Shown here: positions 1 to 64,000 of the stretch, in pieces
How positions within the stretch are numbered: the stretch's first letter is position 1
Layout of the letters: each line of letters begins with the position of its first letter
Origin: an uncultured Methanosarcinales archaeon
GTDB taxonomy: Archaea; Nanobdellota; Nanobdellia; Woesearchaeales; CAXGTL01
Direction of reading: 5' to 3'
NCBI GenBank assembly: GCA_964535955.1
Contig: CAZHVK010000009.1
Span: 1-64,000, forward strand
DNA: 64,000 nucleotides
Notes under the pieces: model-generated
Databases searched by the model: none
Told to the model about the DNA's origin: nothing
The model's input: the letters and a program-made list of their open reading frames with translations, nothing else
Made by a program: the position numbers and the translations under genes

Positions 1-55
1 TCTCAGGACTCAGTTGTTTTGCTTGTTCTAGTATAGAAATTTCATTTTCTGACAT
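1..55 (-). CDS. 5' fragment of a hypothetical protein running off the window edge
   Basis: ATG at 55 with GAGGTGA SD upstream; frame open to the edge (MSENEISILEQAKQLSPE). Confidence 0.45.
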   Translation of the reverse strand, partial: MSENEISILEQAKQLSPE

Positions 56-113
56 TTTTCATTCACCTCATAATTATAATTATATATAAATTCAGAACCA
101 GATTTATAAATAT

Positions 114-962
114 TTATGTGCTCAAGAACAACTTCTTCCTCAAAACCCCAACAAAGAACTTCTCAGCAGGTTCTTCATATACCATTGGAAATGTATACCT
201 AGATAACCAACCAAATTCATTCTCAACTTTTTTATGTTCTTCCAACAATTTCATACCATGAACAGCTTTATCATGAAACCATTGACTAACATGATCAACA
301 TCTCTTAACTTATCCTTACACAAATCATACTTCTCAAACTCTTCTTTAGAAATATTAATATAACCATTATCATAATCTTCTTCATAATCTCTAAGATCAT
401 AATAAATCCTTGTAGCTTGTGCTAATGGAATAAGAAGTTCATATTTTCCAATATCTTCACCCCATAATTTAAGACAAGATCTCACTGTTCCATGAATATC
501 AAGCATATGAAAATGATATTGTAATTGTTCATGAGAAAATATTTCTTTACTACCATATCTTTCAGAATCAAATAATAATGATTTCATGATTTCTACTGAT
601 TCTTGTTCAAAATTACAATTAAACTTTGAACCAAGATGATCACACCAGTTAATTAATTGTTCTATTGTGTCTCTTGCAGTAGGACGAAGATATGATTTTA
701 TCTTAGTATAATTTATCTTTCTATGAATATATTCTGATGGTGTAAAACCATTAGGTGGATTAATATCTCTATCAGCAACATCATCCAGATACCTCATAAG
801 AATATAATATGATATCAAAAACCTAGACCTTTGCTCTGCTTCAGACCCAAACCTTAATAATCCTGGCCAAAAACTTGTTCTTAGTTGATTAACAAATTTT
901 TCATACTTTTCTCTTCTTGAACAAAGCATGTTGTTAAAGACTAATTCTTGTAATGATTTCAT
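114..962 (-). CDS. Squalene/phytoene synthase-like (head-to-head isoprenoid synthase fold) protein
   Basis: Two Asp-rich motifs, RYLDDVAD and DLRDYEEDYDNGYINI, at family-typical spacing. Confidence 0.7.
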   Translation of the reverse strand: MKSLQELVFNNMLCSRREKYEKFVNQLRTSFWPGLLRFGSEAEQRSRFLISYYILMRYLDDVADRDINPPNGFTPSEYIHRKINYTKIKSYLRPTARDTIEQLINWCDHLGSKFNCNFEQESVEIMKSLLFDSERYGSKEIFSHEQLQYHFHMLDIHGTVRSCLKLWGEDIGKYELLIPLAQATRIYYDLRDYEEDYDNGYINISKEEFEKYDLCKDKLRDVDHVSQWFHDKAVHGMKLLEEHKKVENEFGWLSRYTFPMVYEEPAEKFFVGVLRKKLFLST

Positions 963-1564
963 TTCTTCTCCATAATCAATACCAATCTTTTATGAGTATG
1001 TTTCCCGCGTTGATCTTTTTCAGAATAATTATCAATCGTCTGCTTCTTTATCCTAAAATACTTACAAAATTCATCAAGGATAGAATCATGATTCATATGT
1101 TCTTTAATATTACAAGACTTTTCATAATTAGTTTCTTCAAACATCACAATGTAAGCCATCTTCCCAGGCTTCAAAACCCTTGCCAATTCTTTAGCACTCT
1201 TTACCAGATCAGTACTTTGCATAACATACCCAGAATAAATAGCATCAAATTTTTCATCACTATAAACCAATTTTTCTAAATCATCAATTGTAAAAGTTAT
1301 ATCAAGCCCTCTTTTCTCAGCTTCAGCCCTAGCTTTACCAATCGCAACCTTTGAAATATCAACTCCATATACTTTAAACCCTTGTTCAGCTAAATAAAAA
1401 CAATCTCTTCCACTACCACAACCAGCATCTAAAACCTTGCCACTTACCATTTCAGCAAACTTCACACAATTACTAGACGGTCTATCATATTCCCAGTGTG
1501 CTCCATTTTCATACTCTTTGTCCCAGTTATGTGTCATGTTCACTACCTGACTTATACTCTTCAT
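959..1564 (-). CDS. Class I SAM-dependent methyltransferase
   Basis: VLDAGCGSGR motif I, GVDIS, FDAI, LARVLKPG. Confidence 0.9.
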   Translation of the reverse strand: MKSISQVVNMTHNWDKEYENGAHWEYDRPSSNCVKFAEMVSGKVLDAGCGSGRDCFYLAEQGFKVYGVDISKVAIGKARAEAEKRGLDITFTIDDLEKLVYSDEKFDAIYSGYVMQSTDLVKSAKELARVLKPGKMAYIVMFEETNYEKSCNIKEHMNHDSILDEFCKYFRIKKQTIDNYSEKDQRGKHTHKRLVLIMEKK

Positions 1565-1889
1565 ACATTTGTCTTAACTTCTTAACCTGGTCTTCCATAT
1601 ACTCAAGTTCTTCTTCAAAAACATCAGGATTCTTCTGCATAATCTCTGTTGTTTCACTAGAATAAACACTCATCTCATCAACAGTATTCCCATAATGAAG
1701 ATACATCATCTTTTCACTAGAATGCAGCATCTTATGTATTTTTATATCTCCATCAAAATCCACTAAATTTCTTCTACCAAGACTTAGAGCAACCTTTAGT
1801 TTATCAGCAAATTCCTCTTTATTCTCAAACAATTTATCAATACTATCCATCCAAAACGTCACAGTTGTCAAATATCCCATTTTCATCAA
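1527..1889 (-). CDS. Hypothetical protein
   Basis: ORF in an overlapping minus-strand gene run. Confidence 0.6.
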   Translation of the reverse strand: MMKMGYLTTVTFWMDSIDKLFENKEEFADKLKVALSLGRRNLVDFDGDIKIHKMLHSSEKMMYLHYGNTVDEMSVYSSETTEIMQKNPDVFEEELEYMEDQVKKLRQMYEEYKSGSEHDT

Positions 1890-2179
1890 CCTCTTTGCTC
1901 AACAACTCTTTCTAAAACACTTATTTCTGGTTTTTTACAATAATTATTTCCTTTTTCTACTTCTATTTGAACAGCTGCTTTTATTGCATCTAAATCATCA
2001 CGAGGAATTTCTTGATTATTAAATCCAATATAATCAGCAGTAGTCTCAACTTTTACACCATCTATATGAGACCAACCACACCATTCTCTAAAAGCATATC
2101 TTCCTTGTTTATGTCTGTCACAATCATCAAGTCCATTTGGACCATCATCACAATATTTACAAAATTCTTTTATTTTCAT
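1886..2179 (-). CDS. Small Cys-containing hypothetical protein
   Basis: GGAGG SD, ATGA overlap with next gene, CxxC near N-terminus. Confidence 0.6.
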   Translation of the reverse strand: MKIKEFCKYCDDGPNGLDDCDRHKQGRYAFREWCGWSHIDGVKVETTADYIGFNNQEIPRDDLDAIKAAVQIEVEKGNNYCKKPEISVLERVVEQRG

Positions 2180-2192
2180 TTTTCATTCCCTC

Positions 2193-3062
2193 CTAACTTA
2201 AACACTTCTTCACATACTTAAAGATTTTATCTGCAAATAATTCAGCATATGCTTCATCATTATGATTATCAATATGATAAACAGTATTTTTGTCCATACC
2301 GCGATATAACCTGCACACATTTTCTCTTATTTGCCTCCCTAATAACTCATGTGGTAATAATGTACTTTTAGATCTTCCTTGTTTATGCACTTTGGCTTTG
2401 TCATAAAGATTCCTTATACTAAGATATTTCCATTTAAGAAAATTTTTTAGATAGTCTTCACTTATATCCATGACACCTGATGCTAAATGCAATAAACCTT
2501 CAGCATAATCCCCTTTTGCAATCTCTTGTTCTTTTTTGCTTCCTGTTGGATCCCAATTAAAAGGCCCAGACACAAAATTCACACCAAATTGTTCACACCA
2601 ATTATCAAAATCACCATATTCCTTCCTGCTACTCATCTGATCCAATGTAAAATACATCAAGTCAGGAAGCGACCAAAGACTTCCCCCTTTAACATATTCA
2701 GTTGTGTTTACAGCACAATCAATAAGATCTTTTATACCTTGGTCAAAGTATGGCTTAGCTTTTTTAAGATCTTTATTTCTAAAATTTTTCTCAGCCATAC
2801 GAAGATTAAACACACCTTTATAAAACATAACTTCAGCAGACTTAGGCATATGTTCAGCAGCATAATTAAACACATCTTCAAGATAAACATCCAGATTAGG
2901 AATTTCTTCTTTTTGTGTTTTAGACCTTACAAATAATGTATTTGATAGCTCAGACAGCTTATCAGATGTTGACGCCTCAATACAGCCCATGCCTTTCATT
3001 ATACTTTCTAGATTTTTCATAAATATTTTTTCAACAGAAACTTGTTTTTCTTTTTCTTGCAT
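2193..3062 (-). CDS. Hypothetical protein, possible TPR-like helices
   Basis: 289-aa ORF with SD and upstream TATA. Confidence 0.65.
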   Translation of the reverse strand: MQEKEKQVSVEKIFMKNLESIMKGMGCIEASTSDKLSELSNTLFVRSKTQKEEIPNLDVYLEDVFNYAAEHMPKSAEVMFYKGVFNLRMAEKNFRNKDLKKAKPYFDQGIKDLIDCAVNTTEYVKGGSLWSLPDLMYFTLDQMSSRKEYGDFDNWCEQFGVNFVSGPFNWDPTGSKKEQEIAKGDYAEGLLHLASGVMDISEDYLKNFLKWKYLSIRNLYDKAKVHKQGRSKSTLLPHELLGRQIRENVCRLYRGMDKNTVYHIDNHNDEAYAELFADKIFKYVKKCLS

Positions 3063-3170
3063 TTTGTATCATCCCCCATAATTATAAACAAAAAACCCAA
3101 AACACTTTAAAAGCATTATTATACTCTAATATATATAATATTTATATATAAGACCATACATCTAAATAAT

Positions 3171-3491
3171 ATGCAATACAATACAGACATAGAAAACTAT
3201 TGGATAAAAATCACAGGCACAACAGATGAAATAAGACAAGTGATAATAGCATTAGATAAAGTCATTACACGCGGAAATGAATATTCTCAACTTGAAAAAG
3301 ACCTGAACAATTTAAAAAACATTACAAAAGAAAAGAGTTTTGCTTTCAACTTATATGAAAAGATACATTATGATAAGAATTCAATTACATATCTAACAGA
3401 TGCAACATTGTCAGCAAGACCTTCATGGTTTGTAATTGTTCAACAACATTTTGACAAAGCATTGTTGTTGTTAAACAAAGACCAAGATTAA
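3171..3491 (+). CDS. Hypothetical protein
   Basis: ORF downstream of a TTTATATA box. Confidence 0.55.
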   Translation: MQYNTDIENYWIKITGTTDEIRQVIIALDKVITRGNEYSQLEKDLNNLKNITKEKSFAFNLYEKIHYDKNSITYLTDATLSARPSWFVIVQQHFDKALLLLNKDQD

Positions 3492-3512
3492 TCAAACCAA
3501 AAAAGAACACAA

Positions 3513-3761
3513 TCACCTCAAAGTATTTACATAATTAATCATCATCAACACAAGCTCTTTTTTATCATGTCTAACAGTTGGATGTATATCCTGTAAATAA
3601 CATACCAATGTTTCGTATTTCTCAGGCATTTGCTCCATATCTTCTATCTTATTCCTAAGTTCATCAAGAAGAAATTGTTCTGGTTTGTCAGGATCATTTT
3701 TCCAAACATGTTTATTAACAAAATCATAAAGTACTAATGGATCTCTCATTATCTGATTCAT
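3513..3761 (-). CDS. Hypothetical protein
   Basis: 82-aa ORF with upstream TATA. Confidence 0.5.
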   Translation of the reverse strand: MNQIMRDPLVLYDFVNKHVWKNDPDKPEQFLLDELRNKIEDMEQMPEKYETLVCYLQDIHPTVRHDKKELVLMMINYVNTLR

Positions 3762-3804
3762 ATAAGAAAAAAAGAAGTAAATAGAATATATAAATATTTA
3801 TATT

Positions 3805-3858
3805 TTATAATAATCCCTTAAGCAAATCAATGACATTCCAATCCATAACTTCTTTCAT
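3805..3858 (-). pseudogene. 17-codon remnant at the expected HEPN partner position
   Basis: ATGA-coupled to the MNT stop; MKEVMDWNVIDLLKGLL*. Confidence 0.35.
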
Positions 3859-4361
3859 TCTATCTTTAAAAAACCTCTTAATTTTATTCCATTTACAATA
3901 TTATTAAACAATTCAGATGATAATCTCATTATATTTGGTTCAAAAAAAAGGTTTATCTTATGTTTAAGTTTTTTCTCATACTTCATTAGATCAATCTCTC
4001 TCTCTCTTGCCTGTACAAATATATCAATATCACTTTTTTTATCATATTCTGCTTTTGCAAATGAACCGAATAGAATAATGCATTTGGGGTGTAATTCTTG
4101 TTCTAAATAATCTGTTAATTTAATTTTTATAAGTTTTTCAAGAAACTCCTGCCTTTTATAAAACCTATATATCTCAGATGTTTCATTTGCTCTAAAACTT
4201 GGAAAAACCTCTTTTTTTTCTTTGATTATTATCTTTTCTTTCAAAAGTTTATTTATGCGATAACTGACAGTTGTCTTAGGGATCTTTATTTGTTTAGCAA
4301 TACCTCTAATATGAAAGTCTTTTGTAGGATATTCAAAAAATAAGTTTAGTATTTGTCCCAT
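3855..4361 (-). CDS. HTH-fused minimal nucleotidyltransferase (MNT antitoxin type)
   Basis: N-terminal HTH; LFGSFAK...SDIDIFV nucleotidyltransferase motif. Confidence 0.85.
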   Translation of the reverse strand: MGQILNLFFEYPTKDFHIRGIAKQIKIPKTTVSYRINKLLKEKIIIKEKKEVFPSFRANETSEIYRFYKRQEFLEKLIKIKLTDYLEQELHPKCIILFGSFAKAEYDKKSDIDIFVQAREREIDLMKYEKKLKHKINLFFEPNIMRLSSELFNNIVNGIKLRGFLKIE

Positions 4362-4427
4362 TTTCTAGTACAATTGTACTATATGTTAGGACATATATTT
4401 AAATCTTTCTATAATTCTAAGAAAACT

Positions 4428-4745
4428 TCACCCAACAATCTGTTCAAGATTACCAGCCAAAGACTTCAACTCTTTTGCCAAAGTATTTTCTTTATTCAAT
4501 TGTTTACCATTACCTATCTCTCTCAACTTTTTAGCCATAAAAGCAATAGGCACTCTTCTTCTACCATTTGCTCCATAAAAACCAGTAACAGAATTTATAC
4601 AATCAACAATATCATCTCTAAGTTCTTCATACTTTACATCAGATTCATGATCAGATGTCTTATACATGTTTTCTAATCCTTCCAAATAATGATTTACAAC
4701 AAGTGTAACTTTTGGATTAAGTTTATTTGTTTCTAATTCAATCAT
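4428..4745 (-). CDS. Hypothetical protein
   Basis: ORF with SD-like GTGA and TATA upstream. Confidence 0.55.
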   Translation of the reverse strand: MIELETNKLNPKVTLVVNHYLEGLENMYKTSDHESDVKYEELRDDIVDCINSVTGFYGANGRRRVPIAFMAKKLREIGNGKQLNKENTLAKELKSLAGNLEQIVG

Positions 4746-4868
4746 TTTGTATCACTCACTTAATATATACATACAGAAACCAAACCACATTTATAAGCAT
4801 TTCTAGTCATCACTATATAAAAGTCATACCCCCAAAGTTTATATACTAAAATCTACACCAAAACTAAA

Positions 4869-5219
4869 ATGTCAAAAAAATCAAACTTAGAAAAATTCAT
4901 ACAAAAAGAAAACAAAAAATGGAGGATCAATCTTAAAAGAATAGTCTTAGACAGATTCAATGAATTCTATGACAGGGTTGAAAATGAAATACATATTGAA
5001 GAAAACTACAGAGACCATAATCTAGATGTTTATTACATAATCACAAAACATAAAAAACAAAATCTAGCATACAAATGCCATGATTGTAATAAAATAATAG
5101 TAAACATACCATTTCTAAAACCAATCATAGACACATCACCTAGACTAGAAAAACAAGAAACTAGATTACAATGGTATTGTATAAACTGCAACACAAACCT
5201 AGGCCAAGAATATTTCTAA
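4869..5219 (+). CDS. Zn-ribbon protein (CxxC...CxxC), similar to 6126..6446
   Basis: AYKCHDCNKII ... WYCINC. Confidence 0.65.
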   Translation: MSKKSNLEKFIQKENKKWRINLKRIVLDRFNEFYDRVENEIHIEENYRDHNLDVYYIITKHKKQNLAYKCHDCNKIIVNIPFLKPIIDTSPRLEKQETRLQWYCINCNTNLGQEYF

Positions 5220-5977
5220 GATCTATTATATTTTTTTTTAAAGTGCATAGGAACAATATATTGAAGTTCGTTTAAAACAATTTCATTGATATTCTGCACA
5301 TGATATCTCATATGATCAAGGGTATTTTTATTATTAACATTATTACTGTTCATCCTATACGATAGGTTTCTATGCCATTCACCTGTCTCAAAAAAAAATG
5401 CTAAGTCAATTCCTTTTGAATGATAATCATTTTCATCACAGTAAAGCAAAGTATCTGTAACCAAAAATAGATTATTTCTAGGTATCTTAGGAAACTTTGC
5501 AGCAGCTAACCCTGTCATAATTCCTTTTGCATAATGTTGTCCATATGCATATCCTCCGCTTCCCCACCAATGAAACTCTCCTTGTTCAGTAACTTTGCCA
5601 TTATCACGTGTTTGATACATTCTTAATTTATTATTTATGACAGCTGCAAATGTGAAATGTATTTGACTATTATGCTTCTGATTTTTATACTTCTTTATTA
5701 AAGCATGTAATTCTCCAAAGTATCCTTGTTGCAATCTGTGTTTTACTTCTTTTGCAGTACTTGGTTCTTGAAGAGCTTTTATAAAAGCCCAGACATCATT
5801 ATTGATCATCCCAGAATGTGCAAATGCATAATTTCCTTTATTTATAAAGAGTTTTTCAGATTTAAAAAGTATCTTAGTGTCTAGATTTGTAGTAGCAACA
5901 TCAGTAGCTAGAATAATTCCTTCTAAGGTTCTTCTACCATCACGAAATATACATTTTGCACCTACTATTGATGTCAT
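5216..5977 (-). CDS. Proteasome-beta/HslV-like Ntn-hydrolase
   Basis: Likely start MTSIVG exposes Thr1; GIILATD, S.KL, AHSG, WGSGG motifs. Confidence 0.65.
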   Translation of the reverse strand: MTSIVGAKCIFRDGRRTLEGIILATDVATTNLDTKILFKSEKLFINKGNYAFAHSGMINNDVWAFIKALQEPSTAKEVKHRLQQGYFGELHALIKKYKNQKHNSQIHFTFAAVINNKLRMYQTRDNGKVTEQGEFHWWGSGGYAYGQHYAKGIMTGLAAAKFPKIPRNNLFLVTDTLLYCDENDYHSKGIDLAFFFETGEWHRNLSYRMNSNNVNNKNTLDHMRYHVQNINEIVLNELQYIVPMHFKKKYNRS

Positions 5978-6125
5978 AATTATAAGGTAATCTATAATCA
6001 CTTATTAAATTAATGACAAATAACTCGGAAATATTACGAAATCATCAACAAAATATTAAAAATTCCCTAATAATCACGACCAGACAACATAAATATTTAT
6101 TAATCCTCAAAACACCCTTCTATAT

Positions 6126-6446
6126 ATGATAGAGTCAGAAATAACAGACTTTTTATTTAAATGGAAAAACATACCATTTGATCTAATTGGTAACATATTT
6201 GACACAGAACAAGAATTACTAGATAATTTTCCTTCAAAAACTATTTTTGAGCAAGCATCATCAATAGGCAGTATTGGTGATCTTTCTTGTGATATCTATG
6301 CTGTAAAAAGCAAACTAGACAAAATTCTTGATTATTTTGTTGGTTACAAATGCAATTATTGTGAAAAGTCAATCATTGGCATGCCAGACAGAATAAAGGG
6401 TATTTATTATTGCCATAGGTGTAAATATTCTTTTGGAACATTTTAA
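6126..6446 (+). CDS. Zn-ribbon protein, similar to 4869..5219
   Basis: GYKCNYCEKSII ... YYCHRC. Confidence 0.65.
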   Translation: MIESEITDFLFKWKNIPFDLIGNIFDTEQELLDNFPSKTIFEQASSIGSIGDLSCDIYAVKSKLDKILDYFVGYKCNYCEKSIIGMPDRIKGIYYCHRCKYSFGTF

Positions 6447-6471
6447 TTAAGAATTATTTAATTTTAGGAAA

Positions 6472-7035
6472 TCATTTAATATACATTTCCTCAACACAAT
6501 CGCAATATGTGATTGCTTGTTCAATTCTCTTTATTCTTCTATTGATTCTTACAATAGACCTATTCACGCTTTTAGAAGGTTCTTGACCAAGCATTTTTTC
6601 AAAATTAACCATTTCTTCTATACTACCTTTTATTGATTTATATATTGATATGAATGAATCAAACACATCTCTCATCTTTGTTATTTCTTCTTCTGTAGGT
6701 TTTCTTATCTGTTCTCCTTCTCCTTTGTCATCTTTTGTCTTGTATTCTTTTCTTTTTTGTTCTACTTCTTTTTCCTGATTTCCTTTTTCTTCTTTGTTTT
6801 CTCTTTTCTTTTCTTCTTCATACTTTACATATTCATCAATAACATCTGTATATTCATCAAAAATCCTATCAAAATATTTTTCCAAAATACCCAAACTAGT
6901 ATGTGTAGAACCCATATAAACATCAAACCTATACAATCCTTGATTTAGAATTATACTTTTTTCTTGTTCTTCTTTAGTTAAAATTTTATTGTTTTCTACT
7001 ATTTTATTGATTAATTTCTCAAGATCTTTATTCAT
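6472..7035 (-). CDS. Coiled-coil hypothetical protein
   Basis: 187-aa charged helical ORF. Confidence 0.6.
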   Translation of the reverse strand: MNKDLEKLINKIVENNKILTKEEQEKSIILNQGLYRFDVYMGSTHTSLGILEKYFDRIFDEYTDVIDEYVKYEEEKKRENKEEKGNQEKEVEQKRKEYKTKDDKGEGEQIRKPTEEEITKMRDVFDSFISIYKSIKGSIEEMVNFEKMLGQEPSKSVNRSIVRINRRIKRIEQAITYCDCVEEMYIK

Positions 7036-7144
7036 AATATCCCTGTATACAAACCAGGTTAATAAAATCTCTTATATATGTTTCGCAAAAATTACGAAAA
7101 AAACAACAACCTTTATATACACTTTCTTTATAAATAATATTATT

Positions 7145-7423
7145 ATGGTAGATCATGAAAATGGATTTGGAACTGCAAGTTTGATTATTGGTATTCTAAG
7201 TTTGCTTATACTTATTCCTTACTTAGGATATCTTATAGCAATTATTGCATTACCAATAATTACTATTGTTTTTGCAGTAGTACAAAAAAAGGGAAAACCA
7301 ACAGGTCAAGCAACAGCTGGATTAGTATTAGGTATTATTAGTATTGTATTGATGGTCTTGTTTATTATGCTGGCATTTGCATTTATTGCAACACTGATGT
7401 CAACAATGTCAACAATGTACTGA
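7145..7423 (+). CDS. Small membrane protein (DUF4190-like)
   Basis: ASLIIGILS ... G.ATAGLVLGII pattern; start at MVDHE. Confidence 0.65.
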   Translation: MVDHENGFGTASLIIGILSLLILIPYLGYLIAIIALPIITIVFAVVQKKGKPTGQATAGLVLGIISIVLMVLFIMLAFAFIATLMSTMSTMY

Positions 7424-7454
7424 TTTAAAACAGTGTTTGCATAAAACCTAAGAA

Positions 7455-7889
7455 CTAGTTTACATACTTATTATACTTCTCAGCAATGTCTTCTAGTTTT
7501 TTGATATACATACCTATATCTTGTGCAGCTTGATATAATGATTCTGGCAATACCAAATTATTTTTGCTTGCATTTTGGATAGTATTTAACAATTGTGAAT
7601 TTTCTTTTCTGTAAGAATCAAGCATAGAATTACATTTTTCATTCATTTCAATTATTATTTCCTTAGCTTTTTCTCTTTGTGATGGATCATCTTGTATCAT
7701 TTTTTCTAACATGGCATATGCTTGTGTCAATTCACTAACAACTGGTTTAATTCTATCTGTAACATCCAACATTTCTTTAGATTTATTATCAAGATTATCT
7801 AGTTCTGCTCCAATTTGTGCAAGATAATCATTTATTTTATTAAATACCATACACCTATGTAACAAACACTTGTTTATAACTATTTTCAA
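7455..7889 (-). CDS. Coiled-coil hypothetical protein
   Basis: Helical ORF; true start probably at MVFNK. Confidence 0.55.
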   Translation of the reverse strand: MKIVINKCLLHRCMVFNKINDYLAQIGAELDNLDNKSKEMLDVTDRIKPVVSELTQAYAMLEKMIQDDPSQREKAKEIIIEMNEKCNSMLDSYRKENSQLLNTIQNASKNNLVLPESLYQAAQDIGMYIKKLEDIAEKYNKYVN

Positions 7890-7922
7890 AATATTTTCGT
7901 GATAATCCTATTACCTTTTCCC

Positions 7923-8098
7923 GGCTTCATCCAAAATATCCGTCTGTGATGTCAGAAACCATAGGTTTCTGAGCATGCTCAGAAATGCTTTGCATTTCTG
8001 ACACATCGATGCCTGAGATGCCATAGGCATTGATGGCATGGCCAGATGAAGCTTTTGAGCATAGCGAAAAAGCGGAATAGGATTTTTTGGATGGAGCA
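7923..8098 (+). mobile_element. MITE-like family A copy 1, carrying a double-hairpin module
   Basis: Ends GGCTTCATCCAAAA / TTTTGGATGGAGCA; flanks CCTTTTCCC / CCTTTTTCC; homologous to 24043 and 34325 copies. Confidence 0.75.
7950..8003. repeat. 54-bp TGTCA...TGACA double-hairpin module
   Basis: TCAGAAACC-ATA-GGTTTCTGA, GCATGC, TCAGAAATGC-TTT-GCATTTCTGA. Confidence 0.9.
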
Positions 8099-8180
8099 CC
8101 TTTTTCCAAAACATTTATATATAAAGATTCTATTATTATAGCTATGATGATATGCACTGATTGAAATAGGGGAACTATTA

Positions 8181-10598
8181 ATGTCAAAAAAAAAGAGGTC
8201 AAAAGAATTTATTCTATGGTTTGATGAATTAGGTATAGAAGATGTCCCATTAGTAGGAGGAAAAAATGCTTCTTTAGGTGAAATGTACAGATTACTGACT
8301 AAGAAAAAAGTAAGAATACCTAATGGTTTTGCAGTCACAGCTTATGCTTATCATTATTTACTAGAAAAAGCAAAAGTAAAAGACCATATTAAAAAAGCAT
8401 TAAAAGGCCTTAACACACACAATATCAGAGACTTGGCAAAAAGAGGACAAAAAGTAAGAAACATAATTCTAAATGCACATTTTCCAGAAGAACTTAAACA
8501 TGAGATAATAAAAGCTTATAAAAAATTATGCAAAAAAGAAGGAACAAAAGATGTTGCAGTTAGATCAAGTGCAACAGCAGAAGACTTACCAGATGCAAGC
8601 TTTGCAGGCCAGCAAGAAACATATCTGAATATTGTAGGAGAAGCAGCATTGATTGATGCATGTAAAAGATGTTTTGCATCTTTATTCACAAATAGAGCGA
8701 TTTCTTATAGAGAAGATAAAGGTTTTGACCATTTTCAGATAGGATTATCAATCGGTGTGCAGAAGATGGTAAGGTCTGATAGAGCATCAGCAGGTGTCAT
8801 GTTTTCAATTGACACTGAAACAGGTTTTAAAGATGCTGTTTTTATCACAAGTGCATATGGATTAGGTGAAAATGTTGTACAAGGAAATGTTAATCCAGAT
8901 GAATTCTATGTTTTCAAACCAACACTAAAAAAAAACTATAAACCAATCATTTCAAAAAGATTAGGTGAAAAAAAAATAAAAATGATCTATGATCTTCAAG
9001 GAAACAAACCAACAAAAAACATAAATGTTCCTTTAGAAGACAGAAGAAAATTTGCATTAACAGATAAAGAGGTTCTTATTTTAGCAAAATGGGCATGCAT
9101 TATCGAAGATCATTATTCAACAAAAGCAGGCCATTTTAAACCAATGGACATGGAATGGGCAAAAGATGGTAAAAACAATAAACTATACATTGTCCAGGCA
9201 AGGCCAGAGACAGTACAGAGTCAAAAAGATTGGAATGTGTTAGAAAATTACAATTTACCTAAAAAATCACAAGTACTTGTAACAGGTAGAAGTGTTGGTG
9301 AAAAAATAGGTAAAGGCAAAGTAAATGTTATAAAAGATGTAAAAGATATTTACAGATTTAAAAAAGGCCAAGTATTGGTAACAGACATGACTGATCCTGA
9401 TTGGGAACCAATTATGAAGATTGCAGGGGCAATTGTTACTAATCGTGGTGGAAGGACTTGTCACTCCGCAATTGTAAGTAGAGAATTAGGTTTGCCTTGC
9501 ATAGTAGGAACTGTAGATGCAACACAAAAACTAAAAAAAGGTAAAAAAGTCACTGTGAGTTGTGCAGAGGGTGAGATTGGTTATGTTTATGAAGGACTTT
9601 TACCAATAAAGATCAGAAGAACAAATATTAAGAAACTTAAAAAACCAAAAACAAAGATAATGATGAACCTGGCTAACCCAGAACAAGCATTTAATTATTC
9701 ATTTATACCTAATGAAGGCATTGGCTTGGCAAGAGAAGAATTCATAATCAATTCATACATCAAGATACATCCTTTGGCATTACTAAATTATCATAAGATA
9801 AAAGACCATGAAATAAAAGAAAAAATAGACAAACTAACACATGGTTACAAAGACAAAGTACAATTCTATATTGACAAATTAGCAGAAGGCATTAGTATGT
9901 TAGGTGCTGCATTTTATCCAAAAGATGTTATTGTCAGGTTTTCTGATTTCAAGTCTAATGAATATGCAAATCTAGTAGGTGGAAAAGATTACGAACCTGT
10001 TGAAGATAATCCTATGATTGGATTCAGAGGAGCATCTAGGTATTATAGTGAGATGTTTAAACCAGCTTTTGTACTGGAATGCAAAGCTATTCGAATAGTA
10101 AGGGAAAAGATGGGCTTGACAAATGTCAAAGTTATGATACCATTCTGCAGGACAATTGAAGAAGGCAAAAAAGTAATAAAGATAATGAAGAGGCATGGTT
10201 TGAAAAGAGGAAAAGCAGGATTACAAGTCTATGTCATGTGTGAAATACCTAGTAATGTAATGTTAGCAGAAGAGTTTGCAAAGATCTTTGATGGTTTTTC
10301 AATTGGTAGTAATGATTTGACACAGTTGGCTCTGGGTTTAGATAGAGATTCAGAACTTGTAAGCCATATTTATGATGAAAGAAATGAAGCTGTAAAGTCT
10401 TTGATAAAATCAGTTATCAAAACAGCAAAAAAGAAAAAAAGAAAGATTGGCATCTGCGGCCAAGCACCATCAGATTATCCTGAATTTGCACAGTTTTTAG
10501 TAGAATGTGGTATTGATTCTATTTCTCTTAACCCAGATACTGTGATAAAGACAACTTTGGCAATTTTGAAGACAGAAAAAAGATTAAGGAAAAGATAA
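8181..10598 (+). CDS. ppsA: Phosphoenolpyruvate synthase
   Basis: VGGKNASLGEM, AVRSSATAEDLPDASFAGQQET, GGRTCHSAI (phospho-His), FSIGSNDLTQ. Confidence 0.97.
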   Translation: MSKKKRSKEFILWFDELGIEDVPLVGGKNASLGEMYRLLTKKKVRIPNGFAVTAYAYHYLLEKAKVKDHIKKALKGLNTHNIRDLAKRGQKVRNIILNAHFPEELKHEIIKAYKKLCKKEGTKDVAVRSSATAEDLPDASFAGQQETYLNIVGEAALIDACKRCFASLFTNRAISYREDKGFDHFQIGLSIGVQKMVRSDRASAGVMFSIDTETGFKDAVFITSAYGLGENVVQGNVNPDEFYVFKPTLKKNYKPIISKRLGEKKIKMIYDLQGNKPTKNINVPLEDRRKFALTDKEVLILAKWACIIEDHYSTKAGHFKPMDMEWAKDGKNNKLYIVQARPETVQSQKDWNVLENYNLPKKSQVLVTGRSVGEKIGKGKVNVIKDVKDIYRFKKGQVLVTDMTDPDWEPIMKIAGAIVTNRGGRTCHSAIVSRELGLPCIVGTVDATQKLKKGKKVTVSCAEGEIGYVYEGLLPIKIRRTNIKKLKKPKTKIMMNLANPEQAFNYSFIPNEGIGLAREEFIINSYIKIHPLALLNYHKIKDHEIKEKIDKLTHGYKDKVQFYIDKLAEGISMLGAAFYPKDVIVRFSDFKSNEYANLVGGKDYEPVEDNPMIGFRGASRYYSEMFKPAFVLECKAIRIVREKMGLTNVKVMIPFCRTIEEGKKVIKIMKRHGLKRGKAGLQVYVMCEIPSNVMLAEEFAKIFDGFSIGSNDLTQLALGLDRDSELVSHIYDERNEAVKSLIKSVIKTAKKKKRKIGICGQAPSDYPEFAQFLVECGIDSISLNPDTVIKTTLAILKTEKRLRKR

Positions 10599-10605
10599 AA
10601 AAAAG

Positions 10606-10983
10606 CTAAACAGAAACTATTTCTTCTAATTCATCATCTTCTTGCCCATATCCTGGCTTGCCAATCAAACCAACAACTTCTTTATTCAAATCAATATATC
10701 TTTTTATACTTCTTTTATATTCTCTGTTTGCATTTAGATAATCAACAATATCTTGCTCAGTATACTCAGCCCCATTGTCAAATATCATAATCTTATAACC
10801 ACTGTCAAACATATCATGCATTTCTCTAAGAAATCTATTAAATTCCTCTTCTGGTTTGTGATTTATATATTTAGAAGATACAAACACACTTATTTTTTTT
10901 TCACGATCAACAACACCTATGAGTTTAGATTCTTTATTAGTAGAAATCATTATAGGTTCTATTTTATATTCTAGTTCAGTCAT
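10606..10983 (-). CDS. Hypothetical protein
   Basis: ATGA-coupled ORF. Confidence 0.6.
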   Translation of the reverse strand: MTELEYKIEPIMISTNKESKLIGVVDREKKISVFVSSKYINHKPEEEFNRFLREMHDMFDSGYKIMIFDNGAEYTEQDIVDYLNANREYKRSIKRYIDLNKEVVGLIGKPGYGQEDDELEEIVSV

Positions 10984-11474
10984 TTTCTCTGTGTTTTTAA
11001 TACATCTGTGGTCTCAAAAAAAAGAGCATAAACTTCGCATATTGTTGGTCTCATGATATCTTCATCAGGATGATTTTCATATCTTTCTTTATAATCTTTG
11101 ATAGCTTCTTCATAAGTTTCAAACACTACATAAACCAGGTCAAAACTTCTTTCAAGATATCTAATATCATTTTTGTTTTTTTCAAACCCTTCTTTGATTA
11201 GTTCAAGACTTCTCATCTCAATAAAATAATTATGTCTTACATAATCTTCATCCATTCTATCAAGAAATTGTAAAAATATAGAATCATAAAGTTCACACAA
11301 TCCCCTGAATGCCATTTCCATTTTTCTATCAAGTGGCAGTGTATTAAGATAATGTTTTACTTGTTCTTTTTTATCTTTAATCTCTTGTTCTAGATGCTTA
11401 TTAAATCCACAAAAACCAAATTTCACAGACTTTTTTCTATACTTTTCTAAATCTACAACATTATCTTCAGACAT
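10980..11474 (-). CDS. Hypothetical protein
   Basis: Likely start MSEDNVV just after upstream stop. Confidence 0.6.
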   Translation of the reverse strand: MSEDNVVDLEKYRKKSVKFGFCGFNKHLEQEIKDKKEQVKHYLNTLPLDRKMEMAFRGLCELYDSIFLQFLDRMDEDYVRHNYFIEMRSLELIKEGFEKNKNDIRYLERSFDLVYVVFETYEEAIKDYKERYENHPDEDIMRPTICEVYALFFETTDVLKTQRK

Positions 11475-11475
11475 C

Positions 11476-11916
11476 TTACACATACTCAAATTGCGGTTTA
11501 ATCCCAGTAAAACAACAGAATGTTTCATAAAATGAATGTTTTTGATAATACATTTTATTGAGTTTAAACATTGTCATTATTTTATCAACCAAATTTTCAG
11601 CTCTTTGAAGAAAACTTGTATTTTGTGCTCTTGTTTCTAATTCTTTATTAACCATGTACAGATCATGCAGATCAAAAACAGTTTCTTCTTTTTTCATATC
11701 TTTAAAACTTTGATTTAATTCATATCCATACATTTCTTGCAATGCAAATACATATTCTTTATGACTATCAATTAATTCTTCTTCTTTCAAATGCTTTAAA
11801 TAATCATCAATTGATTTTCTTAACCTTATCCTTTCTACATCAACATTTTTAAGATATTCAGAAACATTGAATCTTCTATTTTTGTGTTGTTTTATTTTAT
11901 ACATATTATTATCCAT
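11476..11916 (-). CDS. Hypothetical protein
   Basis: GGAGG SD, first gene of a three-gene run. Confidence 0.6.
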   Translation of the reverse strand: MDNNMYKIKQHKNRRFNVSEYLKNVDVERIRLRKSIDDYLKHLKEEELIDSHKEYVFALQEMYGYELNQSFKDMKKEETVFDLHDLYMVNKELETRAQNTSFLQRAENLVDKIMTMFKLNKMYYQKHSFYETFCCFTGIKPQFEYV

Positions 11917-12017
11917 CTAAATCCCTCCATAAATTTCACGTATTGTTTGGAAAATCTTCATATATTTATAAAGCTTTCCAAAAAGTATATAAAGTATATG
12001 CATTTTCCTAGCTAACT

Positions 12018-12773
12018 ATGAGTAGAAATAAGCGAAAAAAAGCAAAAAAAAAGAGAAATAATAAGGAAAATAACACTGCTTCTTTAGAAGAAATAGTGCA
12101 AAAACAGAGTCTAAAACAAAGGATAATTGAATCTAGTTCTCTTTGTATAGATAAATTAAGATATAAATATCAAGTTGCACATAACATATTCAAAGATATT
12201 CCTAAAATAATCAAAGATTATGTTACTCAACCAAAGAATTTTGACAAAATAGCAGGAACAGCATGCTGCGTTGCTTTGCTTGGATATTGCCTATTATTAT
12301 ATGCAACAGATCCCGGAACAAGATATGAACAAATTAATACTGTAAGATCAAGTACAAATAGTGTTTCTTCTATGAAATCTAAAGGTCCTGTTAGTAATCT
12401 TATTGATAAACTTATACAAAATGAAAAAGATAGTTGTACAAGAGATCTAGAGATTATGAAAGCACAAGCACAATATAATCAATTATACAACAGACTTATG
12501 TATTATATAGAAGGTCAGAGATTAATAGACGGCAAATATCAAAAAACAACAAATTCTATAAGCCAGGTTAATTTTGGCAGCACTGAATATGAAGCAAGGA
12601 TATATGGTATAAAAAAAGCATTAAAACAGATAATAGAATTACACAAAAGATACAAGATAGGTGAAAAATCAAAAATAAACATAATGGGCAACATACTTGA
12701 AGATATAAGTGAAAATCCTGCTCCACAGCACTATAAACTCGTTATTCTAAGAAAAGAGATTAGAAAGATCTGA
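12018..12773 (+). CDS. Single-pass membrane hypothetical protein
   Basis: One hydrophobic segment IAGTACCVALLGYCLLLY. Confidence 0.6.
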   Translation: MSRNKRKKAKKKRNNKENNTASLEEIVQKQSLKQRIIESSSLCIDKLRYKYQVAHNIFKDIPKIIKDYVTQPKNFDKIAGTACCVALLGYCLLLYATDPGTRYEQINTVRSSTNSVSSMKSKGPVSNLIDKLIQNEKDSCTRDLEIMKAQAQYNQLYNRLMYYIEGQRLIDGKYQKTTNSISQVNFGSTEYEARIYGIKKALKQIIELHKRYKIGEKSKINIMGNILEDISENPAPQHYKLVILRKEIRKI

Positions 12774-12937
12774 TTCTATACACAATAAATTCCCAGATTT
12801 CTACCACTTTCGAGTAATTAAACACAGAAACATTTATAAATTGCGAAATTTTGAGCTTAGCCCGTAAGAAGGCAGAATTTTATGTTTTTATTTTATCTAA
12901 AAATATTCTTTCATGAAATGTGAAAGTTTTCGTTTTA

Positions 12938-13840
12938 TTATTTTTTCTCTTTTATCTTATCAAAATCAATGCCTTTTGTTACATGTTCTAATAGTTTGTA
13001 ATGATTTTCTTTTGAATTAGATGCAAATATGCCATAATAATTCTTAGGATCTTGTTTACCAAATACAAATTCATTACCTAGACAGTCTGTCATCATTCCA
13101 CCTGCTTCAGTAACAAAAAGATAAGTTGCTGCAATGTCCCATTCTTTTGTTATTCTTAGTTTTTGTTTTTTATGGTCCCATGCTGTAAATGTAAAATAAT
13201 AATCACCTACGCCGTGTGCAATCATTGCTGTTTTTAAAGTTGTGCTTCCTAAAGTTATTATTCTTGGATCATCTTTTTCATAACCCAATCTTTCCAAATT
13301 ATCACAAAATTCAGGATACCTGTCTTTTATTAATTCATTTGAACTAAGCAGAACAGTCATTTTATCAAAATCAGTTACATCACTAGTGAATATTCTTTTT
13401 TCTATTCCTGTAACTGTGTCTAAAACATAGGCTCCTTTGCCTTTTTCAGCAAAATAAAGCTTGTTTCTTGCAGGTGCGTATACTGCGCCTTTTATAGGAG
13501 TTCCATCTGAGATTAAGCCTAATGATATACAGAATTGGTCTAAACCTTTTGTAAATTCTCTTGATCCATCAAGCGGGTCAGCAATATAAACTTCTTTACT
13601 ATTTTTAACAAAAAGTCTAAATGTTTCATTTTCTTTAACTTCTTCGCTTCTTATAGGAACACCTGTGTCTTCTAATACTATCATTACTTTTCTTATTGCT
13701 TTTTCTGCAGCAAAGTCTGCAGCAGATATGATGCTTCCGTCTGATTTAGTTCCTATTTCAAATTCTTTTTGAAAATATTTTTCCATTAATTCATTTCCTG
13801 CGTTTAGAACTGCTTTTTTTAATAATCCTATTTGATCCAT
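12938..13840 (-). CDS. Inositol monophosphatase/CysQ family phosphatase
   Basis: SEE, IADPLDGSREF, EWDIAA...EAGG. Confidence 0.9.
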   Translation of the reverse strand: MDQIGLLKKAVLNAGNELMEKYFQKEFEIGTKSDGSIISAADFAAEKAIRKVMIVLEDTGVPIRSEEVKENETFRLFVKNSKEVYIADPLDGSREFTKGLDQFCISLGLISDGTPIKGAVYAPARNKLYFAEKGKGAYVLDTVTGIEKRIFTSDVTDFDKMTVLLSSNELIKDRYPEFCDNLERLGYEKDDPRIITLGSTTLKTAMIAHGVGDYYFTFTAWDHKKQKLRITKEWDIAATYLFVTEAGGMMTDCLGNEFVFGKQDPKNYYGIFASNSKENHYKLLEHVTKGIDFDKIKEKK

Positions 13841-13842
13841 TT

Positions 13843-14724
13843 TTACACCCTCTTGCTATCTCCCATCTTTGCAGGAATGTTTATTGAATGGAACCATGCG
13901 TCGCCATAATTGGTTTGCATAGAATGTATGTTACCCTTATCAACAGGAACTATTCCTTTTATAGGAATATACAATATTTTATCAAGATTTTCAATATTTG
14001 TGTCCATACCTACTTTATCAAAAAAATAGAAAAATTCATCTTTTTGTTCATGTAAATGTGCTTTTAATGTTTTGTCTTTAATAAAATACATCAAACCCCA
14101 TTGACAAGTTATTTCTGGTTTTTCTAATTTGAATTCTGATACTTCTTGTTTTAAAATCCTCTCTTGATCACCAAATCTAGATATAATAACTCCTTTTGGA
14201 GTCTGACCTATTTTAGGATAATCTGGAATTCTAGTTATGTTTGGTTGATCTTTGGATAAACTTGTTATACTATAAACACTATTATTCTTTAAAAAAACAA
14301 ATGTATTAGGTTTAACAATATATTCTTCACCACCAATGTCAATGACAGCATCTTCAAAAAAATAAAGAGCGTCTTCTGAATTTCCTTTTATATTTATTCT
14401 CTTTCCTTTTTCAAATTCTGAAACATATGTTATTGAAAAATCAGTTATTGGTTCTTGAAACATTAAATGTAATAATGGTCCTGCATATCCTTCATTAAGT
14501 CTGCCATAATTAACTCCTTTGTAAACTACTCCATCGTTTTTGTTTTGTAAAAGTAGATTTCCAACAATCCCTTCTAATAATTGTGGAGTAATTTTACAGA
14601 TCTCTGGTGTTAATTCTTTGAATTTTTGATCTTCACCATCAAGATTGTGTGTTATAATTTCACCAAACAGTTCTTTTAATATAAAATCATCAGTCATGTG
14701 TTCTAATATTATTGGTTTCGTCAT
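13843..14724 (-). CDS. Cupin-like protein
   Basis: C-terminal HLHEQKDEFFYF ... KGNIHS cupin pattern. Confidence 0.55.
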   Translation of the reverse strand: MTKPIILEHMTDDFILKELFGEIITHNLDGEDQKFKELTPEICKITPQLLEGIVGNLLLQNKNDGVVYKGVNYGRLNEGYAGPLLHLMFQEPITDFSITYVSEFEKGKRINIKGNSEDALYFFEDAVIDIGGEEYIVKPNTFVFLKNNSVYSITSLSKDQPNITRIPDYPKIGQTPKGVIISRFGDQERILKQEVSEFKLEKPEITCQWGLMYFIKDKTLKAHLHEQKDEFFYFFDKVGMDTNIENLDKILYIPIKGIVPVDKGNIHSMQTNYGDAWFHSINIPAKMGDSKRV

Positions 14725-15076
14725 TTTTAATAAGTTATTCTTAAGAATATATAAATCTTTTGATTTTTTAACCACTAATCAATAATAAATAAAATATGGC
14801 TCAAAATTTAACCATTCCAGGACAAGATTTATATATCCTCCAAGCACATCTTAGACAGGTAAACGTGAACATAAGATCAACAGTTTTAGAAACCTATTTT
14901 GAGCCGAGATGCTCAAAAATCCATTTCGCAAAAAATGTGGTCATATTTTACGAAAAAACCACTAATATGGCCAAATTCTAAGCAGAGAGGTTGGTCAGTA
15001 CCAACAAGTAGTAACCTTTCCGAAACATTTATAAAGCAAAAACACTTTCTATATCATAATTAGGGGGATTTATAAT

Positions 15077-15604
15077 ATGAGTAAGAAAAATGTGCCATTT
15101 TCTAGACTAAGAAAAGGTCCTGCTGGAAAAGGTAAATATTATACACAGATTCATGGAGATACTAGTTATAATAGAAAGAAATCTGAACAAGATGCTTCTG
15201 ATGAGATTGAGCAGGGTTTAGAAGATTTGGTTGGTGGTGATCAATGTGACAATTCTAAAATTGATAATCCTTTAGAATATGACCATGATACTTTATTAAA
15301 ATACCTAGAAACTAAGAATGTTAATGAAAGTATTGATCTTTTAGAAAGAGCAAAAGACCAACTAAAAACACAACTTCTTGAAAGTGCCTTGAAAAATATG
15401 AAATCTAGTGGAATAAAACACATTACTATTTCACCTTTTCCTCAAGACAATGATTCTGATCATGTTCATTTGACATCTAACCCTTTTTCAGAAACTGTTA
15501 ATCTTGAGCACTTTGCTCCTTATGTTAATAAAAACATTCTAAAGGAATATAATCTTGTTTTAGATTCTTTACAAAAATTGTATTTAAGAAGGAATAAAGT
15601 TTAA
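15077..15604 (+). CDS. Hypothetical protein
   Basis: ORF with SD and TTTATAAA box. Confidence 0.6.
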   Translation: MSKKNVPFSRLRKGPAGKGKYYTQIHGDTSYNRKKSEQDASDEIEQGLEDLVGGDQCDNSKIDNPLEYDHDTLLKYLETKNVNESIDLLERAKDQLKTQLLESALKNMKSSGIKHITISPFPQDNDSDHVHLTSNPFSETVNLEHFAPYVNKNILKEYNLVLDSLQKLYLRRNKV

Positions 15605-16329
15605 ACAGCTAGCATATATTTATCTACTTCATTATTACTTAAACCAGAAGCTTTTGCTATCCTACTTCTTACTTGTTCTATGTAAGAAGTGCTTGTTTCA
15701 AGGGCACATGGTTGTCCATCTTGAAGATCAATCGTAACTCTGTGCCTTCCTCCTGGTCTTGAATTAAAACCAAGACCCCTTGCAACTTTAATTATCTTTG
15801 AAATTGAATATTGGTCATTTGTTTGAGCTTCTTGCACATTACGATGTGGATTTACTGCTAGAGCCTTATTAAATTTTCTTGGTTTAAAACTTTTATCTAT
15901 AATATTTACTAATTTTTTTAATTCTTTAGAAAATCCTTTACATGATTCAAGTTTTGTTATTATGTCTTTTTTATCTCTTTCTTTTATTGTTTGATCTTTT
16001 AATTTCAAATATATACCTTTTATTGATGTTATCAAGAATTCTATCTTTTGCTTAAGTTTATTTGTTTCATCAGGTTTTCTTGTTGTGATGAATGTCATTG
16101 TTTCTTGATCTAATTTCAATTTAGTGTATTTTTCTTCTAAAAGGTCTATGCATGCTTTGAGAATGTCTAATTTTTTCCTTATCTCATATTTGACCATTGT
16201 TGGATCTGAGTCTTTGTCATTAAGTCTTTTAAGCAGATCACCAGCAGTCCTATTTATGTCTGCTAAACCAGAATTAAATTTTTTAAATTGTCTGCCTCTA
16301 AACCAATTTTTTATACCGTGCCAAATCAT
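15601..16329 (-). CDS. Coiled-coil protein with C-terminal HicA-like domain
   Basis: IIKVARGLGFNSRPGGRHRVTI resembles the HicA LGF...GSH signature. Confidence 0.5.
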   Translation of the reverse strand: MIWHGIKNWFRGRQFKKFNSGLADINRTAGDLLKRLNDKDSDPTMVKYEIRKKLDILKACIDLLEEKYTKLKLDQETMTFITTRKPDETNKLKQKIEFLITSIKGIYLKLKDQTIKERDKKDIITKLESCKGFSKELKKLVNIIDKSFKPRKFNKALAVNPHRNVQEAQTNDQYSISKIIKVARGLGFNSRPGGRHRVTIDLQDGQPCALETSTSYIEQVRSRIAKASGLSNNEVDKYMLAV

Positions 16330-16426
16330 ATTTTATCATTATAGGTAACAAATATAAAAACCTTTCCCCAACTATATATATTCCACTACATAAATCTATA
16401 TAAAACCTAAATTCACCTACATTCAC

Positions 16427-18892
16427 ATGTTTATAAAAAGAGTGATACTTAACAATATAAGAAGTTATATTAATCAAGAGATTATCTTTCATCAAGGTTC
16501 TACTTTGTTAAGTGGAGACATTGGTTCAGGCAAAACAACAATATTATTAGCAATTGAATTCTGTTTATTTGGTATGAGAAGAGACCTTAGTGGTTCAGCT
16601 TTGCTAAGAAATGGTGAAAATGAAGGATTTGTTGAATTAGAATTTAGTATTGATGGAAGGAGTGTGATAATCAAAAGAACATTAAAAAGATACAAAGATG
16701 GTGTCAAGCAAACATCAGGCTATATAATAACAAACAATACAAGAAGTGATCTTACAGCGCAAGAGATCAAAGCAAAAGTTTTAGCACTACTTGGTTATCC
16801 TATTTCATTATTAACAAAATCAAAAAACATCATGTACAGATACACTGTGTATACACAGCAGGAAGATATGAAACAAATATTAATGGATGACAAAGATAAT
16901 AGGGTTGATACATTAAGAAAGATATTTGGCATTGACAAATACAAAAACATCAGACAAAACACACTTATCTATATCAAACACATGAAAAACATAAGAAACA
17001 GGTTGAAAGGAAGAATAGATGACTTAGACCAAAAAACCATATCATTAGACAACAAGAATCAGATACTTGAAAAACTAAACCAAAGTTTGGAACAAGTAGA
17101 TAAAGATATACAAGAACTTGATTTTGATAATAAAAAACAAAAATTTTTAGAAATAGAGCAAAAATTAAATAAATTCAACAGCCTAAAAAACCAGTTAGAT
17201 ATATTTAATACTAAGAAACAAGAAAAAGAAATTAATAAGAACAAATTAGACAATGATTTATCAAAGATTAATAAGGAAATCAATGAATTCAAACAAAAGA
17301 TTGCTGATTTTCAATTAGAAAAACCAACAGATAAGACAATTGAACAATTAAACACAATCATCTCAGAAACCCAAGAATTGTTTCATCAAACAACCAAACA
17401 AAAGAATATTCTTGAGGAAAAATTGTCACATGTAAAGACAAGAATCATAGATCTTAGAAATGAATTGGAAACAAAAACTGATAAAATAAAAGATTTAAAA
17501 TTCAAAAAACAAAGTTTAGCCAGCCTTGAACAGGATTTAGAAGAAAAACAAAAAATTGAGCAAGAGATTGACCAGTTAAATGAAAAACTACATAATATAA
17601 ATCTTAGGCTGAATGAATTAAAAGTAAATATGACTAATTCTGAAAAACTTAAAAAACATATTGCAGAGCTTGACAAATGTCCTGCATGCCTTCAGACAGT
17701 TTCAATTGACCATAAATTCACAATCAACCAGAAAGAAGCTGCAAAACTTTCAAAATTAAACATTCTTATGCAGAGATATAATACAGAAAAACAGGCAAGG
17801 GTAAAAGAATTGCAAGGATTAAACAAAAGATTTGAAGAGCTTAAGAACAAGGAAAAAGTTTCTTCTCAGATCATGATTGAGGTCAAGAATTTAGAAGAAG
17901 TTTCGCAAGAGATTGATAAAAAGAAAAAAATCCTTGAAAATTTTAATAAAGAATTAACAAAAATAAATCTCGAACTAGAAAAAACAAATGAGATTAATCT
18001 TGATGATATGCAAAAACAAATCAATGATAATAAACAATTATTAGAAAAATTAAATGAATATAACAGCAAGTTAAAAGAACAAAACTATCTTAAAGAACAG
18101 TTGAAAGATAAGAATAACCAGCACACAGATCTCAATGAAAGAGAAAAAAGATTTACACAAGAACTGCTTGATATAGTGGCACAGATTAATGATTCAAATG
18201 AAAATTTAAAATCATTTGAAAATATACAAGAAATCTTTGTCAAAGAAAAGAAAACATATAATGAAATTGTAGATAAACAAAATGATTTATTTACAAGAAA
18301 AGCCAGCATTGAAAAAGAGCATGAGATGGTTTCCATGAATATTGATGAATTAAGAAAAGAAATACAAGAAAAAGAACAAGACAAGAAAAAAATACAATAT
18401 TACAACCAATTGCAGAACTGGTTAGAAGAATATTTCATAAAACTTACTTCTGTTATTGAGAAAAATGTAATGTTTTCTATCTATCAGCAGTTTAATGACT
18501 TGTTTAAAGATTGGTTTGATTTGCTTATGGAAGATGAAGCTATATCTGTAAGATTAGATGAAGAATTCACACCAATAATCGAGCAAAATGGTTATGATAT
18601 TGATTATGGTAATTTAAGTGGAGGAGAAAGAACATCAGTAGCATTATCTTATAGATTAGCACTTAACAAAGTTGTAAACGAAGTCCAGTCACAAGTTAAG
18701 ACAAAGGACCTTTTAATTCTTGACGAACCAACTGATGGTTTTTCCACAGAACAATTAGACAAAGTAAGAACAGTATTAGATGAATTAGATTTAGCTCAGG
18801 TTATAATTGTTAGTCACGAGTCTAAAATAGAATCATTTGTTGAAGATGTTGTGAGGGTTGAGAAGAATGAACATGTGAGTAGTGTTATTTAA
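16427..18892 (+). CDS. rad50: Rad50/SMC-family ATPase
   Basis: Walker A GDIGSGKTT, CPAC zinc hook, LSGGE signature, LLILDEPT. Confidence 0.92.
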   Translation: MFIKRVILNNIRSYINQEIIFHQGSTLLSGDIGSGKTTILLAIEFCLFGMRRDLSGSALLRNGENEGFVELEFSIDGRSVIIKRTLKRYKDGVKQTSGYIITNNTRSDLTAQEIKAKVLALLGYPISLLTKSKNIMYRYTVYTQQEDMKQILMDDKDNRVDTLRKIFGIDKYKNIRQNTLIYIKHMKNIRNRLKGRIDDLDQKTISLDNKNQILEKLNQSLEQVDKDIQELDFDNKKQKFLEIEQKLNKFNSLKNQLDIFNTKKQEKEINKNKLDNDLSKINKEINEFKQKIADFQLEKPTDKTIEQLNTIISETQELFHQTTKQKNILEEKLSHVKTRIIDLRNELETKTDKIKDLKFKKQSLASLEQDLEEKQKIEQEIDQLNEKLHNINLRLNELKVNMTNSEKLKKHIAELDKCPACLQTVSIDHKFTINQKEAAKLSKLNILMQRYNTEKQARVKELQGLNKRFEELKNKEKVSSQIMIEVKNLEEVSQEIDKKKKILENFNKELTKINLELEKTNEINLDDMQKQINDNKQLLEKLNEYNSKLKEQNYLKEQLKDKNNQHTDLNEREKRFTQELLDIVAQINDSNENLKSFENIQEIFVKEKKTYNEIVDKQNDLFTRKASIEKEHEMVSMNIDELRKEIQEKEQDKKKIQYYNQLQNWLEEYFIKLTSVIEKNVMFSIYQQFNDLFKDWFDLLMEDEAISVRLDEEFTPIIEQNGYDIDYGNLSGGERTSVALSYRLALNKVVNEVQSQVKTKDLLILDEPTDGFSTEQLDKVRTVLDELDLAQVIIVSHESKIESFVEDVVRVEKNEHVSSVI

Positions 18893-18897
18893 TCAAA

Positions 18898-19686
18898 TTA
18901 ATCATTTCTAAAATATTTAAATGGATCTCCTGGTTTTCTATCCTTTTTTTCATGGTGCAGCCAAATGGCTACAAGAACATCATAACATTGTAGACAAAGA
19001 TAACTTGTTTTTATAGATGGGTTTCCTGCACACTTTGACACTTCTTTAGGATATAAACTTGGATTTCTTATATCTTTATGATGGTCATTACATCCTAACA
19101 TATGCACTGCTTCATGTTTTGCTAATTTTTTTATATATTCAGGATTATAAGGATAACTAAGAACAATAGTGCTAAGGGAAAAATCACACCAGCCATCATC
19201 TCTTGTTCCATTTCGTTTTTGTGGTAAATATTTATTTGTAATGACAACATCAGCATGAGGAATTCCTCCTCTCTCAGGATCCTTATATCTTTCTTTTTCT
19301 GTCTGTTCTGCAATTTTTCTAGGGTCCACTGTCTTTTCATCTTTCAATGAATTTTTAATATACTCTTGAGTATTGCTCTCAACACCCCAGAATTCATATT
19401 TAAAATCTAAACCCAGCTCATCTATTAGTTCTTTTATACCAGCACATGCAGAATCCATATAATCTTTTCTTTGGTGTTCAGGAATACTAGAATCAACAAA
19501 AAACCTTATTAATTGTCCTTTAACATTTTTATTAAGCCAACAAGAATTACCTTCACTTGTTTTTAATATATACTTAAGGTTATGTCCTGTTATTTCTAGT
19601 TTTAATCTAATATCTGATCTATTAATAGAATCTAATTTTTCAATACCTACTTGATGTTTTATCCACTTTTTTAGATTTGCATCCAC
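18898..19686 (-). CDS. Zinc metalloprotease, archaemetzincin-like; paralog of 56556..57287
   Basis: HEAVHMLGCNDHH, later Cys and CxxC, PHADVV. Confidence 0.75.
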   Translation of the reverse strand: MDANLKKWIKHQVGIEKLDSINRSDIRLKLEITGHNLKYILKTSEGNSCWLNKNVKGQLIRFFVDSSIPEHQRKDYMDSACAGIKELIDELGLDFKYEFWGVESNTQEYIKNSLKDEKTVDPRKIAEQTEKERYKDPERGGIPHADVVITNKYLPQKRNGTRDDGWCDFSLSTIVLSYPYNPEYIKKLAKHEAVHMLGCNDHHKDIRNPSLYPKEVSKCAGNPSIKTSYLCLQCYDVLVAIWLHHEKKDRKPGDPFKYFRND

Positions 19687-19692
19687 TAGAAC

Positions 19693-20588
19693 TCACTCCC
19701 TAACCCACAAACCTTTTTCTTCTAAAAATTCAAAACAGAAATTCCTTGCTTCTTTAAGNNNNNNNNNNNNNNNNNNNNNNNNNNNNNNNNNNNNNNNNNN
19801 NNNNNNNNNNNNNNNNNNNNNNNNNNNNNNNNNNNNNNNNNNNNNNNNNNNNNNNNNNCCCACAAACCTTTTTCTTCTAAAAATTCAAAACAGAAATTCC
19901 TTGCTTCTTTAAGTTCATACAATGTATGAGCATCACTGTTGATATAAATCTGATCAGCATGATTAAGAACTTTCATCAAATTCTTCATATTAGTTCTTTT
20001 TGTGTATAAGTTAGAACCATTAAACTCGATTGGAACATTATAATGATTAGCAAGATCAATTATAGGCATTACATCAATTGTTTTTTCAAAATAAACAGAT
20101 GCTAAGTGTCCTAAGAATTTTATTTTATTATGAAATCTTTTGATTGCATTTAGATATGCTTCAGTTATCCTTGCACAATCACCTTCATAAACTTTATTAT
20201 ATCTATGCGCTGACAAAACAATAAAATCATTATCCTTGCCTTGGATCTTAGTACAAATATCTCCTTTTTCATTCAAAATATCAGCTTCAACACCAAATAT
20301 AACATTTACATTATTATCAAAAACATTTCTCCATCTTCCTGTTTCACAGATTAATTCACCAGTTACTCTATCTCTAAATGGAGCAACTATTCCTCTTGAT
20401 GTTTTTTTTTGATAACCAAACTTTTCCAGATAATGTTGAGAATGATCTGTAATAGCAATCTCTTCCAAACCTATTTGTCCAGCATATTCTACAATCCTAT
20501 TGATCAATTCTGCACCATCTGAATAAGTAAATGAGTGCATGTGATAATCTTTTTTTCCAGGGTTTACTATTTTATCTGATATGTCCAT
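19693..20588 (-). CDS. PHP-domain hydrolase; 3' end interrupted by an assembly gap
   Basis: DYHMHS..SDG, IAITDHS, NSDAH; collapsing the duplicated gap flanks gives the end GLWVRE*. Confidence 0.85.
19759..19858. other. Scaffold gap whose flanks overlap
   Basis: About 55 bp left of the Ns is repeated right of the Ns. Confidence 0.9.
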
Positions 20589-20688
20589 ATATCTTGGTAG
20601 GATAAAAGGCTTTATAAATCTTTGCATATTATACTATTGGAGAGTAACAACAAAACACAAGAAAACAATGATTATTATGGTTTAGAAT

Positions 20689-20850
20689 TCACTTAATCTT
20701 AGGAACCCACTTATACGCCAGCAAAGCAATCACACCAAGAACTAACCAAAACAATAAAGGCTTTATTCTTTTCATTGCAAACATTGTGATATTCAGAACT
20801 AAGATGATAATTAATATTATAGAAATAATCTGTGTTTTGTTTAATCTCAT
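20689..20850 (-). CDS. 53-aa two-TM membrane protein (not in ORF track)
   Basis: MRLNKTQIISIILIIILVLNITMFAMKRIKPLLFWLVLGVIALLAYKWVPKIK*, starts 3 nt after ileS stop. Confidence 0.6.
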   Translation of the reverse strand: MRLNKTQIISIILIIILVLNITMFAMKRIKPLLFWLVLGVIALLAYKWVPKIK

Positions 20851-20852
20851 AA

Positions 20853-23800
20853 TCATTCCATCTTTTTAAACCAGATCTCTACATCCTTTTCACGAATCTT
20901 TTCTACAGAATGTATAGCCAGCTTTTTAGTAGGTTCTAGCTGAGAAATCTTTATCAATTCAGCACCAGTCTTCATCTTGATTAATTTCTCATGAATTTCT
21001 AGTCCTTTTGCAAGCTCAGAATCAACCTTAATTACTAAACCAATCTTATCAGTCTTTTCCAGACCTTCCTTCTTACGCAACTGCTGAATCCTACGCATTA
21101 TTTCACGAGCAAAACCTTCTGCTTCAAGCTCATCATTAAGTTGTCTATCAATAAACACCATTCCATACCTAAACTCAGCTTGTTTCAGAGTATCAGGAAC
21201 ATCCCTTTCAACTAATATCTGATTTTTCTTAACATCATAAGTTTTATTATCAATAGTTAGAATCAGCTTACCTTCTGACTCCAGCTTCCCAAGTACAGTT
21301 TCAGCACTCAAAGCAGTTAATTTACTAATAATCTTAGTAGTATCAGCTTTAAACTCAGGTGCAAGTTTTGAATAATTAGCTTTTATACTTAATTTAACAT
21401 TTGGCATTTTTTTAGTAATGCCCACTTCTTTAACATTAACCTGGATCTTTATTATTTCAACCAATGTTCTTATTGCAGCCTTAACATCTTCATTATTAGT
21501 TTCAACATATAGCCATGATAAAGGCCAACGCAAACCTAGTCTACATTTTTCTCTTGCACCTAACCCAGCTTGTATTATTGATTTAGCAATCCCTACCTGT
21601 TGTTCTAGTTTAGTATTTATCAAAGATTCATTATACTTAGGCCAGCTAAGTAAATGTACTGACTCTTCTTCAAAACCAAACTCAGACTTAAAATTCAAAA
21701 ATATTCTTTCACATATGAATGGAGCAATTGTTGAAAACATTTTTATACAATCCATAAACACTCTGTAGATAGTATAAAGAACAATCTCTCTTTCTTTAGG
21801 AGTTCCAACAGATGATTTATCTCTTACCAATTGTATATAAGTTCTTGATAATTCCAAAAACAATTCTTCAATCAACCATGGCACTTCATTTAATCTAAAC
21901 TCTTCATAAGCAAGAGTAACTTTCTTAATAATTGAATTAAGTTTAGACACAATATACTTTTCTTCAGTAGAATAAAGATCTTCGAGACCTTTGCTGCATT
22001 TACTAGGATTAATTTTTAATTCTTTTGACAGATTTATTATCAACTTATGCAGATTCCATAATATAAACAAATTCCTGTGCTTTATTTTCATGTCTTCAAA
22101 ATTATAATTAAGATCAACACCTGGAACAGAACCACCAATCATATAATAACGAAACGTATCTGCACCATATTTATCAATCACTTCTGCTGGAACAATATAA
22201 TTACCTAAACTTTTACTCATTTTTCTTCCTTTAAGATCAATTGCCCATCCATGCATATAAACAGCTTTATAAGAAGGTTTTTCCATGGCAACCATTGAAC
22301 ATACAAGTAAAATATTAAACCACCCTCTTATCTGGTCTTTTGCTTCTATAATAAACTCAGCAGGAAATAATTTCTTAAATAATTCTGTTTCCTGAGGATA
22401 ATTAAGACATGTCCAGGATGTTGTTCCTGCATCTACCCATACATCAAGCACATCTAAGATTCTTGTCATATTACTGCCACACTTACATTTTAATTTGACT
22501 TCATCTATCCATGGTTTGTGTAAATCAGGAGGTATATCATTAATTGCTTTTTCTTTTAGCTCTACAATTGAACCAATTACTTCATATTCTTTGCATTTGT
22601 CACATTTCCATACTGGTAATGGAGTACCCCAATACCTTTGTCTTGTGATTGAATTATCACGAAGATTTGCTAACCATGAATCAAACTGACGATCACCAGC
22701 CCATTTAGGAACCCATGTAACTCCTTTATTGATTTCTCTGAGATTGGGTATCAGGTCTTCAACCTTGAAAAACCATTGTTTAGTAGTTTTAAATATAACA
22801 GGTTTATGACAACGCCAACAATGTGCATACTCGTGCTCAACTTCTGACTGAGCAATCAATGCACCTGCTTCATCAAGTGCTTTTACAAACTCAGCATCAT
22901 CTTTTTTAGCAACTAAACCAGAAAATTTGCCCATTGAATTAGGAAACACACCTGTTTCTGATAAATTATTAAAAGGAGGAATATTATTTTTGTGCCCAAC
23001 TTCATAATCTTCTGGACCGCACCCAGGAGCTAGATGAACCAACCCACTACCTGCTGAAGTGTCAACATACTCAGCAGACAAAACAACAGTATGCACTTTA
23101 GGATGTTTTTTCTTCATCTCCTGATAATCAATCTCTCCTTGGAATGGATGTTTGTATTCAAGCCCTTCTAATTTTTCTCCTTTAAATTCTTCTAAAATTT
23201 TGCAAGTATGATCAGTAAAATTTTGTATAACCATTCCACCCAATGCTTTTGACAAGATCCAAACTTCATCTCCAACTTGTGCTTTTATATATTCAAGATC
23301 AGGATTAACCATAACACCTAAGTTGTATGGAATTGTCCATGGCGTTGTTGTCCATATTATTAAGAATTCTTTTTCTTTTCCTATTATTGGAAATTTCAAG
23401 AATATAGAATTATCTTTTACATTTTCATATTCTAGTTCATGCTTTGCCAATGCAGTTGCACAATGACCACACCATGTCATTGTTTTCAAAGCTTCATACA
23501 AACGATTATTTTCATGAGCTTTTTTAACTAACCACCATTCTGCTTCTATGAATTCATTTTTAATAGATTGATATGCATTTTCAAAATCCATCCACACACC
23601 TAATCTTGAGAAATCTTTGTTCATAAGTTTCATATTATCTATACAGAGCTGTTTACATTCATTTACAAACTTTTCCATACCAAATCTAATAATCTCTTCT
23701 TTATGTTGTAAACCTAATTTTTTCATAGTAGCATTTGCTGTAGGTAATCCATGCATATCATAACCAGCTCTATCCCATACATCGATGTTGTTCATTCGTT

Positions 23801-23996
23801 TAAATCTAAGAAAACAATCTTTTAATGATTTGTTCATTGCTGTTCCAATATGTACTTTGCCAGATGTGTATGGTGGTCCATCTAAGAAATAGAATTTCTT
23901 TTTACCTTTATTCTTATCTTTAACTTTTTTATAGATCTGACCTTTTTGCCAAAATTTCAGTATTTCTGGCTCAAAATCTAATGGATTGTATTTCAT
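20853..23996 (-). CDS. ileS: Isoleucine--tRNA ligase
   Basis: DGPPY..G.VHIGT, WTTTPWT, RQRYWGTPLP, KMSKS. Confidence 0.97.
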   Translation of the reverse strand: MKYNPLDFEPEILKFWQKGQIYKKVKDKNKGKKKFYFLDGPPYTSGKVHIGTAMNKSLKDCFLRFKRMNNIDVWDRAGYDMHGLPTANATMKKLGLQHKEEIIRFGMEKFVNECKQLCIDNMKLMNKDFSRLGVWMDFENAYQSIKNEFIEAEWWLVKKAHENNRLYEALKTMTWCGHCATALAKHELEYENVKDNSIFLKFPIIGKEKEFLIIWTTTPWTIPYNLGVMVNPDLEYIKAQVGDEVWILSKALGGMVIQNFTDHTCKILEEFKGEKLEGLEYKHPFQGEIDYQEMKKKHPKVHTVVLSAEYVDTSAGSGLVHLAPGCGPEDYEVGHKNNIPPFNNLSETGVFPNSMGKFSGLVAKKDDAEFVKALDEAGALIAQSEVEHEYAHCWRCHKPVIFKTTKQWFFKVEDLIPNLREINKGVTWVPKWAGDRQFDSWLANLRDNSITRQRYWGTPLPVWKCDKCKEYEVIGSIVELKEKAINDIPPDLHKPWIDEVKLKCKCGSNMTRILDVLDVWVDAGTTSWTCLNYPQETELFKKLFPAEFIIEAKDQIRGWFNILLVCSMVAMEKPSYKAVYMHGWAIDLKGRKMSKSLGNYIVPAEVIDKYGADTFRYYMIGGSVPGVDLNYNFEDMKIKHRNLFILWNLHKLIINLSKELKINPSKCSKGLEDLYSTEEKYIVSKLNSIIKKVTLAYEEFRLNEVPWLIEELFLELSRTYIQLVRDKSSVGTPKEREIVLYTIYRVFMDCIKMFSTIAPFICERIFLNFKSEFGFEEESVHLLSWPKYNESLINTKLEQQVGIAKSIIQAGLGAREKCRLGLRWPLSWLYVETNNEDVKAAIRTLVEIIKIQVNVKEVGITKKMPNVKLSIKANYSKLAPEFKADTTKIISKLTALSAETVLGKLESEGKLILTIDNKTYDVKKNQILVERDVPDTLKQAEFRYGMVFIDRQLNDELEAEGFAREIMRRIQQLRKKEGLEKTDKIGLVIKVDSELAKGLEIHEKLIKMKTGAELIKISQLEPTKKLAIHSVEKIREKDVEIWFKKME

Positions 23997-24015
23997 GTGA
24001 TATAGAAGTAGATAA

Positions 24016-24040
24016 ATGGTTTATAAAGTTTGCTATGTTG
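24016..24040 (-). promoter_or_regulatory. TATA-containing promoter of ileS, duplicated at 25103..25127
   Basis: ATGGTTTATAAAGTTTGCTATGTTG versus ATGGTTTATAAAGTTTGCTGTGTTG (24/25). Confidence 0.65.
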
Positions 24041-24042
24041 TG

Positions 24043-24164
24043 GGCTCCATCCAAAATATCTGTCTGTGCCATCGATGTCATCAATGGCTTGTCATTGATG
24101 GCATGGCCAGATGGAGTTTTGTGAGCAAAGTGAGCAAAACGGAATAGGATTTTTGGATGGAGTT
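24043..24164 (+). mobile_element. MITE-like family A copy 2, without the module
   Basis: Ends GGCTCCATCCAAAA / TTTTGGATGGAGTT; aligns to copy 1 except for the 54-bp module. Confidence 0.75.
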
Positions 24165-24203
24165 TATATTGAATATGAGATTCATAATTCTTAGATAAAC
24201 TCA

Positions 24204-25082
24204 CTAAATCACAAGCACAAACCCAACAAATATCAAGACAATAGAAAGCAATTTCAAAGCAATTGTTGACTTGTTTATCTCTTCTTTTAATATTTTAGGC
24301 AGAAATAAACTTATTATTATTGTAAACAATAACACAAAGAATGCATTAAGAGATGATAATGTCCTTACAAGGGTTATAAACCCTACAGATGCAGCAATTG
24401 TTACAAATAAAACTCCCCCTAAGTTAAGAACTTCACTTAAAGAAATCAATCCAACAACTTTTGGCTTTTTGAATGATGATTTTAATTGTTTATAACTAAT
24501 AAAAAAGAATGGTATTAATGCTAAGAATGTACCAATTCTTGAATATGAAAATATTGTCCAATAATCTGCAAAATCCAAAAGATATTTTGTTAAGACATCA
24601 TTCACAGCTAATGCTAAGCAACTCAATACCATAAACCAGAATGCTTTTCCTAAGCTAATATTTGTAATCTTTCTTGATGAAATTAAAACAGAACCAACAA
24701 TCATTAAAAAAATACCAATATATTTTGAAAAAGTGAATATCTCTCCTAAGAAAATCGCAGCAAGTATAACAACAAACACTTGAGTTAAATAAAACAATGG
24801 AATTATTCTAGAAACTTCTTCTATTTGGATTGCTTTAAAATAAAATAAAACCATAAGTAAATAACAAAATCCTGCAATAAATGCTACAAATATATGAAAA
24901 TATGATAATTCAGAAAAACCTTTGAAAAAATACATAAAAATACTTATCACTAATCCAATTATGCCAAATAACATAACAGGAATAATTGGTGTTTTTACTA
25001 ATTTTGTTAAAACATATTTATCAATAATATTGACAATTGCCCAAACAATTGCTGCTAATATTGAAAATAATATCCATGACAT
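24204..25082 (-). CDS. EamA/DMT family transporter
   Basis: About 10 TM helices in two repeats; AAIFLGE, ILKEEI. Confidence 0.9.
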   Translation of the reverse strand: MSWILFSILAAIVWAIVNIIDKYVLTKLVKTPIIPVMLFGIIGLVISIFMYFFKGFSELSYFHIFVAFIAGFCYLLMVLFYFKAIQIEEVSRIIPLFYLTQVFVVILAAIFLGEIFTFSKYIGIFLMIVGSVLISSRKITNISLGKAFWFMVLSCLALAVNDVLTKYLLDFADYWTIFSYSRIGTFLALIPFFFISYKQLKSSFKKPKVVGLISLSEVLNLGGVLFVTIAASVGFITLVRTLSSLNAFFVLLFTIIISLFLPKILKEEINKSTIALKLLSIVLIFVGFVLVI

Positions 25083-25130
25083 ATTAAATAATTATTATAC
25101 TGATGGTTTATAAAGTTTGCTGTGTTGAGT

Positions 25131-25243
25131 ATGTGCATAGCGCCAGTATTGGCCAGTGAGCAGGAGTTAATCATCGTAAGAATACAACTGTTGCTCAATT
25201 TGACATGGCATTCACATTGAGTATGCGAACGAGCTATGCACAT
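25131..25243 (+). repeat. Structured family C element copy 1
   Basis: Closing stem ATGTGCATAGC/GCTATGCACAT; core GCCAGTATTGGC-CA-GTGAGC ... GCGAACGA. Confidence 0.8.
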
Positions 25244-25342
25244 GCTATGTTAGTTCACGATTATTAACTATCCCTGCTTTTCCGTGATAATCACATTTAA
25301 CAAAGACTAAAATATTTAAACATCCCCTCTATTAATAAATAT

Positions 25343-25789
25343 ATGACATTAACAGATAAAGAGCTATTACTCTTGAACAGTCTAAGACAGAACTGCAGAT
25401 CCAACCTCAGCAAACTCAGCAAACAAATTGGATTGTCTGTTTCTACATTGTTTAATAAGTTAAAAAAACTAGAAAAAAATCATATACAAAAACATACAAT
25501 AATCCTGGATTATAAAAAGATTGGTTATCCTATTAGAAATCATTTTATTGTAAAACCAGAGAAAACAATTGAATTCAAAAATCTCATATTTAATCATTTT
25601 AATGTAAATTCTATATTTCTTGTTGAAAAAGGTGAGTATTATGTTGACTGTCTTTTTCAGGATTTTAAAGAAATGGACGACTTTATCAATCTTATGGAAG
25701 ATAATGATATAAAAGTCAACCAAGCAATCCACATAATTGAGGATATTAAGGTTGAAGAATTCTCAGGTTATGATGTTGATACTTTGTGA
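25343..25789 (+). CDS. Lrp/AsnC transcriptional regulator
   Basis: N-terminal wHTH, LDYKKIGY linker, RAM domain. Confidence 0.88.
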   Translation: MTLTDKELLLLNSLRQNCRSNLSKLSKQIGLSVSTLFNKLKKLEKNHIQKHTIILDYKKIGYPIRNHFIVKPEKTIEFKNLIFNHFNVNSIFLVEKGEYYVDCLFQDFKEMDDFINLMEDNDIKVNQAIHIIEDIKVEEFSGYDVDTL

Positions 25790-25904
25790 TGAAAAATTAC
25801 AAATAATAAAGAATAAAAAAAGAAAGTACAAAAACCAAATAAATAAAACACAAAATATAAAACCAAAAACAACAAAACAAAGAAAAAACAAATAAAAAAA
25901 ACAT

Positions 25905-26369
25905 TCAACCACAATTCATTAAAATTAGCTCAGGATTTGCCATAAACCCTTCTCTCTTTATCTCGTCTATGATATAATAGGTTTTCTTGTCTTCAATTGT
26001 AAACTTTTCTTCAAGCTTTTCAATAAAATCCTCAGCATCTTTGACATGTTTAAACACACCTTCTATTAAAAAGTCAAAGCCATTATTCACTTTATACACA
26101 GAATTCACTAATTGATGTTTTTCAAGAAACATCTTCGCCGAGTCCCTGTCAGTCTTATTCACTTTTACCATGATATTTGCTTTTGTATGAAACCCTAACT
26201 GTTTAAAATCAATCAATGTAGTATGTTTTTGTATCAATCCTTTTTGAAAAGCTCTTAACTTATCATATAATGTTGATACAGGTACATGGATCTTTTTGCT
26301 TAACATTGTTAACCTCATTCTTCCATTATTTCTTAAATGTGCAATCATTTTTAGATCTTTTTCTTTCAT
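25905..26369 (-). CDS. Lrp/AsnC transcriptional regulator
   Basis: LRNNGR.RLT.LSK HTH, IDFKQLGF. Confidence 0.88.
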   Translation of the reverse strand: MKEKDLKMIAHLRNNGRMRLTMLSKKIHVPVSTLYDKLRAFQKGLIQKHTTLIDFKQLGFHTKANIMVKVNKTDRDSAKMFLEKHQLVNSVYKVNNGFDFLIEGVFKHVKDAEDFIEKLEEKFTIEDKKTYYIIDEIKREGFMANPELILMNCG

Positions 26370-26380
26370 TTTATTCCTCC

Positions 26381-26493
26381 AAATGTGTCTGGCGCCAGTA
26401 TTGGCAAGTGAACACCCATTACATGGTTACACGATCAGGGCTTTCTAAGCACCATTGCTGAACATGGAAAGTGCGAACGAGCCAGACACATTT
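26381..26493 (+). repeat. Structured family C element copy 2
   Basis: Closing stem AAATGTGTCTGGC/GCCAGACACATTT; same core as copy 1. Confidence 0.8.
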
Positions 26494-26569
26494 TCAACCT
26501 CCATAAGGCAATTGTCTATATTTTTTAGGGATCTGTTGATTCTGTTTGTCAAACCTGTACTTCTTCAAA

Positions 26570-26623
26570 TGTCAGAATCATACAATGATTCTGATCATGC
26601 TCAGAAACCTTTGGTTTCTGACA
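26570..26623. repeat. 54-bp double-hairpin module outside families A and B
   Basis: TCAGAATCAT-ACA-ATGATTCTGA, TCATGC, TCAGAAACC-TTT-GGTTTCTGA. Confidence 0.9.
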
Positions 26624-26821
26624 TACCCTAAACTTTTCTCTATACCACATATTTTTATCATTTTCATCCCTCTTTTACATATTAAATCACGACTCAATTT
26701 CATGAAATCATGTTTTAAACGTGATTATTATAGTAGATAGTAAAGAAGATATATAAAAAGTTCGGCCTAATTTTCCTTAAAAAGCACAATATTTATATAT
26801 TATACGTGATTATTAGGCATT

Positions 26822-27907
26822 ATGTCAGATAAATTTAAGGGTCATATGCTTGAAAGAGTAGACAAAGATATAGTAAAACTAGATCTCACATATAGGAAAA
26901 TACTGTTTTTATTAGGTACAAATCCTAGATTTTCAATAGAAAAAATAAGCAAAATTACAAGATTGTCTAGAGATGTTGTTGCATATAGAATTAATAAGCT
27001 AAAAGAACTAAAGATCCTTACAGGAGCAATAACTTTATTGAATCCATGGGCATTAGGAGTAGCAATAAATTATACAATATATCTTCAGATGCAGAACATA
27101 GAAAAAGAAAAAGAACAAGAATTAATTGATTTTTTTGTTGCACACAAGCATATAAGATGGGTCTCTACATGTGGTGGTAAATATGATATGGGTTTGGTTG
27201 TCAATACAAGAAATATTGAACAATTTAACAAGATCTTTATGAAGATTATTGAAAAATGTGGTGATTATCTTAAAGATTATATTATCTGTGTACCATTTGG
27301 TGAACATTATTGTTATCCTTATTTCTTGATAGAAGATTTCAAACATAAGGACAAGATCGACCTTACAGACAAGTATCCTGGAAAACCAGATTCTTCATTT
27401 CAAAAAGAGATAATAGCAGCACACAAAACACCACAAAGATATGAACCAATAAAATTAGATAAAAAAGATACAGAGATCCTAAAACTGTTAGAGACCAATG
27501 CAGACATGAAAGTCTCTGAAATATCTAAAAAGATTAACCTCTCATCGAGTTCTGTAATGCAAAGGATAAGGCGTTTGATCAAGGAACGGGTTATCTTAAG
27601 GTTTTACCCTATGATATCATATTCATTGATTGGTCTTCAATGGAACATGTTATTTCTTAACCTAAGAAACTATGATGAAAAAAGATTAAGACAGTTGGAA
27701 AATTATCTAATAAAACACCCGCACATAGTCTGGTTTGTCAAATCAATTGGTAAATGGAACTATGAAGTAAGTGTATTTGCAAAAGATGCATCACATTATC
27801 ACAAGATTGTAGTTGATATTCGTAATCATTTCAAAGATATTGTACGGAATTATGAGACAGTAACAATCTTTACACAGTATAAGTATGTATTCTTTAGTGA
27901 GATTTAG
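26822..27907 (+). CDS. Tandem (double) Lrp/AsnC regulator
   Basis: Two HTH+RAM units (GGKYD and IGKWNY). Confidence 0.88.
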   Translation: MSDKFKGHMLERVDKDIVKLDLTYRKILFLLGTNPRFSIEKISKITRLSRDVVAYRINKLKELKILTGAITLLNPWALGVAINYTIYLQMQNIEKEKEQELIDFFVAHKHIRWVSTCGGKYDMGLVVNTRNIEQFNKIFMKIIEKCGDYLKDYIICVPFGEHYCYPYFLIEDFKHKDKIDLTDKYPGKPDSSFQKEIIAAHKTPQRYEPIKLDKKDTEILKLLETNADMKVSEISKKINLSSSSVMQRIRRLIKERVILRFYPMISYSLIGLQWNMLFLNLRNYDEKRLRQLENYLIKHPHIVWFVKSIGKWNYEVSVFAKDASHYHKIVVDIRNHFKDIVRNYETVTIFTQYKYVFFSEI

Positions 27908-29899
27908 TTAGGTGACTCTGATTTCTATTCCTTTGACTAATTTATCTAAGTAGACACTGTCGCAGCAATTGAATTTGTTAATTTTTTGTATACCACATAA
28001 TCTTTCAAGAGATAAATGTACTAATGTCTCTCTATGATCCTTATGAAGATAATAGTATGCTAATTCAAGATAATGCATCCTCTGTTCGCCTACTTTTTCC
28101 CCTTTCATGTAATCACTAATTTGTTCAATAATTGGTCTGTGTTGTTCTTGATGGCAGTGTCCTGTTTTTTCATATTCCATAAAACATTGAAATATTTCTT
28201 CATGTAATTGATTTGGACCACACCAAGCTTCTGCATAATACTTGCTATCAAAATCTTTAAGAGATGTGATTACACCATCTCTAGAATCCAGGAGAGTTAA
28301 TGAATATCTTGGTGGCTTTTTTTCAAACTTTTTTTTACTTATACTTTTAACACACTCACCATCAACATACTTATTAATACTTTCATTAAAAGCTAACCAC
28401 CTTACAAATTCTTTTGCTCTTCTATTATTTACATTTAAATTAAAGATTATTCTTTTGATGCCTGCTTTTCTAGCTGCTTCATAAATTCCTTTATAAAACG
28501 CATGTTTCCATTGGTCCTGATTTTTGATAAGACTAACCGCGACACCTGTCTCTACACCCTCAATCATCCAAACAGTTTTATCTTCTTCGTTCTTTGCATC
28601 ATTATCTTTACATTTCAAGATATAAGCAACACCTATGTTTTCTTGAAACGCATCATCTAAGTAGGATTGAAGATAAAGTTTTCCAATATTAGGACAAATT
28701 TCACCTAATAAAGCTGCTTCTTTGTATAGACCATTTGGACCTTCAGTACATGATCCTGTTGTAACCTCATTAATCAAAAAATTTTCCAGAGGATTAGAAC
28801 TTTGATATACAACCCTTACCTTATTAAATTCTCTTGTCTCATCATAAATACCTTTTAATTCTAGAAAAAAATGATAAAATTCATCTATGTTTTGCTTTTC
28901 TCTTTTACGATCACAAAAACCAAAAACTTCTCTGAAGAAAAAATCAGGGGAGAGTTCTTCTTGATCCTTGAGTTTATTTTGAATTTCTCGTATTTGATTC
29001 AATATTGATTGATTAATCTTTATTTTTGTTCCATCCATATTTATCTCAGGTATTTTTTCTTTTGTATGACTGTTTGTAGAGGCATTTGAAATCGCTTTGA
29101 GAAAATTTTTAATTTCATGTTTAACATATTGATCCCTGGATTTTCTATCTTTAAATTCATAAAATAATTCTTTTAATTGTATTCCTTCTTCATAAATTAT
29201 GGGTTCTGTAGAAGAAAAAGGGTTCATGAAACTTTCTTTTTGATCAATGATTATTTGTATTAAATTATCTTTGTTCTGTACATTCATTTGTTTTATTAGT
29301 ATGTGTATATTTTTTAATATCCTTCCTTCAAGATCCCACTCAAGAGATAGAAGTTTTATCTTTCTGCCATCAATATTTACTACACTAGAAACATATTGAT
29401 TATCCTCTATAAGATTATAAAAGTGTTCTGAATTAAATGTATGTGAAAGCAAAGTTGTTTGTGCTTTGTTATGAAAATTCTCAGAAAGTTTCCCCATAAT
29501 TTTTGTAAGGATCTCTTGATTATGGCTAAAACGAGTTGCTATTTTGCCAAATTCTTCACCATTATAGAAATTTATCAATTCCTCTTTGGCATCTGCTTCC
29601 CAATATGATAATATGTATGCCATGCCACAAGCTACTTCTTCTTTTTTTTCAAATTTTTTGATGAGTTTTATGAATTGTTCATCTAATAATGATTCGAGTT
29701 TTTTTTTGGCAAGTTCTAATGAATATCTTCTAAAAAGATCATCATGGTGTATGTTTGTAAGGATTGCTTTTTTGATTTTTAGTGAATCATAATCAATTGC
29801 AGAGTCAAGATCAAAATCCAGTCCATTATGATCTAGTGCCTTCTGTATTTCAGTCTTTAATGTGTTTACTTCTTCCTCCAGACTCATCTCATCACTCAC
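27908..29899 (-). CDS. Helical-repeat protein with conserved Cys-containing C-terminal domain; paralog of 29896..32382
   Basis: SSNPLEN.LIN.V.T.SCTEGP.GLYKEAA.L.EICPN, VWMIEGVETG, YAEAW, FNCCDS.YL. Confidence 0.8.
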   Translation of the reverse strand: MSDEMSLEEEVNTLKTEIQKALDHNGLDFDLDSAIDYDSLKIKKAILTNIHHDDLFRRYSLELAKKKLESLLDEQFIKLIKKFEKKEEVACGMAYILSYWEADAKEELINFYNGEEFGKIATRFSHNQEILTKIMGKLSENFHNKAQTTLLSHTFNSEHFYNLIEDNQYVSSVVNIDGRKIKLLSLEWDLEGRILKNIHILIKQMNVQNKDNLIQIIIDQKESFMNPFSSTEPIIYEEGIQLKELFYEFKDRKSRDQYVKHEIKNFLKAISNASTNSHTKEKIPEINMDGTKIKINQSILNQIREIQNKLKDQEELSPDFFFREVFGFCDRKREKQNIDEFYHFFLELKGIYDETREFNKVRVVYQSSNPLENFLINEVTTGSCTEGPNGLYKEAALLGEICPNIGKLYLQSYLDDAFQENIGVAYILKCKDNDAKNEEDKTVWMIEGVETGVAVSLIKNQDQWKHAFYKGIYEAARKAGIKRIIFNLNVNNRRAKEFVRWLAFNESINKYVDGECVKSISKKKFEKKPPRYSLTLLDSRDGVITSLKDFDSKYYAEAWCGPNQLHEEIFQCFMEYEKTGHCHQEQHRPIIEQISDYMKGEKVGEQRMHYLELAYYYLHKDHRETLVHLSLERLCGIQKINKFNCCDSVYLDKLVKGIEIRVT

Positions 29900-32382
29900 T
29901 CAACCCTCACCTCTATACCTTTAACCTTTCTGCCTAAGTATTCAGAGTCGCAGCAGTTGAAAGCATCATCATCCACACCTCTTTTAAACCAAGCCTCTGC
30001 ATATTGTTTTCCACCAAATTTAGCTAATGATTTTATTTCTCCGTTTTCAGAATCCAAAGAACCATCTTCATTACAAAGTGTTAATGAATATCCTGGAAGA
30101 TATTCTTTTTCCTCTAATCTGTTAGGACTTATGTAATCTGTGGGTTGACCTTTTTTATATTTAGTTATCTCTTTGTTTGTACATAACCACCACACAAATT
30201 CTTTTGCTCTTCTACTCTTAACATTAAGATTAAATATTATTCTTTTAATACCTACATCTTCAGCAGCTTGATATATTCCTTTGTAAAAATATTCTTTCCA
30301 TAGATCTTCTTTTATCAACCCAACAGCAACACCTGTTTCAACACCATCAATCATCCACACTTTTTCATCTTTTGTCTTTTTTACACCATTCTCCCAGCAC
30401 TTAAGTATATAAGCAACACCTATATTTTCAGGGTAATCTTCATTATGCATATTGTATTTGGAGTAAGATTGTAGATATATTTTTCCAACATTAGGACAAA
30501 TCTCACTAAGTACTGCAGCTTCTTTATATAATCCTCCTGGTCCCTCAGTGCAAGACATAGTTGAAACATGATTAATAAGAAGATTTTCTAAAGGATTTGA
30601 GCTCTGAGAAACCACTTTTATTTTATAAAAGTTTTCACATTCTTTTTCTGCTTTGATACTGATTAAATAATCATATATTTTTTCGATAGATCTTGCCCGT
30701 TTTTTAGATTCACAAAATTTTATAAGGCCGTTTATTATAACATTTTGTTTTTCTGATATGTACTTATCAGTACCTGCATGTTTTTGTGGATCATAAAATT
30801 TGTTATTTAAAAATCCGTATTCCAATCCAAATAATGAACTATATAAATCCATTAACAATTTCTTGTCAATTTTTATTTCCTCTTGATTTTCAATTTTTAA
30901 TCTACATTTTCTTTTATTTTTGTCTATTTCTTTGGCAATTTCTCCTTTTAACCTATTCATCTTATTCTCAATAACTTGTATTAATGATGGTTCCTCACTC
31001 CCCTCTTCAATACATTTGTCATAATAATCATCAAAATGAATACCTTTTGGTTTTACATTTTCTTTAATAAACTCTTTGTCATTTTCTTTAAACGGTGTCT
31101 GTGTTTGGTCGTTTTTTGTAATAAATTCTATTGCTTTTCTCATATATCTAAATTTACTATCTACGAATTTGATAAGTCCATCAATGCTGTATTTAATTTT
31201 TCTTATACCTTCATCGTGCGATCCATCTGGTGCAACTTCATCAAAATAAGCAGGGTGTTCTTTTAATTTTGTCATTAATTCTTTAAAATTGTTTGATGCA
31301 AATACTTCAATAAGACTTCCTTTTTCGACACTAATCTCAGAGACCATTCTTTCAGGAATGTTATTTATAACCAGAGAATATTCATCAAACGACCCATACA
31401 TTTTTTCAAACCTATCTGACAGAAAAAATTCCATGTTTTCCTCTTTTTTTGATAGATAAAATAACACAATTTCACTTAGATGTTTATATAATTTTTTTCT
31501 TGACTTTAACTTCCTTGTAAAATCTTTAAATTCTTTTGTGTTTATAAACTTTAAGAATAACTCTCTGTTCTCTCTATCGTCTCTGTATTCCTCTGCAGCA
31601 CACAATAAGTAAGTTATTGCGTCTCCTACTTCATCTTCTTTGAAATAATTCATTGATGAATAATATTCTTCTGAAGATAAAAAATCAAGAGGTAAATCTT
31701 GTCTAAAATCCAAACGTGACAACATATCAAACAATCTTTTAGAGCCAGGATTTGTTCTGTTGATCATCTCCTTAAAATCTTTTGATAAAGAAAAATTCAT
31801 AAATTCTCTCTTATACCTGAAAAGGCTCACAAAACCTATTATTGTAAACATTATGTGTTCAGGATATCCCCTGAAATACAATGCGCATTCTTCAAATTCT
31901 TTTGAGCATATCACATCCATTGCTTCATAATTAGTTTTAGATAATGAATTTGTAAATGCTTCTATTGCTTCATTAGGGTTCTTAAGGAGTCTTTTAAATG
32001 TAGTTGTTGTTTCTTTAAACTTTTCACTTAAATACATTTCCAACAACTCTTGTTTCATAATATAACTAATTCCTGATCTAAAATCACTTAATCTAAACAA
32101 TATTGTCTTTAGTATTTTAGTATCTTCTTTTTCAAATCTTTTGATTACTTGATCATATTCTTCAGATAATAAAAAATCCATCTGACTATCAAATATGTGA
32201 AGGTGTTTATGAAAAAACTGTTCATTGATAATTGTGCTTAGGATTATTTCTGTTATCTCCTTTTTCTCTTTATATTTTTCTCTTAATCGATCAAGTTTGG
32301 TAAAATTGTAGTCTGGATCCTTTTCTCTTATTATTCTTTTAATTTCAGTTACCCTTTCCTCCAAACTCACATCATCACTCAC
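29896..32382 (-). CDS. Helical-repeat protein with conserved Cys-containing C-terminal domain
   Basis: Same motifs as paralog; probable GTG start MSDDVSLEE matches MSDEMSLEE of the paralog. Confidence 0.8.
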   Translation of the reverse strand: MSDDVSLEERVTEIKRIIREKDPDYNFTKLDRLREKYKEKKEITEIILSTIINEQFFHKHLHIFDSQMDFLLSEEYDQVIKRFEKEDTKILKTILFRLSDFRSGISYIMKQELLEMYLSEKFKETTTTFKRLLKNPNEAIEAFTNSLSKTNYEAMDVICSKEFEECALYFRGYPEHIMFTIIGFVSLFRYKREFMNFSLSKDFKEMINRTNPGSKRLFDMLSRLDFRQDLPLDFLSSEEYYSSMNYFKEDEVGDAITYLLCAAEEYRDDRENRELFLKFINTKEFKDFTRKLKSRKKLYKHLSEIVLFYLSKKEENMEFFLSDRFEKMYGSFDEYSLVINNIPERMVSEISVEKGSLIEVFASNNFKELMTKLKEHPAYFDEVAPDGSHDEGIRKIKYSIDGLIKFVDSKFRYMRKAIEFITKNDQTQTPFKENDKEFIKENVKPKGIHFDDYYDKCIEEGSEEPSLIQVIENKMNRLKGEIAKEIDKNKRKCRLKIENQEEIKIDKKLLMDLYSSLFGLEYGFLNNKFYDPQKHAGTDKYISEKQNVIINGLIKFCESKKRARSIEKIYDYLISIKAEKECENFYKIKVVSQSSNPLENLLINHVSTMSCTEGPGGLYKEAAVLSEICPNVGKIYLQSYSKYNMHNEDYPENIGVAYILKCWENGVKKTKDEKVWMIDGVETGVAVGLIKEDLWKEYFYKGIYQAAEDVGIKRIIFNLNVKSRRAKEFVWWLCTNKEITKYKKGQPTDYISPNRLEEKEYLPGYSLTLCNEDGSLDSENGEIKSLAKFGGKQYAEAWFKRGVDDDAFNCCDSEYLGRKVKGIEVRVE

Positions 32383-32518
32383 CCCTACCACCCTTCCACA
32401 TCTTGATAATAGCTTCTTCTACAACATGACTCTTGTTTCTAAATGAACTTTTTCTCAGAATTTCACGTATCTTTTCAATAGTTTCTTGATCCAGGGATAC
32501 ACTTACAACATGTTTCAT
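32375..32518 (-). CDS. Ribbon-helix-helix (CopG/MetJ-like) protein (not in ORF track)
   Basis: MKHVVSVSLDQETIEKIREILRKSSFRNKSHVVEEAIIKMWKGGRGE*; beta-strand plus two helices; overlaps next gene. Confidence 0.75.
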   Translation of the reverse strand: MKHVVSVSLDQETIEKIREILRKSSFRNKSHVVEEAIIKMWKGGRGE

Positions 32519-32655
32519 ATATTAGGCTCCCTAACACCTCTTATTCTTATTAAGAATTATTAATCCTTTATAAATTTTTCCTTTTTTACTATGTGGCAGT
32601 GACATATAAAACTTACAGAATAAATAAAAAACAATTTAAAAGAAATCTATTAATC

Positions 32656-33432
32656 TCAATGACACACAGGTCCATTCATTAATTGCATAAAATAATTCTG
32701 AGCTCCAGTTATATTATCTGGATCAAGTTTTGCAGCATTTTCATAATGTTCAGCAGCTGTGTCCCATTTTTCTTGTAATTGACTAATAATTCCAAGATTT
32801 AGATAAACAAGTGGATTATCTGGATAAATTTGTAAAGATGTTGTAAATAATTGTTCAGCATACTCATAGTTACATACTCTTTGTTGTTCACATCCTCTTG
32901 AAATATAAGTTGCTGCAATTAATTCAGAAAGTGGTGCTATAGATATACAATCTGCATCTGAATGCTTTTCAACATGATCAATATGGACTAATTTTCCTTT
33001 TTTCATTACACCATTAATAAAATGTCCCCAATTTTTCAATATCTTAAGATTAATCTTTTGTTTATACCCAATTATTGAATACAAAGATGTTTGAGATATG
33101 CAATTTCCATATTCTAGTGGACCCTTATTTAGACAGATATCTATTAAACTTGGTAATAATAATCTAGGATTATCATCTTCTAATTTTTTGCCAGACCATA
33201 AGAATTGTGATAATGCTTTTGTTTTATCATCAAAACTTCTTCCAATATGTTTTTCTTTCAAATATTGTTTAAAGTTTGCTGTAAGTTGGTCTAATTTTTC
33301 CATATATTTGTCTATTTCTGATTCAGAACTTAATCCAGAAGCAATAAGTAAACCTTTTGATAATGAGTATTTCTGATCATTATTTTTAATTTGAGAAATC
33401 AATTCTTTTTCAAGATTATTCATTGTTTTCAT
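32656..33432 (-). CDS. Transglutaminase-like (SirB1-type) domain plus TPR protein
   Basis: GNC...SLY, GHF, HID candidate triad; C-terminal TPRs. Confidence 0.6.
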   Translation of the reverse strand: MKTMNNLEKELISQIKNNDQKYSLSKGLLIASGLSSESEIDKYMEKLDQLTANFKQYLKEKHIGRSFDDKTKALSQFLWSGKKLEDDNPRLLLPSLIDICLNKGPLEYGNCISQTSLYSIIGYKQKINLKILKNWGHFINGVMKKGKLVHIDHVEKHSDADCISIAPLSELIAATYISRGCEQQRVCNYEYAEQLFTTSLQIYPDNPLVYLNLGIISQLQEKWDTAAEHYENAAKLDPDNITGAQNYFMQLMNGPVCH

Positions 33433-33439
33433 ATTAACA

Positions 33440-34213
33440 TCACCTATGATTAACATCAAACATCTTACTCAAAGCATTGCCCATCATAGATGATTCAAAC
33501 CAAACACCTGCATCATATGAAGGCGCTATCAAAGAATCATCAACCATCATAAACATTATGTGCCTATTATCAACAAGCATAAAACGAGAATTAAGTTTTG
33601 TATTAATAATCTTAAACCCTGTCTTGTCTAGATATGATTTATTGCTTTTTGTAACAGGAGCTGCTACTTTAACTTTAACTCCTCTTTTATTAGCTCTTTT
33701 AAGATTATTTCTCAAAGAATCTAATTTTCTTTTCACACCTTTTTCAGTTGAAACCAATACAACAGATTTCTTAGCACCATCTACTAATTGTTTCATTTTT
33801 AGGTAAGATGCATCACGAGTTCTAAAACTTTTGCTTATCAATGTATGATCCACCATTTCTATTCCTTGGTGAAGCATATTCAGTTCACTAAAAACTTCTG
33901 TATCTTTTATTGATTCCAACATTCTAACTCTTTCATCTGAATCAATTTTAACCTTTTTCTTAACACGAGAAATAACTTCATTAGGCGCAACAGCAATATA
34001 TTTTATTGGTTTGCCTAATTTCATCACAACAAATCCTTTTTTTTCTAATGATTCAAGAACATCATAAGCTCTTGACCTGGGAACATTAGCTATATCACTA
34101 AGCTCTCCAGCACTTGAAATCCCCCTAGATAACAAAGCTGTCCAAATTTTAGCTTCGTATGAATTTAACCCCAAATCTTGAATTTTATCAAGTAATTCTT
34201 TCTGAACAATCAT
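33440..34213 (-). CDS. TrmB family transcriptional regulator
   Basis: LGLNSYEAK.W.ALL, VPRSRAYDVLESLEKKGF. Confidence 0.92.
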   Translation of the reverse strand: MIVQKELLDKIQDLGLNSYEAKIWTALLSRGISSAGELSDIANVPRSRAYDVLESLEKKGFVVMKLGKPIKYIAVAPNEVISRVKKKVKIDSDERVRMLESIKDTEVFSELNMLHQGIEMVDHTLISKSFRTRDASYLKMKQLVDGAKKSVVLVSTEKGVKRKLDSLRNNLKRANKRGVKVKVAAPVTKSNKSYLDKTGFKIINTKLNSRFMLVDNRHIMFMMVDDSLIAPSYDAGVWFESSMMGNALSKMFDVNHR

Positions 34214-34324
34214 GTTACTGTATGGTAAGTACTTTCTCTTTATAAATGTTTTGGTAATAAACTACTCAAAAGTAGCTACATTCAAAGGATATTTACATGA
34301 ATTATATAAGAATATTTCAAAAAA

Positions 34325-34503
34325 ATGTCCATCCAAAAATCCTACTACGTTTCACCTCACTCCGCTCAGTGAAACTTCGTCTGGCCATGCCATCAATTTC
34401 TTCGAAATTAATGACATTGATGTGTCAGAAATGTATATCATTTCTGAGCATGCTCAGAAACCTATGGTTTCTGACATCACAGACGGATATTTTGGATAGG
34501 CTT
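34325..34503 (-). mobile_element. MITE-like family A copy 3 (inverted, eroded ends), carrying the module
   Basis: Reverse complement aligns with copy 1; module at 34423..34476. Confidence 0.75.
34423..34476. repeat. 54-bp double-hairpin module
   Basis: TCAGAAATG-TATAT-CATTTCTGA, GCATGC, TCAGAAACC-TAT-GGTTTCTGA. Confidence 0.9.
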
Positions 34504-34541
34504 ACAAAAGATTTAAATATATATAGATATAAAAACATCAT

Positions 34542-35999
34542 ATGCCTAAAAAAAAGAGGACAACAATACCTATAATCGGAAGTCTTTTCTTATTCTTGAT
34601 CATCATCTTAAATATATTTGAATTATTTCACTTTTTATCACTTGACATGATCTTTATCTCAAAATTAATATCAATTATTTTATTTTGTTTTCTCTTTTAT
34701 AGGATAAGCTTATCTTACATTCTTTTTGGCAATAAATTCAAAGCAATAGATTTTTTTATTCTCATAGGTTATTTATTTTTCTCAATAAAAAGCATATTAG
34801 GAATCATAACCTCTTACTTATTAAAGATCAGTGCTGGTGATTTTTTTTATGAAATCTTTTTATTTATCTTTAGAAACCAGTTTGTTATAGAATACTATGG
34901 CTTTGTTCTTGGTGCAATAATCATTACCTTATCTTCTGCATATTTTTGTTTTGTTAAGATTGGCAAGAACAGTCTGATGTATCTTATTCATGAATCAAAA
35001 AGATTAAGAGGCAAAGATATTTTTATTAGATTTTTTGTATCTTTGATTGTTCTGCTTTCATTCTATATCATTGTTTTCAATCTTGCACTTGAATGGCTGG
35101 TGTTAATAATCCATGGACCATTATTAGTTATTTTGTTTCTATTATATTTAATAATAGCATTAAACAAACACCATCTCAAACCTAAGAAATTTCTACACAA
35201 AGTTATTCATTCAGCAGAAATGATTTATGAAAGATTAATAAGAATGTTTCACACAAAAAAAGTTTTGCTAGCTGTTACATTTTTCCTTGTCCTTCATCTG
35301 TTGACTGATTTTTTTGTATTTGTAATTCCTTATTTAACAGGATATTTCTCACCTAATTATTTTGCACTTGTCTATTCAACACCTCGGTCATCAATAATTA
35401 CTTTATTTTTAAATGATATTGCCATGTACAATTTCGGCAGAGTTGTATTTGTTTATTTGTTTAATTTAATAGCAATAAGTGTTATCTTATTAACACCTTT
35501 TTACCTTTGGCTTAGGTTGATTGAGAATAAAAAATTCCTATTTCCCAGGTGGTGTCTTGCATTATCATTCTCATCATTATTTGCTTACATAACTATGCCT
35601 TTGTTCAGCATAAATCAGATAGTCAGTTCTTACTCAGGTGTTGATCTCTTAACAAGAGGAATCACAAAGCCTCATTTACTAAACATAATCATGATCATCA
35701 GCTTATCTATCTTAGCAATAGTCTATTTGTGTACTAGGTGGAAACATATGCATGTGGTTGCAAACTTTGGTTTTATACTTTTTGTCATGGTTTTTGCTTT
35801 TATTTATTTATTTAATTATTTTATCAGTATTGCATCTTATTACATCCTCTCAATACAAAACTTTGAAGACCTGTTCATAAGAACTGTCATGTTTTTATTT
35901 TTCATCATAAGCATCTTGTTTTATGTTGCAGGTTACACAATCTTTTTCAAGTTTGCATTAGTTGATCATATGTTTAAACATAAAAAAAAGAAAAAGTAA
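34542..35999 (+). CDS. Polytopic membrane protein
   Basis: About 12 hydrophobic segments. Confidence 0.75.
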   Translation: MPKKKRTTIPIIGSLFLFLIIILNIFELFHFLSLDMIFISKLISIILFCFLFYRISLSYILFGNKFKAIDFFILIGYLFFSIKSILGIITSYLLKISAGDFFYEIFLFIFRNQFVIEYYGFVLGAIIITLSSAYFCFVKIGKNSLMYLIHESKRLRGKDIFIRFFVSLIVLLSFYIIVFNLALEWLVLIIHGPLLVILFLLYLIIALNKHHLKPKKFLHKVIHSAEMIYERLIRMFHTKKVLLAVTFFLVLHLLTDFFVFVIPYLTGYFSPNYFALVYSTPRSSIITLFLNDIAMYNFGRVVFVYLFNLIAISVILLTPFYLWLRLIENKKFLFPRWCLALSFSSLFAYITMPLFSINQIVSSYSGVDLLTRGITKPHLLNIIMIISLSILAIVYLCTRWKHMHVVANFGFILFVMVFAFIYLFNYFISIASYYILSIQNFEDLFIRTVMFLFFIISILFYVAGYTIFFKFALVDHMFKHKKKKK

Positions 36000-36026
36000 A
36001 TTAATTATGTATATAATAAAGAAAAA

Positions 36027-36515
36027 ATGATAAAAATCAAAATCCCAGGCGTTTTGTTGTTTATTATAGTTATCTCTCTAGGATTCTTGGTCGGCTTTGT
36101 TTTTTCTAATAAAGAAATCCTATTGTCAGACACAATTGACATTCTTGAAAAACCTTCGCCTTACAATCATATCCCTGAAGGTGATATCATTGTTTCAAAA
36201 GACCAAGTCATTATAAAAGTCAATAATCCTAGATGGGCTTCATTCACAGATACAAATTCAATGGACCCAATATTTGACATAGGTGCCAACACAATCCAGA
36301 TAATACCAACAACAGTTGAAGATGTTCATGTTGGTGATATCATATCCTATACTTCACATTTTGCAGATAGTACAATAATTCACAGAGTAGTTGACATTGG
36401 TAATGATGATCAAGGATGGTATGTTGAGATGAAAGGCGATAACAATCTTTTGAAAGATCCTGGCAGGATAAGGTTTTACCAGATAAAAAGTGTAACAGTG
36501 GCGATAGTTTATTAG
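36027..36515 (+). CDS. Signal peptidase I (S26, archaeal type)
   Basis: TNSMDP (Ser), VGDII, IIHRV (His), KGDNN..KD. Confidence 0.88.
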   Translation: MIKIKIPGVLLFIIVISLGFLVGFVFSNKEILLSDTIDILEKPSPYNHIPEGDIIVSKDQVIIKVNNPRWASFTDTNSMDPIFDIGANTIQIIPTTVEDVHVGDIISYTSHFADSTIIHRVVDIGNDDQGWYVEMKGDNNLLKDPGRIRFYQIKSVTVAIVY

Positions 36516-36518
36516 GTA

Positions 36519-36785
36519 TTGGACAAAATGAAAACAACAAAACTAAGATTATGGAAACTTTTCTTTTTACTATTTCTATTTATCATTGGCATTATGATTG
36601 GCATTAATATGAACAAAACAAAGATGGATTTAATACAAAATGATAAAGATAATAATCTAGTCCTAGACAATATGCAGGAATGTTGTAGTTTTATCGGCAC
36701 TGATAGCAATCTTAAGATCTGCAGAGCAATCTCTGATAATGGTTGTGATGAGTGTGAGAGTTTTTGTGAAGCTCGGTCTAAATAA
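36519..36785 (+). CDS. Small membrane-anchored Cys-rich protein
   Basis: N-terminal TM, six Cys. Confidence 0.55.
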   Translation: MDKMKTTKLRLWKLFFLLFLFIIGIMIGINMNKTKMDLIQNDKDNNLVLDNMQECCSFIGTDSNLKICRAISDNGCDECESFCEARSK

Positions 36786-37605
36786 CCCCAACAACCAATC
36801 TAGTAAACCATATCTGCAACAATCCAGCAATAATTATAACAACCAAAGAACACAATAACAATACAAATGCATCTTTTACAACATTATTAAATTTCTTAGA
36901 ATGAAACTTTTCATGTATAAGTGCTTTTGACATTACTCCTCCAGATATTGCAGCTAATAAGAATGATAATGTTACAGGTATAAACCAGAATAAGAGATAA
37001 ACAATAAACACAGCAGAATACGAACCAAAATCCTGGAACAATTTCATTGATTCTATAAGAAAAGTGGCAAATATGCTTGCATTTAATGTTATCAAGAACA
37101 TTCCTCCAGAGCCATAGAACAATGACAGCATAAAACAGATCAGGATCAATAACAGATTTTGAATTATTAGTTTGATTGTTACAGATGCAAAATTTATATC
37201 TTTGCTTAACATAGATGCTGTTAATATTTCAGAATCTTCTATAAAAGATATCTGATATTCATGAGTTATCATTATTTGTCTTGGAAAAAACACCATTGCT
37301 AATGAAATAATTGCATATGCAAGAAACACACCAATAAACACAAAAAAGAATACCTTGAATATAGACTTATGATTTTTATAGAATTTTTTCATGCCGAGTT
37401 TTGATTCTTTTTTTTCTTCTCTTTTTATTTCCCTTCTTAAGATAGGTAAAAGTAAAATTGTGGTGATGAGTACGTGTGTGATTGATGAATGTTTTGAAAA
37501 TATGAGCACAGAAGAAACAAACCCCACCAAAGTAAGAAAAAAGCATAACAATACTATATTCACAGGATTGTTTCTAGTTTTAAGAGTCAATATCTCTTCT
37601 AACAT
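36778..37605 (-). CDS. SpoIIM-like membrane protein
   Basis: Multi-TM; N...LSL.YG.G....L.LNAS pattern. Confidence 0.6.
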   Translation of the reverse strand: MLEEILTLKTRNNPVNIVLLCFFLTLVGFVSSVLIFSKHSSITHVLITTILLLPILRREIKREEKKESKLGMKKFYKNHKSIFKVFFFVFIGVFLAYAIISLAMVFFPRQIMITHEYQISFIEDSEILTASMLSKDINFASVTIKLIIQNLLLILICFMLSLFYGSGGMFLITLNASIFATFLIESMKLFQDFGSYSAVFIVYLLFWFIPVTLSFLLAAISGGVMSKALIHEKFHSKKFNNVVKDAFVLLLCSLVVIIIAGLLQIWFTRLVVGVI

Positions 37606-37612
37606 TTATTTT

Positions 37613-38770
37613 TCACCACTTTTTTCGAATAATATAAATTATAACAACTACAATGATTGCTAAGACAATGATCGTAGATGTTGTATTGCTTGATTCTTGA
37701 GTATCATCTATGATTCCATCATCAACAATTGGTTCATCTTTTTTGTCATCCCCATCACCAATCATATCATCATCAAGACTACCATCACTAACAACTAAAT
37801 CATCATCAATCTTTCCATTATTATCATCAAAATCTTCTTCATCTTCTAAGTCTTCTTGTTTCAATCTTATTGTTTCTATCACAATTGTTTTAGGATCTTT
37901 AACAATCCCTGACGGCAGATCATATGAAAGTTCTATTGTTTTCACATTTGTAAACTCCCACATCATAAGAGGGTCTTTTTCTAATATAATTGCATCTGTT
38001 GTAATAAGATCAGTTGATTGAAGTGTTTCTTTAGGAATAGATTCATAAACCTCTAAGTTTAGTTCTTCATCAGAATTAATCTTAATTGTAACAGTATTTT
38101 CAAGAATTGTTTTTTCTATATCAACTTTTGTCATAGTTTTTTTATAACTATCAATTAATATACCTTTGCTAATCTTTGTTGCATTTGCTATTTTATCTAG
38201 TATCTTTCCTAATGCATTTCCTGTCACAAAATTGTTCACTTTTTGTGCTTTTGGACAGCTAGGTCCAAGAACTGCTCCCATATAATCATTTTGTTGTTGA
38301 TTAACACAAAACTTATTTTCAGATGTTTCATCATAGTTTACAGGAGAATTAATATCATTATTATATATTTGATTATCATTTGAATTTACTATGTAGAATG
38401 AATATTTTTTAGAATCAAGTATTTTGTTATCAGTTATATAATTTTTGTCTGCGTTTATTAAGTAGAATGCTGATTCAAAATTAAGTATATTACAATTTTT
38501 TATAATAATACCTTGTGTATTGTTTAATAAAAATCCTATGTTTTCTTTATTGCCAATTAATGTTGCTCCATTACAATCAAACTTAATCCCTGTTTTAAGT
38601 TCTATTGTATAATCAATATTAAACTCTTGTTTACAAAGTAACATGTCTCTGCCTACAAATGGATTAATCTCTGTAGAACATTCTTCAGCAATAACTATGC
38701 TTGTTAATAATATTAATACAAGAACCCAAAGCATGACTTTTTTCATATATCTTATCACCTGATTATACAT
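37613..38770 (-). CDS. Secreted beta-helix (NosD/CASH-like) surface protein with C-terminal anchor
   Basis: Signal peptide, FDCNGATL, parallel beta-helix repeats, Asp-rich linker, TM plus basic tail. Confidence 0.75.
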   Translation of the reverse strand: MYNQVIRYMKKVMLWVLVLILLTSIVIAEECSTEINPFVGRDMLLCKQEFNIDYTIELKTGIKFDCNGATLIGNKENIGFLLNNTQGIIIKNCNILNFESAFYLINADKNYITDNKILDSKKYSFYIVNSNDNQIYNNDINSPVNYDETSENKFCVNQQQNDYMGAVLGPSCPKAQKVNNFVTGNALGKILDKIANATKISKGILIDSYKKTMTKVDIEKTILENTVTIKINSDEELNLEVYESIPKETLQSTDLITTDAIILEKDPLMMWEFTNVKTIELSYDLPSGIVKDPKTIVIETIRLKQEDLEDEEDFDDNNGKIDDDLVVSDGSLDDDMIGDGDDKKDEPIVDDGIIDDTQESSNTTSTIIVLAIIVVVIIYIIRKKW

Positions 38771-38873
38771 ATATAGATGTAGTATTTAAATCTTGCTTTA
38801 ATTTAGGATTTTTGGATGAATCTCAAAATAAGAGAAAAGTTTTATATATATATAGGTCTTTTCTGGTAGTAAT

Positions 38874-39530
38874 ATGTTAGATTCATTAACACAAAGATCA
38901 AAACCAATCATTCTAACTAGTTGTATTTCTTTATTATTCACATTAAGTGCTTATTGTTTGCCTGTGAAAGCAAAGGAAACAAAAGAAAAAACAACTACAG
39001 AACAAGCAACCAAATCAGAGCAAGAGAAAAGTCCAATTGAGTTATTGATTGAGCAAGGTGATATGTATTTTGATTGGGCAATGAAGTACAAAGCTGATAA
39101 AGATGATCGTAGTACTGAGTATTTTGATAAGGCTTTGGAATTATATTTAGAAGTTTATAATGGTTATGGGTATGATGATGTGGAGTTTTTGGATGGGAAT
39201 TTTGGTAAGACATTAGAACTAACTAAGAATTATGATTTAGCAATTGAAATATATTTGAAAAAATTGAAAGAAAAACCGGATAATTGTTCTTTACATAATG
39301 ACTTAGCTGTTTTTTATCGCTTTAAAGAAATGTATAAAAAATCTGAACAAGAATTTATTACTGCAATTAAACTTGATCCTTTTAATGAATCTCCTTATTA
39401 TAATTTTGCTTTACTCAGATTTGATGAAAAAAGATATTCAGAATCAAAAGAATTATTAAGAAAAGTATTAAAATTAGATCCAGAACATAAAAATTCATCA
39501 ATTTTATTAAATTATTTAAATAAAAAATAA
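38874..39530 (+). CDS. Secreted TPR protein
   Basis: Signal-like N-terminus; AIKLDP and VLKLDP TPR ends. Confidence 0.8.
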   Translation: MLDSLTQRSKPIILTSCISLLFTLSAYCLPVKAKETKEKTTTEQATKSEQEKSPIELLIEQGDMYFDWAMKYKADKDDRSTEYFDKALELYLEVYNGYGYDDVEFLDGNFGKTLELTKNYDLAIEIYLKKLKEKPDNCSLHNDLAVFYRFKEMYKKSEQEFITAIKLDPFNESPYYNFALLRFDEKRYSESKELLRKVLKLDPEHKNSSILLNYLNKK

Positions 39531-39553
39531 ATAACAAAAGAGGTGTAACAAAC

Positions 39554-41944
39554 TTGAATAAACTTTTTAGATTATTAATAATTTTTTTTGTAATTCTATT
39601 CCTTACTTTTCTAGTTATAGCAGAATCATTAGAAGCTGAACTCCCAATACTTGGAAATGACGACATTCGTGAAAACAAAGATGAAACCCTAACATTCGAA
39701 CAAGGCACAGCAGACGTCAAAGCAGGCACAACAGTCTCAGGCACAGAACAAGGCTATGAATTCTCAGAAGTAGACAACCTAGAAACAGAAACAGGTGATA
39801 TAATAGAACAAGGAGAATCAGTCCAATCCAACAGAGACAATTCATTATTCGCAGCAATTGCACAAAAAGCAACCTTACAATCAACACCTGCTCCAACTAC
39901 AATGGAAAACATCAGAAACATGTATACAGCAGGCAACAGATTAACATTTGACTCTGCAGAAAGTTTAGATACAGAAGAAAATGACAATATACCCAAAACA
40001 CATGGAGATAATGTAAGAGACGCAGTCATAGACAATAAAGCATTCCAGATAGCAGGAGCTTCATACTTAGAACTTGGCAATAATAAATATGCAAATGTAA
40101 ACAATCTTCAATATATTTATAATTCACAGCAGACAACATATTCATATGCAGATTCTTCTATAGCTGAGATTGCAGAGGTGCAGAACGGAGATGAGGTTTT
40201 ATTAGGAAATTCCAAAATAACAGCACAATATGCAGATATCATATCAACAGATGAACTAACATTGTCAAAAGTAAAAAATCTAGAGATAATATTTGACGAA
40301 AATGATAAGATTAGTGAGTTAAAACTAACATCTGACAAAGACGACAATATAATCAAACTAAAAAACATCAACATAGAGCTAGACACAGACTCATCATTAG
40401 ACTATCAAGAAAACAACATAAAAGCAACAAATGCAAAACTCAGTTTTTCAAATGAACAATTTACTGAATCAGTTTCTGGAACAAGCATCAGCTTAGACTT
40501 TTCACAGCAATCAGGCTTTTATTCATTGACATTAAGTAAAGATTCAGAATATGAAGTTAAGTTTGACAATGGCAATGATCTGAAACTAGTGCCTGAAACA
40601 GATGATTATATAATTTTTATCAGAAAGTCTGGTTCAGACATTATTGACACATCAAGTATGACTAATAAAAACTTTGCATTGGTCGATCTTGTTAAAAAAA
40701 CAATAAATCTTAATGGTTTAGCTAATTACCAAAAAAAGAACAAAGAAATAATCAAAAGCATTGACCAGAACAATGAATTCTTATTAACATTTGATAAGGA
40801 GTTCAAGGAATTTGATCTAAAATTAATTAACAAAGATGTTAGTAATCTTGTTGATGGTAGTATTCTTGCTAATGTTTCTTTTGGTGATTATGAATTAACT
40901 GAAAATCTGATTAATGATAAAATTCATACAATAGCTTATTTTTCACACAAATCATCTACAAATTACATCAAGTCTTATGAACACGAATTCAATCTTGATT
41001 ATCTAAGTTCTAAGATAGAATTAGTTGATAATAAATTAGTTCAGACAACCTCAACAAACCAAGTAATATTATTTTCTAAAGACATATCAAGACCAAACTT
41101 AATACAAGAGATAAAAGATTACAAACCAAAACATTGTGATAAATACAATTTATATTATAATGACAATGAATATTTACCAAATTATATTGATTCTTTGATT
41201 TACAATGGTAATGATATTACTGCAGCTGCAATCGGTTTTTCAAATTTCGATTATGAACAATCAACTTATCTTTTCATATTACTTGGACTTTTATTTTTTT
41301 CAACAATAGCTCTCTATCACAAAAAGAACAAAAAATCACAGATTACTATCTACATTGCAGTTGGAATCCTTATCTTGATTGCAATTGGAGTTTTGATTGG
41401 AGCTGTAAACTCACTCAGTAAATCCAATATAAAAGCTTCAGTGATAAACGAATATGATACATCCTCAATAAACTCTTACACAACAGACTGTTTAACAACA
41501 GTAGCAGAATGTTCTTTAGCACATCAAGGTCTTAATCATGGTTATATTATTGGCACAGACACAAACCTTGACAAAAACACATTCCAGCAGCAAACAAAAC
41601 TATACCTGGATAAAGTTTTAATGCAGTGTTATGAACAAATGCCTCATGAATTAAAAACCAATGTAAAAGTAAGTTATTTTGATTCAAACATAAACTATAT
41701 TGGTAATGTGATAATCGAGGTAAACAGTGACATGAGTGTAAGAAATGATTTCTCAGAACAAGAAATGTCAACTTACAAACTAAATCCAAACAAAGGAATA
41801 AACAAATTGATTGACTTTGCACAACCAATAAAAGACATAGACTTAACATATCTAGGTGAAAGTGATTATAATGTTAATGTGTATGATGTTGAGAATACTT
41901 TGTTCATCATAACTGATGAGGAAGGGTTTAAGTTGGTGAAGTGA
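39554..41944 (+). CDS. Large surface protein with internal TM and pilin-like KKSQ motif
   Basis: Signal peptide, beta-rich body, TM then KKSQITIYIAVGILIL. Confidence 0.7.
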   Translation: MNKLFRLLIIFFVILFLTFLVIAESLEAELPILGNDDIRENKDETLTFEQGTADVKAGTTVSGTEQGYEFSEVDNLETETGDIIEQGESVQSNRDNSLFAAIAQKATLQSTPAPTTMENIRNMYTAGNRLTFDSAESLDTEENDNIPKTHGDNVRDAVIDNKAFQIAGASYLELGNNKYANVNNLQYIYNSQQTTYSYADSSIAEIAEVQNGDEVLLGNSKITAQYADIISTDELTLSKVKNLEIIFDENDKISELKLTSDKDDNIIKLKNINIELDTDSSLDYQENNIKATNAKLSFSNEQFTESVSGTSISLDFSQQSGFYSLTLSKDSEYEVKFDNGNDLKLVPETDDYIIFIRKSGSDIIDTSSMTNKNFALVDLVKKTINLNGLANYQKKNKEIIKSIDQNNEFLLTFDKEFKEFDLKLINKDVSNLVDGSILANVSFGDYELTENLINDKIHTIAYFSHKSSTNYIKSYEHEFNLDYLSSKIELVDNKLVQTTSTNQVILFSKDISRPNLIQEIKDYKPKHCDKYNLYYNDNEYLPNYIDSLIYNGNDITAAAIGFSNFDYEQSTYLFILLGLLFFSTIALYHKKNKKSQITIYIAVGILILIAIGVLIGAVNSLSKSNIKASVINEYDTSSINSYTTDCLTTVAECSLAHQGLNHGYIIGTDTNLDKNTFQQQTKLYLDKVLMQCYEQMPHELKTNVKVSYFDSNINYIGNVIIEVNSDMSVRNDFSEQEMSTYKLNPNKGINKLIDFAQPIKDIDLTYLGESDYNVNVYDVENTLFIITDEEGFKLVK

Positions 41945-41953
41945 AGAAATTAA

Positions 41954-42607
41954 TCATTCATTGTCTTCTTTTTGTTCTTTAATAAGCATTGTAAATTTAT
42001 TTAGCTTTTCAGGAATTTCATCTTCATACATTTGAATTGTCTCTTTGTCATAAATAATATACATTGTTTTAAGATTATGTAATTCAGGATTAGGACAACC
42101 AACATAATAATTTTTAGCTTCTTCATCAGATCCAACAACATAAGGTTTTCCTGTTTCAGGACAAATTATTTCTATTTGAATCCTATGACGCATTAAATCA
42201 TATCTAAAATCTTGTAAGTCAATACCAAATCCTGTGTATCCTGCTGGCGAGCTTGCATCTAATATAATATTGTATCTCACAGCATAACTATCACTATTAT
42301 CATATCTATAATCAAAAGCCAAAGCAAGATGTTTTTGTAGTTCAATCAAACGCTCTGCACAAGCTCTTCGAGAAAATTCCCAGTTTGCAGGAAGTTTTTG
42401 TTTTGTCTTTTCAGTATCATCACCAAACAATCTGGACATGAATCTTGAGAAAAATCCTTCTTTTTCCTGCTTTTTCTCAACTTGTTCAACACCAGGCTTT
42501 TTATCAAATATGCCTGAAAATGGTTTGTCTTCATCAGCTGCACTATAACCTAAAGCACTACCAAAAATCAGAACACTCGCAACCAGTCCAACAGTAAACC
42601 TTTTCAT
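41954..42607 (-). CDS. Secreted hypothetical protein
   Basis: Signal peptide; CPETGKPY...CPNP.LH motif. Confidence 0.65.
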   Translation of the reverse strand: MKRFTVGLVASVLIFGSALGYSAADEDKPFSGIFDKKPGVEQVEKKQEKEGFFSRFMSRLFGDDTEKTKQKLPANWEFSRRACAERLIELQKHLALAFDYRYDNSDSYAVRYNIILDASSPAGYTGFGIDLQDFRYDLMRHRIQIEIICPETGKPYVVGSDEEAKNYYVGCPNPELHNLKTMYIIYDKETIQMYEDEIPEKLNKFTMLIKEQKEDNE

Positions 42608-42691
42608 AGCATTGGTTTGGTTATCATGTTTATATATATTTGTCTACTAGAATATATAATTAAAAAATAACCTTAAATCTATATGATTTAA

Positions 42692-42812
42692 GGCTCTGTA
42701 GAAATCCTTACTCACTAATGTTCGTCGTTGCCATGCCTGTTCGACCTTTCTTAATATTATGAGGTCTCACAACGGCATAAACAGTAGGCAACGGCAGGAT
42801 TTCTACAAAGCC
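42692..42812 (-). mobile_element. MITE family B copy 1, without the module
   Basis: TIR GGCTCTGTAGAAATCC / GGATTTCTACAAAGCC; perfect 8-bp flanking repeat TGATTTAA. Confidence 0.85.
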
Positions 42813-42857
42813 TGATTTAAGATACATTTATATATACCATTCTCTAAAATAAATACA

Positions 42858-43556
42858 ATGAAGATCTATAGACACAAAAAAGGAGTTGAGATGACATTAA
42901 CAAACATAGTTGGTATTATAATAGCAATCATTATTATTATTTCAACATTGTACTTTTTCTTAAAAATGGGTTCATTATTCATGCCAGACCCTGGCCAAAA
43001 GAGCAAAGCAAGTTTAAGAAGATTTGGTATTATGATAAATGAGATGAAACCAGGTGATTATAAAGAATTTACTTTATTCCTTGATGAAGATTATTACATG
43101 ATTGGGTATATGGGTAAATATTTTAAAAAACCATCAAAATGCATGCAAAGAAATAAAGATTGTTTATGTGTTTGTGATGACAATAATTGTGAAGGTGAGG
43201 TTGTTGATTGTGTTGGTTTTAGTGATATTAGTTTTTATAGTAATACAGCATTAACTAATGTGTTTTTACACATTGATAGTGAGAATGTTGTTGGATGGAA
43301 TAAAGGTTTACTCAAATTATATCTTTGCAGGTTTAAAGATGTAAGTACTTTGAGCATTTTCACTGAAGATTATTTTAATGATGTTTCTAGTCTTAAGGAT
43401 TTTGAAGAAAAAGAACTTTGCAGTGGAGAACCTAACTGGAATGAAATCAATAGATATGCTGGTGCACAAGCAAGACCTGCTACCCCAGATAAAAAAGGTG
43501 ATATTGTTCTTAATGTCCCCTCTGGTCCAAGTCGTACCCCAGAAGAACAAGGCTAA
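42858..43556 (+). CDS. Class III signal peptide (pilin-like) protein
   Basis: KKG-VEMTL plus hydrophobic helix; CLCVC motif. Confidence 0.65.
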   Translation: MKIYRHKKGVEMTLTNIVGIIIAIIIIISTLYFFLKMGSLFMPDPGQKSKASLRRFGIMINEMKPGDYKEFTLFLDEDYYMIGYMGKYFKKPSKCMQRNKDCLCVCDDNNCEGEVVDCVGFSDISFYSNTALTNVFLHIDSENVVGWNKGLLKLYLCRFKDVSTLSIFTEDYFNDVSSLKDFEEKELCSGEPNWNEINRYAGAQARPATPDKKGDIVLNVPSGPSRTPEEQG

Positions 43557-43659
43557 ACATTTATATACTAGTGCTGGCTAAATAAATAAAAAAAGAGGTA
43601 ACAGAAATTTCTTTGAAATTTATGGAACCTCTAAAATTGAAAACTTGAGAGGTATAAAA

Positions 43660-43827
43660 ATGAACAAACAAAAAAGAATAGTTCACTGGATCAATTTCTT
43701 AGCTCACAGAGAAAAACAGCTTACAAAAGAAAACAAAGATCTTAAAAAAGAAGTTAAAGAGTTGCATAGAAAACTACATATTCTTGGCAAGAGTGTTCTT
43801 AAATTATACAAAAAGAAGAAGAAATAA
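43660..43827 (+). CDS. Small coiled-coil protein
   Basis: GAGGT SD; heptad pattern. Confidence 0.5.
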   Translation: MNKQKRIVHWINFLAHREKQLTKENKDLKKEVKELHRKLHILGKSVLKLYKKKKK

Positions 43828-43832
43828 TAATT

Positions 43833-46139
43833 TTATTTTTTAATTGTTTTCTTTTTACTACTTGATTTTTTACTCGTACTTTTCTTAACTTTTTTATCTT
43901 TGTTGTTTTCTTTCTTACTAAACTTTTTCTTATGATTACCATTATCAACTAAACTTTCAGTATACCTGCACTTAGGAAACTTATTGCAAGCCATGAATGT
44001 ACCATACACAGATTTTCGAACAACAAGAGTTCCTTGTTTACATTTTGGACAAAGTTTACCTTCTTCTTTCTTGATCTCTGCTTTTTCTTCTTTTGTAATC
44101 TTTTTACTAGGGCAGGCTTTATTAAAACAAATATTATTAGGACGTTTACCTTTTCTAATAACTTTTATCATAGGAAATCCACATGCTTTACAATTTGCAT
44201 TCGCAGGTTTCATCAGACCAGCTGGCAATGAAAAAGTAGTCTTACACTTTGGATAAGCAGAGCAAGCAACAAAATTACCAAATCTTCCCTTCCTAATTCC
44301 TAAATTTCCTTTTTTACATACAGGACAAGGTCCTAATTTATTTAACTGTTCATATGTATCTCTCTGCGCTTTTAACAATTCTTCACCTATTTTTTTATCT
44401 TTTTTCTTAAAATCATCAAGAATTTTATTAAGAGCATGTTTAGCATGGTCTAATACTTTACTTGGTAAGGATTTTTGTTCTCTTATTTTTTCCATTTCAA
44501 ATTCAAAGAATTTTGTTAATTCTTCATCAACAATTTTTGGGGAATGCTTTTCAAGAACATCAATCATTCTTATTCCTAACTCTGTCGCTAATATCTGTTT
44601 ACCATCTATATAACCTCTTAGATACAATGTGTCCACAATATTAGCACGGGTTGCTTTTGTTCCAAGATTTCTTTTTTCTAACTCTTTTATAATAGAAGAT
44701 TCTGTGAAACGTTTTGGTGGCTGTGTTTCTTTGTTAAGTAAATTAATCTTTTTAACTTTAACTTCATCACCCTCTTCCAGGCGAGGTAATTCCTCTTCTT
44801 TATACTTCGCATGCTTACCATATAATACATGCCAACCTTTTTCAACTGTTAAAGTTCCTTTTGCAACAAATATTTCCTTGTTACAATCAATTTTAACAGT
44901 CATTGTCTGCCTTACAGCTGGATCACCAAATGTTGCTAAAAATCTTCTAACAATTAAATCATATAATTTAGCTTCATATGCATTCAAACCTTTTGGTTGA
45001 ACCCCTGTAGGATAGATTGCAGGATGAGCTGGATCTGTTTTTTTACCATTATTTGGCTTTAACTCAGACTTATTTAACAATATCTTAACTTCTTTTATAT
45101 AAGCTGTCTGCTTACCTAATTTATTAAGGATCTTTTTATAACCTATATTAAGTGGCAATATCTGTGATGATGTTCTTGGATATGAAATATAACCAGAAGT
45201 ATAAAGTTCTTGTGCAACTTGCAATGTGATTTTTGGTGTTAAACCAACCTTCCCATGTGCTTCTATTTGTAATGATGTTAAATCAAAAGGTTTTGGAGGT
45301 GATTGTTTATATTTCTTTTTCACAGCAGATAAAACAACTGCTTTTTTTTGTGATTTTGTATTTTTTATAATGTTGTCAGCTTTTTTCTTATCAAACATGT
45401 CCCCTGCTTCATGCATTGCCATAAAATCTTTATCTTTGTTAGCCAGCATTTCTATCTGCCAAAATGGAACAGGTACAAATACTTTAATCTCTTTTTCTTT
45501 ATCAACTATTAATTTTAGTGCAGGTCCTTGAACACGACCAGTTGACATTACTCTAAACGCACCAGCTGCTTTTATTGATGCTGTTAAAGCTCTTGAAGTA
45601 TTAATACCATAGAACCAGTCAAGCATATGTCTTGTTTCACCTGCTTTTGCTTGACCCCAATCCAGATGTTTTGATTTGTTTTCATAAGCTTCAATAATGT
45701 CTTCTTTCATTAAAGTTGAGAACTTCATTCTATTTGCATCTTTTTTCTTGCATGCAAACCTTATAACATTTAAACCAATAACTTCACCTTCAACATCATA
45801 ATCAGTCGCAACTGTGAATTCATCAGCGTCTTTAGCTAACTTTTTTAAAAGTGTTAGATATTTTTTTTGAAAAGTGGATTTTTTATTAACTTCCGTCGCT
45901 GGTTTCCATTCAATGTTGTAAACAGGAAAGCCCCACTTTTTTTCAGTCTCTTTTTGTTTTAAACCATAAAGATGTCCAACAGCGCATGCAACAACAATGT
46001 CTCTTTTACCATGTGTAACCAGATAATAAGGCACTTTATTTACTGATTTTTTTATTGGTTTACCGTCGGCAAGTGCTTTTGCTATTTTTTCTGCTGCTTT
46101 AGGTTTTTCTGCAATGATTAATTCGTACTTTTGAGTCAT
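43833..46139 (-). CDS. topA: DNA topoisomerase I (type IA)
   Basis: IAEKP, ATDYDVEGE, GRVQGP, ISYPRT, GTKATRA, C-terminal Zn ribbons. Confidence 0.96.
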   Translation of the reverse strand: MTQKYELIIAEKPKAAEKIAKALADGKPIKKSVNKVPYYLVTHGKRDIVVACAVGHLYGLKQKETEKKWGFPVYNIEWKPATEVNKKSTFQKKYLTLLKKLAKDADEFTVATDYDVEGEVIGLNVIRFACKKKDANRMKFSTLMKEDIIEAYENKSKHLDWGQAKAGETRHMLDWFYGINTSRALTASIKAAGAFRVMSTGRVQGPALKLIVDKEKEIKVFVPVPFWQIEMLANKDKDFMAMHEAGDMFDKKKADNIIKNTKSQKKAVVLSAVKKKYKQSPPKPFDLTSLQIEAHGKVGLTPKITLQVAQELYTSGYISYPRTSSQILPLNIGYKKILNKLGKQTAYIKEVKILLNKSELKPNNGKKTDPAHPAIYPTGVQPKGLNAYEAKLYDLIVRRFLATFGDPAVRQTMTVKIDCNKEIFVAKGTLTVEKGWHVLYGKHAKYKEEELPRLEEGDEVKVKKINLLNKETQPPKRFTESSIIKELEKRNLGTKATRANIVDTLYLRGYIDGKQILATELGIRMIDVLEKHSPKIVDEELTKFFEFEMEKIREQKSLPSKVLDHAKHALNKILDDFKKKDKKIGEELLKAQRDTYEQLNKLGPCPVCKKGNLGIRKGRFGNFVACSAYPKCKTTFSLPAGLMKPANANCKACGFPMIKVIRKGKRPNNICFNKACPSKKITKEEKAEIKKEEGKLCPKCKQGTLVVRKSVYGTFMACNKFPKCRYTESLVDNGNHKKKFSKKENNKDKKVKKSTSKKSSSKKKTIKK

Positions 46140-46366
46140 AATTCTTAAGTTGGTGGAAATTTCTTTAAAAATGTTTGGATTTTGTGTTTTGCAATAAAAT
46201 TTTTAGAAAATTATTTTTGATTTTTCTGATTCCAAGCATAAATCTCTCTTTGCACGATAGATTTATACAATAAAAATCCTAGATTTTTAGGCATAAATGT
46301 TTTTTACAAAACATTTATATATCTAAACCTGTTAAATAACATTTGATTAGAAAAAAGAGGAAAACA

Positions 46367-47599
46367 ATGTTAAACAAAAAATCACAAGCAACAATGGAAT
46401 TCTTTATTACTTATGGTTGGGCTATCTTGATAGTCTTGGTTGTGGTCGGAACATTGACAGCATTTGGCATATTTAATACAGATTATATCATGCCAGAGCG
46501 ATGCAGGATAGGTTCTTATGGAACAATAGAGTGTATTGATTATGTCATGCACCAGGATGGGATTTTACTCTTTAATCTCGAGAACAATGGTAATAAAGGA
46601 GACTTGATAATTACAAAAGTCACTGCAGACATTGACAAAGAGAAATGTGGTGGTACTCTCCCAGAACCACTTTTATTTCCTGCTCATAAAGACATTCTCT
46701 TATATGTTGGTCAAGACCTGGCTGCAGACAAGAAATTAGAACATGGGTGTAATGCATTATTAGGTAAAAGCACTAATAAGAAGATAAAAACAGGCATAAA
46801 GATAGAATATAAAACAGTGTCTTCAGATTCAGAACATACAATGGCAGGTGAACTCATCACTTCTATTGAAAATCAAGATGGTGCTTGTTCTGATTGTGAT
46901 ATAATTTGTGAAGACAGATGCACTCCAGACCAAATAGGCTGTAGTGATGACAGTTTACAAAAATATACTTGTGACATGACAACAGATCTTTGTTATGATA
47001 AACAATTTGAAGACTGCCCATCAGGATATACTTGTCAAGATGGAGAATGTATATCACCTTTGATAGCATTAAACAACATTCTTGATGATAAATGGACATG
47101 CATCACTGAAAGAGCTGGCAAATGCACTATAACAGAGTCAGTTGGTGAAGATGGAGAACCAGACTATAGTTACAGGGTGTATGAATCTCCATGCGGCAGG
47201 ATTTCAGGGTCACTTTCTATAGCAGCTTCCAAAGAGATAACCATCCCTCCTCCGCCAGTATATTTACATGTCAACAGGAAACTCATTGTCAGTGCATGCT
47301 GTGGAACATCTTGTGACAGGTGTGTTGGAGGTGAATGTTCAGCAGGAATATATTTGGGGACAGGCACTACTGATTATTATCTTAGAAGAAATGTTTTAGA
47401 AATATTTACAAAGACAGGCTATCCTAACAATGTTGCAAGGGATTGGCAAGAAAAATGGTATGATCTTTCTGCTTATTCTGGTAAAAAGCTAAAGATAGTT
47501 TCCAGGGCTCGTCATGCTTATCCAAAACACAATAACCAGGTTTATATTAAAGATGTTTATCTTACAGATTGCAATCCTAATATAGACTCTTGTGACTAA
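46367..47599 (+). CDS. Class III signal peptide pilin-like protein with Cys-rich extension
   Basis: KKSQATMEFFITYGWAILIVLVV. Confidence 0.8.
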   Translation: MLNKKSQATMEFFITYGWAILIVLVVVGTLTAFGIFNTDYIMPERCRIGSYGTIECIDYVMHQDGILLFNLENNGNKGDLIITKVTADIDKEKCGGTLPEPLLFPAHKDILLYVGQDLAADKKLEHGCNALLGKSTNKKIKTGIKIEYKTVSSDSEHTMAGELITSIENQDGACSDCDIICEDRCTPDQIGCSDDSLQKYTCDMTTDLCYDKQFEDCPSGYTCQDGECISPLIALNNILDDKWTCITERAGKCTITESVGEDGEPDYSYRVYESPCGRISGSLSIAASKEITIPPPPVYLHVNRKLIVSACCGTSCDRCVGGECSAGIYLGTGTTDYYLRRNVLEIFTKTGYPNNVARDWQEKWYDLSAYSGKKLKIVSRARHAYPKHNNQVYIKDVYLTDCNPNIDSCD

Positions 47600-47685
47600 G
47601 TTTGCTTTTGCTTTTGCTTTTACTTTGTTAACCTATATCCTCTACAATAACAATCCTTATTAATTAATTTTTCTTTCACCAATAT

Positions 47686-48747
47686 ATGTATAACAAGATA
47701 ATAAACAAAATCATGAACAAGGATTTTCTTAAACAAGATAAGAATTTTTTTGAATATGGCAAATTTGATTTTACATCTGAAAAAGTGTTTTTAGACAAAG
47801 CAAATTTTCACCAAATAACAAAACACAATCTGGATGAAGAAGACCAAGACAAAAACAATCTAGGTGGAAGGTTATGTTTTATAGATGGGGGAAGTTGTGA
47901 ATTAATAAAATCTTCAGACTTGGGCTTGTTTTTCATAAGAATTGTTGGATTAATTTTTAAAGATAATAAAAAAATAAAAACAATAAAAAACGAGTTCTAT
48001 GCATTAATCTTTTTATCAGAAAACAATGGAAAAACACATTATCAATTTGAAAAATATGATTCTAATGGTAAGTTGGTAAAGGGTGAATTCAAGATTGACA
48101 TCTTTGACAAGACAATGATGTTTGGAGGAAAAAAGGTCAACATCTCATGTATTGGTGATTTAATAAGATCATTATCAGAGATAGAACTTGCAACAAAACT
48201 CACAAATGAATTAGAAAAACAAGATATCATTGTTATGGATGGTAATCTTGAGATTGACAAAACATATAAGTATGAATATTTTAAAAAATTATATGAATCA
48301 GCTGAATCTAAAAAAATTAATGTCTGCGCAATTTCCAAGACATGTAATATTATAACAAACAAAGCAAGATCAATCATTCCTGCTATCTTAGACCTAAACC
48401 CTGATTCTGAAACATTCTACTATTACCCAACAAATACCTCAGAACAAAACTTTGATATTGCTTTTGTCAAGCTTAATAAAAACAGTGATTATGTATTTAG
48501 ATTAGACTTTTTAAAATCCTCTCACCTAGATTCAATAATATCTGGATTAGCCTATAATAGTACTGACTTTGTATTTCCAGGTTATCCCTATGGCTTGATA
48601 ATGGCTGACAAGTTTGCTAGAATCAGTAACCAAGAAAAGCAATATAATTTGACATCACTTAAGACAAAAGCAGGTAACAATTGGAATATCATTAAAAAAC
48701 ATATAAATACTTTGAATGCACATGATGTTCTTGATAATATAGGATAA
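47686..48747 (+). CDS. nurA: NurA nuclease
   Basis: FIDGG, R.LSE, VMDG.L, ISK, GYPYGL.MADKFARI. Confidence 0.88.
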   Translation: MYNKIINKIMNKDFLKQDKNFFEYGKFDFTSEKVFLDKANFHQITKHNLDEEDQDKNNLGGRLCFIDGGSCELIKSSDLGLFFIRIVGLIFKDNKKIKTIKNEFYALIFLSENNGKTHYQFEKYDSNGKLVKGEFKIDIFDKTMMFGGKKVNISCIGDLIRSLSEIELATKLTNELEKQDIIVMDGNLEIDKTYKYEYFKKLYESAESKKINVCAISKTCNIITNKARSIIPAILDLNPDSETFYYYPTNTSEQNFDIAFVKLNKNSDYVFRLDFLKSSHLDSIISGLAYNSTDFVFPGYPYGLIMADKFARISNQEKQYNLTSLKTKAGNNWNIIKKHINTLNAHDVLDNIG

Positions 48748-48854
48748 TATATATGAATTTAATCAGTTCATTCTAAAGTAGTAAACAAACTTTATATATA
48801 ATAAGTCCAAAAACTATTATATAATAAGTATATTAATCTAAAAGAGGTGGTTAC

Positions 48855-49253
48855 ATGGCAAAGAAAAAAGTAGATCAAAACTTTCATAAGAATCTATTTC
48901 TATTTGGTATCTTGGTTGTATTTGTGTTTGCATTTTTTAAAATGTATCAATTTTATACAGAAGGCCAAAACTATACACCATTAGAATTTGAAAAATATGT
49001 TGTACTATTATTAGTAGTACTTGGTGTAGCAATAGGATGGATGAATATAACAAAGAAAGAAACAATGCCATTACTGGTCTCATCATTGGTTTTAATGATG
49101 GTTAGATTTGGTAACTTTGATGCATTAGTTTGGTCATGGTTTGATCTTGGTGTTTATCTTGACGTATTGTTAAAACAACTAGGCGTTATGGTTGCATCAG
49201 CAGCAATTGTTGTAGCAGTCAAAGAATTTATATTTGTTGCAAAGAGCAAATAA
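48855..49253 (+). CDS. Small four-TM membrane protein
   Basis: GAGGTGG SD; hydrophobic segments. Confidence 0.7.
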   Translation: MAKKKVDQNFHKNLFLFGILVVFVFAFFKMYQFYTEGQNYTPLEFEKYVVLLLVVLGVAIGWMNITKKETMPLLVSSLVLMMVRFGNFDALVWSWFDLGVYLDVLLKQLGVMVASAAIVVAVKEFIFVAKSK

Positions 49254-49340
49254 AAATATTTTTATTTTTTTTAATCTTTTTCTTTTTTTTAATTTATAAT
49301 AGATAGATTTAAAAACAATAATATAATCCAATAGTATATC

Positions 49341-49453
49341 GCCCCAGTAGCTCAGTTGATAACGCACAGCCTTTTAAAAAAAGCCTGGGGAAAACAAGTG
49401 CGGCATGCGCTCACTGCATTCGCTTAGCCACACGATCACCATCACATATTTAT
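49341..49453 (+). other. Duplicated tRNA-Thr 5' end followed by a structured spacer
   Basis: GCCCCAGTAGCTCAGT at 49341 and 49454. Confidence 0.75.
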
Positions 49454-49571
49454 GCCCCAGTAGCTCAGTGGCTAGAGCATCTGCCTTGTATATAATTACA
49501 GAAAGCAGAAGGTCACCGGTTCAAGACCATTCTACAGAAAAAGTAGGTGAGTGAAAGTCCGGTCTGGGGCT
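49454..49571 (+). tRNA. tRNA-Thr(UGU) with two introns (37/38 at 49491-49503; 59/60 at 49526-49557)
   Basis: Acceptor GCCCCAG/CTGGGGC, anticodon stem TCTGC/GCAGA, T stem ACCGG/CCGGT; TTCA/TGAA helix with 3-nt bulges. Confidence 0.9.
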
Positions 49572-49590
49572 TGTTCTTAATAACCTAGAA

Positions 49591-51018
49591 TTATGCAAAC
49601 CTATGTCTTCTAAAATATCTAGCAGGATTATACCTAGAACCATATCCTTGTGTTTTAGCACCAAATAATTGTATCTTATCAAAAAACAAGTCAATGCCTT
49701 TTCCAACCAGTGCACCACCTGCAGCACCAATCAAAGAGAATAAGAATATTGGCCAAACATCAAATGGCTCAACATCAAAACCTTTTTTAAAATTCTTTCT
49801 ATAGATTTTTCTTGAAATTTCCATAATGTCTTTGTAAACTTCTTTCCTATTACCTTTAGCATTAAAAAACTCAATATTAATTAATTGATTGATTCTTTGT
49901 TCAAGTATTGGCACATATTGCTTAGCATAATTAATACCATCAAAAACTTCCATTAACAAAGGATGTATTTTTTGAGTATCTTGTCTTATTTCTTGTACAA
50001 GTCTGTATTCTATAGGACCAGAATGAGATCTAGAACTTACTCTTTCATAATCACCTTTATGCCATCTTTGTTCAATAAGATCTTTTGCATTAGCCCATTT
50101 AGGTGCTAATTGTTTCAGACTAGACAATCTTGCTAATGCAACAGGAATATTATCAGTCATAGTAGCACCATAAAACCACATGTTTGCAATTTTTAATAAT
50201 TCTTGTTCTGTTAATTCACCTTTATTATCTCTATCAGATCTGCTGACGATTGCAGCTTCTGACCCTTCTGTATTAAACTCATTTGCAAGCATTATTTTTT
50301 CCATACGCAGATTACCAAACCTATCTATTGTATCTTCAAGTGCATTATGTGCTGCTTGACCAAAAGAATTATTATATTTATAATTATGATGAGAATAATC
50401 ATATTGCATTTCCATTGTAGTTTCTAATTCTCCTTCCATATTCAGACCTATACTTGGTTGAAGTGATTCAAAATCCTCTCTCCAATATTTCCATGTATTG
50501 TCAAACTTACTATCAACACCTGCAACAGCTATTCTAAACATAAGAAATTCATTAAGATCTTTTTCAACATTTTCAACAATCTGTGGAAAAACCTCAAAAT
50601 AATCAATTAATTTAAGATATTGTTTTTCATAAGTTTTTTCCCTTTTTTCCTTGTCTTGTCTTTCTCTAAGTTCATATGCAAATTTATGTATATTGTCTCC
50701 TGTAACCAATGTTTCATCATACCATGATATCCTTGGCACTGTTCTATAAGAATCATTTGAAGATTCAAAAACCTTCATAGGAAGATCATTTACAGCTGTC
50801 AGATATCTTGTTTGTGATTCAACTTCTTTACCTTGTTCTTTAGCTTGTGTTTCGATTTGAGCAATTTCAGAAAATCCTAATGGAATTATCTTTGATTGGT
50901 TACATTGATATTTCCATTGCCAACCACCCAATACAGTAGAAAGAACCAAAGCTCCTGTTATTACTTCTATTGCTGCGCTTTCTCTTAATATTGTTTTTAC
51001 AGTATCACTAAAAGTCAT
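49591..51018 (-). CDS. Membrane-anchored hypothetical protein
   Basis: TM segments near both termini. Confidence 0.7.
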   Translation of the reverse strand: MTFSDTVKTILRESAAIEVITGALVLSTVLGGWQWKYQCNQSKIIPLGFSEIAQIETQAKEQGKEVESQTRYLTAVNDLPMKVFESSNDSYRTVPRISWYDETLVTGDNIHKFAYELRERQDKEKREKTYEKQYLKLIDYFEVFPQIVENVEKDLNEFLMFRIAVAGVDSKFDNTWKYWREDFESLQPSIGLNMEGELETTMEMQYDYSHHNYKYNNSFGQAAHNALEDTIDRFGNLRMEKIMLANEFNTEGSEAAIVSRSDRDNKGELTEQELLKIANMWFYGATMTDNIPVALARLSSLKQLAPKWANAKDLIEQRWHKGDYERVSSRSHSGPIEYRLVQEIRQDTQKIHPLLMEVFDGINYAKQYVPILEQRINQLINIEFFNAKGNRKEVYKDIMEISRKIYRKNFKKGFDVEPFDVWPIFLFSLIGAAGGALVGKGIDLFFDKIQLFGAKTQGYGSRYNPARYFRRHRFA

Positions 51019-51142
51019 ATTATATATAGGATAAAACTCCACTTTATAAATCTTTCCATGATTAACCACCTCCAAGTGATAACTAAGCCATCACCAAATA
51101 ATAACAAAAACAATATAAATAAACCCTACTCCAACTAATATT

Positions 51143-51961
51143 ATGGACATAAAAATACTTAAAAAAGCACTTGAAGCATCTTGGAATATTGATACTTGTC
51201 ACAAGCCTATGAAAAAAGACTATGCAAAAAACCATCCATCATATGGTCAATGCTATCCTACAACATTAATAGTAAATGACTTTTTCGGCGGCAAGATATT
51301 AAAATATAAATTCCCAGAAACAGAAATAGGTCATTTCTCAAATCTAATAGATGGAAAAGAAGTCGACTTATCAAGAGAACAATTTGATAAAGATGAATCA
51401 TTTCCAAAACCACAAATTATAGACAGAAAAACATTAAAAACATCAAAAGCATACTTAATACTAAGATCTCATGTAAATAAATACCTGACAAAAAATTATC
51501 CAGACAAAGAAATAGAAAAACTATCATATAGACAAGGTATTTTAGCAGTTATTCTTAATTCAAAAAAACAAATATTAATTATCTCTGCACCAGATGAACC
51601 AGATTATTGGCGTTTTCCATCAGGTGGTGTTGACCCAGGTGAAACACATGAACAAACAGTGCACAGAGAACTAAAAGAAGAACTAAACATAGAAGTTGAC
51701 ATAATAAAAAGAATAACAGATGTTACAAACAAGTTTATCTGGCCAAAGATAGTCATAAAAAAACACAATAATAAGTACAAAGGCCAGCAAAAACATATAT
51801 TCATAACAAGAATCAAACCAAACCAAAACATAATTCTGCAAGAAGAAGAGATCGGTGGCTATAAATGGGTAAACAAAGAAGAAGTAGAAAACTATTTCTT
51901 ATACCCAAATCAAAGATCAACAGCAAAAAAAATCTTTGATGATTATAAAGAGTTTTTTTAA
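51143..51961 (+). CDS. YunG-like domain fused to a Nudix hydrolase
   Basis: GQC..T..IVND.FGG, GHF.N, VDLSREQF; Nudix box GGVDPGETHEQTVHRELKEEL. Confidence 0.8.
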   Translation: MDIKILKKALEASWNIDTCHKPMKKDYAKNHPSYGQCYPTTLIVNDFFGGKILKYKFPETEIGHFSNLIDGKEVDLSREQFDKDESFPKPQIIDRKTLKTSKAYLILRSHVNKYLTKNYPDKEIEKLSYRQGILAVILNSKKQILIISAPDEPDYWRFPSGGVDPGETHEQTVHRELKEELNIEVDIIKRITDVTNKFIWPKIVIKKHNNKYKGQQKHIFITRIKPNQNIILQEEEIGGYKWVNKEEVENYFLYPNQRSTAKKIFDDYKEFF

Positions 51962-51965
51962 ATAA

Positions 51966-52691
51966 TCACTTCCTCTTATTCAAATCAGGAAGACTCTGAA
52001 CCACTTTCGGCTTTGGTTTATGATCTGTTCTTGGCCTTGCTGGTCTTCTTGGTCTGTGTGAAGTTCTTGGATGTTTTGATCTTGCTGGTCTTTTTGGTTT
52101 AGTTGTTTTTGTCAGCTTTTTTTGTTTTTCAGTTTTTTTATATGGTTTTTTATAAGGTTTCTTGTATTTTGTTGCTGGTTTTTTGTCAGTTTTTAAAAGA
52201 TATTTATTCAAATCTTTTCCAAGATCACAAAAATCATCAGCTTCATTCTTTAGAATCCTAGAAGCAGTCTTAGAAAAAGCAATAACTTCTGTTCTACAAC
52301 CATGAGACTTAAGATATAATAATAATTCACCAAAATCACCATCACCAGATACAAGAACAACAGTATCAACTTTTTGTGCCATTCGAACAGCATCCATTGC
52401 AATACCAATATCCCAATCACCTTTTTTAGTACCAGTAATAAATGTCTGCAAACCTTTCATCTTTACTTCAATACCAAGTCCTTCAAGAGCATCATGAAAC
52501 TTTGATTCATCTTTCATATCAGCTTTTATCACATAAGCGATTGCCTTGACAAGTTTTCTTCCAGAAACAGCTTTTTTCAATATTTCACCAAAATTAACTT
52601 TTGCATTATACATATTTTTTGCAGAATAATACATGTTTTGAACATCAAACAATACTAATAATCTTTGTTCTTTATGTTTTAATTTACTCAT
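51966..52691 (-). CDS. NYN (LabA/DUF88) PIN-like nuclease with basic tail
   Basis: FDVQNMY, KGDWDIGIAMD, LVSGDGDF, ADDF. Confidence 0.92.
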   Translation of the reverse strand: MSKLKHKEQRLLVLFDVQNMYYSAKNMYNAKVNFGEILKKAVSGRKLVKAIAYVIKADMKDESKFHDALEGLGIEVKMKGLQTFITGTKKGDWDIGIAMDAVRMAQKVDTVVLVSGDGDFGELLLYLKSHGCRTEVIAFSKTASRILKNEADDFCDLGKDLNKYLLKTDKKPATKYKKPYKKPYKKTEKQKKLTKTTKPKRPARSKHPRTSHRPRRPARPRTDHKPKPKVVQSLPDLNKRK

Positions 52692-52711
52692 TTTGTTTGC
52701 ACCTCTTGTTT

Positions 52712-52847
52712 AGAGTATGTATTTAGTTAGTTGGCCTTTGTTTGTCTTTGAGGCTTTCTACCATCGTAAGATGATCAAGGATTGAAAACTTTAACATATA
52801 TAATTATGTTTTCAGGCGAAAAGACTAGCCAACTAAATACATACTTC
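52712..52847 (-). ncRNA. Candidate structured leader of the NYN gene
   Basis: 15-bp perfect outer stem AGTATGTATTTAGTT/AACTAAATACATACT enclosing a multibranch structure. Confidence 0.5.
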
Positions 52848-53138
52848 TTATATAAAATAACTTAATATCTTATGAAAATAATAATTTATTTTGTTATTAT
52901 TTGTTTTAAACACTTTCCCTTTATAAGAGTTTGTAATTCTTTTACCAGGACTTGTGATTATTACACCATCTAGATCAGGTTCTCTGCTTCCATTTGCTAT
53001 ATTATAAACAACACCTGTTTGTTCTTCTTTCTCAATCACATTTTCTAGAATTATTTTTGTCTCTTTTTTTCTTTTTACTTTATCAACTAGTCTTTCACGA
53101 TTTGTACAAAGTGAAACAACTCTATCCTCTTTTGTCAT
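52848..53138 (-). CDS. Hypothetical protein
   Basis: 96-aa ORF with TATA upstream. Confidence 0.45.
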   Translation of the reverse strand: MTKEDRVVSLCTNRERLVDKVKRKKETKIILENVIEKEEQTGVVYNIANGSREPDLDGVIITSPGKRITNSYKGKVFKTNNNKINYYFHKILSYFI

Positions 53139-53201
53139 ATCTTTTATTTATATTCATATTCATATATAAACATTTATATGATTGAATATTCAACATAAAC
53201 C

Positions 53202-53382
53202 AGCTTTGTAGAAAACCTGTCGTTTCCAACCATTTTCTGCCGTTGCGAGGGCTCATCACTATTAAGCCCGAGCAGGCAGGGTGTCAAGAATCAGAGATTC
53301 TTGATCATGCTCAGAAATTTGTGAACCAACAAATTTCTGACACAACGGCGAGGTAAAGCCGAGTAAGGTTTTCTACAGAGTA
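53202..53382 (+). mobile_element. MITE family B copy 2, carrying a double-hairpin module
   Basis: Ends AGCTTTGTAGAAAACC / GGTTTTCTACAGAGTA; 8-bp flanking repeat CATAAACC; aligns with reverse complement of 42692..42812. Confidence 0.85.
53282..53342. repeat. 61-bp double-hairpin module
   Basis: TCAAGAATC-AGA-GATTCTTGA, TCATGC, TCAGAAATTTG-TGAACCAA-CAAATTTCTGA. Confidence 0.85.
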
Positions 53383-53505
53383 CATAAACCACAAACTTTT
53401 TATATAACATATATTTTATTCATACTTGGGTTTAACTTCTTTGTAAGCAGAGTAAATGCAATAATAATAGTAATATTTATAAATAGATATGGAGTTTTGA
53501 TACAC

Positions 53506-54159
53506 ATGGCAACAATATATGATATAGATCCAAATGAATTGATTGAAAAAGCAGGATTAGAATTTAAAAAATTAGGCATAAAAAAACCTTCTTGGAGTGA
53601 TTTTGTTAAAACAGGACGTCATAAAGAAAGACCGCCTGCAAATACAGATTGGTGGTATTTTAGACTTGCAGCTATTCTTAGAAGTGTTTATAAGCTTGGT
53701 CCTATAGGTGTTTCAAAATTAAGAACAAAGTATGGTGGAAGAAAAAATAGAGGCCATAAACCAGATAAAGTGTTTAGAGGGTCTGGTTCAATAATAAGAA
53801 AAGCATTGCAACAACTTGAAGAAAATGGTTTTGTAAAAAAAATTGAAAAAGATGTTCACAAAGGAAGAATTATCACTCCAAAAGGAACATCATTCCTAGA
53901 TAAGATTGCTTCACAGATATATAAACCAAGACCAAAAGTAAAGATTGAAGCAGCACCTAAAAAACAAGAAAAAAAACCTAAAAAACAAGTTATAAAAGAA
54001 CAAAAAAAAGAACCAGCAAAACAAGAAGCAAAAGAAGTTGTTAAGAAACAACCACAAGAACCAGCAAAACAAGAAACAAAAGAAGTTGTTAAGAAACCAG
54101 ATAATCTTCCAAAGGAAAAACCTGAGCAACAAGTAGAAGGGGTTAAAAAAGAGGAATAA
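53506..54159 (+). CDS. rps19e: 30S ribosomal protein S19e with K/E/Q/P-rich tail
   Basis: VKTG.HKERPP, WWY.R.AA.LR, GSGSIIRKALQQLE. Confidence 0.95.
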   Translation: MATIYDIDPNELIEKAGLEFKKLGIKKPSWSDFVKTGRHKERPPANTDWWYFRLAAILRSVYKLGPIGVSKLRTKYGGRKNRGHKPDKVFRGSGSIIRKALQQLEENGFVKKIEKDVHKGRIITPKGTSFLDKIASQIYKPRPKVKIEAAPKKQEKKPKKQVIKEQKKEPAKQEAKEVVKKQPQEPAKQETKEVVKKPDNLPKEKPEQQVEGVKKEE

Positions 54160-54213
54160 AGATGTATGCAAAATTTATTTTGCATGCTACGAACGAATTA
54201 AAGGTGAGTGAGT

Positions 54214-54387
54214 ATGGCAAGATACAAATCAAAAGGAAGAAAAATAAGATTATCAAAATTACACAAAAGAACAAGATGGGCACCTTTTTGGACAGTTCCA
54301 AAGATATATGGCAAAGGCAGAAGGGTTCACCCTGGACGTCATACTGTTATTAAAAGATCTTGGAGACGGACAAAAACTAAAGCATAA
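54214..54387 (+). CDS. rpl39e: 50S ribosomal protein L39e (not in ORF track)
   Basis: MARYKSKGRKIRL...APFW...KRSWRRTK; GGTGA SD; conserved position before rpl31e. Confidence 0.85.
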   Translation: MARYKSKGRKIRLSKLHKRTRWAPFWTVPKIYGKGRRVHPGRHTVIKRSWRRTKTKA

Positions 54388-54392
54388 AAAAG

Positions 54393-55132
54393 ATGGCAGA
54401 AGAAAAGGAATTAAAAAGAGTGTATAATGTTCCACTTAGAAGAGAGTTTCTTAAAACACCTAAATGGAAAAGAACAAAAAAAGCAGTAAAAGCATTAAAA
54501 GAATTCTTAGCAAAGCACATGAAAGCTGACATTAATAATGTTTTGATTGGTAAAAACTTAAATGAACATGTTTGGAAAAATGGTATAAAAAACCCTCCTC
54601 ATCATGTTAAAGTAGAGGCAATTAAAGATAAAGAAGGTATTGTAAAAGCTGAGTTAGAAGGTTTTGAATATAAAACTTACAAAAAAGAAAAAAAAGAAGA
54701 AAAAGGCGCACTTGGCAAAGTTGTTGACAAATTAAAAGGTGGAAAACAAGAACAAAAACAAGAAGAGCCAGAGAAAAAAATAAGAACAAAAGACAAATTA
54801 AAAGCAAAAAAAGCAGAAGAAAAAGCAAAAGAAGAGAAAAAAGAACAAGAGAAAAAAGAACAAGAGAAAAAAGAACAAGAGAAAAANNNNNNNNNNNNNN
54901 NNNNNNNNNNNNNNNNNNNNNNNNNNNNNNNNNNNNNNNNNNNNNNNNNNNNNNNNNNNNNNNNNNNNNNNNNNNNNNNNNNNNNNAAGAGAAAAAAGAA
55001 CAAGAGAAAAAAGAACAAGAGAAAAAAGAACAAGAGAAAAAGGAAATAGAGAATAAGGAAGAGAAGAAAAAACAAGAAACACCAAAAAAAGAAACAACAG
55101 AACCTAAGAAACCAGAAGTAAAAAAACAATAA
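54393..55132 (+). CDS. rpl31e: 50S ribosomal protein L31e with KKEQE-repeat tail spanning a gap
   Basis: RVYNVPLR, KRTKKAV, LNEHVWKNGIKNPP; repeat frame right of the gap ends at TAA 55130-55132. Confidence 0.92.
54834..55040 (+). repeat. 15-bp coding tandem repeat GAGAAAAAAGAACAA; copy number unresolved
   Basis: Identical units on both sides of the N gap. Confidence 0.9.
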
Positions 55133-55185
55133 ACTTAATAAACAACAACGATTTCTGACATATTAACCCATAAAGAGTATAAAAA

Positions 55186-56178
55186 ATGAAAGAAAGACTG
55201 CCATTTGAAAAAATAGAAAGAAAAGTTCTTACTAAAAAACAAGCTGAGACTTCTGATAAGTTTGGTTGTGATCCTAATAATAGGTCAGTTGATGAACTAA
55301 TTAACTATGGCATTATTAACATAGACAAACAAAAAGGGCCAACATCTCACCAAGTAACAGCTTATGCAAAAGACATTCTTAAAATAAACAAAGCTGGACA
55401 CAGTGGCACACTTGATCCAAAAGTCACAGGTGTTTTGCCAACAGCAATAGGGAGAGGTACAAGAGTAGTCCAAACCTTATTAATAGCAGGCAAAGAATAT
55501 GTTTGTCTAATGTATTTACATAAAAAAGCAGATGAAAACCATATAAGAGCAACAATGAAGAGTTTTGTTGGCAGGATTGAACAAATGCCGCCTGTCAAAA
55601 GTGCTATTAAAAGACAGCTCAGAAAACGTTCTATTTATTATTTAGACATATTAGATATTAAAGACCAATCAGTATTGTTCAGAGTTGGTTGTGAAGCAGG
55701 AACTTATATTAGAAAACTTTGCCATGATATTGGAAAACAACTTGGTATAGGAGCACACATGTCAGAACTTCGAAGAACAAAAGTTGCATGTTTTACAGAA
55801 GAATCATTAGTAACATTAAATGATATCAAAGATTCATTATGGTATTACCAGAATGAAGGTAATGAAAAATATATCAGACATGTTATCCAACCGATAGAGT
55901 TTGGTGTTAGGCATATTCCAAAGATTTGGGTGCTTGACACAACTGTTAATTCTTTATGTCATGGTGCTAATCTAAAAATACCTGGTATATCTAAATTACA
56001 TTCAGATATAAAAAAAGGTGATATTATAGCTGTTATGACACTTAAAGATGAGTTAGTATGTATTGGCGAATCAATTACAACTTCTAAGGATATCATGAAA
56101 AATAATAAAGGTCTTTGTGTTATTATCAATAAGGTCTTTATGCTTCCAGGTATTTATCCAAGAATTGAGAAAAAGTAA
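55186..56178 (+). CDS. cbf5: H/ACA pseudouridine synthase Cbf5 (TruB family)
   Basis: GPTSH, GHSGTLDPKVTGVL, GTYIRKLCHD, PUA domain. Confidence 0.96.
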   Translation: MKERLPFEKIERKVLTKKQAETSDKFGCDPNNRSVDELINYGIINIDKQKGPTSHQVTAYAKDILKINKAGHSGTLDPKVTGVLPTAIGRGTRVVQTLLIAGKEYVCLMYLHKKADENHIRATMKSFVGRIEQMPPVKSAIKRQLRKRSIYYLDILDIKDQSVLFRVGCEAGTYIRKLCHDIGKQLGIGAHMSELRRTKVACFTEESLVTLNDIKDSLWYYQNEGNEKYIRHVIQPIEFGVRHIPKIWVLDTTVNSLCHGANLKIPGISKLHSDIKKGDIIAVMTLKDELVCIGESITTSKDIMKNNKGLCVIINKVFMLPGIYPRIEKK

Positions 56179-56179
56179 T

Positions 56180-56464
56180 TTACTCATAAAATTCAATATT
56201 ATCATATACACCTAATTCTTTAAGTGTATCCATTCTTTTTTTGAACTTATTATATGCACCTTTTATCATTGCAAGTGGCAGATGAAGAGTAACATATCCT
56301 AAAGAATAAAGAGTACTCATTCCTTCTCTGAATTCTTGTTTTGCACCAGGTTTAATCTCTTGTTTTGCTTCTTCTTCAACACATGTTTCTAAAACTCTTG
56401 ATGAACCAATAGAAATAGCTTCACTCATCACATAATATGTTTGTTCATTTTTCACCATAACCAC
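56180..56464 (-). CDS. Hypothetical protein
   Basis: 94-aa ORF. Confidence 0.5.
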   Translation of the reverse strand: MVMVKNEQTYYVMSEAISIGSSRVLETCVEEEAKQEIKPGAKQEFREGMSTLYSLGYVTLHLPLAMIKGAYNKFKKRMDTLKELGVYDNIEFYE

Positions 56465-56555
56465 CTTTTCAAAAAAAAGGGATTGATTTTGTTTATAAGG
56501 TTTTATCTTGTGTAGAACATATTATGAAAAAGAAAGGGAAAAAAAAAGAATTATT

Positions 56556-57287
56556 TCAATATTTTAGGAATTTCTGACCTGTTGTTTTCTCAACACCTAC
56601 CCAGAATGAAGCAATTGCTTCTAAGCATTTTCGGCAAGTATATAATGTTGAAGCTTCCCATAACATGTTACAGTTTAGTTTTTGTTCATCTTCGTAACCA
56701 TTAACAATTGCATATTTTGAATCATGGTGTTCATCAAACCCTAGTAAATGACCTGCTTCATGTTTTGCCATATGTTTAATAAAATCTAAGGAATTTTGTC
56801 TTCCATTTGGTAAAGCTAAAACCATATAACCTTTAAAAAATTCTGCTTGTCCCCAATCTTGTGTTCCTCTTGTTAAATATTTATCAACTAACACAACATC
56901 AGCATGAGGTGTTCCTCGTTTAGTAGGGTCTCTCCAATGTTCTGTAATAAGTTCCTTTGAGAGATGGTATCCATCAACAAAACCATTTTCCTGATTAATA
57001 GATCTATTAACTTGTTGAATCACAGTTTCATCAACTCCATAATCTTTTACTTGTAATTTTAAACCAAGCTGATTCAATAATTCTTCAATTCCAGCTTTAA
57101 CATAAGGAACTACTTTTCCATCAACACCTGGTACCCTCATAATTCTTATCTCTTTGCCCAATATCCAATTAGAACAAAAATAATCTTTGCCATCAATTCC
57201 TTCAGTACGATGATCATGATGACGATCAGCATAAACTTTGAACCAGGAATCTTGCCATTTTTCTCGTGATTTTTGTCTTTCAAACAT
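56556..57287 (-). CDS. Zinc metalloprotease, archaemetzincin-like
   Basis: HEAGHLLGFDEHH, CNM Met-turn, CRKC. Confidence 0.8.
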   Translation of the reverse strand: MFERQKSREKWQDSWFKVYADRHHDHRTEGIDGKDYFCSNWILGKEIRIMRVPGVDGKVVPYVKAGIEELLNQLGLKLQVKDYGVDETVIQQVNRSINQENGFVDGYHLSKELITEHWRDPTKRGTPHADVVLVDKYLTRGTQDWGQAEFFKGYMVLALPNGRQNSLDFIKHMAKHEAGHLLGFDEHHDSKYAIVNGYEDEQKLNCNMLWEASTLYTCRKCLEAIASFWVGVEKTTGQKFLKY

Positions 57288-57384
57288 TTTTAATATCCTC
57301 CTATTATATCTTAAGTTATATCCAAGAAACCATTGCCATTATTAAAAACCTCTTATATTCAAACCAAGATAATCCCGAAAAGAA

Positions 57385-57537
57385 TGGGTCTGGCCGGACT
57401 TTCATCTTTACAGATCTTGAACCGGCGACCATCTCGATTTTAAAAACAACTGCGTTGTTTTGAAGTTTCAACACAGTTGAAACAGTCAACGAGATGTCAT
57501 TTATGGTGTAACAACATAGCCACTAGACCACAGACCC
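57385..57537 (-). tRNA. tRNA-Val(GAC) with D-loop (57501-57517), anticodon-loop (within 57438-57484) and T-loop (57399-57415) introns
   Basis: GGGTCTG/CAGACCC, TCTCG/CGAGA, GCCGG/CCGGC stems; BHB helices GTGG/CCAT, TTGA/TTAA, TTCA/TGAA. Confidence 0.88.
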
Positions 57538-57539
57538 AA

Positions 57540-57836
57540 TCATTTACTAAGGTCAGTTATATGCAATCTTTCATCAACAAACTCAACTTTAACTTCTTTT
57601 AAATCATTAAACAAAAGATCATTTCCCCAAGGCAGAAACTTAGCAACCTTAAAATTTTTTAAATAACAACTTAATGCTCTAAACTCTAATATCTTGAAAG
57701 GCATCTTTATTGTCTTATGAGGGTTATTTATCTTAAAAAACTTTACTTGTGTATTATAAGGATACATTTCATGTTCTTCTTTATTATAATTCTTAATTCT
57801 TGATACTAACATTGATTTTGCTTTATATTTTGTCAT
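57540..57836 (-). CDS. Hypothetical protein
   Basis: GGGGTG SD; stop 3 nt before tRNA-Val. Confidence 0.65.
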   Translation of the reverse strand: MTKYKAKSMLVSRIKNYNKEEHEMYPYNTQVKFFKINNPHKTIKMPFKILEFRALSCYLKNFKVAKFLPWGNDLLFNDLKEVKVEFVDERLHITDLSK

Positions 57837-57904
57837 GTATAAACACCCCCTTATATCATAAAATACAGTCCTTACTTATATATAAATGTATCTCAAAATA
57901 ACAC

Positions 57905-58015
57905 TGGTGCAACCCGCCAGTTTGGCCAGTGAGCCAATGTTATTCATCGTAAGAATGAGTTGAGGCTCTATTTGTCCTCATAATAAATTAGAGTCGGTGA
58001 ACGAGGGTTGCACCA
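57905..58015 (+). repeat. Structured family C element copy 3
   Basis: Closing stem TGGTGCAACCC/GGGTTGCACCA; core GCCAGTTTGGC-CA-GTGAGCC ... GGTGAACGA. Confidence 0.8.
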
Positions 58016-58066
58016 ATCCTTTATAATTTACGAATAACTTATAAACTACTAATCACAATCATATTA

Positions 58067-58131
58067 TGGCCTGTGATTATGTTATTCCCGGCTGACGAAA
58101 GGATGATGAGCGGAAGTAACTTATGAGGCCA
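58067..58131 (+). ncRNA. Box C/D methylation guide sRNA
   Basis: Terminal stem TGGCC/GGCCA; C GTGATTA, D' CTGA, C' ATGATGA, D ATGA; 12-13 nt guides; TTATAAA box about 25 bp upstream. Confidence 0.8.
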
Positions 58132-58167
58132 CTATCTTTATATAGTTATAAATAATAAATAAATAAA

Positions 58168-58833
58168 ATGGTATTTAGAATCGGACATAGGGGAGCTGCA
58201 GGGTATGTTGATGAAGATACTTTAGAAAGTATAAAAAAAGCTATTGAACTAAGATGCAGCATGGTAGAGATTGATGTAAGAAAGTGTAAGTCAGGTGAAA
58301 TAATCCTTATGCATGATAAAAAAGTAAACAGGACAACTAATGGCAGAGGAAAAGTGAGAAAGATTCCTTATGAGGATATCAGAAAATTAAGAACAAAATC
58401 TGGCTACAAAGTTCCCACATTAGAACAAGCTTTAAAACTTATGAAAGGTAAATGCCAGATCAATATTGAGATAAAAGACAGACATTCTTATATTGAGATA
58501 CTTAATCTTATTGAAAAATTTGATGTTTCAGAAGATGTTATAATTTCATCTTTTAGATGGGAAGTTTTAAAAAAAATAAAAGAATTAAATCCTATTATTA
58601 AGACAGGATTATTATCAAAAAGAAGAATAGGCAGAATAAAGATTGCAAAAAGACTTGGTTGTTATAGTGTTCACCCACATTTCTCTTCTAGAATCACAAA
58701 AAGATTTGTTTACAGAGCCCATAAACACAATCTTAAGGTCATTGCCTGGACTATTAATTGGTCAGGTTTTATTGATGGTCTAAGAAAGATAGGTATTGAC
58801 GGAATTATTTCTGATTTTCCTGAAAGGATTTGA
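58168..58833 (+). CDS. Glycerophosphodiester phosphodiesterase
   Basis: IGHRGA, EIDV, MHD..V.RTTNG, NIEIK, AWTIN, GIISDFP. Confidence 0.93.
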   Translation: MVFRIGHRGAAGYVDEDTLESIKKAIELRCSMVEIDVRKCKSGEIILMHDKKVNRTTNGRGKVRKIPYEDIRKLRTKSGYKVPTLEQALKLMKGKCQINIEIKDRHSYIEILNLIEKFDVSEDVIISSFRWEVLKKIKELNPIIKTGLLSKRRIGRIKIAKRLGCYSVHPHFSSRITKRFVYRAHKHNLKVIAWTINWSGFIDGLRKIGIDGIISDFPERI

Positions 58834-58846
58834 GAAAAATAAAGAG

Positions 58847-58952
58847 AGCCCCTGGCCAGACTTTCACTAATTTCTTAGATTTGAACTGGCGACCTGTCGC
58901 TTTCTGTATAAATTATACTAGGCGACCGCTATAGCCACTAAGCTACAGGGGC
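58847..58952 (-). tRNA. tRNA-Thr(AGU) with two introns (37/38 at 58902-58915; 59/60 at 58861-58879)
   Basis: GCCCCTG/CAGGGGC, GTCGC-CT-AGT-AA-GCGAC, GCCAG/CTGGC, discriminator T. Confidence 0.85.
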
Positions 58953-59004
58953 ATAGACTAAAGGTTGTATGATTTATTTAAAAACATTTCTAAAAATAAA
59001 AGAA

Positions 59005-59499
59005 TTATTGAGGAATACTTGATTCTAAATCTGAATGTTGTTCTTTTACCTTATCCCTAAGCTTTGATCTTGCTTTATTGTATAAAGCATTGCATCTATC
59101 AAACACTCTTCTTGCATGATGAACTTTTAGACTATCGCCTTTTTTGTCATTAATAGTATAAGTTTTTTCTTCTTGTCCTTTTTCTTTTATCACTATTCTT
59201 TCTAATTCTTGACATTCATAATTATGTGCAGTAATGCTTCTTTCATTAAGCATATCCAATAGCTTATACAGTGTATCTCCTTCTTTAATAATCATCCTGT
59301 TCATATTAAGGTCATCAGCATCTTGATAAAAACAAGGTATTCCTTCATTATAATGAACATCAACAACACGCGGTGATCCTGGATCATCTGATAAATCAAT
59401 ATTACCATTATGATTAAAACTACCACATCCACCTAATGTAAGAATTCCTCCTATAAGTACTAGTGTTGTAGCTATTTTTGAAAAGTATTTTTTGATCAT
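59005..59499 (-). CDS. Putative lipoprotein
   Basis: Signal peptide ending LGGC lipobox. Confidence 0.6.
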   Translation of the reverse strand: MIKKYFSKIATTLVLIGGILTLGGCGSFNHNGNIDLSDDPGSPRVVDVHYNEGIPCFYQDADDLNMNRMIIKEGDTLYKLLDMLNERSITAHNYECQELERIVIKEKGQEEKTYTINDKKGDSLKVHHARRVFDRCNALYNKARSKLRDKVKEQHSDLESSIPQ

Positions 59500-59622
59500 A
59501 TTGTGTATGTGGAGATATTCATCCTTTATAAATGTTTCGTTTTTGCACTACTTCTGGGTGGTAATAGATTCTTAATTAAAACAATAAAATTTATATCTAA
59601 CCTCTACTTATACATCAATATA

Positions 59623-59949
59623 ATGCAAAACCTAGATGAAAAATCATTAGAAGAATTCATTCTAAACTCACAGTTTCCAGTAGCAGTGCTATTCTGGGGC
59701 TCATGGAGCCAAGCATGCAGAGAAATAGAGCCAATATTTGAAAACCTGAAACGACAATTTGCTCGAAGATTAAAGTTTGCAAAAGTAAACCTAGGTTCAA
59801 ACAAAGCTCTAGGTGACAAATTAAATGTCAGAGCAGTGCCAACAATTGTATTCTTTAATGTTGCTGCAAAACCAGTACATCAGATATCAGGTGTTTATTC
59901 TCAGGCAGATTTTACTAATAAATTTAATTCTGCTATGAATTTATTATAA
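59623..59949 (+). CDS. Thioredoxin-fold protein with SxxC site
   Basis: FWGSWSQACR, AKVN, VRAVPTI. Confidence 0.85.
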   Translation: MQNLDEKSLEEFILNSQFPVAVLFWGSWSQACREIEPIFENLKRQFARRLKFAKVNLGSNKALGDKLNVRAVPTIVFFNVAAKPVHQISGVYSQADFTNKFNSAMNLL

Positions 59950-59963
59950 TTATGTATTTTCTA

Positions 59964-60791
59964 TCATTTCTTCAACCTGTTGCAATAGACAATATTGTCG
60001 TGTTGTTTGAATATTGGAAAGATCAAATCAGGAATTAGTTTGTCTAAATCTTTATGAGTGTCATGACCAGATTGTTCTGATAAAAGATCATACACTTCTT
60101 GTAACTTATCTCCAATCAATTGATAATGTATTTCTTTTACACCATTCATCACTCTTTCACTAGGTGTAACATAATCTAAGATTTCTAATAAAGGATATTC
60201 TTTATTATCTAATCCTTTACAATACCTAATAATATCATTAACATCATCTTCTGAGCCAGTTATCTTTAGATTTAGATTTTGTTCAGTAACAATATCTTTA
60301 AAACCCCAGTCAAACACAACATATACTGGCTTTTTTTCTTTTAATGATATATAATACCTGACCATATTTTCAAACTGTGTTTCTGTATAATCATAATCAT
60401 AACTAACTTTACCAGCTTCATGCATCTCAAGTTCTAGAAGTGATTGTCTCATCATTACTCCAGATGTTGGTTCATGTTGAAATGGTATGTTGTTTGATAC
60501 TTGTTTTATCTCTTTTATATTTTTTAGTATATGTGATAAATATTCATCATTATCTTCAGCTATATTAGAATGTTCAACAAGCAATATGTCTAAGTTCCTA
60601 GATTTGTCAAGAAATCCTTTAATCTCATTTATCTGTCTTTGTTTTTGTTCTTGAACCCTCTTATCATTCTCCATTTTACCAAGAACACCAACCAATATCA
60701 TAAGATTATGTCTCATGTCTCTGTTAAACTCAATAGCTGTTCTAGTAAGTCCTTGTTTTTCAATTAAATCATAAGTTTTTTCATTTATCAT
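59964..60791 (-). CDS. Hypothetical protein
   Basis: 275-aa ORF with SD. Confidence 0.65.
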   Translation of the reverse strand: MINEKTYDLIEKQGLTRTAIEFNRDMRHNLMILVGVLGKMENDKRVQEQKQRQINEIKGFLDKSRNLDILLVEHSNIAEDNDEYLSHILKNIKEIKQVSNNIPFQHEPTSGVMMRQSLLELEMHEAGKVSYDYDYTETQFENMVRYYISLKEKKPVYVVFDWGFKDIVTEQNLNLKITGSEDDVNDIIRYCKGLDNKEYPLLEILDYVTPSERVMNGVKEIHYQLIGDKLQEVYDLLSEQSGHDTHKDLDKLIPDLIFPIFKQHDNIVYCNRLKK

Positions 60792-60932
60792 AATATCCCC
60801 TCATTACACACTCCTGACTTATTTATCATTTATATATATTATTAAACTCTAATATGTAGATTAAATATATACCATAATAATTAGGTGTTTTCTAAGAATA
60901 ACTTTAAAAATGATAAAACACACCACTATACA

Positions 60933-62444
60933 ATGAAAACACAAAATGTATTTTTAATAAGAATAAGAAAAACCACCTCTTTATTTCAAATCACCAGAAT
61001 AATAGACAGAAACCTAGAAAAACACCAAAAAGAGTTAGAAGCAGCTGTGTCAGAATTAGATGATACTTTTTTTGCAAAAATGATTACTCAATCTGATTTA
61101 GAAGATGTTGGGAAATTTATCCAACACATGAGCTGCATTGACAGAAAAAAGACAAAAGAGATATTATATACACTTTCTGATGATATGTGGAACAAGATGC
61201 TTGATGATGCTTCTTTTTCTCCTTATCATAAATTTTATGAAAACATAGTATATGCTTTGCATGCATATAAATTTTTTAGAAAATTCTTTAGTTACAAAAG
61301 ACTTGAGACAAAGATGAAGGAGTTGAGTCAATATCATTTGTTTTATAGGATCTTAAAACAAGTAAAAAGAATTGATAAAACATTTAAAATAGAACTAAAC
61401 CTTGAACTGATCAATGAATTGTATGAAAAAGAATATCCAACAGGGTTTTATATTTTTTTAGAAAATAAAGATCAGTTTGTTTTAGAATTTTTATCTCTAA
61501 TACCAATTGATAAGATCATCAGTAAACATAAGCATGCCATTGGTATCATGGCAGTATTACTAGAAAACATATTAAAAATCAACAAACACATGGAATTTAT
61601 TGAAAAATATAATAAAGAATTAAAAAACATGTTTTATTCATCTGTAAACAGCAGTAAAATAGACAGACCTAATAATTTTATCACATTTATAGATTTTCTT
61701 AAATACAATGCGCCAGATAAACTCTCTGATTTTATTAACCAAGAAAATCTTCTTTCTGATAAAGGTGATATACAAATATATTCAAAACTGATTCTGCATC
61801 TTTTTTTGATTAAATACAATACACTATTGTTTAAACATTTTTTTGAATTAGATATGATTAAGAAATATTTTGATTATAATAAGTATAATAAATCACAAAA
61901 CAAATTAAGGTTTCTTGCAGCTTGTTTAAAAAAAGTCCTTTTTAGTTTTACTGCAGAGTATGAAAGGAATTCTGAGTTTGTAAAATTACTTTACTTTATC
62001 ATAAGAAGAGAAATTATCAAGATTGCTAAAGATTATAATCCTGATTATAAATTAGCACTTTTAGAAGACAGACAAATCATGCAAGAAGAAGATAGCAAAG
62101 ATCATCTTAAAAGAGAAATTGAAAAAGCACCTAAAGTTCCAGATATTCCTGATGAATTATCAGCAGATGATATTGATGATATGTCAAACCAGCATAAGTC
62201 AGAAGGTAGAAAAGAATTAATTGATATGTTTAATAAGATATTAGCACGCCATAAGCAGCATAGCAGTGATTATGACAAATGCATGAAAACTTATAAAAAC
62301 ACAGAATTAACAAAACAAAACCTAGGTGATAAATTATTAATGCTTGCAGATGTTCTGACTATTATGTATGAAGATAAGACATGGACAGCAAGAAACAATG
62401 GATTTATTTTGGATGATTTAAGAGAAATGTCTGAGTTTATATAG
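60933..62444 (+). CDS. Alpha-helical hypothetical protein
   Basis: About 500-aa ORF. Confidence 0.65.
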   Translation: MKTQNVFLIRIRKTTSLFQITRIIDRNLEKHQKELEAAVSELDDTFFAKMITQSDLEDVGKFIQHMSCIDRKKTKEILYTLSDDMWNKMLDDASFSPYHKFYENIVYALHAYKFFRKFFSYKRLETKMKELSQYHLFYRILKQVKRIDKTFKIELNLELINELYEKEYPTGFYIFLENKDQFVLEFLSLIPIDKIISKHKHAIGIMAVLLENILKINKHMEFIEKYNKELKNMFYSSVNSSKIDRPNNFITFIDFLKYNAPDKLSDFINQENLLSDKGDIQIYSKLILHLFLIKYNTLLFKHFFELDMIKKYFDYNKYNKSQNKLRFLAACLKKVLFSFTAEYERNSEFVKLLYFIIRREIIKIAKDYNPDYKLALLEDRQIMQEEDSKDHLKREIEKAPKVPDIPDELSADDIDDMSNQHKSEGRKELIDMFNKILARHKQHSSDYDKCMKTYKNTELTKQNLGDKLLMLADVLTIMYEDKTWTARNNGFILDDLREMSEFI

Positions 62445-62501
62445 AAATCTTTATTAACCTCTTCTATTTCTTATTATAATAATAATAGTGGGTGAGATAA
62501 T

Positions 62502-63614
62502 ATGAATGTTCAAGGAAAACATTATAGAACAATTTGGGTAAAAGAAGATAATAATAAGGTAATTCAGATAATTGATCAAAGACCTTTGCCTCATAAGTTT
62601 GTTATAGAAGATATTTCTAATTCAGATGAAATGGCTGTTGCAATTAAAGATATGCATCTAAGAGGTGCAGGTTTGATAGGAGCAGCAGCTGGTTATGGTA
62701 TGTATTTAGCAGTATTAGAAGCTGCAAATAACCCTGATAAGTTTGATGAACTTTTATTTACATCAGCTGAGAAGTTAAAAGCAACAAGACCTACTGCTGT
62801 TAATCTAAAATGGGCTGTACAGAGGCAATTAGATGAAATTAAGAAAGGCAATTCAGTTCATGAAAAAATAGACATTGCATTTAAAACAGCTAACACAATA
62901 GCAGATGAAGATGCTGAATTCTGTAAAAGATTAGGAGAACATGGTGTAAAGATAATTGAAGAATTAAGTAAAAATAAAAATGGTGAAGTTGTGAATATAT
63001 TAACACATTGTAATGCAGGTTGGTTAGCATTTGTTGATTATGGATCTGCAACTGCACCAATATATGAAGCATTTAACAGAGGAATAAAGATCCATGTTTG
63101 GGTTGATGAAACAAGGCCAAGGAATCAAGGTGCTAGACTAACTGCATGGGAACTTGGTCAACATGGTGTGCCTCACACTATTATTCCTGACAATGTTGGT
63201 GGTCATATTATGCAGCATGGTATGGTTGACATGTGTATAGTTGGCACAGATAGAACAACATATACAGGTGATGTTGCTAATAAGATTGGAACTTATCTAA
63301 AAGCTTTGGCTGCACATGATAATAATGTTCCATTTTATGTAGCTTTACCTTCATCAACATTTGACTGGACTATAAAGGACGGTGTTAAAGAGATTCCAAT
63401 TGAAGAAAGAGGTTCTGATGAAGTCAAATATATACAAGGCATGTGTAATGGTGAATTAAAAAAAGTATTATTAACACCTGAACAAAGTCCTGCAACTAAT
63501 TTTGCATTTGATGTTACACCGCGAAGATTGATTACTGGTCTGATAACAGAAAGAGGGATATGTAAAGCAAATGAAGAAGATATCTTAAGATTATATCCTG
63601 AAAATAAAAAATGA
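62502..63614 (+). CDS. mtnA: S-methyl-5-thioribose-1-phosphate isomerase
   Basis: IDQR.LP, RPTAVNL, LTHCNAG.LA, DETRP..QGARLT.WE, NKIGTY, FDVTP. Confidence 0.92.
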   Translation: MNVQGKHYRTIWVKEDNNKVIQIIDQRPLPHKFVIEDISNSDEMAVAIKDMHLRGAGLIGAAAGYGMYLAVLEAANNPDKFDELLFTSAEKLKATRPTAVNLKWAVQRQLDEIKKGNSVHEKIDIAFKTANTIADEDAEFCKRLGEHGVKIIEELSKNKNGEVVNILTHCNAGWLAFVDYGSATAPIYEAFNRGIKIHVWVDETRPRNQGARLTAWELGQHGVPHTIIPDNVGGHIMQHGMVDMCIVGTDRTTYTGDVANKIGTYLKALAAHDNNVPFYVALPSSTFDWTIKDGVKEIPIEERGSDEVKYIQGMCNGELKKVLLTPEQSPATNFAFDVTPRRLITGLITERGICKANEEDILRLYPENKK

Positions 63615-64000
63615 AACAAAAAATCATACAATTATGTAAGGACATAGAAAAACAGCATAACATCAAGATATTGTTTGCAGTAGAAAACGGTTCAAGAGCC
63701 TGGAGAATGTCTAGCAAAGACAGTGACTATGATGTTAGGTTTGTATTTGTAAGACAATTAAAAGATTATATTCAGATCAAACAGCTGCAAGATGTTATCA
63801 ACATAATGTTTGACAAAGACGGCAACACAGTAAGCAAAAATGCAGTGATTGATTTGTCTGGGTTTGACATATTCAAATATATTAAATTATTATCATCTTC
63901 AAATCCAACAACAATCGAATGGTTAATGTCAGACATTGTGTATTATGGTAAACAAAACAAGGTGTTGAAACAATTTGCATTGAAAAACCACAACCCAATT
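63611..64000 (+). CDS. Pol-beta-superfamily nucleotidyltransferase (YcgL-like), truncated by the window edge
   Basis: ILFAVENGSRAWRMSSKDSDYDVRFVF; ATGA overlap with mtnA. Confidence 0.85.
   Translation, partial: MKQKIIQLCKDIEKQHNIKILFAVENGSRAWRMSSKDSDYDVRFVFVRQLKDYIQIKQLQDVINIMFDKDGNTVSKNAVIDLSGFDIFKYIKLLSSSNPTTIEWLMSDIVYYGKQNKVLKQFALKNHNPI

Follow-up and report, generated by a model that had tools for sequence, protein, structure and literature searches.

A 54-nt double-hairpin module, probably a very small palindromic insertion element of DPANN archaea

The 64,000-nt stretch of archaeal DNA analysed here (the window) carries four copies of a short module built of two adjacent hairpins, which is probably a very small non-autonomous palindromic insertion element of the DPANN Woesearchaeota/Pacearchaeota/Nanoarchaeota group, similar to Rickettsia palindromic elements (RPEs) and REPs. 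The module behaves as a clean present/absent block, of 54 nt or other lengths, in intergenic DNA, in other hairpin repeats and in the interior of conserved genes, and no published description of it was found in the literature. A preliminary description of the window had proposed a tiny non-autonomous element moved as folded single-stranded DNA; presence and absence at otherwise identical sites without duplication upholds the element, while its movement as single-stranded DNA is still something that we infer.

The coordinates, sequences and stems given beforehand for the four copies all match the window (Table 1), and the plan TG-hairpin-(G/T)CATGC-hairpin-CA is found four times, three times with 54 nt and once with 61 nt. 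In copy 1, for instance, TG is followed by a 21-nt hairpin, GCATGC, a 23-nt hairpin and CA. The unit consists of two independent perfect hairpins, in each of which the foot TCA(G/A)AA...TT(C/T)TGA is conserved and the stem above it and the loop are free to vary; CATG links the two hairpins, the outer ends TG...CA represent a half-CATG, and all copies end in the terminal inverted repeats TGTCA(G/A)AA...TT(C/T)TGACA. Copy 2 is intergenic, lies outside the family A and B repeats and is flanked by ORFs at 25905-26369 (-) and 26822-27907 (+). Copy 3 occupies the same site within family A as copy 1, in reversed orientation on the window, as is seen from an inverted repeat (I1) with 126-nt arms that are 87% complementary, and copy 4 has the variant foot TCAAGAA/TTCTTGA in hairpin 1 and a 12-bp stem in hairpin 2.

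Table 1. Module copies and host repeats, filled and empty, in the window.
Feature	Position	Strand	Remarks
Module copy 1	7950..8003	.	54 nt, inside family A copy A1; covariance score 85.2 bits
Module copy 2	26570..26623	.	54 nt, 23-nt hairpin first on + strand; 75.6 bits
Module copy 3	34423..34476	.	54 nt, inside family A copy A3; 80.1 bits
Module copy 4	53282..53342	.	61 nt, inside family B copy B1; 62.5 bits
Family A copy A1, filled	7925..8098	+	branched hairpin element closed by CATCCAAAA.../...TTTTGGATG
Family A copy A2, empty	24041..24164	+	empty site between GTCTGTGC and CATCGATG; DNA fold -28.9 kcal/mol, z -6.4
Family A copy A3, filled	34320..34500	-	hosts module copy 3
Family B copy B1, filled	53203..53386	+	filled between GGCAGGG and CAACGGCG; hosts module copy 4
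Family B copy B2, empty	42686..42822	-	empty site between GGCATGG and CAACGACG; DNA fold -29.2 kcal/mol, z -7.3

The pattern TCAGAA-N5-25-TTCTGA occurs seven times in the window where 0.47 are expected, a count that none of 100 shuffles reached, each time inside one of the four modules, and the eighth hairpin is the one with the variant foot. Folded as single-stranded DNA, each window copy gives two hairpins at -15.3 to -16.8 kcal/mol (z -5.1 to -7.4), and 0 of 200 shuffles were equally good. A covariance model trained on 21 distinct 54-mers scored the four copies at 62-85 bits. The next best match, at 6233-6280 with 18.6 bits, is not a module; since no other match in the window exceeds that score, the window holds exactly four copies.

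The two hairpins are also supported by covariation. Among the 21 distinct 54-mers, 98.7% of 399 cells are paired, and 10 of the 19 pairs show compensatory changes on both sides; none of 500 shuffles reached any of these measures, and slid controls were 26-50% paired. A cloverleaf, tried as an alternative fold, does not hold up where the two feet are unlike; there the two halves no longer pair with each other, 7 of the 21 being unpaired at columns 6-49. Only one G-U cell was found in the 399. As well, loops and their own reverse complements occur on the same stem (AAA in three and TTT in four copies, GAA in two and TTC in one), with further such pairs of AAA (three) and TTT (six) and of AGA (one) and TCT (one), and in one composite repeat of a single assembly the loop is TTT in 11 of 12 copies and AAA in the other. 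The near-absence of G-T wobble together with loops flipped to their reverse complement points to palindromes at the DNA level, and few G-T pairs, loop flip-flop and the one-sided (G)AnA flank described below all speak in favour of a hairpin process acting on DNA.

Empty and filled sites were compared in two host repeats, and both comparisons in the preliminary description proved accurate. In family A, GTCTGTGC is joined directly to CATCGATG at the empty site (24062-24077), whereas the filled site reads GTCTGTGA, module, CATCGATG; in family B, GGCATGG followed by CAACGACG on the minus strand of copy B2 is opposed to GGCAGGG, module, CAACGGCG, and the flanks are unduplicated in both families. 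When the window is taken together with the MAG CAXGTL01, family A comprises three filled and three empty copies, and family B has three different sites filled and three copies empty.

Across 84 distinct sites, the repeat shared by the two flanks measures 0 nt in 45, 1 nt in 23, 2 nt in 11, 3 nt in four and 5 nt in one, and no target-site duplication of fixed length was seen. The earlier reading that both host sites lie 5' of CA without duplication holds for the duplication, but the CA rule is not general: at these sites, from many genomes, the module is followed by T in 49 and by C in 13. The motif (G)AnA often stands at one end of the module. GAnA adjoins 27 of 164 module ends, compared with 0-3 of 164 when six control offsets are examined, and most ends are without the motif. 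On the 5' side of all six copies found inside genes there is nAnA, which takes the form RAnA in four, and the residues of GatA and L3 at the empty position fit an Asp codon followed by A, as GAYA, when read back from protein only. Several flanks read TGTCA..., and the partial (G)AnA motif could in part represent decayed neighbouring hairpins.

In both family A copies (VSEMQSISEHAQKPMVSDI, CQKCKAFLSMLRNLWFLT) one strand has two open frames out of three, as had been stated, and the accompanying guess that the module might enter genes in frame, in the manner of RPEs, was confirmed in six families, GatA, GatB, L3, TrpF, Trm1 and DUF371. The module lies in frame within the Pfam matches Amidase/GatA, Ribosomal_L3, PRAI and DUF371, between two TRM stretches in Trm1 and between two GatB domains in GatB. 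All six copies measure 54 or 75 nt, both divisible by three, and lie in the one hydrophilic stop-free frame, which encodes MSE..SEHAQK..D and amounts to 18-25 extra residues; from this frame and its conservation, the in-gene copies are presumably translated as an extra peptide. In GatA, the 18 residues are present in one of 30 aligned sequences, exactly these are missing from orthologues 94% and 91% identical, and the motif is carried by one of 120 fetched sequences. Similarly, 34 of 40 aligned L3 proteins are without the insert, four have it, one has a degenerate form and in one the insert is shortened by an in-frame deletion of 11 residues, while the 25 residues of TrpF are missing from 30 of 30 aligned sequences. 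Because the empty orthologues are known as proteins and not as DNA, the exact junctions in these genes are deduced ones.

Beyond the window, an exact-pattern scan recovered further copies, as anticipated, with the module in at least 65 assemblies and at least 115 stretches. The labels among the matches listed were 28 Woesearchaeota, 2 Pacearchaeota, 8 Nanoarchaeota/Nanoarchaeia, 2 'archaeon', 22 'uncultured Methanosarcinales' and 3 bacterial. Two of the three bacterial-labelled records among these are chance partial matches, and the archaeal MAGs with the module amount to at least 62 assemblies, of which the Methanosarcinales label is doubtful.

This breadth has been considered in favour of a host-functional double hairpin, a protein-binding site or a transcript stabiliser or terminator, which would be kept by selection and spread by recombination and not transposed. 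The 21 distinct copies, from many assemblies, show little or no variation in the foot TGTCA(G/A)AA and the central CATG, and the foot stays invariant while the G+C of the module ranges from 0.29 to 0.56 across very divergent genomes, which is odd for a selfish MITE and could reflect such a function; all four window copies also sit between divergently transcribed ORFs. However, 64 intergenic copies comprise 32 tandem, 16 convergent and 16 divergent arrangements, the 2:1:1 expected without bias, so placement with respect to neighbouring genes is unbiased. Copies within unrelated essential genes, lacking in orthologues of 91-94% identity, further argue against a host function, as do the variable copy number and the nesting in other repeats at differing sites. 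A functional RNA structure is likewise at odds with a single G-U cell, and Rfam covariance models gave no match in the window at gathering score and, at E<=0.5, two unrelated matches elsewhere in the window and none at the modules. We regard a host function as unlikely.

It is a little less likely still that the 54-nt block is a domain of larger composites (families A, B and C) and spreads only via their recombination, gene conversion or illegitimate repair. In JACQXV01 and its relatives every canonical copy is confined to one composite of ~215 nt, three of the four window copies lie within family A or B, and the family A site is identical in two species, an occupancy that inheritance of the composite fits as well as a site preference does. 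Against this, the in-gene inserts are the module exactly (18 or 25 residues) with zero composite flanks, family B has the module at three separate positions in its interior, and there are 84 distinct flank contexts. As introns are spliced from archaeal RNAs under the guidance of structure, a bulge-helix-bulge-type intron or other spliced insert, removed from transcripts and harmless in genes, would also account for a structured element with precise borders and no target duplication. Such an insert is very improbable, because the in-gene copies keep to multiples of three with one open frame, their peptide is conserved among L3 proteins, including the one with an in-frame internal deletion, exon-flank positions pair no more than shuffles, no bulge-helix-bulge was seen by eye, the only way it was sought, and the majority of copies are intergenic.

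The earlier statement that the mobilising enzyme is absent from the window was borne out, in that none of 51 ORFs has a transposase-like Pfam domain, nor do the four module-flanking window ORFs at a looser Pfam cut-off. Among the 136 ORFs nearest to modules, from DNA within 10 kb of them, no HUH/Y1 or other transposase was detected, a weak negative, and what they did include was one XerC/D-like integrase, one LAGLIDADG protein and one Cas4-like protein. Co-occurrence with RAYT, which had been suggested as a check, was not observed, since E. coli RayT, a single distant seed, had 0 matches in 4712 six-frame ORFs of the window and the DNA up to 10 kb from modules. No recurrent gene family lies beside modules (the largest cluster holds 8 of 1231 ORFs), no autonomous element with the same ends or parent IS with tnpA/tnpB was seen within 10 kb of modules, and where two modules lie close together, the ORFs that separate them are ordinary genes or unrelated unknowns. 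As the moving enzyme was not found, a single-strand or HUH mechanism is put forward here conditionally.

For the insertion element, a trans-acting protein would recognise the hairpin foot and would copy and insert the module at the DNA level, and the nearest mechanistic model may be a transposase or recombinase that acts structure-specifically on single strands, in analogy with IS200/IS605 TnpA or RAYT. Insertion would favour the 3' side of (G)AnA, and intrastrand templating or inter-arm recombination might keep the arms perfectly complementary and invert the loops. The element would be mainly selfish, its size and frame properties permitting survival inside essential genes. It is possible, though doubtful, that the CATG-bounded hairpin is the substrate of an unrecognised structure-specific transposition or recombination system, conserved across Woesearchaeota/Pacearchaeota/Nanoarchaeota, which inserts hairpin pairs beside (G)AnA without duplication, inverts loops in place and persists vertically like REPIN-RAYT with an unrelated enzyme. 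If so, this system would keep adding an 18-residue peptide to essential proteins of reduced genomes as a by-product.

Several known systems resemble the module in part. RPEs, as outlined in PMC10969869, are short bacterial (Rickettsia) palindromic repeats of ~100-150 bp in about ten sequence families, which are found between genes and in frame in unrelated housekeeping genes, are read as an extra peptide and have no known transposase. The module is also palindromic and placed both between genes and in frame within unrelated genes; it differs from RPEs as outlined there in its 54 nt, its archaeal hosts, its two separate perfect CATG-joined hairpins and its conservation over a far wider range of genomes. 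Owing to the differences in size and host domain, RPE membership is not claimed, the two being set apart by description and not by sequence.

REPs are extragenic hairpin units with a conserved foot, a variable top and a short conserved flank, arranged in twos and mosaics without target duplication, and in REPIN doublets inverted copies form one long hairpin; the RAYT (Y1 HUH) gene that goes with them typically has the repeats on its flanks. The module shares with REPs, BIMEs and REPINs the paired hairpins with conserved foot and variable top, the mosaics with other hairpin motifs, the unduplicated target and the short flank motif. Unlike REPs, it is not restricted to extragenic space, with six in-gene copies; unlike REPINs, it forms two side-by-side self-complementary hairpins and not one long hairpin, judging from the covariation. 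No RAYT-like gene was found in the DNA within 10 kb of modules. PATEs are non-autonomous, contain little beyond two end hairpins and insert unduplicated 3' of a fixed tetra- or pentanucleotide, and the module is alike in its non-autonomy, two hairpins and lack of target duplication, and perhaps in a motif on one side. PATEs, hairpin-ended derivatives of IS200/IS605 that were defined in PMC3119063, are known in archaea. The module is almost symmetric, unlike the ends of IS200/IS605, (G)AnA adjoins only 27 of 164 of its ends, and no parent tnpA/tnpB IS with its ends was seen within 10 kb of modules. Classical MITEs (Correia/NEMIS) are likewise small, with TG...CA terminal inverted repeats and many copies that are often repeat-nested. 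DDE-mobilised MITEs leave target-site duplications, in contrast to the module, with 45 of 84 sites lacking any duplication and 23 of 84 showing a single matching base.

DPANN archaea, with their minimal genomes, are regarded as poor in mobile DNA; the module is common to dozens of species-level DPANN genomes and is in frame in L3, both tRNA amidotransferase subunits, Trm1 and others. In one Woesearchaeal genome, 105 MITEs per Mb are given in a survey (PMC11602168). If the preferred reading is right, the module would be an archaeal counterpart of RPEs and would supply core proteins with peptide insertions, and may serve as a marker for lineage relationships and mis-binned contigs. It also poses a search problem, a conserved protein that would recognise TCAGAA-foot hairpins and move them while leaving the target unduplicated. 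Genome-wide and proteome-wide censuses are made easy by the covariance model and the MSE..SEHAQK..D signature; a proteome search with the peptide profile, proposed beforehand, returned 60 representatives at E<=0.001, which include an asparagine-synthase-like protein, L10/P0, endonuclease V and HisI.

All four modules that the preliminary description had placed in the window were recovered at their positions and with the sequences described, each starting with TG and ending with CA, with two perfect hairpins joined by (G/T)CATGC in between. Three of them are 54 nt long (one hairpin of 21 nt and one of 23 nt, whose order varies), and the remaining one is 61 nt. The foot pattern TCAGAA-N5-25-TTCTGA, the foot being the conserved hairpin base beneath a variable upper stem and loop, occurs seven times in the window (0.47 expected) and every time inside a module, and the two-hairpin fold of every copy as single-stranded DNA gave z-scores of -5.1 to -7.4. 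A covariance model was built from 21 distinct 54-mers; it scored the four copies at 62-85 bits and gave no other credible match in the window, where the next-best hit (18.6 bits) is not a module. The window, with a G+C content of ~30%, is archaeal, carrying genes for the ribosomal protein S19e, Cbf5, NurA, a Rad50-like protein, and TrmB, and its IleRS and S19e regions share 65-71% DNA identity with contigs labelled Woesearchaeota. A reading of the modules and of the host repeat families A and B as known RNAs was discarded, because no Rfam match was obtained at gathering score or at E≤0.5.

Among the 21 distinct 54-mers, 98.7% of 399 cells in the two-hairpin structure are paired, and changes on both sides are found in 10 of the 19 pairs; no shuffle attained any of these measures, and slid controls were 26-50% paired. 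The feet covary (TCAGAA/TTCTGA, TCAAAA/TTTTGA, TCAAGAA/TTCTTGA, and others), CATG always lies between the hairpins, and the outer TG and CA each correspond to half of a CATG. A cloverleaf or four-way junction, derived from the 18-nt central palindrome, received weaker support, as half-to-half pairing breaks where the feet differ, while a closing stem formed by the flanks was rejected, since pairing at -1/+1 to -8/+8 is no better than in shuffles. A restriction-site explanation of the CATG core was likewise rejected, because CATG is not avoided in the window (226 versus 243.9 expected, ratio 0.93).

Only one of the 399 cells is G-U, and loops flip to their reverse complement with the stem unchanged, both in hairpin 1 (AAA in three and TTT in four, GAA in two and TTC in one) and in hairpin 2 (AAA in three and TTT in six, AGA in one and TCT in one). 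In one composite context of a single assembly, the loop is TTT in 11 of 12 copies and AAA in the other. The scarcity of G-U and the loop flips point to upkeep at the DNA rather than the RNA level. Inter-arm recombination, or template switching at a quasi-palindrome, would be expected to invert a loop that lies between perfect arms, and such processes would also maintain perfect arms. Arrays of at least three hairpins are present at several loci (see the table), and in some covariance hits the hairpin tops are greatly extended, with up to ~100 nt separating the two feet; together they suggest that single hairpin units are added serially or nested.

The exact pattern, scanned against a species-representative genome collection, was found in at least 115 stretches from at least 65 assemblies. 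Among the matches listed, the assembly labels were Woesearchaeota (28), Pacearchaeota (2), Nanoarchaeota/Nanoarchaeia (8), 'archaeon' (2), 'uncultured Methanosarcinales' (22 third-party MAGs), and bacterial (3). The 'Methanosarcinales' labels are doubtful, because the named proteins closest to the ribosomal protein L3 at one such locus (L083) are from Woesearchaeota and Nanoarchaeota. Acinetobacter and Salinibacterium records were excluded as module carriers, being partial chance matches; locus L001, on a MAG contig binned as 'Alphaproteobacteria', holds a true module (5044-5095, 58.6 bits), and this contig is probably mis-binned. The covariance model adds copies in the flanks that were missed by the exact pattern, giving 207 strand-level hits (E≤0.001) in 1.17 Mb, most of which are sites counted on both strands. 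A blastn search of copy 1 with its flanks found no match in the phage and plasmid collections.

Positions of modules, hairpin arrays, in-gene copies, and host repeats (L, genomic loci with modules from other assemblies; P, protein)
Feature	Location	Remark
Module copies in the window	7950-8003; 26570-26623; 34423-34476; 53282-53342	
Arrays of ≥3 hairpins	L007 536-641; L036 about 9900-10033; L054 17480-17569	
GatA (Amidase)	L077 10001-10054	in-frame module
Ribosomal protein L3	L083 301-354	in-frame module
TrpF (PRAI)	L114 301-375	in-frame module, 75-nt variant
DUF371	L054 7555-7608	in-frame module
GatB	L102 301-354	in-frame module, between its two domains
Trm1	L054 859-912	in-frame module
Degenerate module-derived tail stretches	L051 10001-10042; L095; L096; L113; protein P0293	SELSETKSSEHDQKS-type, twice in P0293
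Host A/B copies with branched-hairpin form	window 24041-24164, 42686-42822; L005 10622-10770, 13081-13202; L013 6396-6532; L026 4437-4558	
Family C composite	L008, L010, L019, L040, L050, L059, L062, L078, L082, L105 (and L009)	several different hairpins

Families A and B are genuine repeats, whose empty window copies (124-137 nt) adopt a branched hairpin fold with a long terminal stem at its base (DNA fold z of -6.4 and -7.3), while filled copies retain the branched fold and gain two additional hairpins. Profile searches extended both families to a single further assembly, CAXGTL01 (~80% identity), and their internal hairpins show compensatory changes, such as GTTTTG/CAAAAC versus GCTTTT/AAAAGC. 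The filled and empty sites claimed for these two unrelated hosts hold up when the junctions are read directly from the sequences, as the module forms a clean block and no flank is duplicated. In family A (window and CAXGTL01), three copies are filled, all at a single identical site, and three are empty; in family B, three copies are empty, and the module sits at three distinct internal positions, of which one is in the window and the other two share a single copy at locus L013. In JACQXV01, another assembly, and in its relatives, a ~215-nt composite of further hairpins ("family C") carries the canonical module at its center, with compensatory differences between the JACQXV01 copies and the CAYOQS01 copy. 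Otherwise unrelated hairpin repeats thus share the module as a recurring unit.

Entry into genes in frame, which had been a guess from the window, is borne out by in-frame modules within six Pfam-supported genes (see the table), four of which come from assembly JAGVXP01. The length of each is divisible by three, and all six share one reading frame, giving MSE..(I/V)SEH(A/T)Q(K/E)..D, and the remaining open frames, which give Cys- and Phe-rich peptides, are found only at ORF ends (L007 and L027). Further copies lie at N- or C-terminal ORF ends of RpoB', LeuRS, S5, S13, S19e, OapC, and others, where they may be translated. For GatA, the 18 residues occur only in the query's own cluster (30 aligned, chosen among the 120 matches listed, one of which has the insert motif), and proteins 94% and 91% identical to the filled one are without exactly these residues. 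For L3, 34 of the 40 aligned proteins are without the insert, four have it, one has a degenerate form, and one has lost 11 residues in frame from the middle of it. The 25 residues in TrpF are absent in 30 of 30 aligned homologues, and the motif is found in none of the 120 matches listed. The filled GatA DNA reads GTTGATA[TGTCA...TGACA]AATAT at the block, and in empty GatA and L3 proteins Asp precedes a residue whose codon begins with A, so that a pre-existing GAYA, as deduced from the proteins, would fit this site. In the AlphaFold2 model of filled GatA, residues 209-238 have a pLDDT <50, and the location of the peptide is therefore not readable.

A profile of the insert peptide (eight peptides with nine flanking residues per side), searched against 1.84 billion representatives, matched 60 proteins at E≤0.001, most of which are probably short ORFs overlying intergenic copies. 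The matches include an asparagine-synthase-like fusion protein, endonuclease V, HisI, and an L10/P0 protein with two insert copies in its tail. Degenerate module-derived stretches, such as SELSETKSSEHDQKS, are also present in the Lys/Glu-rich tails of the ribosomal proteins S19e and L10/P0 and of other acidic proteins, and old module copies may have been absorbed into low-complexity protein tails.

On a crude ORF map, intergenic copies among the matches listed are tandem (32), convergent (16), or divergent (16), which is the 2:1:1 ratio expected without preference, and placement is thus unbiased. A promoter or terminator role, prompted by the position of all four window copies between divergent ORFs, was accordingly rejected, and the window pattern is ascribed to chance. 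At 84 distinct sites among the matches listed, no consistent direct repeat was found in the flanks (repeat length 0 in 45, 1 in 23, 2 in 11, 3 in 4, and 5 in 1), and the flanking bases are biased, with A at -1 in 47, A at -3 in 42, and G at -4 in 33 on the 5' side, and T at +1 in 49, T at +3 in 58, and C at +4 in 39 on the 3' side. No covariation was found between flank positions. GAnA read into either end is present at 27 of 164 ends versus 0-3 of 164 at six control offsets, and at both ends in only one of 82 sites (all among the matches listed). Part of the flank signal may come from decayed neighboring hairpins, as several flanks read TGTCA...

The search for a mobilizing enzyme covered DNA within 10 kb of modules in many genomes; a single-copy enzyme elsewhere would escape it. 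Clustering of 1231 ORFs from the loci (matches listed) gave no module-tied gene family, and E. coli RayT as a phmmer seed had no match among 4712 six-frame ORFs. The 136 ORFs nearest modules (matches listed) were housekeeping genes apart from single genes for a XerC/D-like integrase, a LAGLIDADG protein, and a Cas4-like nuclease, and those between close module pairs were ordinary genes or mutually unrelated unknowns, with no enzyme candidate. A XerC/D-like tyrosine recombinase gene is carried by five of the loci listed (L035 at 4908-5714, L022, L042, L071, and one more), once at 55 nt from a module and at a median distance of 2.2 kb; its proximity may be due to chance and is too weak for a link.

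Taken as a whole, the results show a discrete double-hairpin block of 54 nt or longer that unrelated DNA contexts acquire whole, with no target duplication. It is found widely across this archaeal lineage and has been retained in frame within essential genes. We infer that the module is a selfish, non-autonomous element, which would be mobilized in trans at the DNA level via its hairpins, with insertion favoring the 3' side of (G)AnA, a short flank motif adjoining one module end. The main rival, which is kept alive, is a motif with a function for the host, as the extreme conservation of the foot would suggest; however, such a function is hard to reconcile with presence and absence between near-identical orthologues, and also with copies in coding regions. 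As a selfish element, the module would be analogous to IS200/IS605-derived PATEs and REP/RAYT in its proposed mechanism, and it resembles Rickettsia palindromic elements (RPEs) in its effect on proteins. Unlike REPs, it is neither extragenic-only nor an inverted doublet, and unlike DDE-type MITEs, it shows no target duplication; given these differences, and since no parent IS is known, it was placed in none of the REP, MITE, and PATE families.

A full-text literature search on archaeal and DPANN palindromic and MITE-type repeats returned no description of this module. In the relevant passage of a survey, one Woesearchaeal genome has a very high MITE density, with the elements not described there (PMC11602168), and the part of a review dealing with RPEs treats their in-frame insertion as a Rickettsia peculiarity, its in-frame examples being all bacterial (PMC10969869). 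The module is clearly of interest to the study of how DPANN genomes evolve, and it offers a lead towards a putative hairpin-specific DNA enzyme.

Several other features of the window were recorded. A tRNA search with ARAGORN found none in the window, and a sub-threshold tRNA match at 49459-49533 (+), with 26.4 bits versus a gathering score of 29, may represent a DPANN tRNA that is atypical or contains an intron. A scaffold gap, written as N at 54887-54986, interrupts a Lys/Glu-rich repeat with a 15-nt period in the ORFs that follow the S19e gene, so that the copy number of this repeat is not readable. A perfect 55-nt direct repeat (19704-19758 and 19859-19913, spacing 155 nt) sits at the junction of ORFs 18898-19686(-) and 19722-20627(-). 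Finally, the neighboring large ORFs 27908-29899 and 29896-32391 (-), whose products (663 and 831 aa) match no Pfam family, are tandem paralogues, since stretches of them share 73-74% DNA identity.

Follow-up and report, generated by a model that had tools for sequence, protein, structure and literature searches.

The window (the 64,000-nt stretch of DNA analysed here) carries three copies of a short structured repeat, family C, which is related to miniature transposons but unusual among them and apparently undescribed. On balance, family C is probably a MITE-like hopping element whose folded single strand is recognised or selected in a manner coupled to the replication fork. It is present in 56 copies in this 1.49-Mb genome (G000, a Woesearchaeota-like DPANN archaeon), as counted with nhmmer and in agreement with a covariance model; the copies are 111-117 bp long and have no coding capacity.

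The earlier note had placed three copies in the window, and these were confirmed, all on the + strand, both by model and by eye (Table 1). Their closing stems, described as perfectly paired, are free of mismatches over 14, 13 and 11 bp in copies 1-3 (counting G.T). The GCCA/TGGC hairpin, the GT-GA-RC/GY-GA-AC helix with its tandem G.A, the GA before the 3' arm and a covarying further stem are likewise present, and all were upheld in 43 + 54 further copies. GCCAGT..TTGGCNAGTGA occurs three times (0.00 expected), as does GNGAACGAG (0.16 expected), and copies 1-3 each fold much better than their 200 shuffled versions, the z range being -4.1 to -4.7 for the + strand and -3.6 to -4.9 for the - strand. 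Two further claims stood in part. The direct repeats noted at the flanks are real, but their proposed length of 13-15 bp was wrong: they are decayed 8-bp target duplications (that of copy 2 is 5/8 identical once shifted by 1 nt). The restriction of G.T wobbles to the + strand is true of the three window copies but is not a property of the family, the GU:AC wobble ratio being 22:7 in this genome versus 26:28 in copies from other genomes.

Table 1. Family C copies in the window, with the structural parts of copy 1 and the neighbouring genes.
Feature	Position	Strand	Details
Copy 1, whole element	25129-25245	+	117 nt; R1 model match, 96.2 bits
Copy 1, neighbour: EamA transporter	24204-25082	-	divergent from the HTH regulator
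Copy 1, neighbour: HTH regulator	25343-25789	+	divergent from the EamA transporter
Copy 1, target duplication (8 bp, decayed), left	25121-25128	+	TGTGTTGA; 5/8 identical to right
Copy 1, target duplication (8 bp, decayed), right	25246-25253	+	TATGTTAG
Copy 1, P1 5' arm	25129-25141	+	GTATGTGCATAGC; partner 25233-25245
Copy 1, P1 3' arm	25233-25245	+	GCTATGCACATGC
Copy 1, P2 hairpin	25142-25153	+	GCCA-GTAT-TGGC
Copy 1, P3 5' strand	25156-25162	+	GTGAGCA; G.A at 25158-25159
Copy 1, P3 3' strand	25224-25230	+	TGCGAAC; G.A at 25227-25228; pairs with 25156-25162
Copy 1, junction GA	25231-25232	+	directly after P3 3' strand
Copy 1, P4 tip	25174-25181	+	TC-GTAA-GA; GNRA-like tetraloop, two closing pairs
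Copy 1, P5 hairpin	25193-25222	+	GCTCAAT ... ATTGAGT
Copy 2, whole element	26381-26493	+	113 nt; R1 match, 93.3 bits
Copy 2, neighbour: Lrp/AsnC-type gene	25905-26369	-	divergent; start codon 12 nt from copy 2
Copy 3, whole element	57905-58015	+	111 nt; model span 57903-58017; R1 match, 94.2 bits
Copy 3, neighbour	57540-57836	-
Copy 3, neighbour: GDPD gene	58168-58833	+

The R1 model scores above 85 bits in 43 of the 56 G000 copies, and pairwise identity among 43 copies has a median of 56% and a maximum of 87%. By crude gene calls, all 56 are intergenic, and many lie 3-30 nt from gene ends. Their density is roughly even on most large contigs, at one copy per 27 kb, and contigs C10, C12, C14, C15 and C18 have none. 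End sequences fall into subfamilies, and truncated fragments are found at C2:112067-112120, C6:62047 and L153. Among sampled genomes, family C was matched in 7/151 and 5/151 (144/151 and 146/151 without a match). Searching the window with the Rfam 15 covariance models yielded zero matches at gathering score and, at E up to 10, chance-level matches only, none of them on the + strand over copies 1-3; the check named in the earlier note thus returned no catalogued RNA family.

Family C folds into five helices (P1-P5) with a tandem G.A and a GNRA-like loop. Across the 43 G000 copies, 96.4% of 1333 helix cells are paired, compared with 69.6% after shuffling and 23-42% when partners are slid, and compensatory (double) changes occur in 26 of 31 pairs. 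The corresponding values are 94.4% and 29/31 in other genomes (54 distinct copies). The covariation signal strengthens as the alignments grow, which bears out the proposal of a structured single-strand motif. P1 has 11-14 bp in most copies, and the sequence of its arms differs across subfamilies; all 12 pairs covary in the G000 family, with up to six pair types. P2 alternates between C-G and U-A at pair 17-27 and between U-A and A-U at pair 19-25. P3, a long-range helix with two hairpins intervening, covaries at 4/5 pairs, including (in G000 and in other genomes) those flanking its tandem G.A, which is itself kept in 42/43 and 43/43 G000 copies and in 53/54 and 49/54 elsewhere. At the P4 tip, pair 50-55 is C-G in 24, U-A in 14 and G-C in 4 G000 copies, and pair 49-56 is U-A in 43/43. 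Compensatory change affects 6/7 pairs of P5 in G000 and 7/7 in other genomes. The most conserved parts of the family are unpaired (CAG-GA, GAACGA and the GUAA loop), and the stems stay intact in copies whose target duplication has decayed. The tandem G.A and the GNRA-like loop are specific to one strand. With RNA energy parameters, there is little to choose between the folding of sense and antisense strands; under DNA parameters, the former is more stable in 35/43 copies (mean difference 1.24 kcal/mol).

The earlier note had set these repeats apart from MITEs, a contrast that fails given precise termini, an exact 8-bp duplication and presence/absence differences between congeners; the same duplication and differences sustain its suggestion of mobility. 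The termini read NTATGT-G/A/T (5') and C/T/A-ACATAN (3'). Of 15 end-defined copies, 5 have target duplications identical at 8/8 positions and 3 more at 6/8, and the flank pairs of 500 shuffles all stayed below 7/8. At C3:141764 and C4:9740, the flank repeats are longer or offset (11 bp). Insertion targets are AT-rich intergenic DNA. In the congener G072, four of six copies occupy places without a copy in G000, where the counterparts are three clean empty or short spacers and one differing region; of two spacers with copies in both genomes, one has its copy inverted in situ and the other a copy placed independently. Family C shows several features of prokaryotic MITEs (non-coding, dispersed, multi-copy, under 300 bp, with TIRs, a fixed-length duplication and presence/absence differences), and it behaves as a MITE-like element whose inverted ends are maintained through pairing, not sequence. 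Because fresh target duplications are found without near-identical sister copies, the data suggest cut-and-paste hopping in preference to copying. Nested elements of ~53 nt with a double hairpin, of which G000 has about 34, lie within 8 of the 56 family C copies, always in predicted unpaired parts; as insertions within stems would abolish model matches, this loop-only placement may be an ascertainment effect.

Family C orientation tracks replication and not neighbouring genes, since 88 of the 96 copies that could be scored, from four genomes, have their sense strand on the C-rich strand. Polarity was scored as the sense strand relative to the C-rich strand, with skew corrected for coding strand, giving 45/51 in G000, 13/13 in G092 (8 copies plus 5 model-only matches), 18/18 in G247 and 12/14 in G072 (a split copy being taken as one). 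The corrected skew of a closed relative goes from minus to plus at orc1/cdc6, and the G-rich strand is therefore the leading strand in this order. Among G000 copies, the downstream gene is co-oriented in 40/56, the upstream gene in 26/54, and 11/56 are antisense to both neighbours. One of the about 6 youngest copies (C11:29537) has discordant polarity, and polarity could stem from post-insertion selection instead of mechanism. A weak copy lies immediately upstream of G000 orc1/cdc6, and no skew switch was seen there. Near-absolute replication-locked orientation, rare for any repeat, has not been reported for archaeal MITE-like elements as far as our searches show.

A fixed 8-bp duplication is the hallmark of DDE-type double-strand integration, and we know of no single-strand transposition pathway that produces target duplications. 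Nine transposase/RT Pfam families were searched in G000 (100% complete by markers) with no credible match, a result to be read with the frequent loss of IS copies from MAGs in mind; Y1_Tnp (PF01797) and TnpB-type proteins had no match in this genome. The sole weak RVT_1 match, below the Pfam cut-off, is a Trm5/TYW2 methyltransferase and not a reverse transcriptase. G000 has no multi-copy protein families of high identity, and no longer element sharing family C ends was found, with the proviso that MAGs can lose IS copies. In the five element-bearing genomes searched, IS6, IS1595, ISL3, IS256 and IS1 gave no match, subject to the same loss, and DDE_Tnp_1 was found only in G092.

We favour a reading in which family C is non-autonomous mobile DNA of about 112-117 bp, carried by some marine Woesearchaeota-like DPANN archaea and inserted into AT-rich intergenic DNA by a staggered cut of 8 bp. 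P1, formed by both ends as an 11-14-bp stem, closes the conserved fold of P2, P3 with its tandem G.A, P4 and P5. The sequence drifts fast yet the helices are kept by compensation, and it is therefore probably a single-stranded form of one strand that is recognised or selected; ssDNA exposed at the replication fork is the likeliest candidate, ahead of a transcript. A trans-acting enzyme may read the folded strand by shape. Insertion or survival may be coupled to the replication fork, which would explain the presence of the folded strand on the C-rich strand in ~9/10 copies; the C-rich strand would be the lagging-strand sequence, hence the leading-strand template. We counted as hints of ssDNA the nested elements in unpaired parts and the stability of the sense strand under DNA parameters. 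Counted against this reading were the duplication type, the missing enzyme match, the near-equal folding of both strands under RNA parameters, and the absence outside G000 (26:28) of a wobble asymmetry favouring one folded strand.

A structured RNA used by the host (an mRNA stability or processing module, a terminator or insulator, or a small RNA gene), on or derived from a mobile repeat and with its fold maintained in the transcript at each resident site, appears unlikely. Functional RNAs typically show features present here, namely a GNRA-like tetraloop whose closure covaries, an invariant tandem G.A and conservation of junction nucleotides; nearly all copies are intact (43/56 above 85 bits) though just 56% alike, stems persist even where the target duplication has decayed, and the intergenic position of all copies, many 3-30 nt from gene ends and 40/56 sense to the downstream gene, would suit such a role. 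The nearest analogue, bcr1 of Bacillus, is transcribed and keeps its fold by compensation, according to the portion of PMC3184786 used here. Against a host RNA, orientation is set by replication and not by genes (88/96), 11/56 copies are antisense to both neighbours, 45 aligned flanks lack any promoter-like or T-run signal at constant spacing, orthologous sites of congeners do not retain copies, and the family is present in just 7/151 and 5/151 sampled genomes. Slightly more doubtful is an ordinary DDE-type MITE with a fold that has no function. Its ends would covary as both must fit the same transposase, internal palindromes would be maintained via template-switch correction of quasi-palindromes in replication, and the more stable strand would be purged when on the exposed lagging-strand template. 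Precise ends, the exact 8-bp duplication and the end-sequence subfamilies agree with this, and bacterial IS families, including ISL3 and IS91, show family-specific replication orientation biases in the parts of PMC3971601 consulted. The sense strand is indeed the more stable in 35/43 copies (mean 1.24 kcal/mol, DNA parameters), but a difference of 1 kcal/mol is a weak basis for polarities of 18/18 and 13/13. Mirror-image changes at 12/12 P1 positions, involving as many as six pair types, are unexpected under end-by-end protein recognition; P3 covaries (4/5 pairs) despite being long-range and interrupted by two hairpins; the most conserved parts (CAG-GA, GAACGA, GUAA loop) are unpaired nucleotides; and the nine families lacked a credible match in G000, with DDE_Tnp_1 in G092 only.

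We consider it very improbable that family C is a host chromosome signal read one way by the replication or segregation machinery, such as an ssDNA priming or assembly site, a site at which forks pause or a long KOPS/ASPS analogue. The near-absolute polarity of the four genomes, the fairly even spacing of copies (one every 27 kb on most large contigs) and the weak copy immediately upstream of orc1/cdc6 would fit such a signal, but the copies arrived by insertion (target duplications, empty sites), most sampled relatives lack them, as do contigs C10, C12, C14, C15 and C18, and the skew does not switch at the G000 orc1/cdc6 copy. The least credible reading is a SINE-like retroelement, a folded RNA copied by target-primed reverse transcription at forks. 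The RNA-like fold with juxtaposed 5' and 3' ends, the longer or offset repeats that flank a few copies (11 bp; C3:141764, C4:9740) and the truncated fragments (C2:112067-112120, C6:62047, L153) recall such elements. Both ends are nevertheless precise, the duplication is fixed at 8 bp, the aligned flanks show no A-rich or other 3' tail, and G000 has no reverse transcriptase match, the weak RVT_1 hit being the methyltransferase; these results speak against a SINE-like retroposon and a group II intron derivative alike.

DPANN archaea have tiny, streamlined genomes with few recognised mobile elements, and the family C lineage keeps dozens of copies in which sequence evolves fast and shape does not. 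Its polarity provides a free replication-direction marker for fragmented MAGs and a handle on the interaction of mobile DNA with the archaeal replisome. If the fold is a transposition substrate, a hitherto unknown structure-reading recombinase is to be discovered; if the host uses family C RNA, this would be a new archaeal RNA class.

Among known systems, the classical MITEs (Correia/nemis, ERIC, RUP, RPE) resemble family C in size, TIRs, target duplication and intergenic, multi-copy, non-coding nature, as do SM1-SM4 of Sulfolobus, which are classical prokaryotic MITEs. The ends of MITEs as a rule have a conserved sequence that matches a resident IS, whereas those of family C vary at every position yet remain complementary; identity between its copies is only about 56%, the searches yielded no partner IS, and its orientation is replication-locked. 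bcr1 of the Bacillus cereus group is likewise a dispersed, non-coding repeat of small size (about 155 bp), flanked by short direct repeats, differing in location among related strains and with a multi-stem fold that compensatory base changes maintain; it is bacterial and transcribed and has 5-bp duplications (PMC3184786, in part). Family C is replication-polar, and the portion of PMC3184786 used here does not mention polarity for bcr1. Family C further differs in being archaeal, in its 8-bp duplications and in a core built as a three-way junction, with the tandem G.A and the GNRA-like loop.

IS200/IS605 elements and their PATE derivatives move by single-strand 'peel and paste', with folded ssDNA recognised and with coupling to the fork. 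They make no target duplication, have separate subterminal hairpins and conserved cleavage sites, and need a Y1 transposase; PATEs insert 3' of a fixed tetra- or pentanucleotide. The exact 8-bp duplication and the lack of a PF01797 match in G000 speak against an IS200/IS605-derived PATE. ISL3 generates 8-bp duplications and IS91 none. In the sections of PMC3971601 drawn on, IS200/IS605 has a strong chromosomal bias towards the leading-strand orientation, and ISL3 and IS91 a consistent bias against fork movement. Family C is thus like IS200/IS605 in its strong orientation bias and, on the favoured reading, in folded ssDNA recognition and fork coupling, but it has 8-bp duplications and its sense strand on the lagging strand. 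With ISL3 and IS91 it shares the against-fork bias, and with ISL3 the 8-bp duplications, but ISL3 transposase was not found in the five searched genomes, and the ends of ISL3 and IS91 are, as far as can be told, unrelated to those of family C.

Integron attC sites have their recombination site set by the shape of a folded single strand and are used on one strand only, a likeness to family C on the favoured reading; they form cassette arrays beside an integrase, with conserved core sites and no 8-bp duplication. The polar chromosome motifs KOPS, Chi and archaeal ASPS are short, lineage-conserved oligomers read by a known motor or nuclease. Family C has a replichore-skewed orientation in common with them (88/96) and differs as a 113-nt folded unit absent from most sampled relatives. 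A more speculative possibility, which we hold only tentatively, is an as yet undescribed DPANN transposition pathway in which a single folded strand of the whole miniature element is recognised by its 3D shape (closing stem, three-way junction with tandem G.A, GNRA-like loop), then excised and pasted at the fork one way through an 8-bp staggered cut. Its enzyme would fall outside the nine searched transposase/RT families, and the pathway would join features hitherto described only apart from each other, in IS200/IS605 or attC-type single-strand systems on the one hand and DDE transposons on the other.

The three segments that the earlier note had placed in the window are present there, all on the plus strand, and belong to a dispersed folded repeat of 111–117 bp (family C). 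Its two core motifs each occur three times in the window (0.00 and 0.16 expected), and on both strands all three copies are far more stably folded than shuffled versions (z −3.6 to −4.9; 0/200 shuffles equal). Every one lies in a spacer between divergently transcribed genes: copy 1 beside genes for an EamA transporter and an HTH regulator, copy 2 beside two Lrp/AsnC-type regulators, and copy 3 beside a small ORF and a GDPD phosphodiesterase gene. The spacers of copies 1 and 2 fall within a three-gene cluster of HTH, Lrp/AsnC-type regulators (25343–25789, plus; 25905–26369, minus; 26822–27907, plus), the middle gene having 66–74% identical paralogues on contig C4 (110460–110966 and 112931–113407). 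Immediately after copy 3, and ahead of the GDPD gene, a segment at 58069–58128 (plus) weakly resembles archaeal C/D-box sRNAs (Rfam sR10, sR1, sR18 and sR14; E 0.37–4.7, 10–14 bits, below the gathering scores of 38–45); it may be a genuine guide RNA or a chance resemblance. The window genes, including a Cbf5-type pseudouridine synthase and an IleRS with DUF5915, mark the organism as an archaeon. No tRNA or tmRNA gene was found in the window, so a tRNA or tmRNA origin of family C was rejected. Across 22000–30000, DNA contigs from four sequencing runs covered copies 1 and 2 by short same-strain contigs only, with no joint across the element.

In the source genome (G000; 1.49 Mb, 31 contigs, ~30% G+C), a whole-genome motif search hit 35 places, of which 32 proved to be true copies. 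A profile built from these recovered 56 copies (E below 1e-6), as did a covariance model of the family (R1; E up to 0.01), a density of about one copy per 27 kb. R1 matched 7/151 genomes (counting G000) in a sample of the order and 5/151 genomes of a phylum-wide sample, all five labelled as the same order; as 24 candidates per genome were scored in these surveys, copy numbers are lower bounds. A pattern scan of genome collections found close copies under record titles naming Woesearchaeota or Nanoarchaeota, and also in some MAGs that carry the label Methanosarcinales. Its 12 bacterial matches, which were not given to R1, were attributed to chance (~25 expected, a rough estimate from the stated collection size), and a scan of viral contigs found no family-C copy. 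Five G000 contigs of 23–44 kb (C10, C12, C14, C15 and C18) are without a copy; all of these except C15 have strongly one-sided coding (74–91% on one strand), G+C is slightly raised in C12 and C14, and C12 encodes very large repeated-domain proteins (746 and 2205 aa). Such contigs may represent foreign DNA or regions of a special kind.

Coordinates of family-C copies and associated repeats (G000, source genome; G072, its congener)
Feature	Location	Strand	Remark
Family C copy 1	window 25129-25245	+	R1 family model span
Family C copy 2	window 26381-26493	+	R1 family model span
Family C copy 3	window 57905-58015	+	R1 family model span
Family C with nested ~53-nt element	G000:C2:746-913
Family C with nested ~53-nt element	G000:C1:159377-159541
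Family C with nested ~53-nt element	G000:C1:37924-38090
Family C with nested ~53-nt element	G000:C4:25140-25320
Family C with nested ~53-nt element	G000:C4:16510-16690
Family C with nested ~53-nt element	G000:C6:16093-16259
Family C with nested ~53-nt element	G000:C20:7351-7510
Family C with nested ~53-nt element	G000:C11:139-307
C-rich ~50-nt repeat	G000:C1 about 4050-4130	-	beside family C
C-rich ~50-nt repeat	G000:C4 about 92960-93010		beside family C
C-rich ~50-nt repeat	L112:1430-1490 (G072)		beside family C

The single-stranded fold of family C is under strong constraint. We aligned 43 of the 56 G000 copies, leaving out 11 without a clean motif pair and 2 with helix P2 disrupted by a nested insert. 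RNAalifold predicted 28 pairs, 24 with compensatory change, and 3 further pairs were added from a column scan. Over the resulting 31 pairs, 96.4% of 1333 cells are paired, compared with 69.6% in a shuffled control and 23–42% when partners were slid by 1–3 columns; both-sided changes occur at 26/31 pairs, and neither the paired fraction nor the level of covariation was reached in any of 500 shuffles. Along the strand, the fold consists of the closing stem P1 (at least 12 bp, every position variable), P2 directly abutting it (G(C/U)C, loop, G(G/A)C), a junction (C/A, then A), P3 (G-U, tandem G.A/A.G, 3–4 further pairs), P4 with a U(C/U/G)-GUAA-like-(G/A/C)A tip, P5 (7 bp, A-rich loop), a GA junction and P1′. 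A second, independent set, drawn from the 24 archaeal-labelled of 36 pattern-scan loci together with loci of genomes G002, G011, G039, G072, G092 and G140, gave 63 model matches (54 distinct sequences) with 94.4% paired (28–41% in slid controls) and double changes at 29/31 pairs, although this alignment was fitted to the model and so somewhat favours structure. The covariation that the earlier note had read from three copies was thus borne out in both larger alignments. So was its tandem G.A core, kept in 42/43 and 43/43 G000 copies and in 53/54 and 49/54 elsewhere.

The fold matched no family in Rfam 15: the whole window was free of matches at gathering score, and those that appeared when E was relaxed to 10 were of chance level, none of them on the plus strand over copies 1–3. 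On visual inspection, the GAG...CGAA portion is similar to the stem II junction of a hammerhead, but several copies have C-G in place of the U-A pair adjoining the G.A pairs (GCGA/GAGC), which places the tandem G.A within a continuous helix and not in a k-turn or hammerhead core. The strand lengths also fail to fit, and the 3-nt bulge of a k-turn is absent.

Nested insertions bear on the same fold. A ~53-nt double-hairpin element (TGTCAT...CTGACA type) lies within 8/56 copies, which are therefore 160–190 nt long. All eight inserts fall in parts that the model leaves unpaired, namely the P2–P3 junction (3), the P2 loop (2), the P3–P4 linker or P4 loop (2) and the P5 loop (1). About 34 such elements are present in G000 (68 two-strand profile matches), and family C, at ~0.45% of the DNA, holds about a quarter of them. 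If the ~53-nt element targets ssDNA, these inserts hint at an in vivo probing of the fold; the loop-only pattern may partly be an ascertainment effect, since stem insertions would escape R1.

Evidence for mobility came from comparison with the congener and from the flanks. Of six G072 copies compared with G000 sites, three (L094, L107 and L120) correspond to G000 flanks that meet directly or are parted by just a short spacer, one (L116) occupies a region whose G000 counterpart is different, and two lie in spacers that also carry a copy in G000. In one of these shared spacers the flanks align well and the element is in opposite orientation, either by inversion between the arms or by a second insertion. 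In the other, the two copies differ in end subfamily and lie on opposite sides of a C-rich repeat, so the insertions were independent. This ~50-nt repeat (G-rich on the other strand) adjoins some family-C copies. The L094 element is flanked by a 9-nt repeat, TTAATTTTC (GAAAATTAA on the element's sense strand, the one carrying the fold with the tandem G.A and GNRA-like loop), and the L107 element by an 8-nt repeat, TTAAAAAA. Automatic stem extension was noisy because stems ran into AT-rich flanks, and we instead anchored ends on common termini (NTATGT-G/A/T at 5′, C/T/A-ACATAN at 3′), which defined 15 distinct copies among all sequences examined. The 8 nt on either side are identical at 8/8 positions in five of these and at 6/8 in three, with a mean of 5.3 of 8 versus 2.6 in shuffled pairing and no shuffled pair reaching 7/8 in 500 shuffles. 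The duplicated octamers are AT-rich (TGTAAAAA, GGTGAAAT, TACTTTTT, GTATAAAT and, for L094, GAAAATTA, its 9-nt repeat resolving into an exact 8-bp duplication once the ends are anchored in this way); 11-nt flank repeats at two copies are possibly chance extensions in low-complexity DNA. The earlier note's suggestion of mobility is supported by these exact duplications and by the G072 copies at sites empty or different in G000. Its direct repeats at copies 1 and 2 are indeed degenerate, although not of 13–15 bp; they are decayed 8-bp duplications (5/8 identical). The best pair among the 43 aligned copies is 87% identical (median 56%). Perfect duplications in a third of end-defined copies, without sister copies, suggest cut-and-paste relocation, or arrival from a diverse pool, rather than replicative bursts. 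Arm-to-arm mini-palindromes, sought as excision footprints, numbered 6 with 4.2 expected and were rejected as such.

The orientation of family C is locked to replication. Despite balanced coding between strands, copies are one-sided by contig in G000 (15/15 minus on C1; 6/6, 4/4 and 3/3 plus on C4, C3 and C9, the window's contig). Using GC skew corrected for coding strand (mean of plus-gene and minus-gene skew within 15 kb), we found the sense strand to coincide with the C-rich strand in 45/51 testable G000 copies (5 further copies fell outside the test), 12/14 in G072, 13/13 in G092 (5 of them model-only matches) and 18/18 on four large contigs of G247, a genome from another family. Mutational skew does not account for the polarity, the element itself being slightly G-rich (+0.07). 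Nor does orientation track adjacent genes: 40/56 downstream and 26/54 upstream neighbours are co-oriented with the element, and 11 copies are antisense to both. In a closed relative (G016), corrected skew switches from minus to plus exactly at orc1/cdc6, identifying the G-rich strand as leading in this order; judging from this relative, the sense strand would be the lagging-strand sequence, on the leading-strand template. In G000 the weakest R1 match (28 bits; C3:93668–93788) lies just upstream of the sole orc1/cdc6 gene (C3:94285–95529). This region was rejected as an origin with a skew switch, as corrected skew dips towards zero with its sign unchanged, unlike in G016.

No mobilising enzyme emerged among the families searched. 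G000 gave no match to Y1 (IS200/IS605) or TnpB-type families, and one weak RVT_1 match below the Pfam cut-off, considered as a reverse transcriptase, is a Trm5/TYW2 methyltransferase. Across five element-bearing genomes (G000, G072, G092, G002 and G039), IS6, IS1595, ISL3, IS256 and IS1 gave no match, and DDE_Tnp_1 was found in G092 only. An all-versus-all comparison of 1277 crude G000 ORF products turned up 14 pairs sharing ≥60% identity, without any large high-identity family. No longer element with family-C ends was found in G000, viral contigs or metagenome contigs. Solo end motifs in G000 were rejected as an autonomous partner, being relics or chance. At C1:79616–79735, a minisatellite of ~17-nt units (ATAGAAATATAGAAATAC type) is directly followed by a solitary 3′-arm-like sequence, CCATACACATAC. 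An 18-mer scan of metagenomes found 10 loci, 3 matching R1; one locus, L153:2428–2531, joins a left-end fragment (arm, P2 and CAGTGAGCA) to unrelated DNA opening a 163-aa ORF without a Pfam family, and is, as far as could be seen, a truncated copy and not an autonomous element. These negatives are absence of evidence, because MAGs tend to lose IS copies.

Family C is a real MITE-like mobile element, apparently undescribed hitherto. Our leaning, held at slightly better than even, is that its folded single strand would be recognised by shape at the replication fork by a putative enzyme, and that the element would hop and integrate by an 8-bp staggered cut. An RNA function for the fold is a live alternative. 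The earlier note had put all G.T wobbles on the plus strand, which holds in G000 (GU:AC 22:7) and fails elsewhere (26:28); the tandem G.A and the GNRA-like loop stay strand-specific. Under RNA parameters the sense and antisense strands are about equally stable; under DNA parameters 35/43 copies have the more stable fold on the sense strand (mean difference 1.24 kcal/mol). As the wobble bias is confined to G000 and RNA energies are near-equal on both strands, the readings of the folded form as RNA and as ssDNA both stand. In 45 aligned flanks there was no position-specific signal of a promoter or terminator at a fixed distance, and a look-up of RNA runs for 24000–28000 of the window listed none. 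A plain MITE is a further live alternative, favoured by the exact 8-bp duplications and disfavoured by the covarying fold.

Our literature searches on MITEs, compensatory change and orientation bias found no description of family C, and among the papers listed there was no relevant work on miniature inverted-repeat elements in Woesearchaeota, on structured RNA or covariation in DPANN, or on replication-linked orientation of MITE-like elements or in this lineage. Among IS elements such orientation has precedent: according to PMC3971601, bacterial IS show family-specific orientation biases relative to replication, IS200-type elements lying with the fork and ISL3 and IS91 against it, and an archaeal IS200 transposase carries a PCNA-binding motif. 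The closest analogue of family C is bcr1; PMC3184786 describes this repeat of ~155 bp as having 5-bp direct repeats, being transcribed and keeping a cruciform-like RNA fold through compensatory changes.

Follow-up and report, generated by a model that had tools for sequence, protein, structure and literature searches.

The window analysed here, a stretch of 64,000 nucleotides from the start of contig CAZHVK010000009.1 (assembly GCA_964535955.1), carries a gene for tRNA-Val(GAC) on its minus strand at 57385..57537. The pre-tRNA body is 153 nt long, with the discriminator A at 57385 and no encoded CCA. In the minus-strand reading, from 57537 down to 57385, its stems are GGGTCTG/CAGACCC (acceptor), GTCT/TGAC (D), TCTCG/CGAGA (anticodon) and GCCGG/CCGGC around TTCAA (T), and the stretch contains every part of a class I tRNA. 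These parts are distributed over four exons. Exon 1 (57518..57537) holds the 5' strand of the acceptor stem, nucleotides 8-9, the 5' strand of the D stem and the D-loop up to nucleotide 20, and is followed by a non-canonical D-loop intron of 17 nt inserted after linear nucleotide 20 (intron 1, 57501..57517). Exon 2 (57484..57500) runs from A21 to U37 and comprises the 3' strand of the D stem, nucleotide 26, the 5' strand of the anticodon stem and the loop nucleotides U32 U33 G34 A35 C36 U37. Intron 2 (57438..57483) is 46 nt long and occupies the canonical 37/38 position. Exon 3 (57416..57437) supplies U38, the 3' strand of the anticodon stem, the variable loop TGGTC, the 5' strand of the T stem and the T-loop to nucleotide 59, while exon 4 (57385..57398) supplies U60, the 3' strands of the T and acceptor stems and the discriminator; between them lies intron 3, a non-canonical T-loop intron of 17 nt at 59/60 (57399..57415). 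Archaeal terminators are runs of T, and the T-rich run TTCTTTT at 57378..57384, immediately 3' of the discriminator on the same strand, is a likely transcription stop.

Each of the three introns is bounded by a BHB motif. We scanned the 153 nt exhaustively for a 4-bp helix with two 3-nt bulges, each cut after its second nucleotide, which is the cut-site geometry familiar from the literature. In the D-loop intron the central helix is GTGG/CCAT and the bulges are CT-A and AA-A (the hyphen marks the cut), with an outer helix of 2 bp and an inner helix of 3 bp. The anticodon intron combines the central helix TTGA/TTAA with bulges CT-G and AA-T; its outer helix, of 7 bp, is the anticodon stem, and its inner helix counts 0, with no pair directly past the 5' bulge and an 11-bp inner helix resuming only after a 3x3 U.U loop. 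The T-loop intron, for which the T stem serves as an outer helix of 5 bp, has the central helix TTCA/TGAA, bulges AG-A and AG-T, and an inner helix of 3 bp. All four central pairs and both 3-nt bulges are thus present in all three introns, and some of the flanking helices are short. Motifs with a 4-bp helix number in the dozens in this AT-rich sequence, so that such a motif alone is cheap; those seated on the tRNA's own stems are three and no more. The scan agrees with an earlier note on this DNA in placing BHB introns of 17 nt in the D loop (57517-57501) and the T loop (57415-57399). For the anticodon insert, to which the same note gave a length of 46-47 nt, a canonical 37/38 intron is indeed present and its length is 46 nt, not 47.

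Joined in silico, the four exons yield a 73-nt molecule that ARAGORN reads as tRNA-Val(gac) with a full, restored cloverleaf and a 7-nt anticodon loop, and a refined solver, which also rewards G18G19, picks the same three introns. Neither ARAGORN nor Rfam at its gathering score reports a tRNA in the window, as is expected of a gene that is triply interrupted. Contigs of four DNA runs, which come from other samples in the same two studies, have an identical gene wherever they cover it. A contig of run X7 matches window positions 57416-57539 at the gene's two ends only, with 72 other letters between them; a related organism from the same water probably contributed this Val tRNA gene. On the upstream side, a 98-aa ORF on the minus strand (57540-57836) ends in a stop codon that lies 2 nt ahead of the tRNA's first base; this ORF either contains the tRNA promoter, is spurious, or is co-transcribed with the tRNA, and CATATAAC at 57563-57556 could be a TATA box.

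The remainder of the genome places this architecture in context. With its intron option, ARAGORN makes 11 tRNAs visible, and Rfam RF00005 gives 10 above its cut-off. As marker genes put the completeness of the genome at 100%, most of its tRNA genes must be multiply interrupted. One such gene encodes tRNA-Ile(GAT) on contig C2 (37985-38121, minus strand), where the solver places introns after nucleotide 20 (17 nt), at 37/38 (16 nt) and at 59/60 (29 nt), the same three positions as in tRNA-Val(GAC). A motif scan with the solver did not reveal a second Val(GAC) gene in this genome. Multi-intron tRNA genes are routine for this lineage, and the tRNA-Val(GAC) gene is an ordinary one of its sort.

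For comparison across relatives, the gene was searched by BLAST, first against 40 relatives and next against 400 genomes from its order, with matches in 107 of 401 genomes, the window genome (G000) included; this tally counts six unpublished genomes, which are absent from the fetched loci. A further 110 places were fetched, and the resulting 121 loci gave 108 tRNA solutions with a script combining BHB motifs and the cloverleaf. The Val(GAC) orthologue set used below comprises 52 genes with a score of at least 23 and, having been gathered by BLAST similarity to the 5' end of the query, is not a random sample of the order. The D-loop intron site is common to the orthologues L002 (19 nt), L005 (18 nt) and L007 (39 nt), and many orthologues in the order have an intron at 59/60, among them L004 (30 nt), L012 (55 nt) and L005 (25 nt). 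Within one genus the D-loop intron spans 17 to 39 nt at the same site (L007 from genome G001, L009 from G002), and the Val(TAC) gene of G002 has D-loop, anticodon and T-loop inserts too.

The long anticodon intron also has relatives. Homologous introns of 46 nt, 74-77% identical, lie at the same site in genomes G016 (L004) and G310 (L012) and in the metagenome contig L257, and G338 (L013) has a 40-nt relative. A tighter anticodon-arm pattern applied to metagenome contigs matched two loci: L257, a new homologue, and L258, which matches L004 letter for letter across the anticodon arm and its flanks. A looser pattern, which allowed a gap of 36-56 nt and was applied to genome contigs, matched at least 120 stretches, nearly all of them chance bacterial matches, and searching the families of G016 and G310 brought up no additional intron of 46 nt. 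The distribution of lengths is patchy: 46 nt in G000, G016 and G310, and 16-17 nt (G001-3), 33 nt (G216) or 14 nt (G344) in their nearest relatives.

A purine at position 37 is the general rule, and the canonical cut at 37/38 leaves U37. Among the 52 Val(GAC) genes, nucleotide 37 is U in 29, G in 15 and A in eight. Of the 29 U37 genes, 19, from 13 families, lack an anticodon-loop intron, so in these 19 genes U37 is written directly in an uninterrupted anticodon loop. With the intron option off, ARAGORN on its own finds 30 Val(gac) genes in the same loci, 18 with U37, eight with G37 and four with A37. Closer to the window genome, the same-genus orthologues of G001-G003 contain canonical introns of 16-17 nt, with helices TTGA/TCAG or TTGA/TCAA, and all leave U37. 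Outside the order, a sample of other orders of the class gave seven Val(gac) genes, six with G37 and one with U37. As encoded, U37 is the commonest state of tRNA-Val(GAC) across the order. To judge from these genes, it is likely that tRNA-Val(GAC) of this DPANN order normally works with U37, the state of more than half of the sampled genes in at least 13 families, and that a second group uses C33 together with A37. All eight A37 genes have C33 in place of the near-universal U33 (anticodon loop TCGACAY; L015, L018, L038, L042, L045, L052, L086 and L109), and no gene with U33 among the 52 has A37. Four intron-less genes of the C33/A37 type are also called by ARAGORN, and one further Val(GAC) gene, L106, has C33 with G37.

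The 46-nt intron can be folded in two ways. The two perfect hairpins that the earlier note described in the insert do exist: they span 57443-57483, each has an 8-bp stem and a 3-nt loop, and 3 nt separate them. Hairpin 1 (57465..57483, minus strand) has the stem GTTTCAAC/GTTGAAAC, and hairpin 2 (57443..57461, minus strand) the stem AAAACAAC/GTTGTTTT, the last U of which overlaps the BHB central helix. Each hairpin core, its loop included, is nearly the reverse complement of the other, which makes possible a long inner helix instead (57447..57479, minus strand), in which 57479-57469 pairs with 57457-57447 over 11 bp above the 3x3 U.U internal loop. With the BHB kept, the long helix folds at -17.0 kcal/mol vs -13.3 for the two hairpins. 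In the four 46-nt sequences, 92.7% of the cells are paired in the two-hairpin fold and 89.1% in the long helix. Changes on both sides of a pair number 5 of 24 in the two-hairpin fold, four of them in hairpin 1 (4 of 8 pairs there, 1 of 7 counted in hairpin 2), and 3 of 23 in the long helix; the covariation score was reached by 1 of 500 shuffles for the two hairpins and by 23 of 500 for the long helix. This comparison covers four related sequences, two of them close, and does not choose between the folds. Both folds leave the BHB intact, so that the choice between them does not affect the EndA cut sites. A pseudoknot joining the outer pairs of hairpin 1 with the long helix was considered and rejected, as its 1-nt linker would be unable to cross an 11-bp helix. 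The 46-nt intron, inspected by eye, shows no apparent C or D box of a guide RNA.

Double hairpins are also a feature of the genome at large. A dispersed repeat family of 46-59 nt has the form TCAGAAAT..ATTTCTGA, with a 6-nt spacer and TCA[GT]AAA..TTT[CA]TGA, and the bases of its inner stem vary between copies yet stay paired. Copies lie in the window at 7952-8001, 26572-26621, 34425-34474 and 53284-53340, with about 30 more elsewhere in the genome. A regular expression recovered 37 copies, and a profile built from these gave 135 nhmmer hits on both strands (E<=10, --max). Like the intron, the repeat places two perfect hairpins side by side, with stems of 8-10 bp and short loops. The intron differs from it in lacking sequence similarity, in having a spacer of 3 rather than 6 nt, in being single-copy, in lying inside a BHB intron and in being orthologous across families.

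Taken together, these data make it very probable that in this locus a small AT-rich DPANN archaeon has a functional gene for tRNA-Val(GAC), with three introns and U37 and with neither a fourth intron nor a 1-nt exon. The primary transcript would contain three independent, non-overlapping BHB introns, after nucleotide 20, at 37/38 and at 59/60, each folding locally into a 4-bp helix with two 3-nt bulges, seated on stems of the tRNA itself. EndA, the only tRNA-splicing endonuclease detected in the genome, would cut each bulge and RtcB would join the exons, with no particular order of removal required, and the mature anticodon loop would read UUGACUU, with U37. That standard finders miss the gene might instead suggest a decaying pseudogene, its inserts being junk and not spliced introns. 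We regard this as very unlikely, for the four stems are intact, the three inserts are exact BHB motifs whose removal gives a perfect cloverleaf, the intron positions are common to orthologues, other samples in these studies gave contigs with identical DNA, and the genome yielded no other Val(GAC) gene to the motif scan. The earlier note had left the choice between three and four introns undecided, and here only the three are upheld. Its fourth intron implied ordered splicing: 33 nt (57484-57452) would leave first and join A57451 as a 1-nt exon at position 37, after which a 13-nt 37/38 intron would be removed to leave the loop UUGACAU. A helix GTTG/CAAC with 3-nt bulges is present at 57484-57452, as this model needs, and the model would give position 37 the purine of the general rule. 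PMC7668247, in the part available to us, describes the state so avoided, a pyrimidine at 37, as 'very unusual' for archaea. ARAGORN accepts both 73-nt products, with U37 and with A37, as Val(gac), so the cloverleaf cannot decide between the models. The first-step motif, by contrast, is as weak as the note itself had suspected: its 4-bp helix is flanked by a single outer pair and lacks an inner one, the BHB scan filtered the motif out, and it takes up G31 of the anticodon stem, breaking the G31-C39 pair. Given the dozens of 4-bp-helix motifs in these 153 nt, it is no more than chance gives. When it is enforced, the best fold of the anticodon arm has an energy of -4.6 kcal/mol vs -17.0 with the canonical BHB, some 12 kcal/mol worse. 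The comparison of orthologous introns that the note called for bears on the same model: the 16-17-nt introns of the congeners leave U37 and contain no internal A to rescue. The fourth intron was proposed solely to avoid U37, on the premise that U37 is unacceptable, and that premise fails against 29 of 52 Val(GAC) genes of the order, 19 of which have no anticodon-loop intron and encode U37 directly, and against the lack of A37 in any solved Val(GAC) gene having U33. Since this tRNA normally has U37 in the lineage, neither a fourth intron nor a 1-nt exon is needed, and ordered splicing around A57451 can be given only the slightest credence.

An independent question is the origin of the 46-nt intron within the three-intron gene. 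The earlier note had raised the alternative that the insert is another double-hairpin element seated in an intron, which would make the two hairpins a DNA-level mobile element that recently entered an older, short 37/38 intron and is not ancestral. In its favour, the genome is full of double-hairpin repeats of about 50 nt, and the long intron is patchy among close relatives. The hairpins exist, as noted; they are, however, not a copy of the genome's repeat. None of the 135 hits of the repeat profile overlaps 57385-57537, the stems differ, and the spacers are of different length. The search for other copies of the hairpin pair was likewise unproductive, blastn-short recovering in full only the 46-nt intron itself; its best other match, of 18 nt at C6:11990-12007 (E 6e-4), has surroundings without hairpins and was treated as chance. 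A recent insertion is further at odds with the 46-nt homologues that three other genomes or contigs contain at this site, with their compensatory changes in hairpin 1, and with the 40-nt relative in G338, which retains hairpin 2. We therefore consider a mobile origin improbable, though the patchy distribution of the long form leaves it a small share of credence vs an ancestral intron that has been repeatedly shortened. The 46-nt intron would instead be old and vertically shared, its interior adopting either two 8-bp hairpins or one 11-bp helix, and, more speculatively, it may have been conserved for a function of the excised circle in one of these two forms.

Several aspects of this gene recall better-known systems. 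Three-intron tRNA genes are described for the Crenarchaeota and intron transposition for the Thermoproteales in the accessible portion of PMC4090602. The multi-intron tRNA genes of these archaea resemble the Val gene in combining BHB introns at 37/38 with others in the D-loop and T-loop, in their removal by EndA and in being invisible to standard finders. The host of the Val gene, unlike the Crenarchaeota, has a small AT-rich DPANN genome with one alpha-type EndA gene detected rather than an (alpha-beta)2 enzyme. The 59/60 T-loop position is shared with disrupted tRNA genes of DPANN archaea (PMC5829648, as far as its text was available). With regard to U37, the portions of the literature at hand yielded only tRNA-Ala of Methanocaldococcus jannaschii and an ascidian mitochondrial tRNA-Met as cases of U37 or a pyrimidine at 37. 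Like tRNA-Val(GAC) here, the M. jannaschii tRNA-Ala(GGC) has a pyrimidine 3' of the anticodon and reads codons starting with G (36 = C), according to the available text of PMC7668247. The two differ in that U37 of tRNA-Ala(GGC) was measured in one tRNA, whereas that of tRNA-Val(GAC) is deduced from genes, 29 of 52 across an order.

For annotation, it matters that standard tools miss the only Val(GAC) gene found in this genome, which adds one more case in which a DPANN tRNA set looks incomplete from multiple introns and not from missing genes. The analysis also removes a tempting but wrong claim of novelty, namely a 1-nt exon with ordered splicing. The U37 trait is a mildly notable by-product that may interest tRNA specialists. 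Should U37 persist in the mature tRNAs, the order would be the first large clade with an elongator tRNA lacking the near-universal purine 37, and a natural system for testing what purine 37 is needed for.

The genome encodes the enzymes that the proposed splicing would require. The EndA gene (C2:172902-173543) specifies 214 aa with both the N and C Pfam domains and scores 116 bits against TIGR00324 (cut-off 59.6); RtcB lies at C7:17570-18859 (544.7 bits). The closest solved relatives of EndA are the catalytic alpha subunit of N. equitans (3IEY_A) and the homotetramer of M. jannaschii (1A79). It is a single-unit protein nearest to N. equitans alpha and M. jannaschii alpha4, and in this it differs from the three-unit epsilon2 EndA of ARMAN-2. 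A tblastn search of the genome with the EndA protein (E<=10) gave only weak hits for a second subunit, among which C7:67488-67712 (E 7.4) was rejected, as its frame, of at least 467 aa and open at both ends, is far too long; the genome may nevertheless hold a very divergent beta subunit. Since the D-loop BHB is flanked by 2 outer pairs and 3 inner ones and the anticodon BHB lacks an inner pair, a single alpha-type EndA would need a broad specificity. The part of PMC5829648 available reports alpha4-type EndAs bearing an L3 loop from several DPANN lineages and ties them to more tRNA gene disruption, a pattern that the single EndA here may fit. The protein also has a Lys/Glu-rich N-terminal extension of about 45 aa, and its gene adjoins, in divergent orientation, that of RNase Z (C2:171947-173543; locus L259, 189-1788), so that two tRNA-processing enzymes lie side by side.

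Follow-up and report, generated by a model that had tools for sequence, protein, structure and literature searches.

A two-intron tRNA-Thr gene with an A34 (AGU) anticodon, conserved between two diverged archaeal genomes

The stretch of DNA analysed here (the window, 64 kb at its full length) is densely coding, with 28-32% GC and about 30% overall, and encodes ribosomal proteins S19e and L31e, Cbf5, NurA, a Rad50-like ATPase, IleRS and topoisomerase I. The presence of S19e, L31e, Cbf5, NurA, the Rad50-like protein and others identifies the window as archaeal. Among the best 120 relatives of Cbf5 listed, 13 had a taxon in their name, namely eight Woesearchaeota, four Nanoarchaeota and one 'archaeon', which places the window in the Woesearchaeota/Nanoarchaeota part of DPANN. 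Genomes of the host phylum are described as minimal cells centred on information processing, and related genomes as having a median of 35 tRNAs by tRNAscan-SE, a low count, and as covering all 20 amino acids in only 96 of 208 cases, in the available text of bioRxiv 10.64898/2026.05.13.725050. Heavily disrupted tRNA genes are attributed to DPANN lineages in the accessible part of PMC5829648.

On the minus strand of the window lies a tRNA-Thr gene whose three exons are separated by two introns (Table 1). The plus strand has T at base 58919, which gives A at position 34, followed by G and U at positions 35 and 36. The initial annotation had described an intact cloverleaf whose loop reads CT-AGT-AA once a 14-nt intron is removed, and this agrees both with our direct reading and with ARAGORN, which in no-intron mode, after both introns had been cut by script, returned a tRNA-Thr(agt) of 75 bases whose cloverleaf is normal. 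We found the features of a canonical cloverleaf: the stems, of 7/4/5/5 bp, all pair, the anticodon loop is 7 nt long with U33 and a purine at position 37, and the conserved tertiary bases are present. The acceptor stem has 7 bp, the anticodon stem 5 bp and the T stem 5 bp, the variable loop is 5 nt long, and the D arm contains a U13/U22 mismatch and an 8-nt loop with G18-G19; U8-A9, U33, A37, U54-U55-C56, G53-C61 and G15-C48 are all present. The pre-tRNA folds better than 200 of 200 shuffled sequences (z = -3.48). CCA is not encoded in the gene.

Table 1. Positions of the tRNA-Thr(AGU) gene, its parts and the other tRNA genes in the window.
Feature	Position	Strand	Remarks
Pre-tRNA-Thr(AGU) gene, whole	58847..58952	(-)	106 nt, 3 exons and 2 introns; custom cloverleaf scan and ARAGORN after intron removal
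Exon 1, tRNA positions 1-37: acceptor 5' strand, D arm, anticodon stem 5' strand, loop to A37	58916..58952	(-)	37/37 identical to second contig
Anticodon A34-G35-U36	58917..58919	(-)	direct reading; same three bases in second contig
Intron 1, 14 nt, canonical 37/38, relaxed splice motif	58902..58915	(-)	counterpart in second contig 12 nt
Exon 2, positions 38-59: anticodon stem 3' strand, variable loop, T stem 5' strand, most of T loop	58880..58901	(-)	22/22 identical to second contig
Intron 2, 19 nt, T loop, between 59 and 60, strict bulge-helix-bulge	58861..58879	(-)	counterpart in second contig 44 nt
Exon 3, positions 60-73: U60, T stem 3' strand, acceptor 3' strand, discriminator U73	58847..58860	(-)	14/14 identical to second contig
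Probable archaeal TATA box TTTAAATA, -30 to -23 from tRNA position 1	58975..58982	(-)	promoter function putative
T-rich run directly after discriminator, probable transcription stop	58835..58843	(-)	T run also in second contig; function putative
Partner tRNA-Thr(UGU), 118 nt, introns of 13 nt (37/38) and 32 nt (59/60)	49454..49571	(+)	ARAGORN Thr(tgt) after intron removal
Third tRNA-like gene	57537-57385	(-)	custom cloverleaf scan

The gene carries the threonine identity features G1-C72, C2-G71, C3-G70, U73, G35 and U36; the three acceptor-stem pairs are presumably the specific identity pairs of archaeal ThrRS. In Haloferax volcanii, threonine identity is assigned to acceptor-stem base pairs, anticodon nucleotides and U73 in the available text of PMC9976931. 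Given splicing at 37/38, AGU has the NGU form of a threonine anticodon. The assignment to an archaeal threonine-type tRNA, made originally from sequence inspection, is thus upheld by the NGU anticodon together with S19e, L31e, Cbf5, NurA and the Rad50-like protein in the same window. A second threonine gene, tRNA-Thr(UGU), lies 9.4 kb away. The resemblance between the two, which had also been pointed out before, extends to 56 of 73 exon positions, both intron positions and U73.

The initial annotation had proposed that the introns could hide the gene from automated annotation, and this is what we observed. ARAGORN found no tRNA gene in the raw 64-kb window, either by default or in two intron modes, and Rfam at gathering score gave no match in the same 64 kb. 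When the Rfam tRNA model was run at E<=10, the only tRNA match fell within the UGU gene (49459-49533) and scored 26.4 bits, below the cut-off of 29; the other matches in E-value mode were at chance level, and window positions 1-48000 gave no tRNA match. A custom scan, built on a T loop, its stem (with room for an insertion), an acceptor stem of 7 bp and a D stem, returned 17 rows, three of them tRNA-like and the other 14 AT-rich coding sequence. A regular expression for anticodon arms with an NGU loop revealed no third Thr gene in the window, its dozens of chance matches lying inside coding sequence. The region upstream of the UGU gene (49338-49453) had no more structure than shuffled sequences on either strand (z = -0.28 and +0.43).

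Since the anticodon depends on where the introns are cut, we examined both splice sites. The bulge-helix-bulge motif consists of two 3-nt bulges separated by a 4-bp helix, and relaxed forms lose one bulge, as defined in the accessible part of PMC5829648. The T-loop intron agrees with this strict published definition (PMC5829648): its central helix, UUCA/UGAA, has four of four pairs, formed between U54-U55-C56-A57 and the intron, the bulges read AA|U and AG|U, and the intron is closed by an inner hairpin of 4 bp. The same T-loop site and intron end are found in tRNA-Thr(UGU) and in the window's tRNA-Val, each with four of four pairs. The anticodon-loop intron, on the other hand, has a relaxed splice motif in the AGU gene, the UGU gene and the orthologue described below. 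In all three Thr genes, only two of the four central pairs form (C32-G and U33-A), compared with four of four in the tRNA-Val genes (n=2). Its 3' bulge, AA|A, adjoins the anticodon stem, and there is no clear inner helix. Because the 37/38 motif is weak, we infer the 5' splice site at A37 from the 3' bulge, which fixes A38 as the start of the 3' exon, and from the need for a 7-nt loop. The resulting anticodon loop is C-U-A-G-U-A-A. An exhaustive search of other bulge-helix-bulge placements found none that was common to the three Thr genes and compatible with the cloverleaf. The reading of A34 depends on splicing at 37/38, and it is supported by the 3' bulge and by this absence of an alternative motif. 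No match to an endonuclease family was found in the 61 scanned ORFs of the 64-kb window.

If the intron were cut elsewhere in the loop, the anticodon would read AGA, and ARAGORN gave some ground for this possibility in addition to the weakness of the motif at 37/38. Run in intron mode on 561 variants of the AGU gene that lacked the T-loop segment, ARAGORN called a tRNA in 43, and all of the first 40 of these 43 matches were Ser(aga) with a 14-nt intron directly after the stem. However, the UGU gene was likewise read as 'aga' (first 40 of 69 matches), and this shared result arises from the last 7 nt of the intron, which are the same in both genes. Serine-type tRNAs have a long variable arm. The Ser(aga) reading would place a C at position 33, where U is near-universal, on a tRNA body that has a 5-nt variable loop and U73 and so is unlike the long-arm serine type; we rejected it as an artefact of intron placement. 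In all three Thr genes the 3' bulge beside the stem makes the 3' exon begin at A38, and they share no alternative splice motif. Taken with the recurrence of the same A at position 34 in two independent assemblies, these observations make it very improbable that the anticodon is other than AGU or that the A is an assembly error.

The second of these assemblies came from a scan of species-representative genomes with a pattern that described the 5' half of a tRNA-Thr and allowed A or G at position 34. The pattern was narrow, with GCCC fixed at the 5' end and AGTGG fixed in the D loop, and it matched 15 loci (eight with archaeal and seven with bacterial titles), with A34 in four and G34 in 11; given so narrow a pattern and only 15 loci, the scan is no measure of A34 frequency. 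None of the loci comes from the window's own genome. One of the A34 loci lies on contig CAYWFN010000033.1 (7,005 bp, 27.5% GC), where the tRNA-Thr(AGU) gene occupies positions 1666-1538 on the minus strand. This contig is syntenic with 55924-59950 of the window, both having the end of Cbf5, a 98-aa ORF, tRNA-Val, tRNA-Thr(AGU), a 164-aa ORF and thioredoxin, and the two are 67-89% identical at the nucleotide level over nine aligned pieces. The depositor's label for the contig, 'Methanosarcinales', is doubtful in view of the Woesearchaeota and Nanoarchaeota relatives of Cbf5 and the 27.5% GC.

We compared the tRNA-Thr(AGU) genes of these two genomes, on which all that we say of conservation rests, and found that their exons are identical at 73 of 73 positions, A34 included. 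The introns have changed: 8 of 14 positions can be aligned in intron 1 and 19 of 44 in intron 2. Upstream of the gene 37 of 56 flanking positions match and downstream of it 37 of 60, the four flanking proteins are identical at 66/98, 50/157, 80/109 and 63/84 residues (32-75%), and the adjacent tRNA-Val differs at three of 73 exon positions. Outside the exons, both genomes retain the TATA-like box at -30 and the T run that follows the discriminator, the second contig having the conserved 9-nt stretch TTTTTAAAT at the same distance as the TATA-like box of the window. The claim that A34 is encoded therefore stands, both from the T on the plus strand at 58919 and from the same A in an independent second assembly, which excludes a read or assembly error at this base. 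Constant exons, A34 among them, amid changed introns and flanks are the signature of a gene in use. The gene shows neither a truncated or mismatched cloverleaf nor neutral decay relative to its orthologue, as a pseudogene or an integration-derived fragment (van der Gulik et al., PMC9897764) would, and exon conservation argues against a decaying pseudogene, which we consider unlikely. The same holds for an option raised in the initial annotation, neutral drift from G34 to A34 in a dying gene, as all 73 exon positions have been kept while the introns diverged. Together, these comparisons suggest that this is very probably a functional gene with A34 encoded.

A functional gene might still be a redundant extra copy, in which a change from G34 to A34 is tolerated or marginally useful while a normal tRNA-Thr(GGU) serves elsewhere in the genome. 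Neither the 64-kb window nor the second contig (7 kb) yielded a tRNA-Thr(GGU), but such a gene could easily be missed, because all three window tRNAs escape ARAGORN and Rfam and the window covers 64 kb of the genome. In E. coli, A34 variants of tRNAs for fourfold-degenerate codon boxes work and are mostly neutral or beneficial, according to the available text of bioRxiv 10.64898/2026.05.15.725136. Moreover, the other archaeal A34 match in our scan has two Thr(tgt) genes as neighbours and two mismatches in its acceptor stem, which indicates that dispensable A34 copies do arise. The conservation of the gene studied here is hard to reconcile with dispensability: 73 of 73 exon positions were kept next to diverged introns and flanking proteins of 32-75% identity, over a time in which the presumably essential tRNA-Val changed at three of 73, and the locus lies within the conserved core synteny of Cbf5, small ORF, tRNA and thioredoxin. 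In addition, the median of 35 tRNAs given for related genomes in the accessible part of bioRxiv 10.64898/2026.05.13.725050 leaves little room for redundancy. We therefore regard a redundant copy as unlikely, and propose that tRNA-Thr(AGU) may have taken the place of tRNA-Thr(GGU) instead of coexisting with it. The window's tRNA-Val carries G34, so the lineage has not shifted to A34 in general.

Threonine codon usage suits A34 in both genomes. In the window (32 ORFs, 13,515 codons) we counted 188 ACT, 22 ACC, 415 ACA and 7 ACG codons, and in the second contig (eight ORFs, 1,722 codons) 24 ACT, 0 ACC, 58 ACA and 1 ACG. The share of C-ending codons among C- and U-ending codons in the window was 10.5% for Thr, compared with 6.7% (Ala), 4.6% (Pro) and 8.1% (Ser); ACC is thus no more avoided than the C-ending codons of Ala, Pro and Ser, and codon usage holds no A34-specific signal. 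The lack of a penalty on ACC is equally consistent with inosine, with a hidden GGU gene or with plain mutational bias, and the ACC codons must still have some tRNA to read them.

One such reader would be an inosine tRNA. In eukaryotes, the cytosolic tRNA-Thr(AGU) is converted to IGU by ADAT2/ADAT3, and a GGU gene is lacking by rule. If the A34 of the archaeal gene were likewise turned into inosine, by an unrecognised archaeal deaminase, the same functional gene would read ACU, ACC and ACA, like the eukaryotic tRNA-Thr(IGU). Efficient reading of ACC by inosine would permit its use at 22 of 632 threonine codons and at an ACC:ACT ratio not below that of Ala, Pro or Ser, and the strict conservation of A34 fits a base required as deaminase substrate. 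A34-encoded tRNAs of the other domains are mostly converted to inosine, according to the available text of PMC11066159. On the other side, no A34-specific deaminase is identified in archaea in the accessible part of PMC8007984, and we found no deaminase domain in the 61 ORFs scanned across the 64 kb (59 of at least 120 aa and two shorter ones). The minimal, information-processing-centred genomes described for the host phylum in the available text of bioRxiv 10.64898/2026.05.13.725050 also speak against an additional enzyme of this kind, as does the Thr(AGU)/Thr(UGU) pair of Mycoplasma, which functions without inosine (PMC11066159, as far as its available text goes). Unmodified and deaminated A34 would be expected to have the same DNA sequence and so cannot be told apart from DNA; on the evidence given, we consider deamination quite improbable. 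A more specific proposal, in which a Woesearchaeota-like DPANN lineage has replaced the tRNA-Thr(GGU) universal in archaea with tRNA-Thr(AGU) and makes inosine at A34 by a novel kind of deaminase, is a longer shot still. If true, it would be the first wobble-inosine system in Archaea.

We favour, by a modest degree of confidence for the chain as a whole, a working chromosomal tRNA-Thr(AGU) that reads ACU with an unmodified A34 in a small, AT-rich archaeon of the Woesearchaeota/Nanoarchaeota type. The reasons are the AGU and UGU pair in a small AT-rich genome, as in Mycoplasma, the codon usage and the bacterial precedent for A34. In Mycoplasma, an authentic A34 tRNA-Thr decoded ACU, ACC and ACG in vitro, as reported in the available text of PMC11066159, which cites Andachi 1987 and Inagaki 1995. 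Among bacterial ANN tRNAs other than those for Arg, Thr-AGT is the most frequent, according to the accessible part of bioRxiv 10.64898/2026.05.15.725136. We found the Mollicutes-type combination here: an encoded A34, a tRNA-Thr(UGU) partner, an AT-rich genome and ACU far more frequent than ACC (188 versus 22).

Beyond what the DNA shows, we propose the following steps, from transcription and splicing through charging to the state of A34. The primary transcript would probably start about 25 nt downstream of the TATA box. The archaeal splicing endonuclease would remove the relaxed intron at 37/38 and the strict intron at 59/60, a ligase would join the exons, and CCA would be added after splicing. 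ThrRS would then charge the tRNA by way of the G1-C72, C2-G71, C3-G70 stem, U73 and G35-U36. Most likely A34 would stay unmodified and form a Watson-Crick pair with the U of ACU, ACA and ACG would be read by the neighbouring tRNA-Thr(UGU), and the rare ACC could be read weakly by A34 or by the U34 tRNA.

That ANN anticodons are generally absent from archaea and that A34 editing is not known there, which the initial annotation took as established, is in print: all ANN anticodons are described as missing in Archaea, and no A34-specific deaminase as known there, in the available text of PMC8007984 and PMC11066159. GtRNAdb holds three ANN anticodons among 10,517 predicted archaeal tRNAs, as given in the accessible part of bioRxiv 10.64898/2026.05.15.725136, and the tRNA tables of Aeropyrum pernix and Sulfolobus tokodaii contain no Thr(AGU) (PMC4307357). 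Archaeal tRNA predictions that depart from the norm often prove to be fragments or errors (PMC9897764); the tRNA-Thr(AGU) gene is unlike these because it is full-length and conserved. The literature searched, which lay largely outside subscription journals, yielded no description of an A34 tRNA that is conserved in archaea.

Among known systems, the gene is an archaeal tRNA-Thr by family and a multi-intron DPANN tRNA gene by class. It shares with the standard archaeal tRNA-Thr set (GGU, UGU and CGU) its cloverleaf, acceptor stem, U73 and introns at canonical and non-canonical sites with bulge-helix-bulge motifs (strict in the T loop, relaxed at 37/38), and differs in that the purine-34 threonine isoacceptor found here has A and not G. 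With the tRNA-Thr(AGU) of Mycoplasma capricolum and other Mollicutes it has in common AGU in the DNA, a tRNA-Thr(UGU) partner, a small AT-rich genome and the dominance of U- and A-ending Thr codons, but it is known from DNA, in an archaeal host, and has an archaeal-type body with U73, no encoded CCA and two endonuclease-type introns. The eukaryotic cytosolic tRNA-Thr(AGU) resembles it in having A34 in the threonine box and in being spliced by a related endonuclease system; the difference lies in the ADAT/TadA homologue, of which none is known in archaea according to the available text of PMC8007984 and none was seen in the window ORFs scanned. The novelty appears to lie in an archaeal A34 anticodon that is apparently maintained by selection, as judged from the two genomes compared. 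A tRNA with A34 that stays unchanged at every base in diverged archaeal genomes would truly depart from the rule that archaea have no ANN anticodons. It would also be a third independent setting with A34 in the threonine box, after Mollicutes and eukaryotes, and would offer a natural test of decoding by unmodified A34 on an archaeal ribosome.

The intron arrangement itself has precedents. Multi-intron 'disrupted' tRNAs of DPANN and Thermoproteales likewise have introns at 37/38 and in the T loop, with strict and relaxed motifs mixed, and in the accessible part of PMC5829648 they are treated for their gene structure and not for an A34 anticodon. Standard tools undercount the tRNA sets of DPANN, as exemplified by the window, all three of whose tRNAs were missed by ARAGORN and by Rfam at gathering score, and tRNAs reported as 'missing' from DPANN genomes may therefore be hidden in the same way.

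A third hidden tRNA gene of the window is a tRNA-Val(gac) gene lying near the tRNA-Thr(AGU) gene, and ARAGORN returned this identity once the introns had been cut out in script. The introns are 17 nt in the D loop, 46 nt in the anticodon loop and 17 nt in the T loop at position 59/60. Splicing by the bulge rule would place a U at position 37, an unusual base there; a cut shifted one base earlier would give A. We found an ortholog in L001, a contig syntenic with part of the window, and its exons differ from those of the window gene at 3 of 73 positions. The L001 gene has introns of 39 nt in the D loop and 17 nt in the anticodon loop and lacks the T-loop intron. By this comparison, introns have been gained or lost between the two species.

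Introns at 59/60 are present in all three window tRNA genes, and each ends in the same 3' six nucleotides, TGAAAG, just before U60. These identical ends suggest that a single intron family is spreading among tRNA genes.

Features located in the window, L001 and L006
Feature	Sequence	Position	Strand	Remarks
Degenerate copy of tRNA-Thr(UGU) 5' end	window	49341-49366		26 nt
59/60 intron of tRNA-Thr(UGU)	window	49526-49557		
tRNA-Val(gac) gene	window	57385-57537	minus	153 nt, three introns; ARAGORN call after in-script intron removal
59/60 intron of tRNA-Val(gac)	window	57399-57415		
GDPD-family phosphodiesterase gene	window	58168-58833		
59/60 intron of tRNA-Thr(AGU)	window	58861-58879		
tRNA-Val(gac) ortholog	L001	896-1024	minus	
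tRNA cluster: Thr(agt), Thr(tgt), Thr(tgt), Gln(ttg)	L006	9962-11043		Nitrosopumilaceae contig

The end of the GDPD-family gene lies 14 nt from the tRNA-Thr(AGU) 3' end. L001 lacks this gene, and in its syntenic region the two flanks directly adjoin each other; the difference is an insertion or deletion right at the tRNA 3' end. The depositor labelled L001 as Methanosarcinales. This contig is probably mis-binned or mislabelled, because it has 27.5% GC over its whole length and is syntenic with the window, whose Cbf5 relatives, where named among the matches listed, are from Woesearchaeota or Nanoarchaeota.

The degenerate copy, which lies 113 nt upstream of tRNA-Thr(UGU), matches the first 26 nt of that gene at 85%. 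It is followed by a stretch of unusually high GC content (about 50%, against 30% for the genome), and folding of both strands of this stretch revealed no significant structure. The region may be a remnant of integration or duplication, or a transcribed leader.

In the window coding regions, C-ending NCN codons are extremely rare within their own boxes (ACC, 3.5%; GCC, 2.5%; CCC, 2.1%; TCC, 3.6%), whereas GTC (9.1%) and GGC (13.5%) are far commoner. In L006, another archaeal locus with A34, the four tRNA genes form a tight cluster spanning about 1.1 kb. Thr(agt), the copy with A34, has two mismatches at the bottom of its acceptor stem; it may be a duplicate in decay or may belong to a mobile element.
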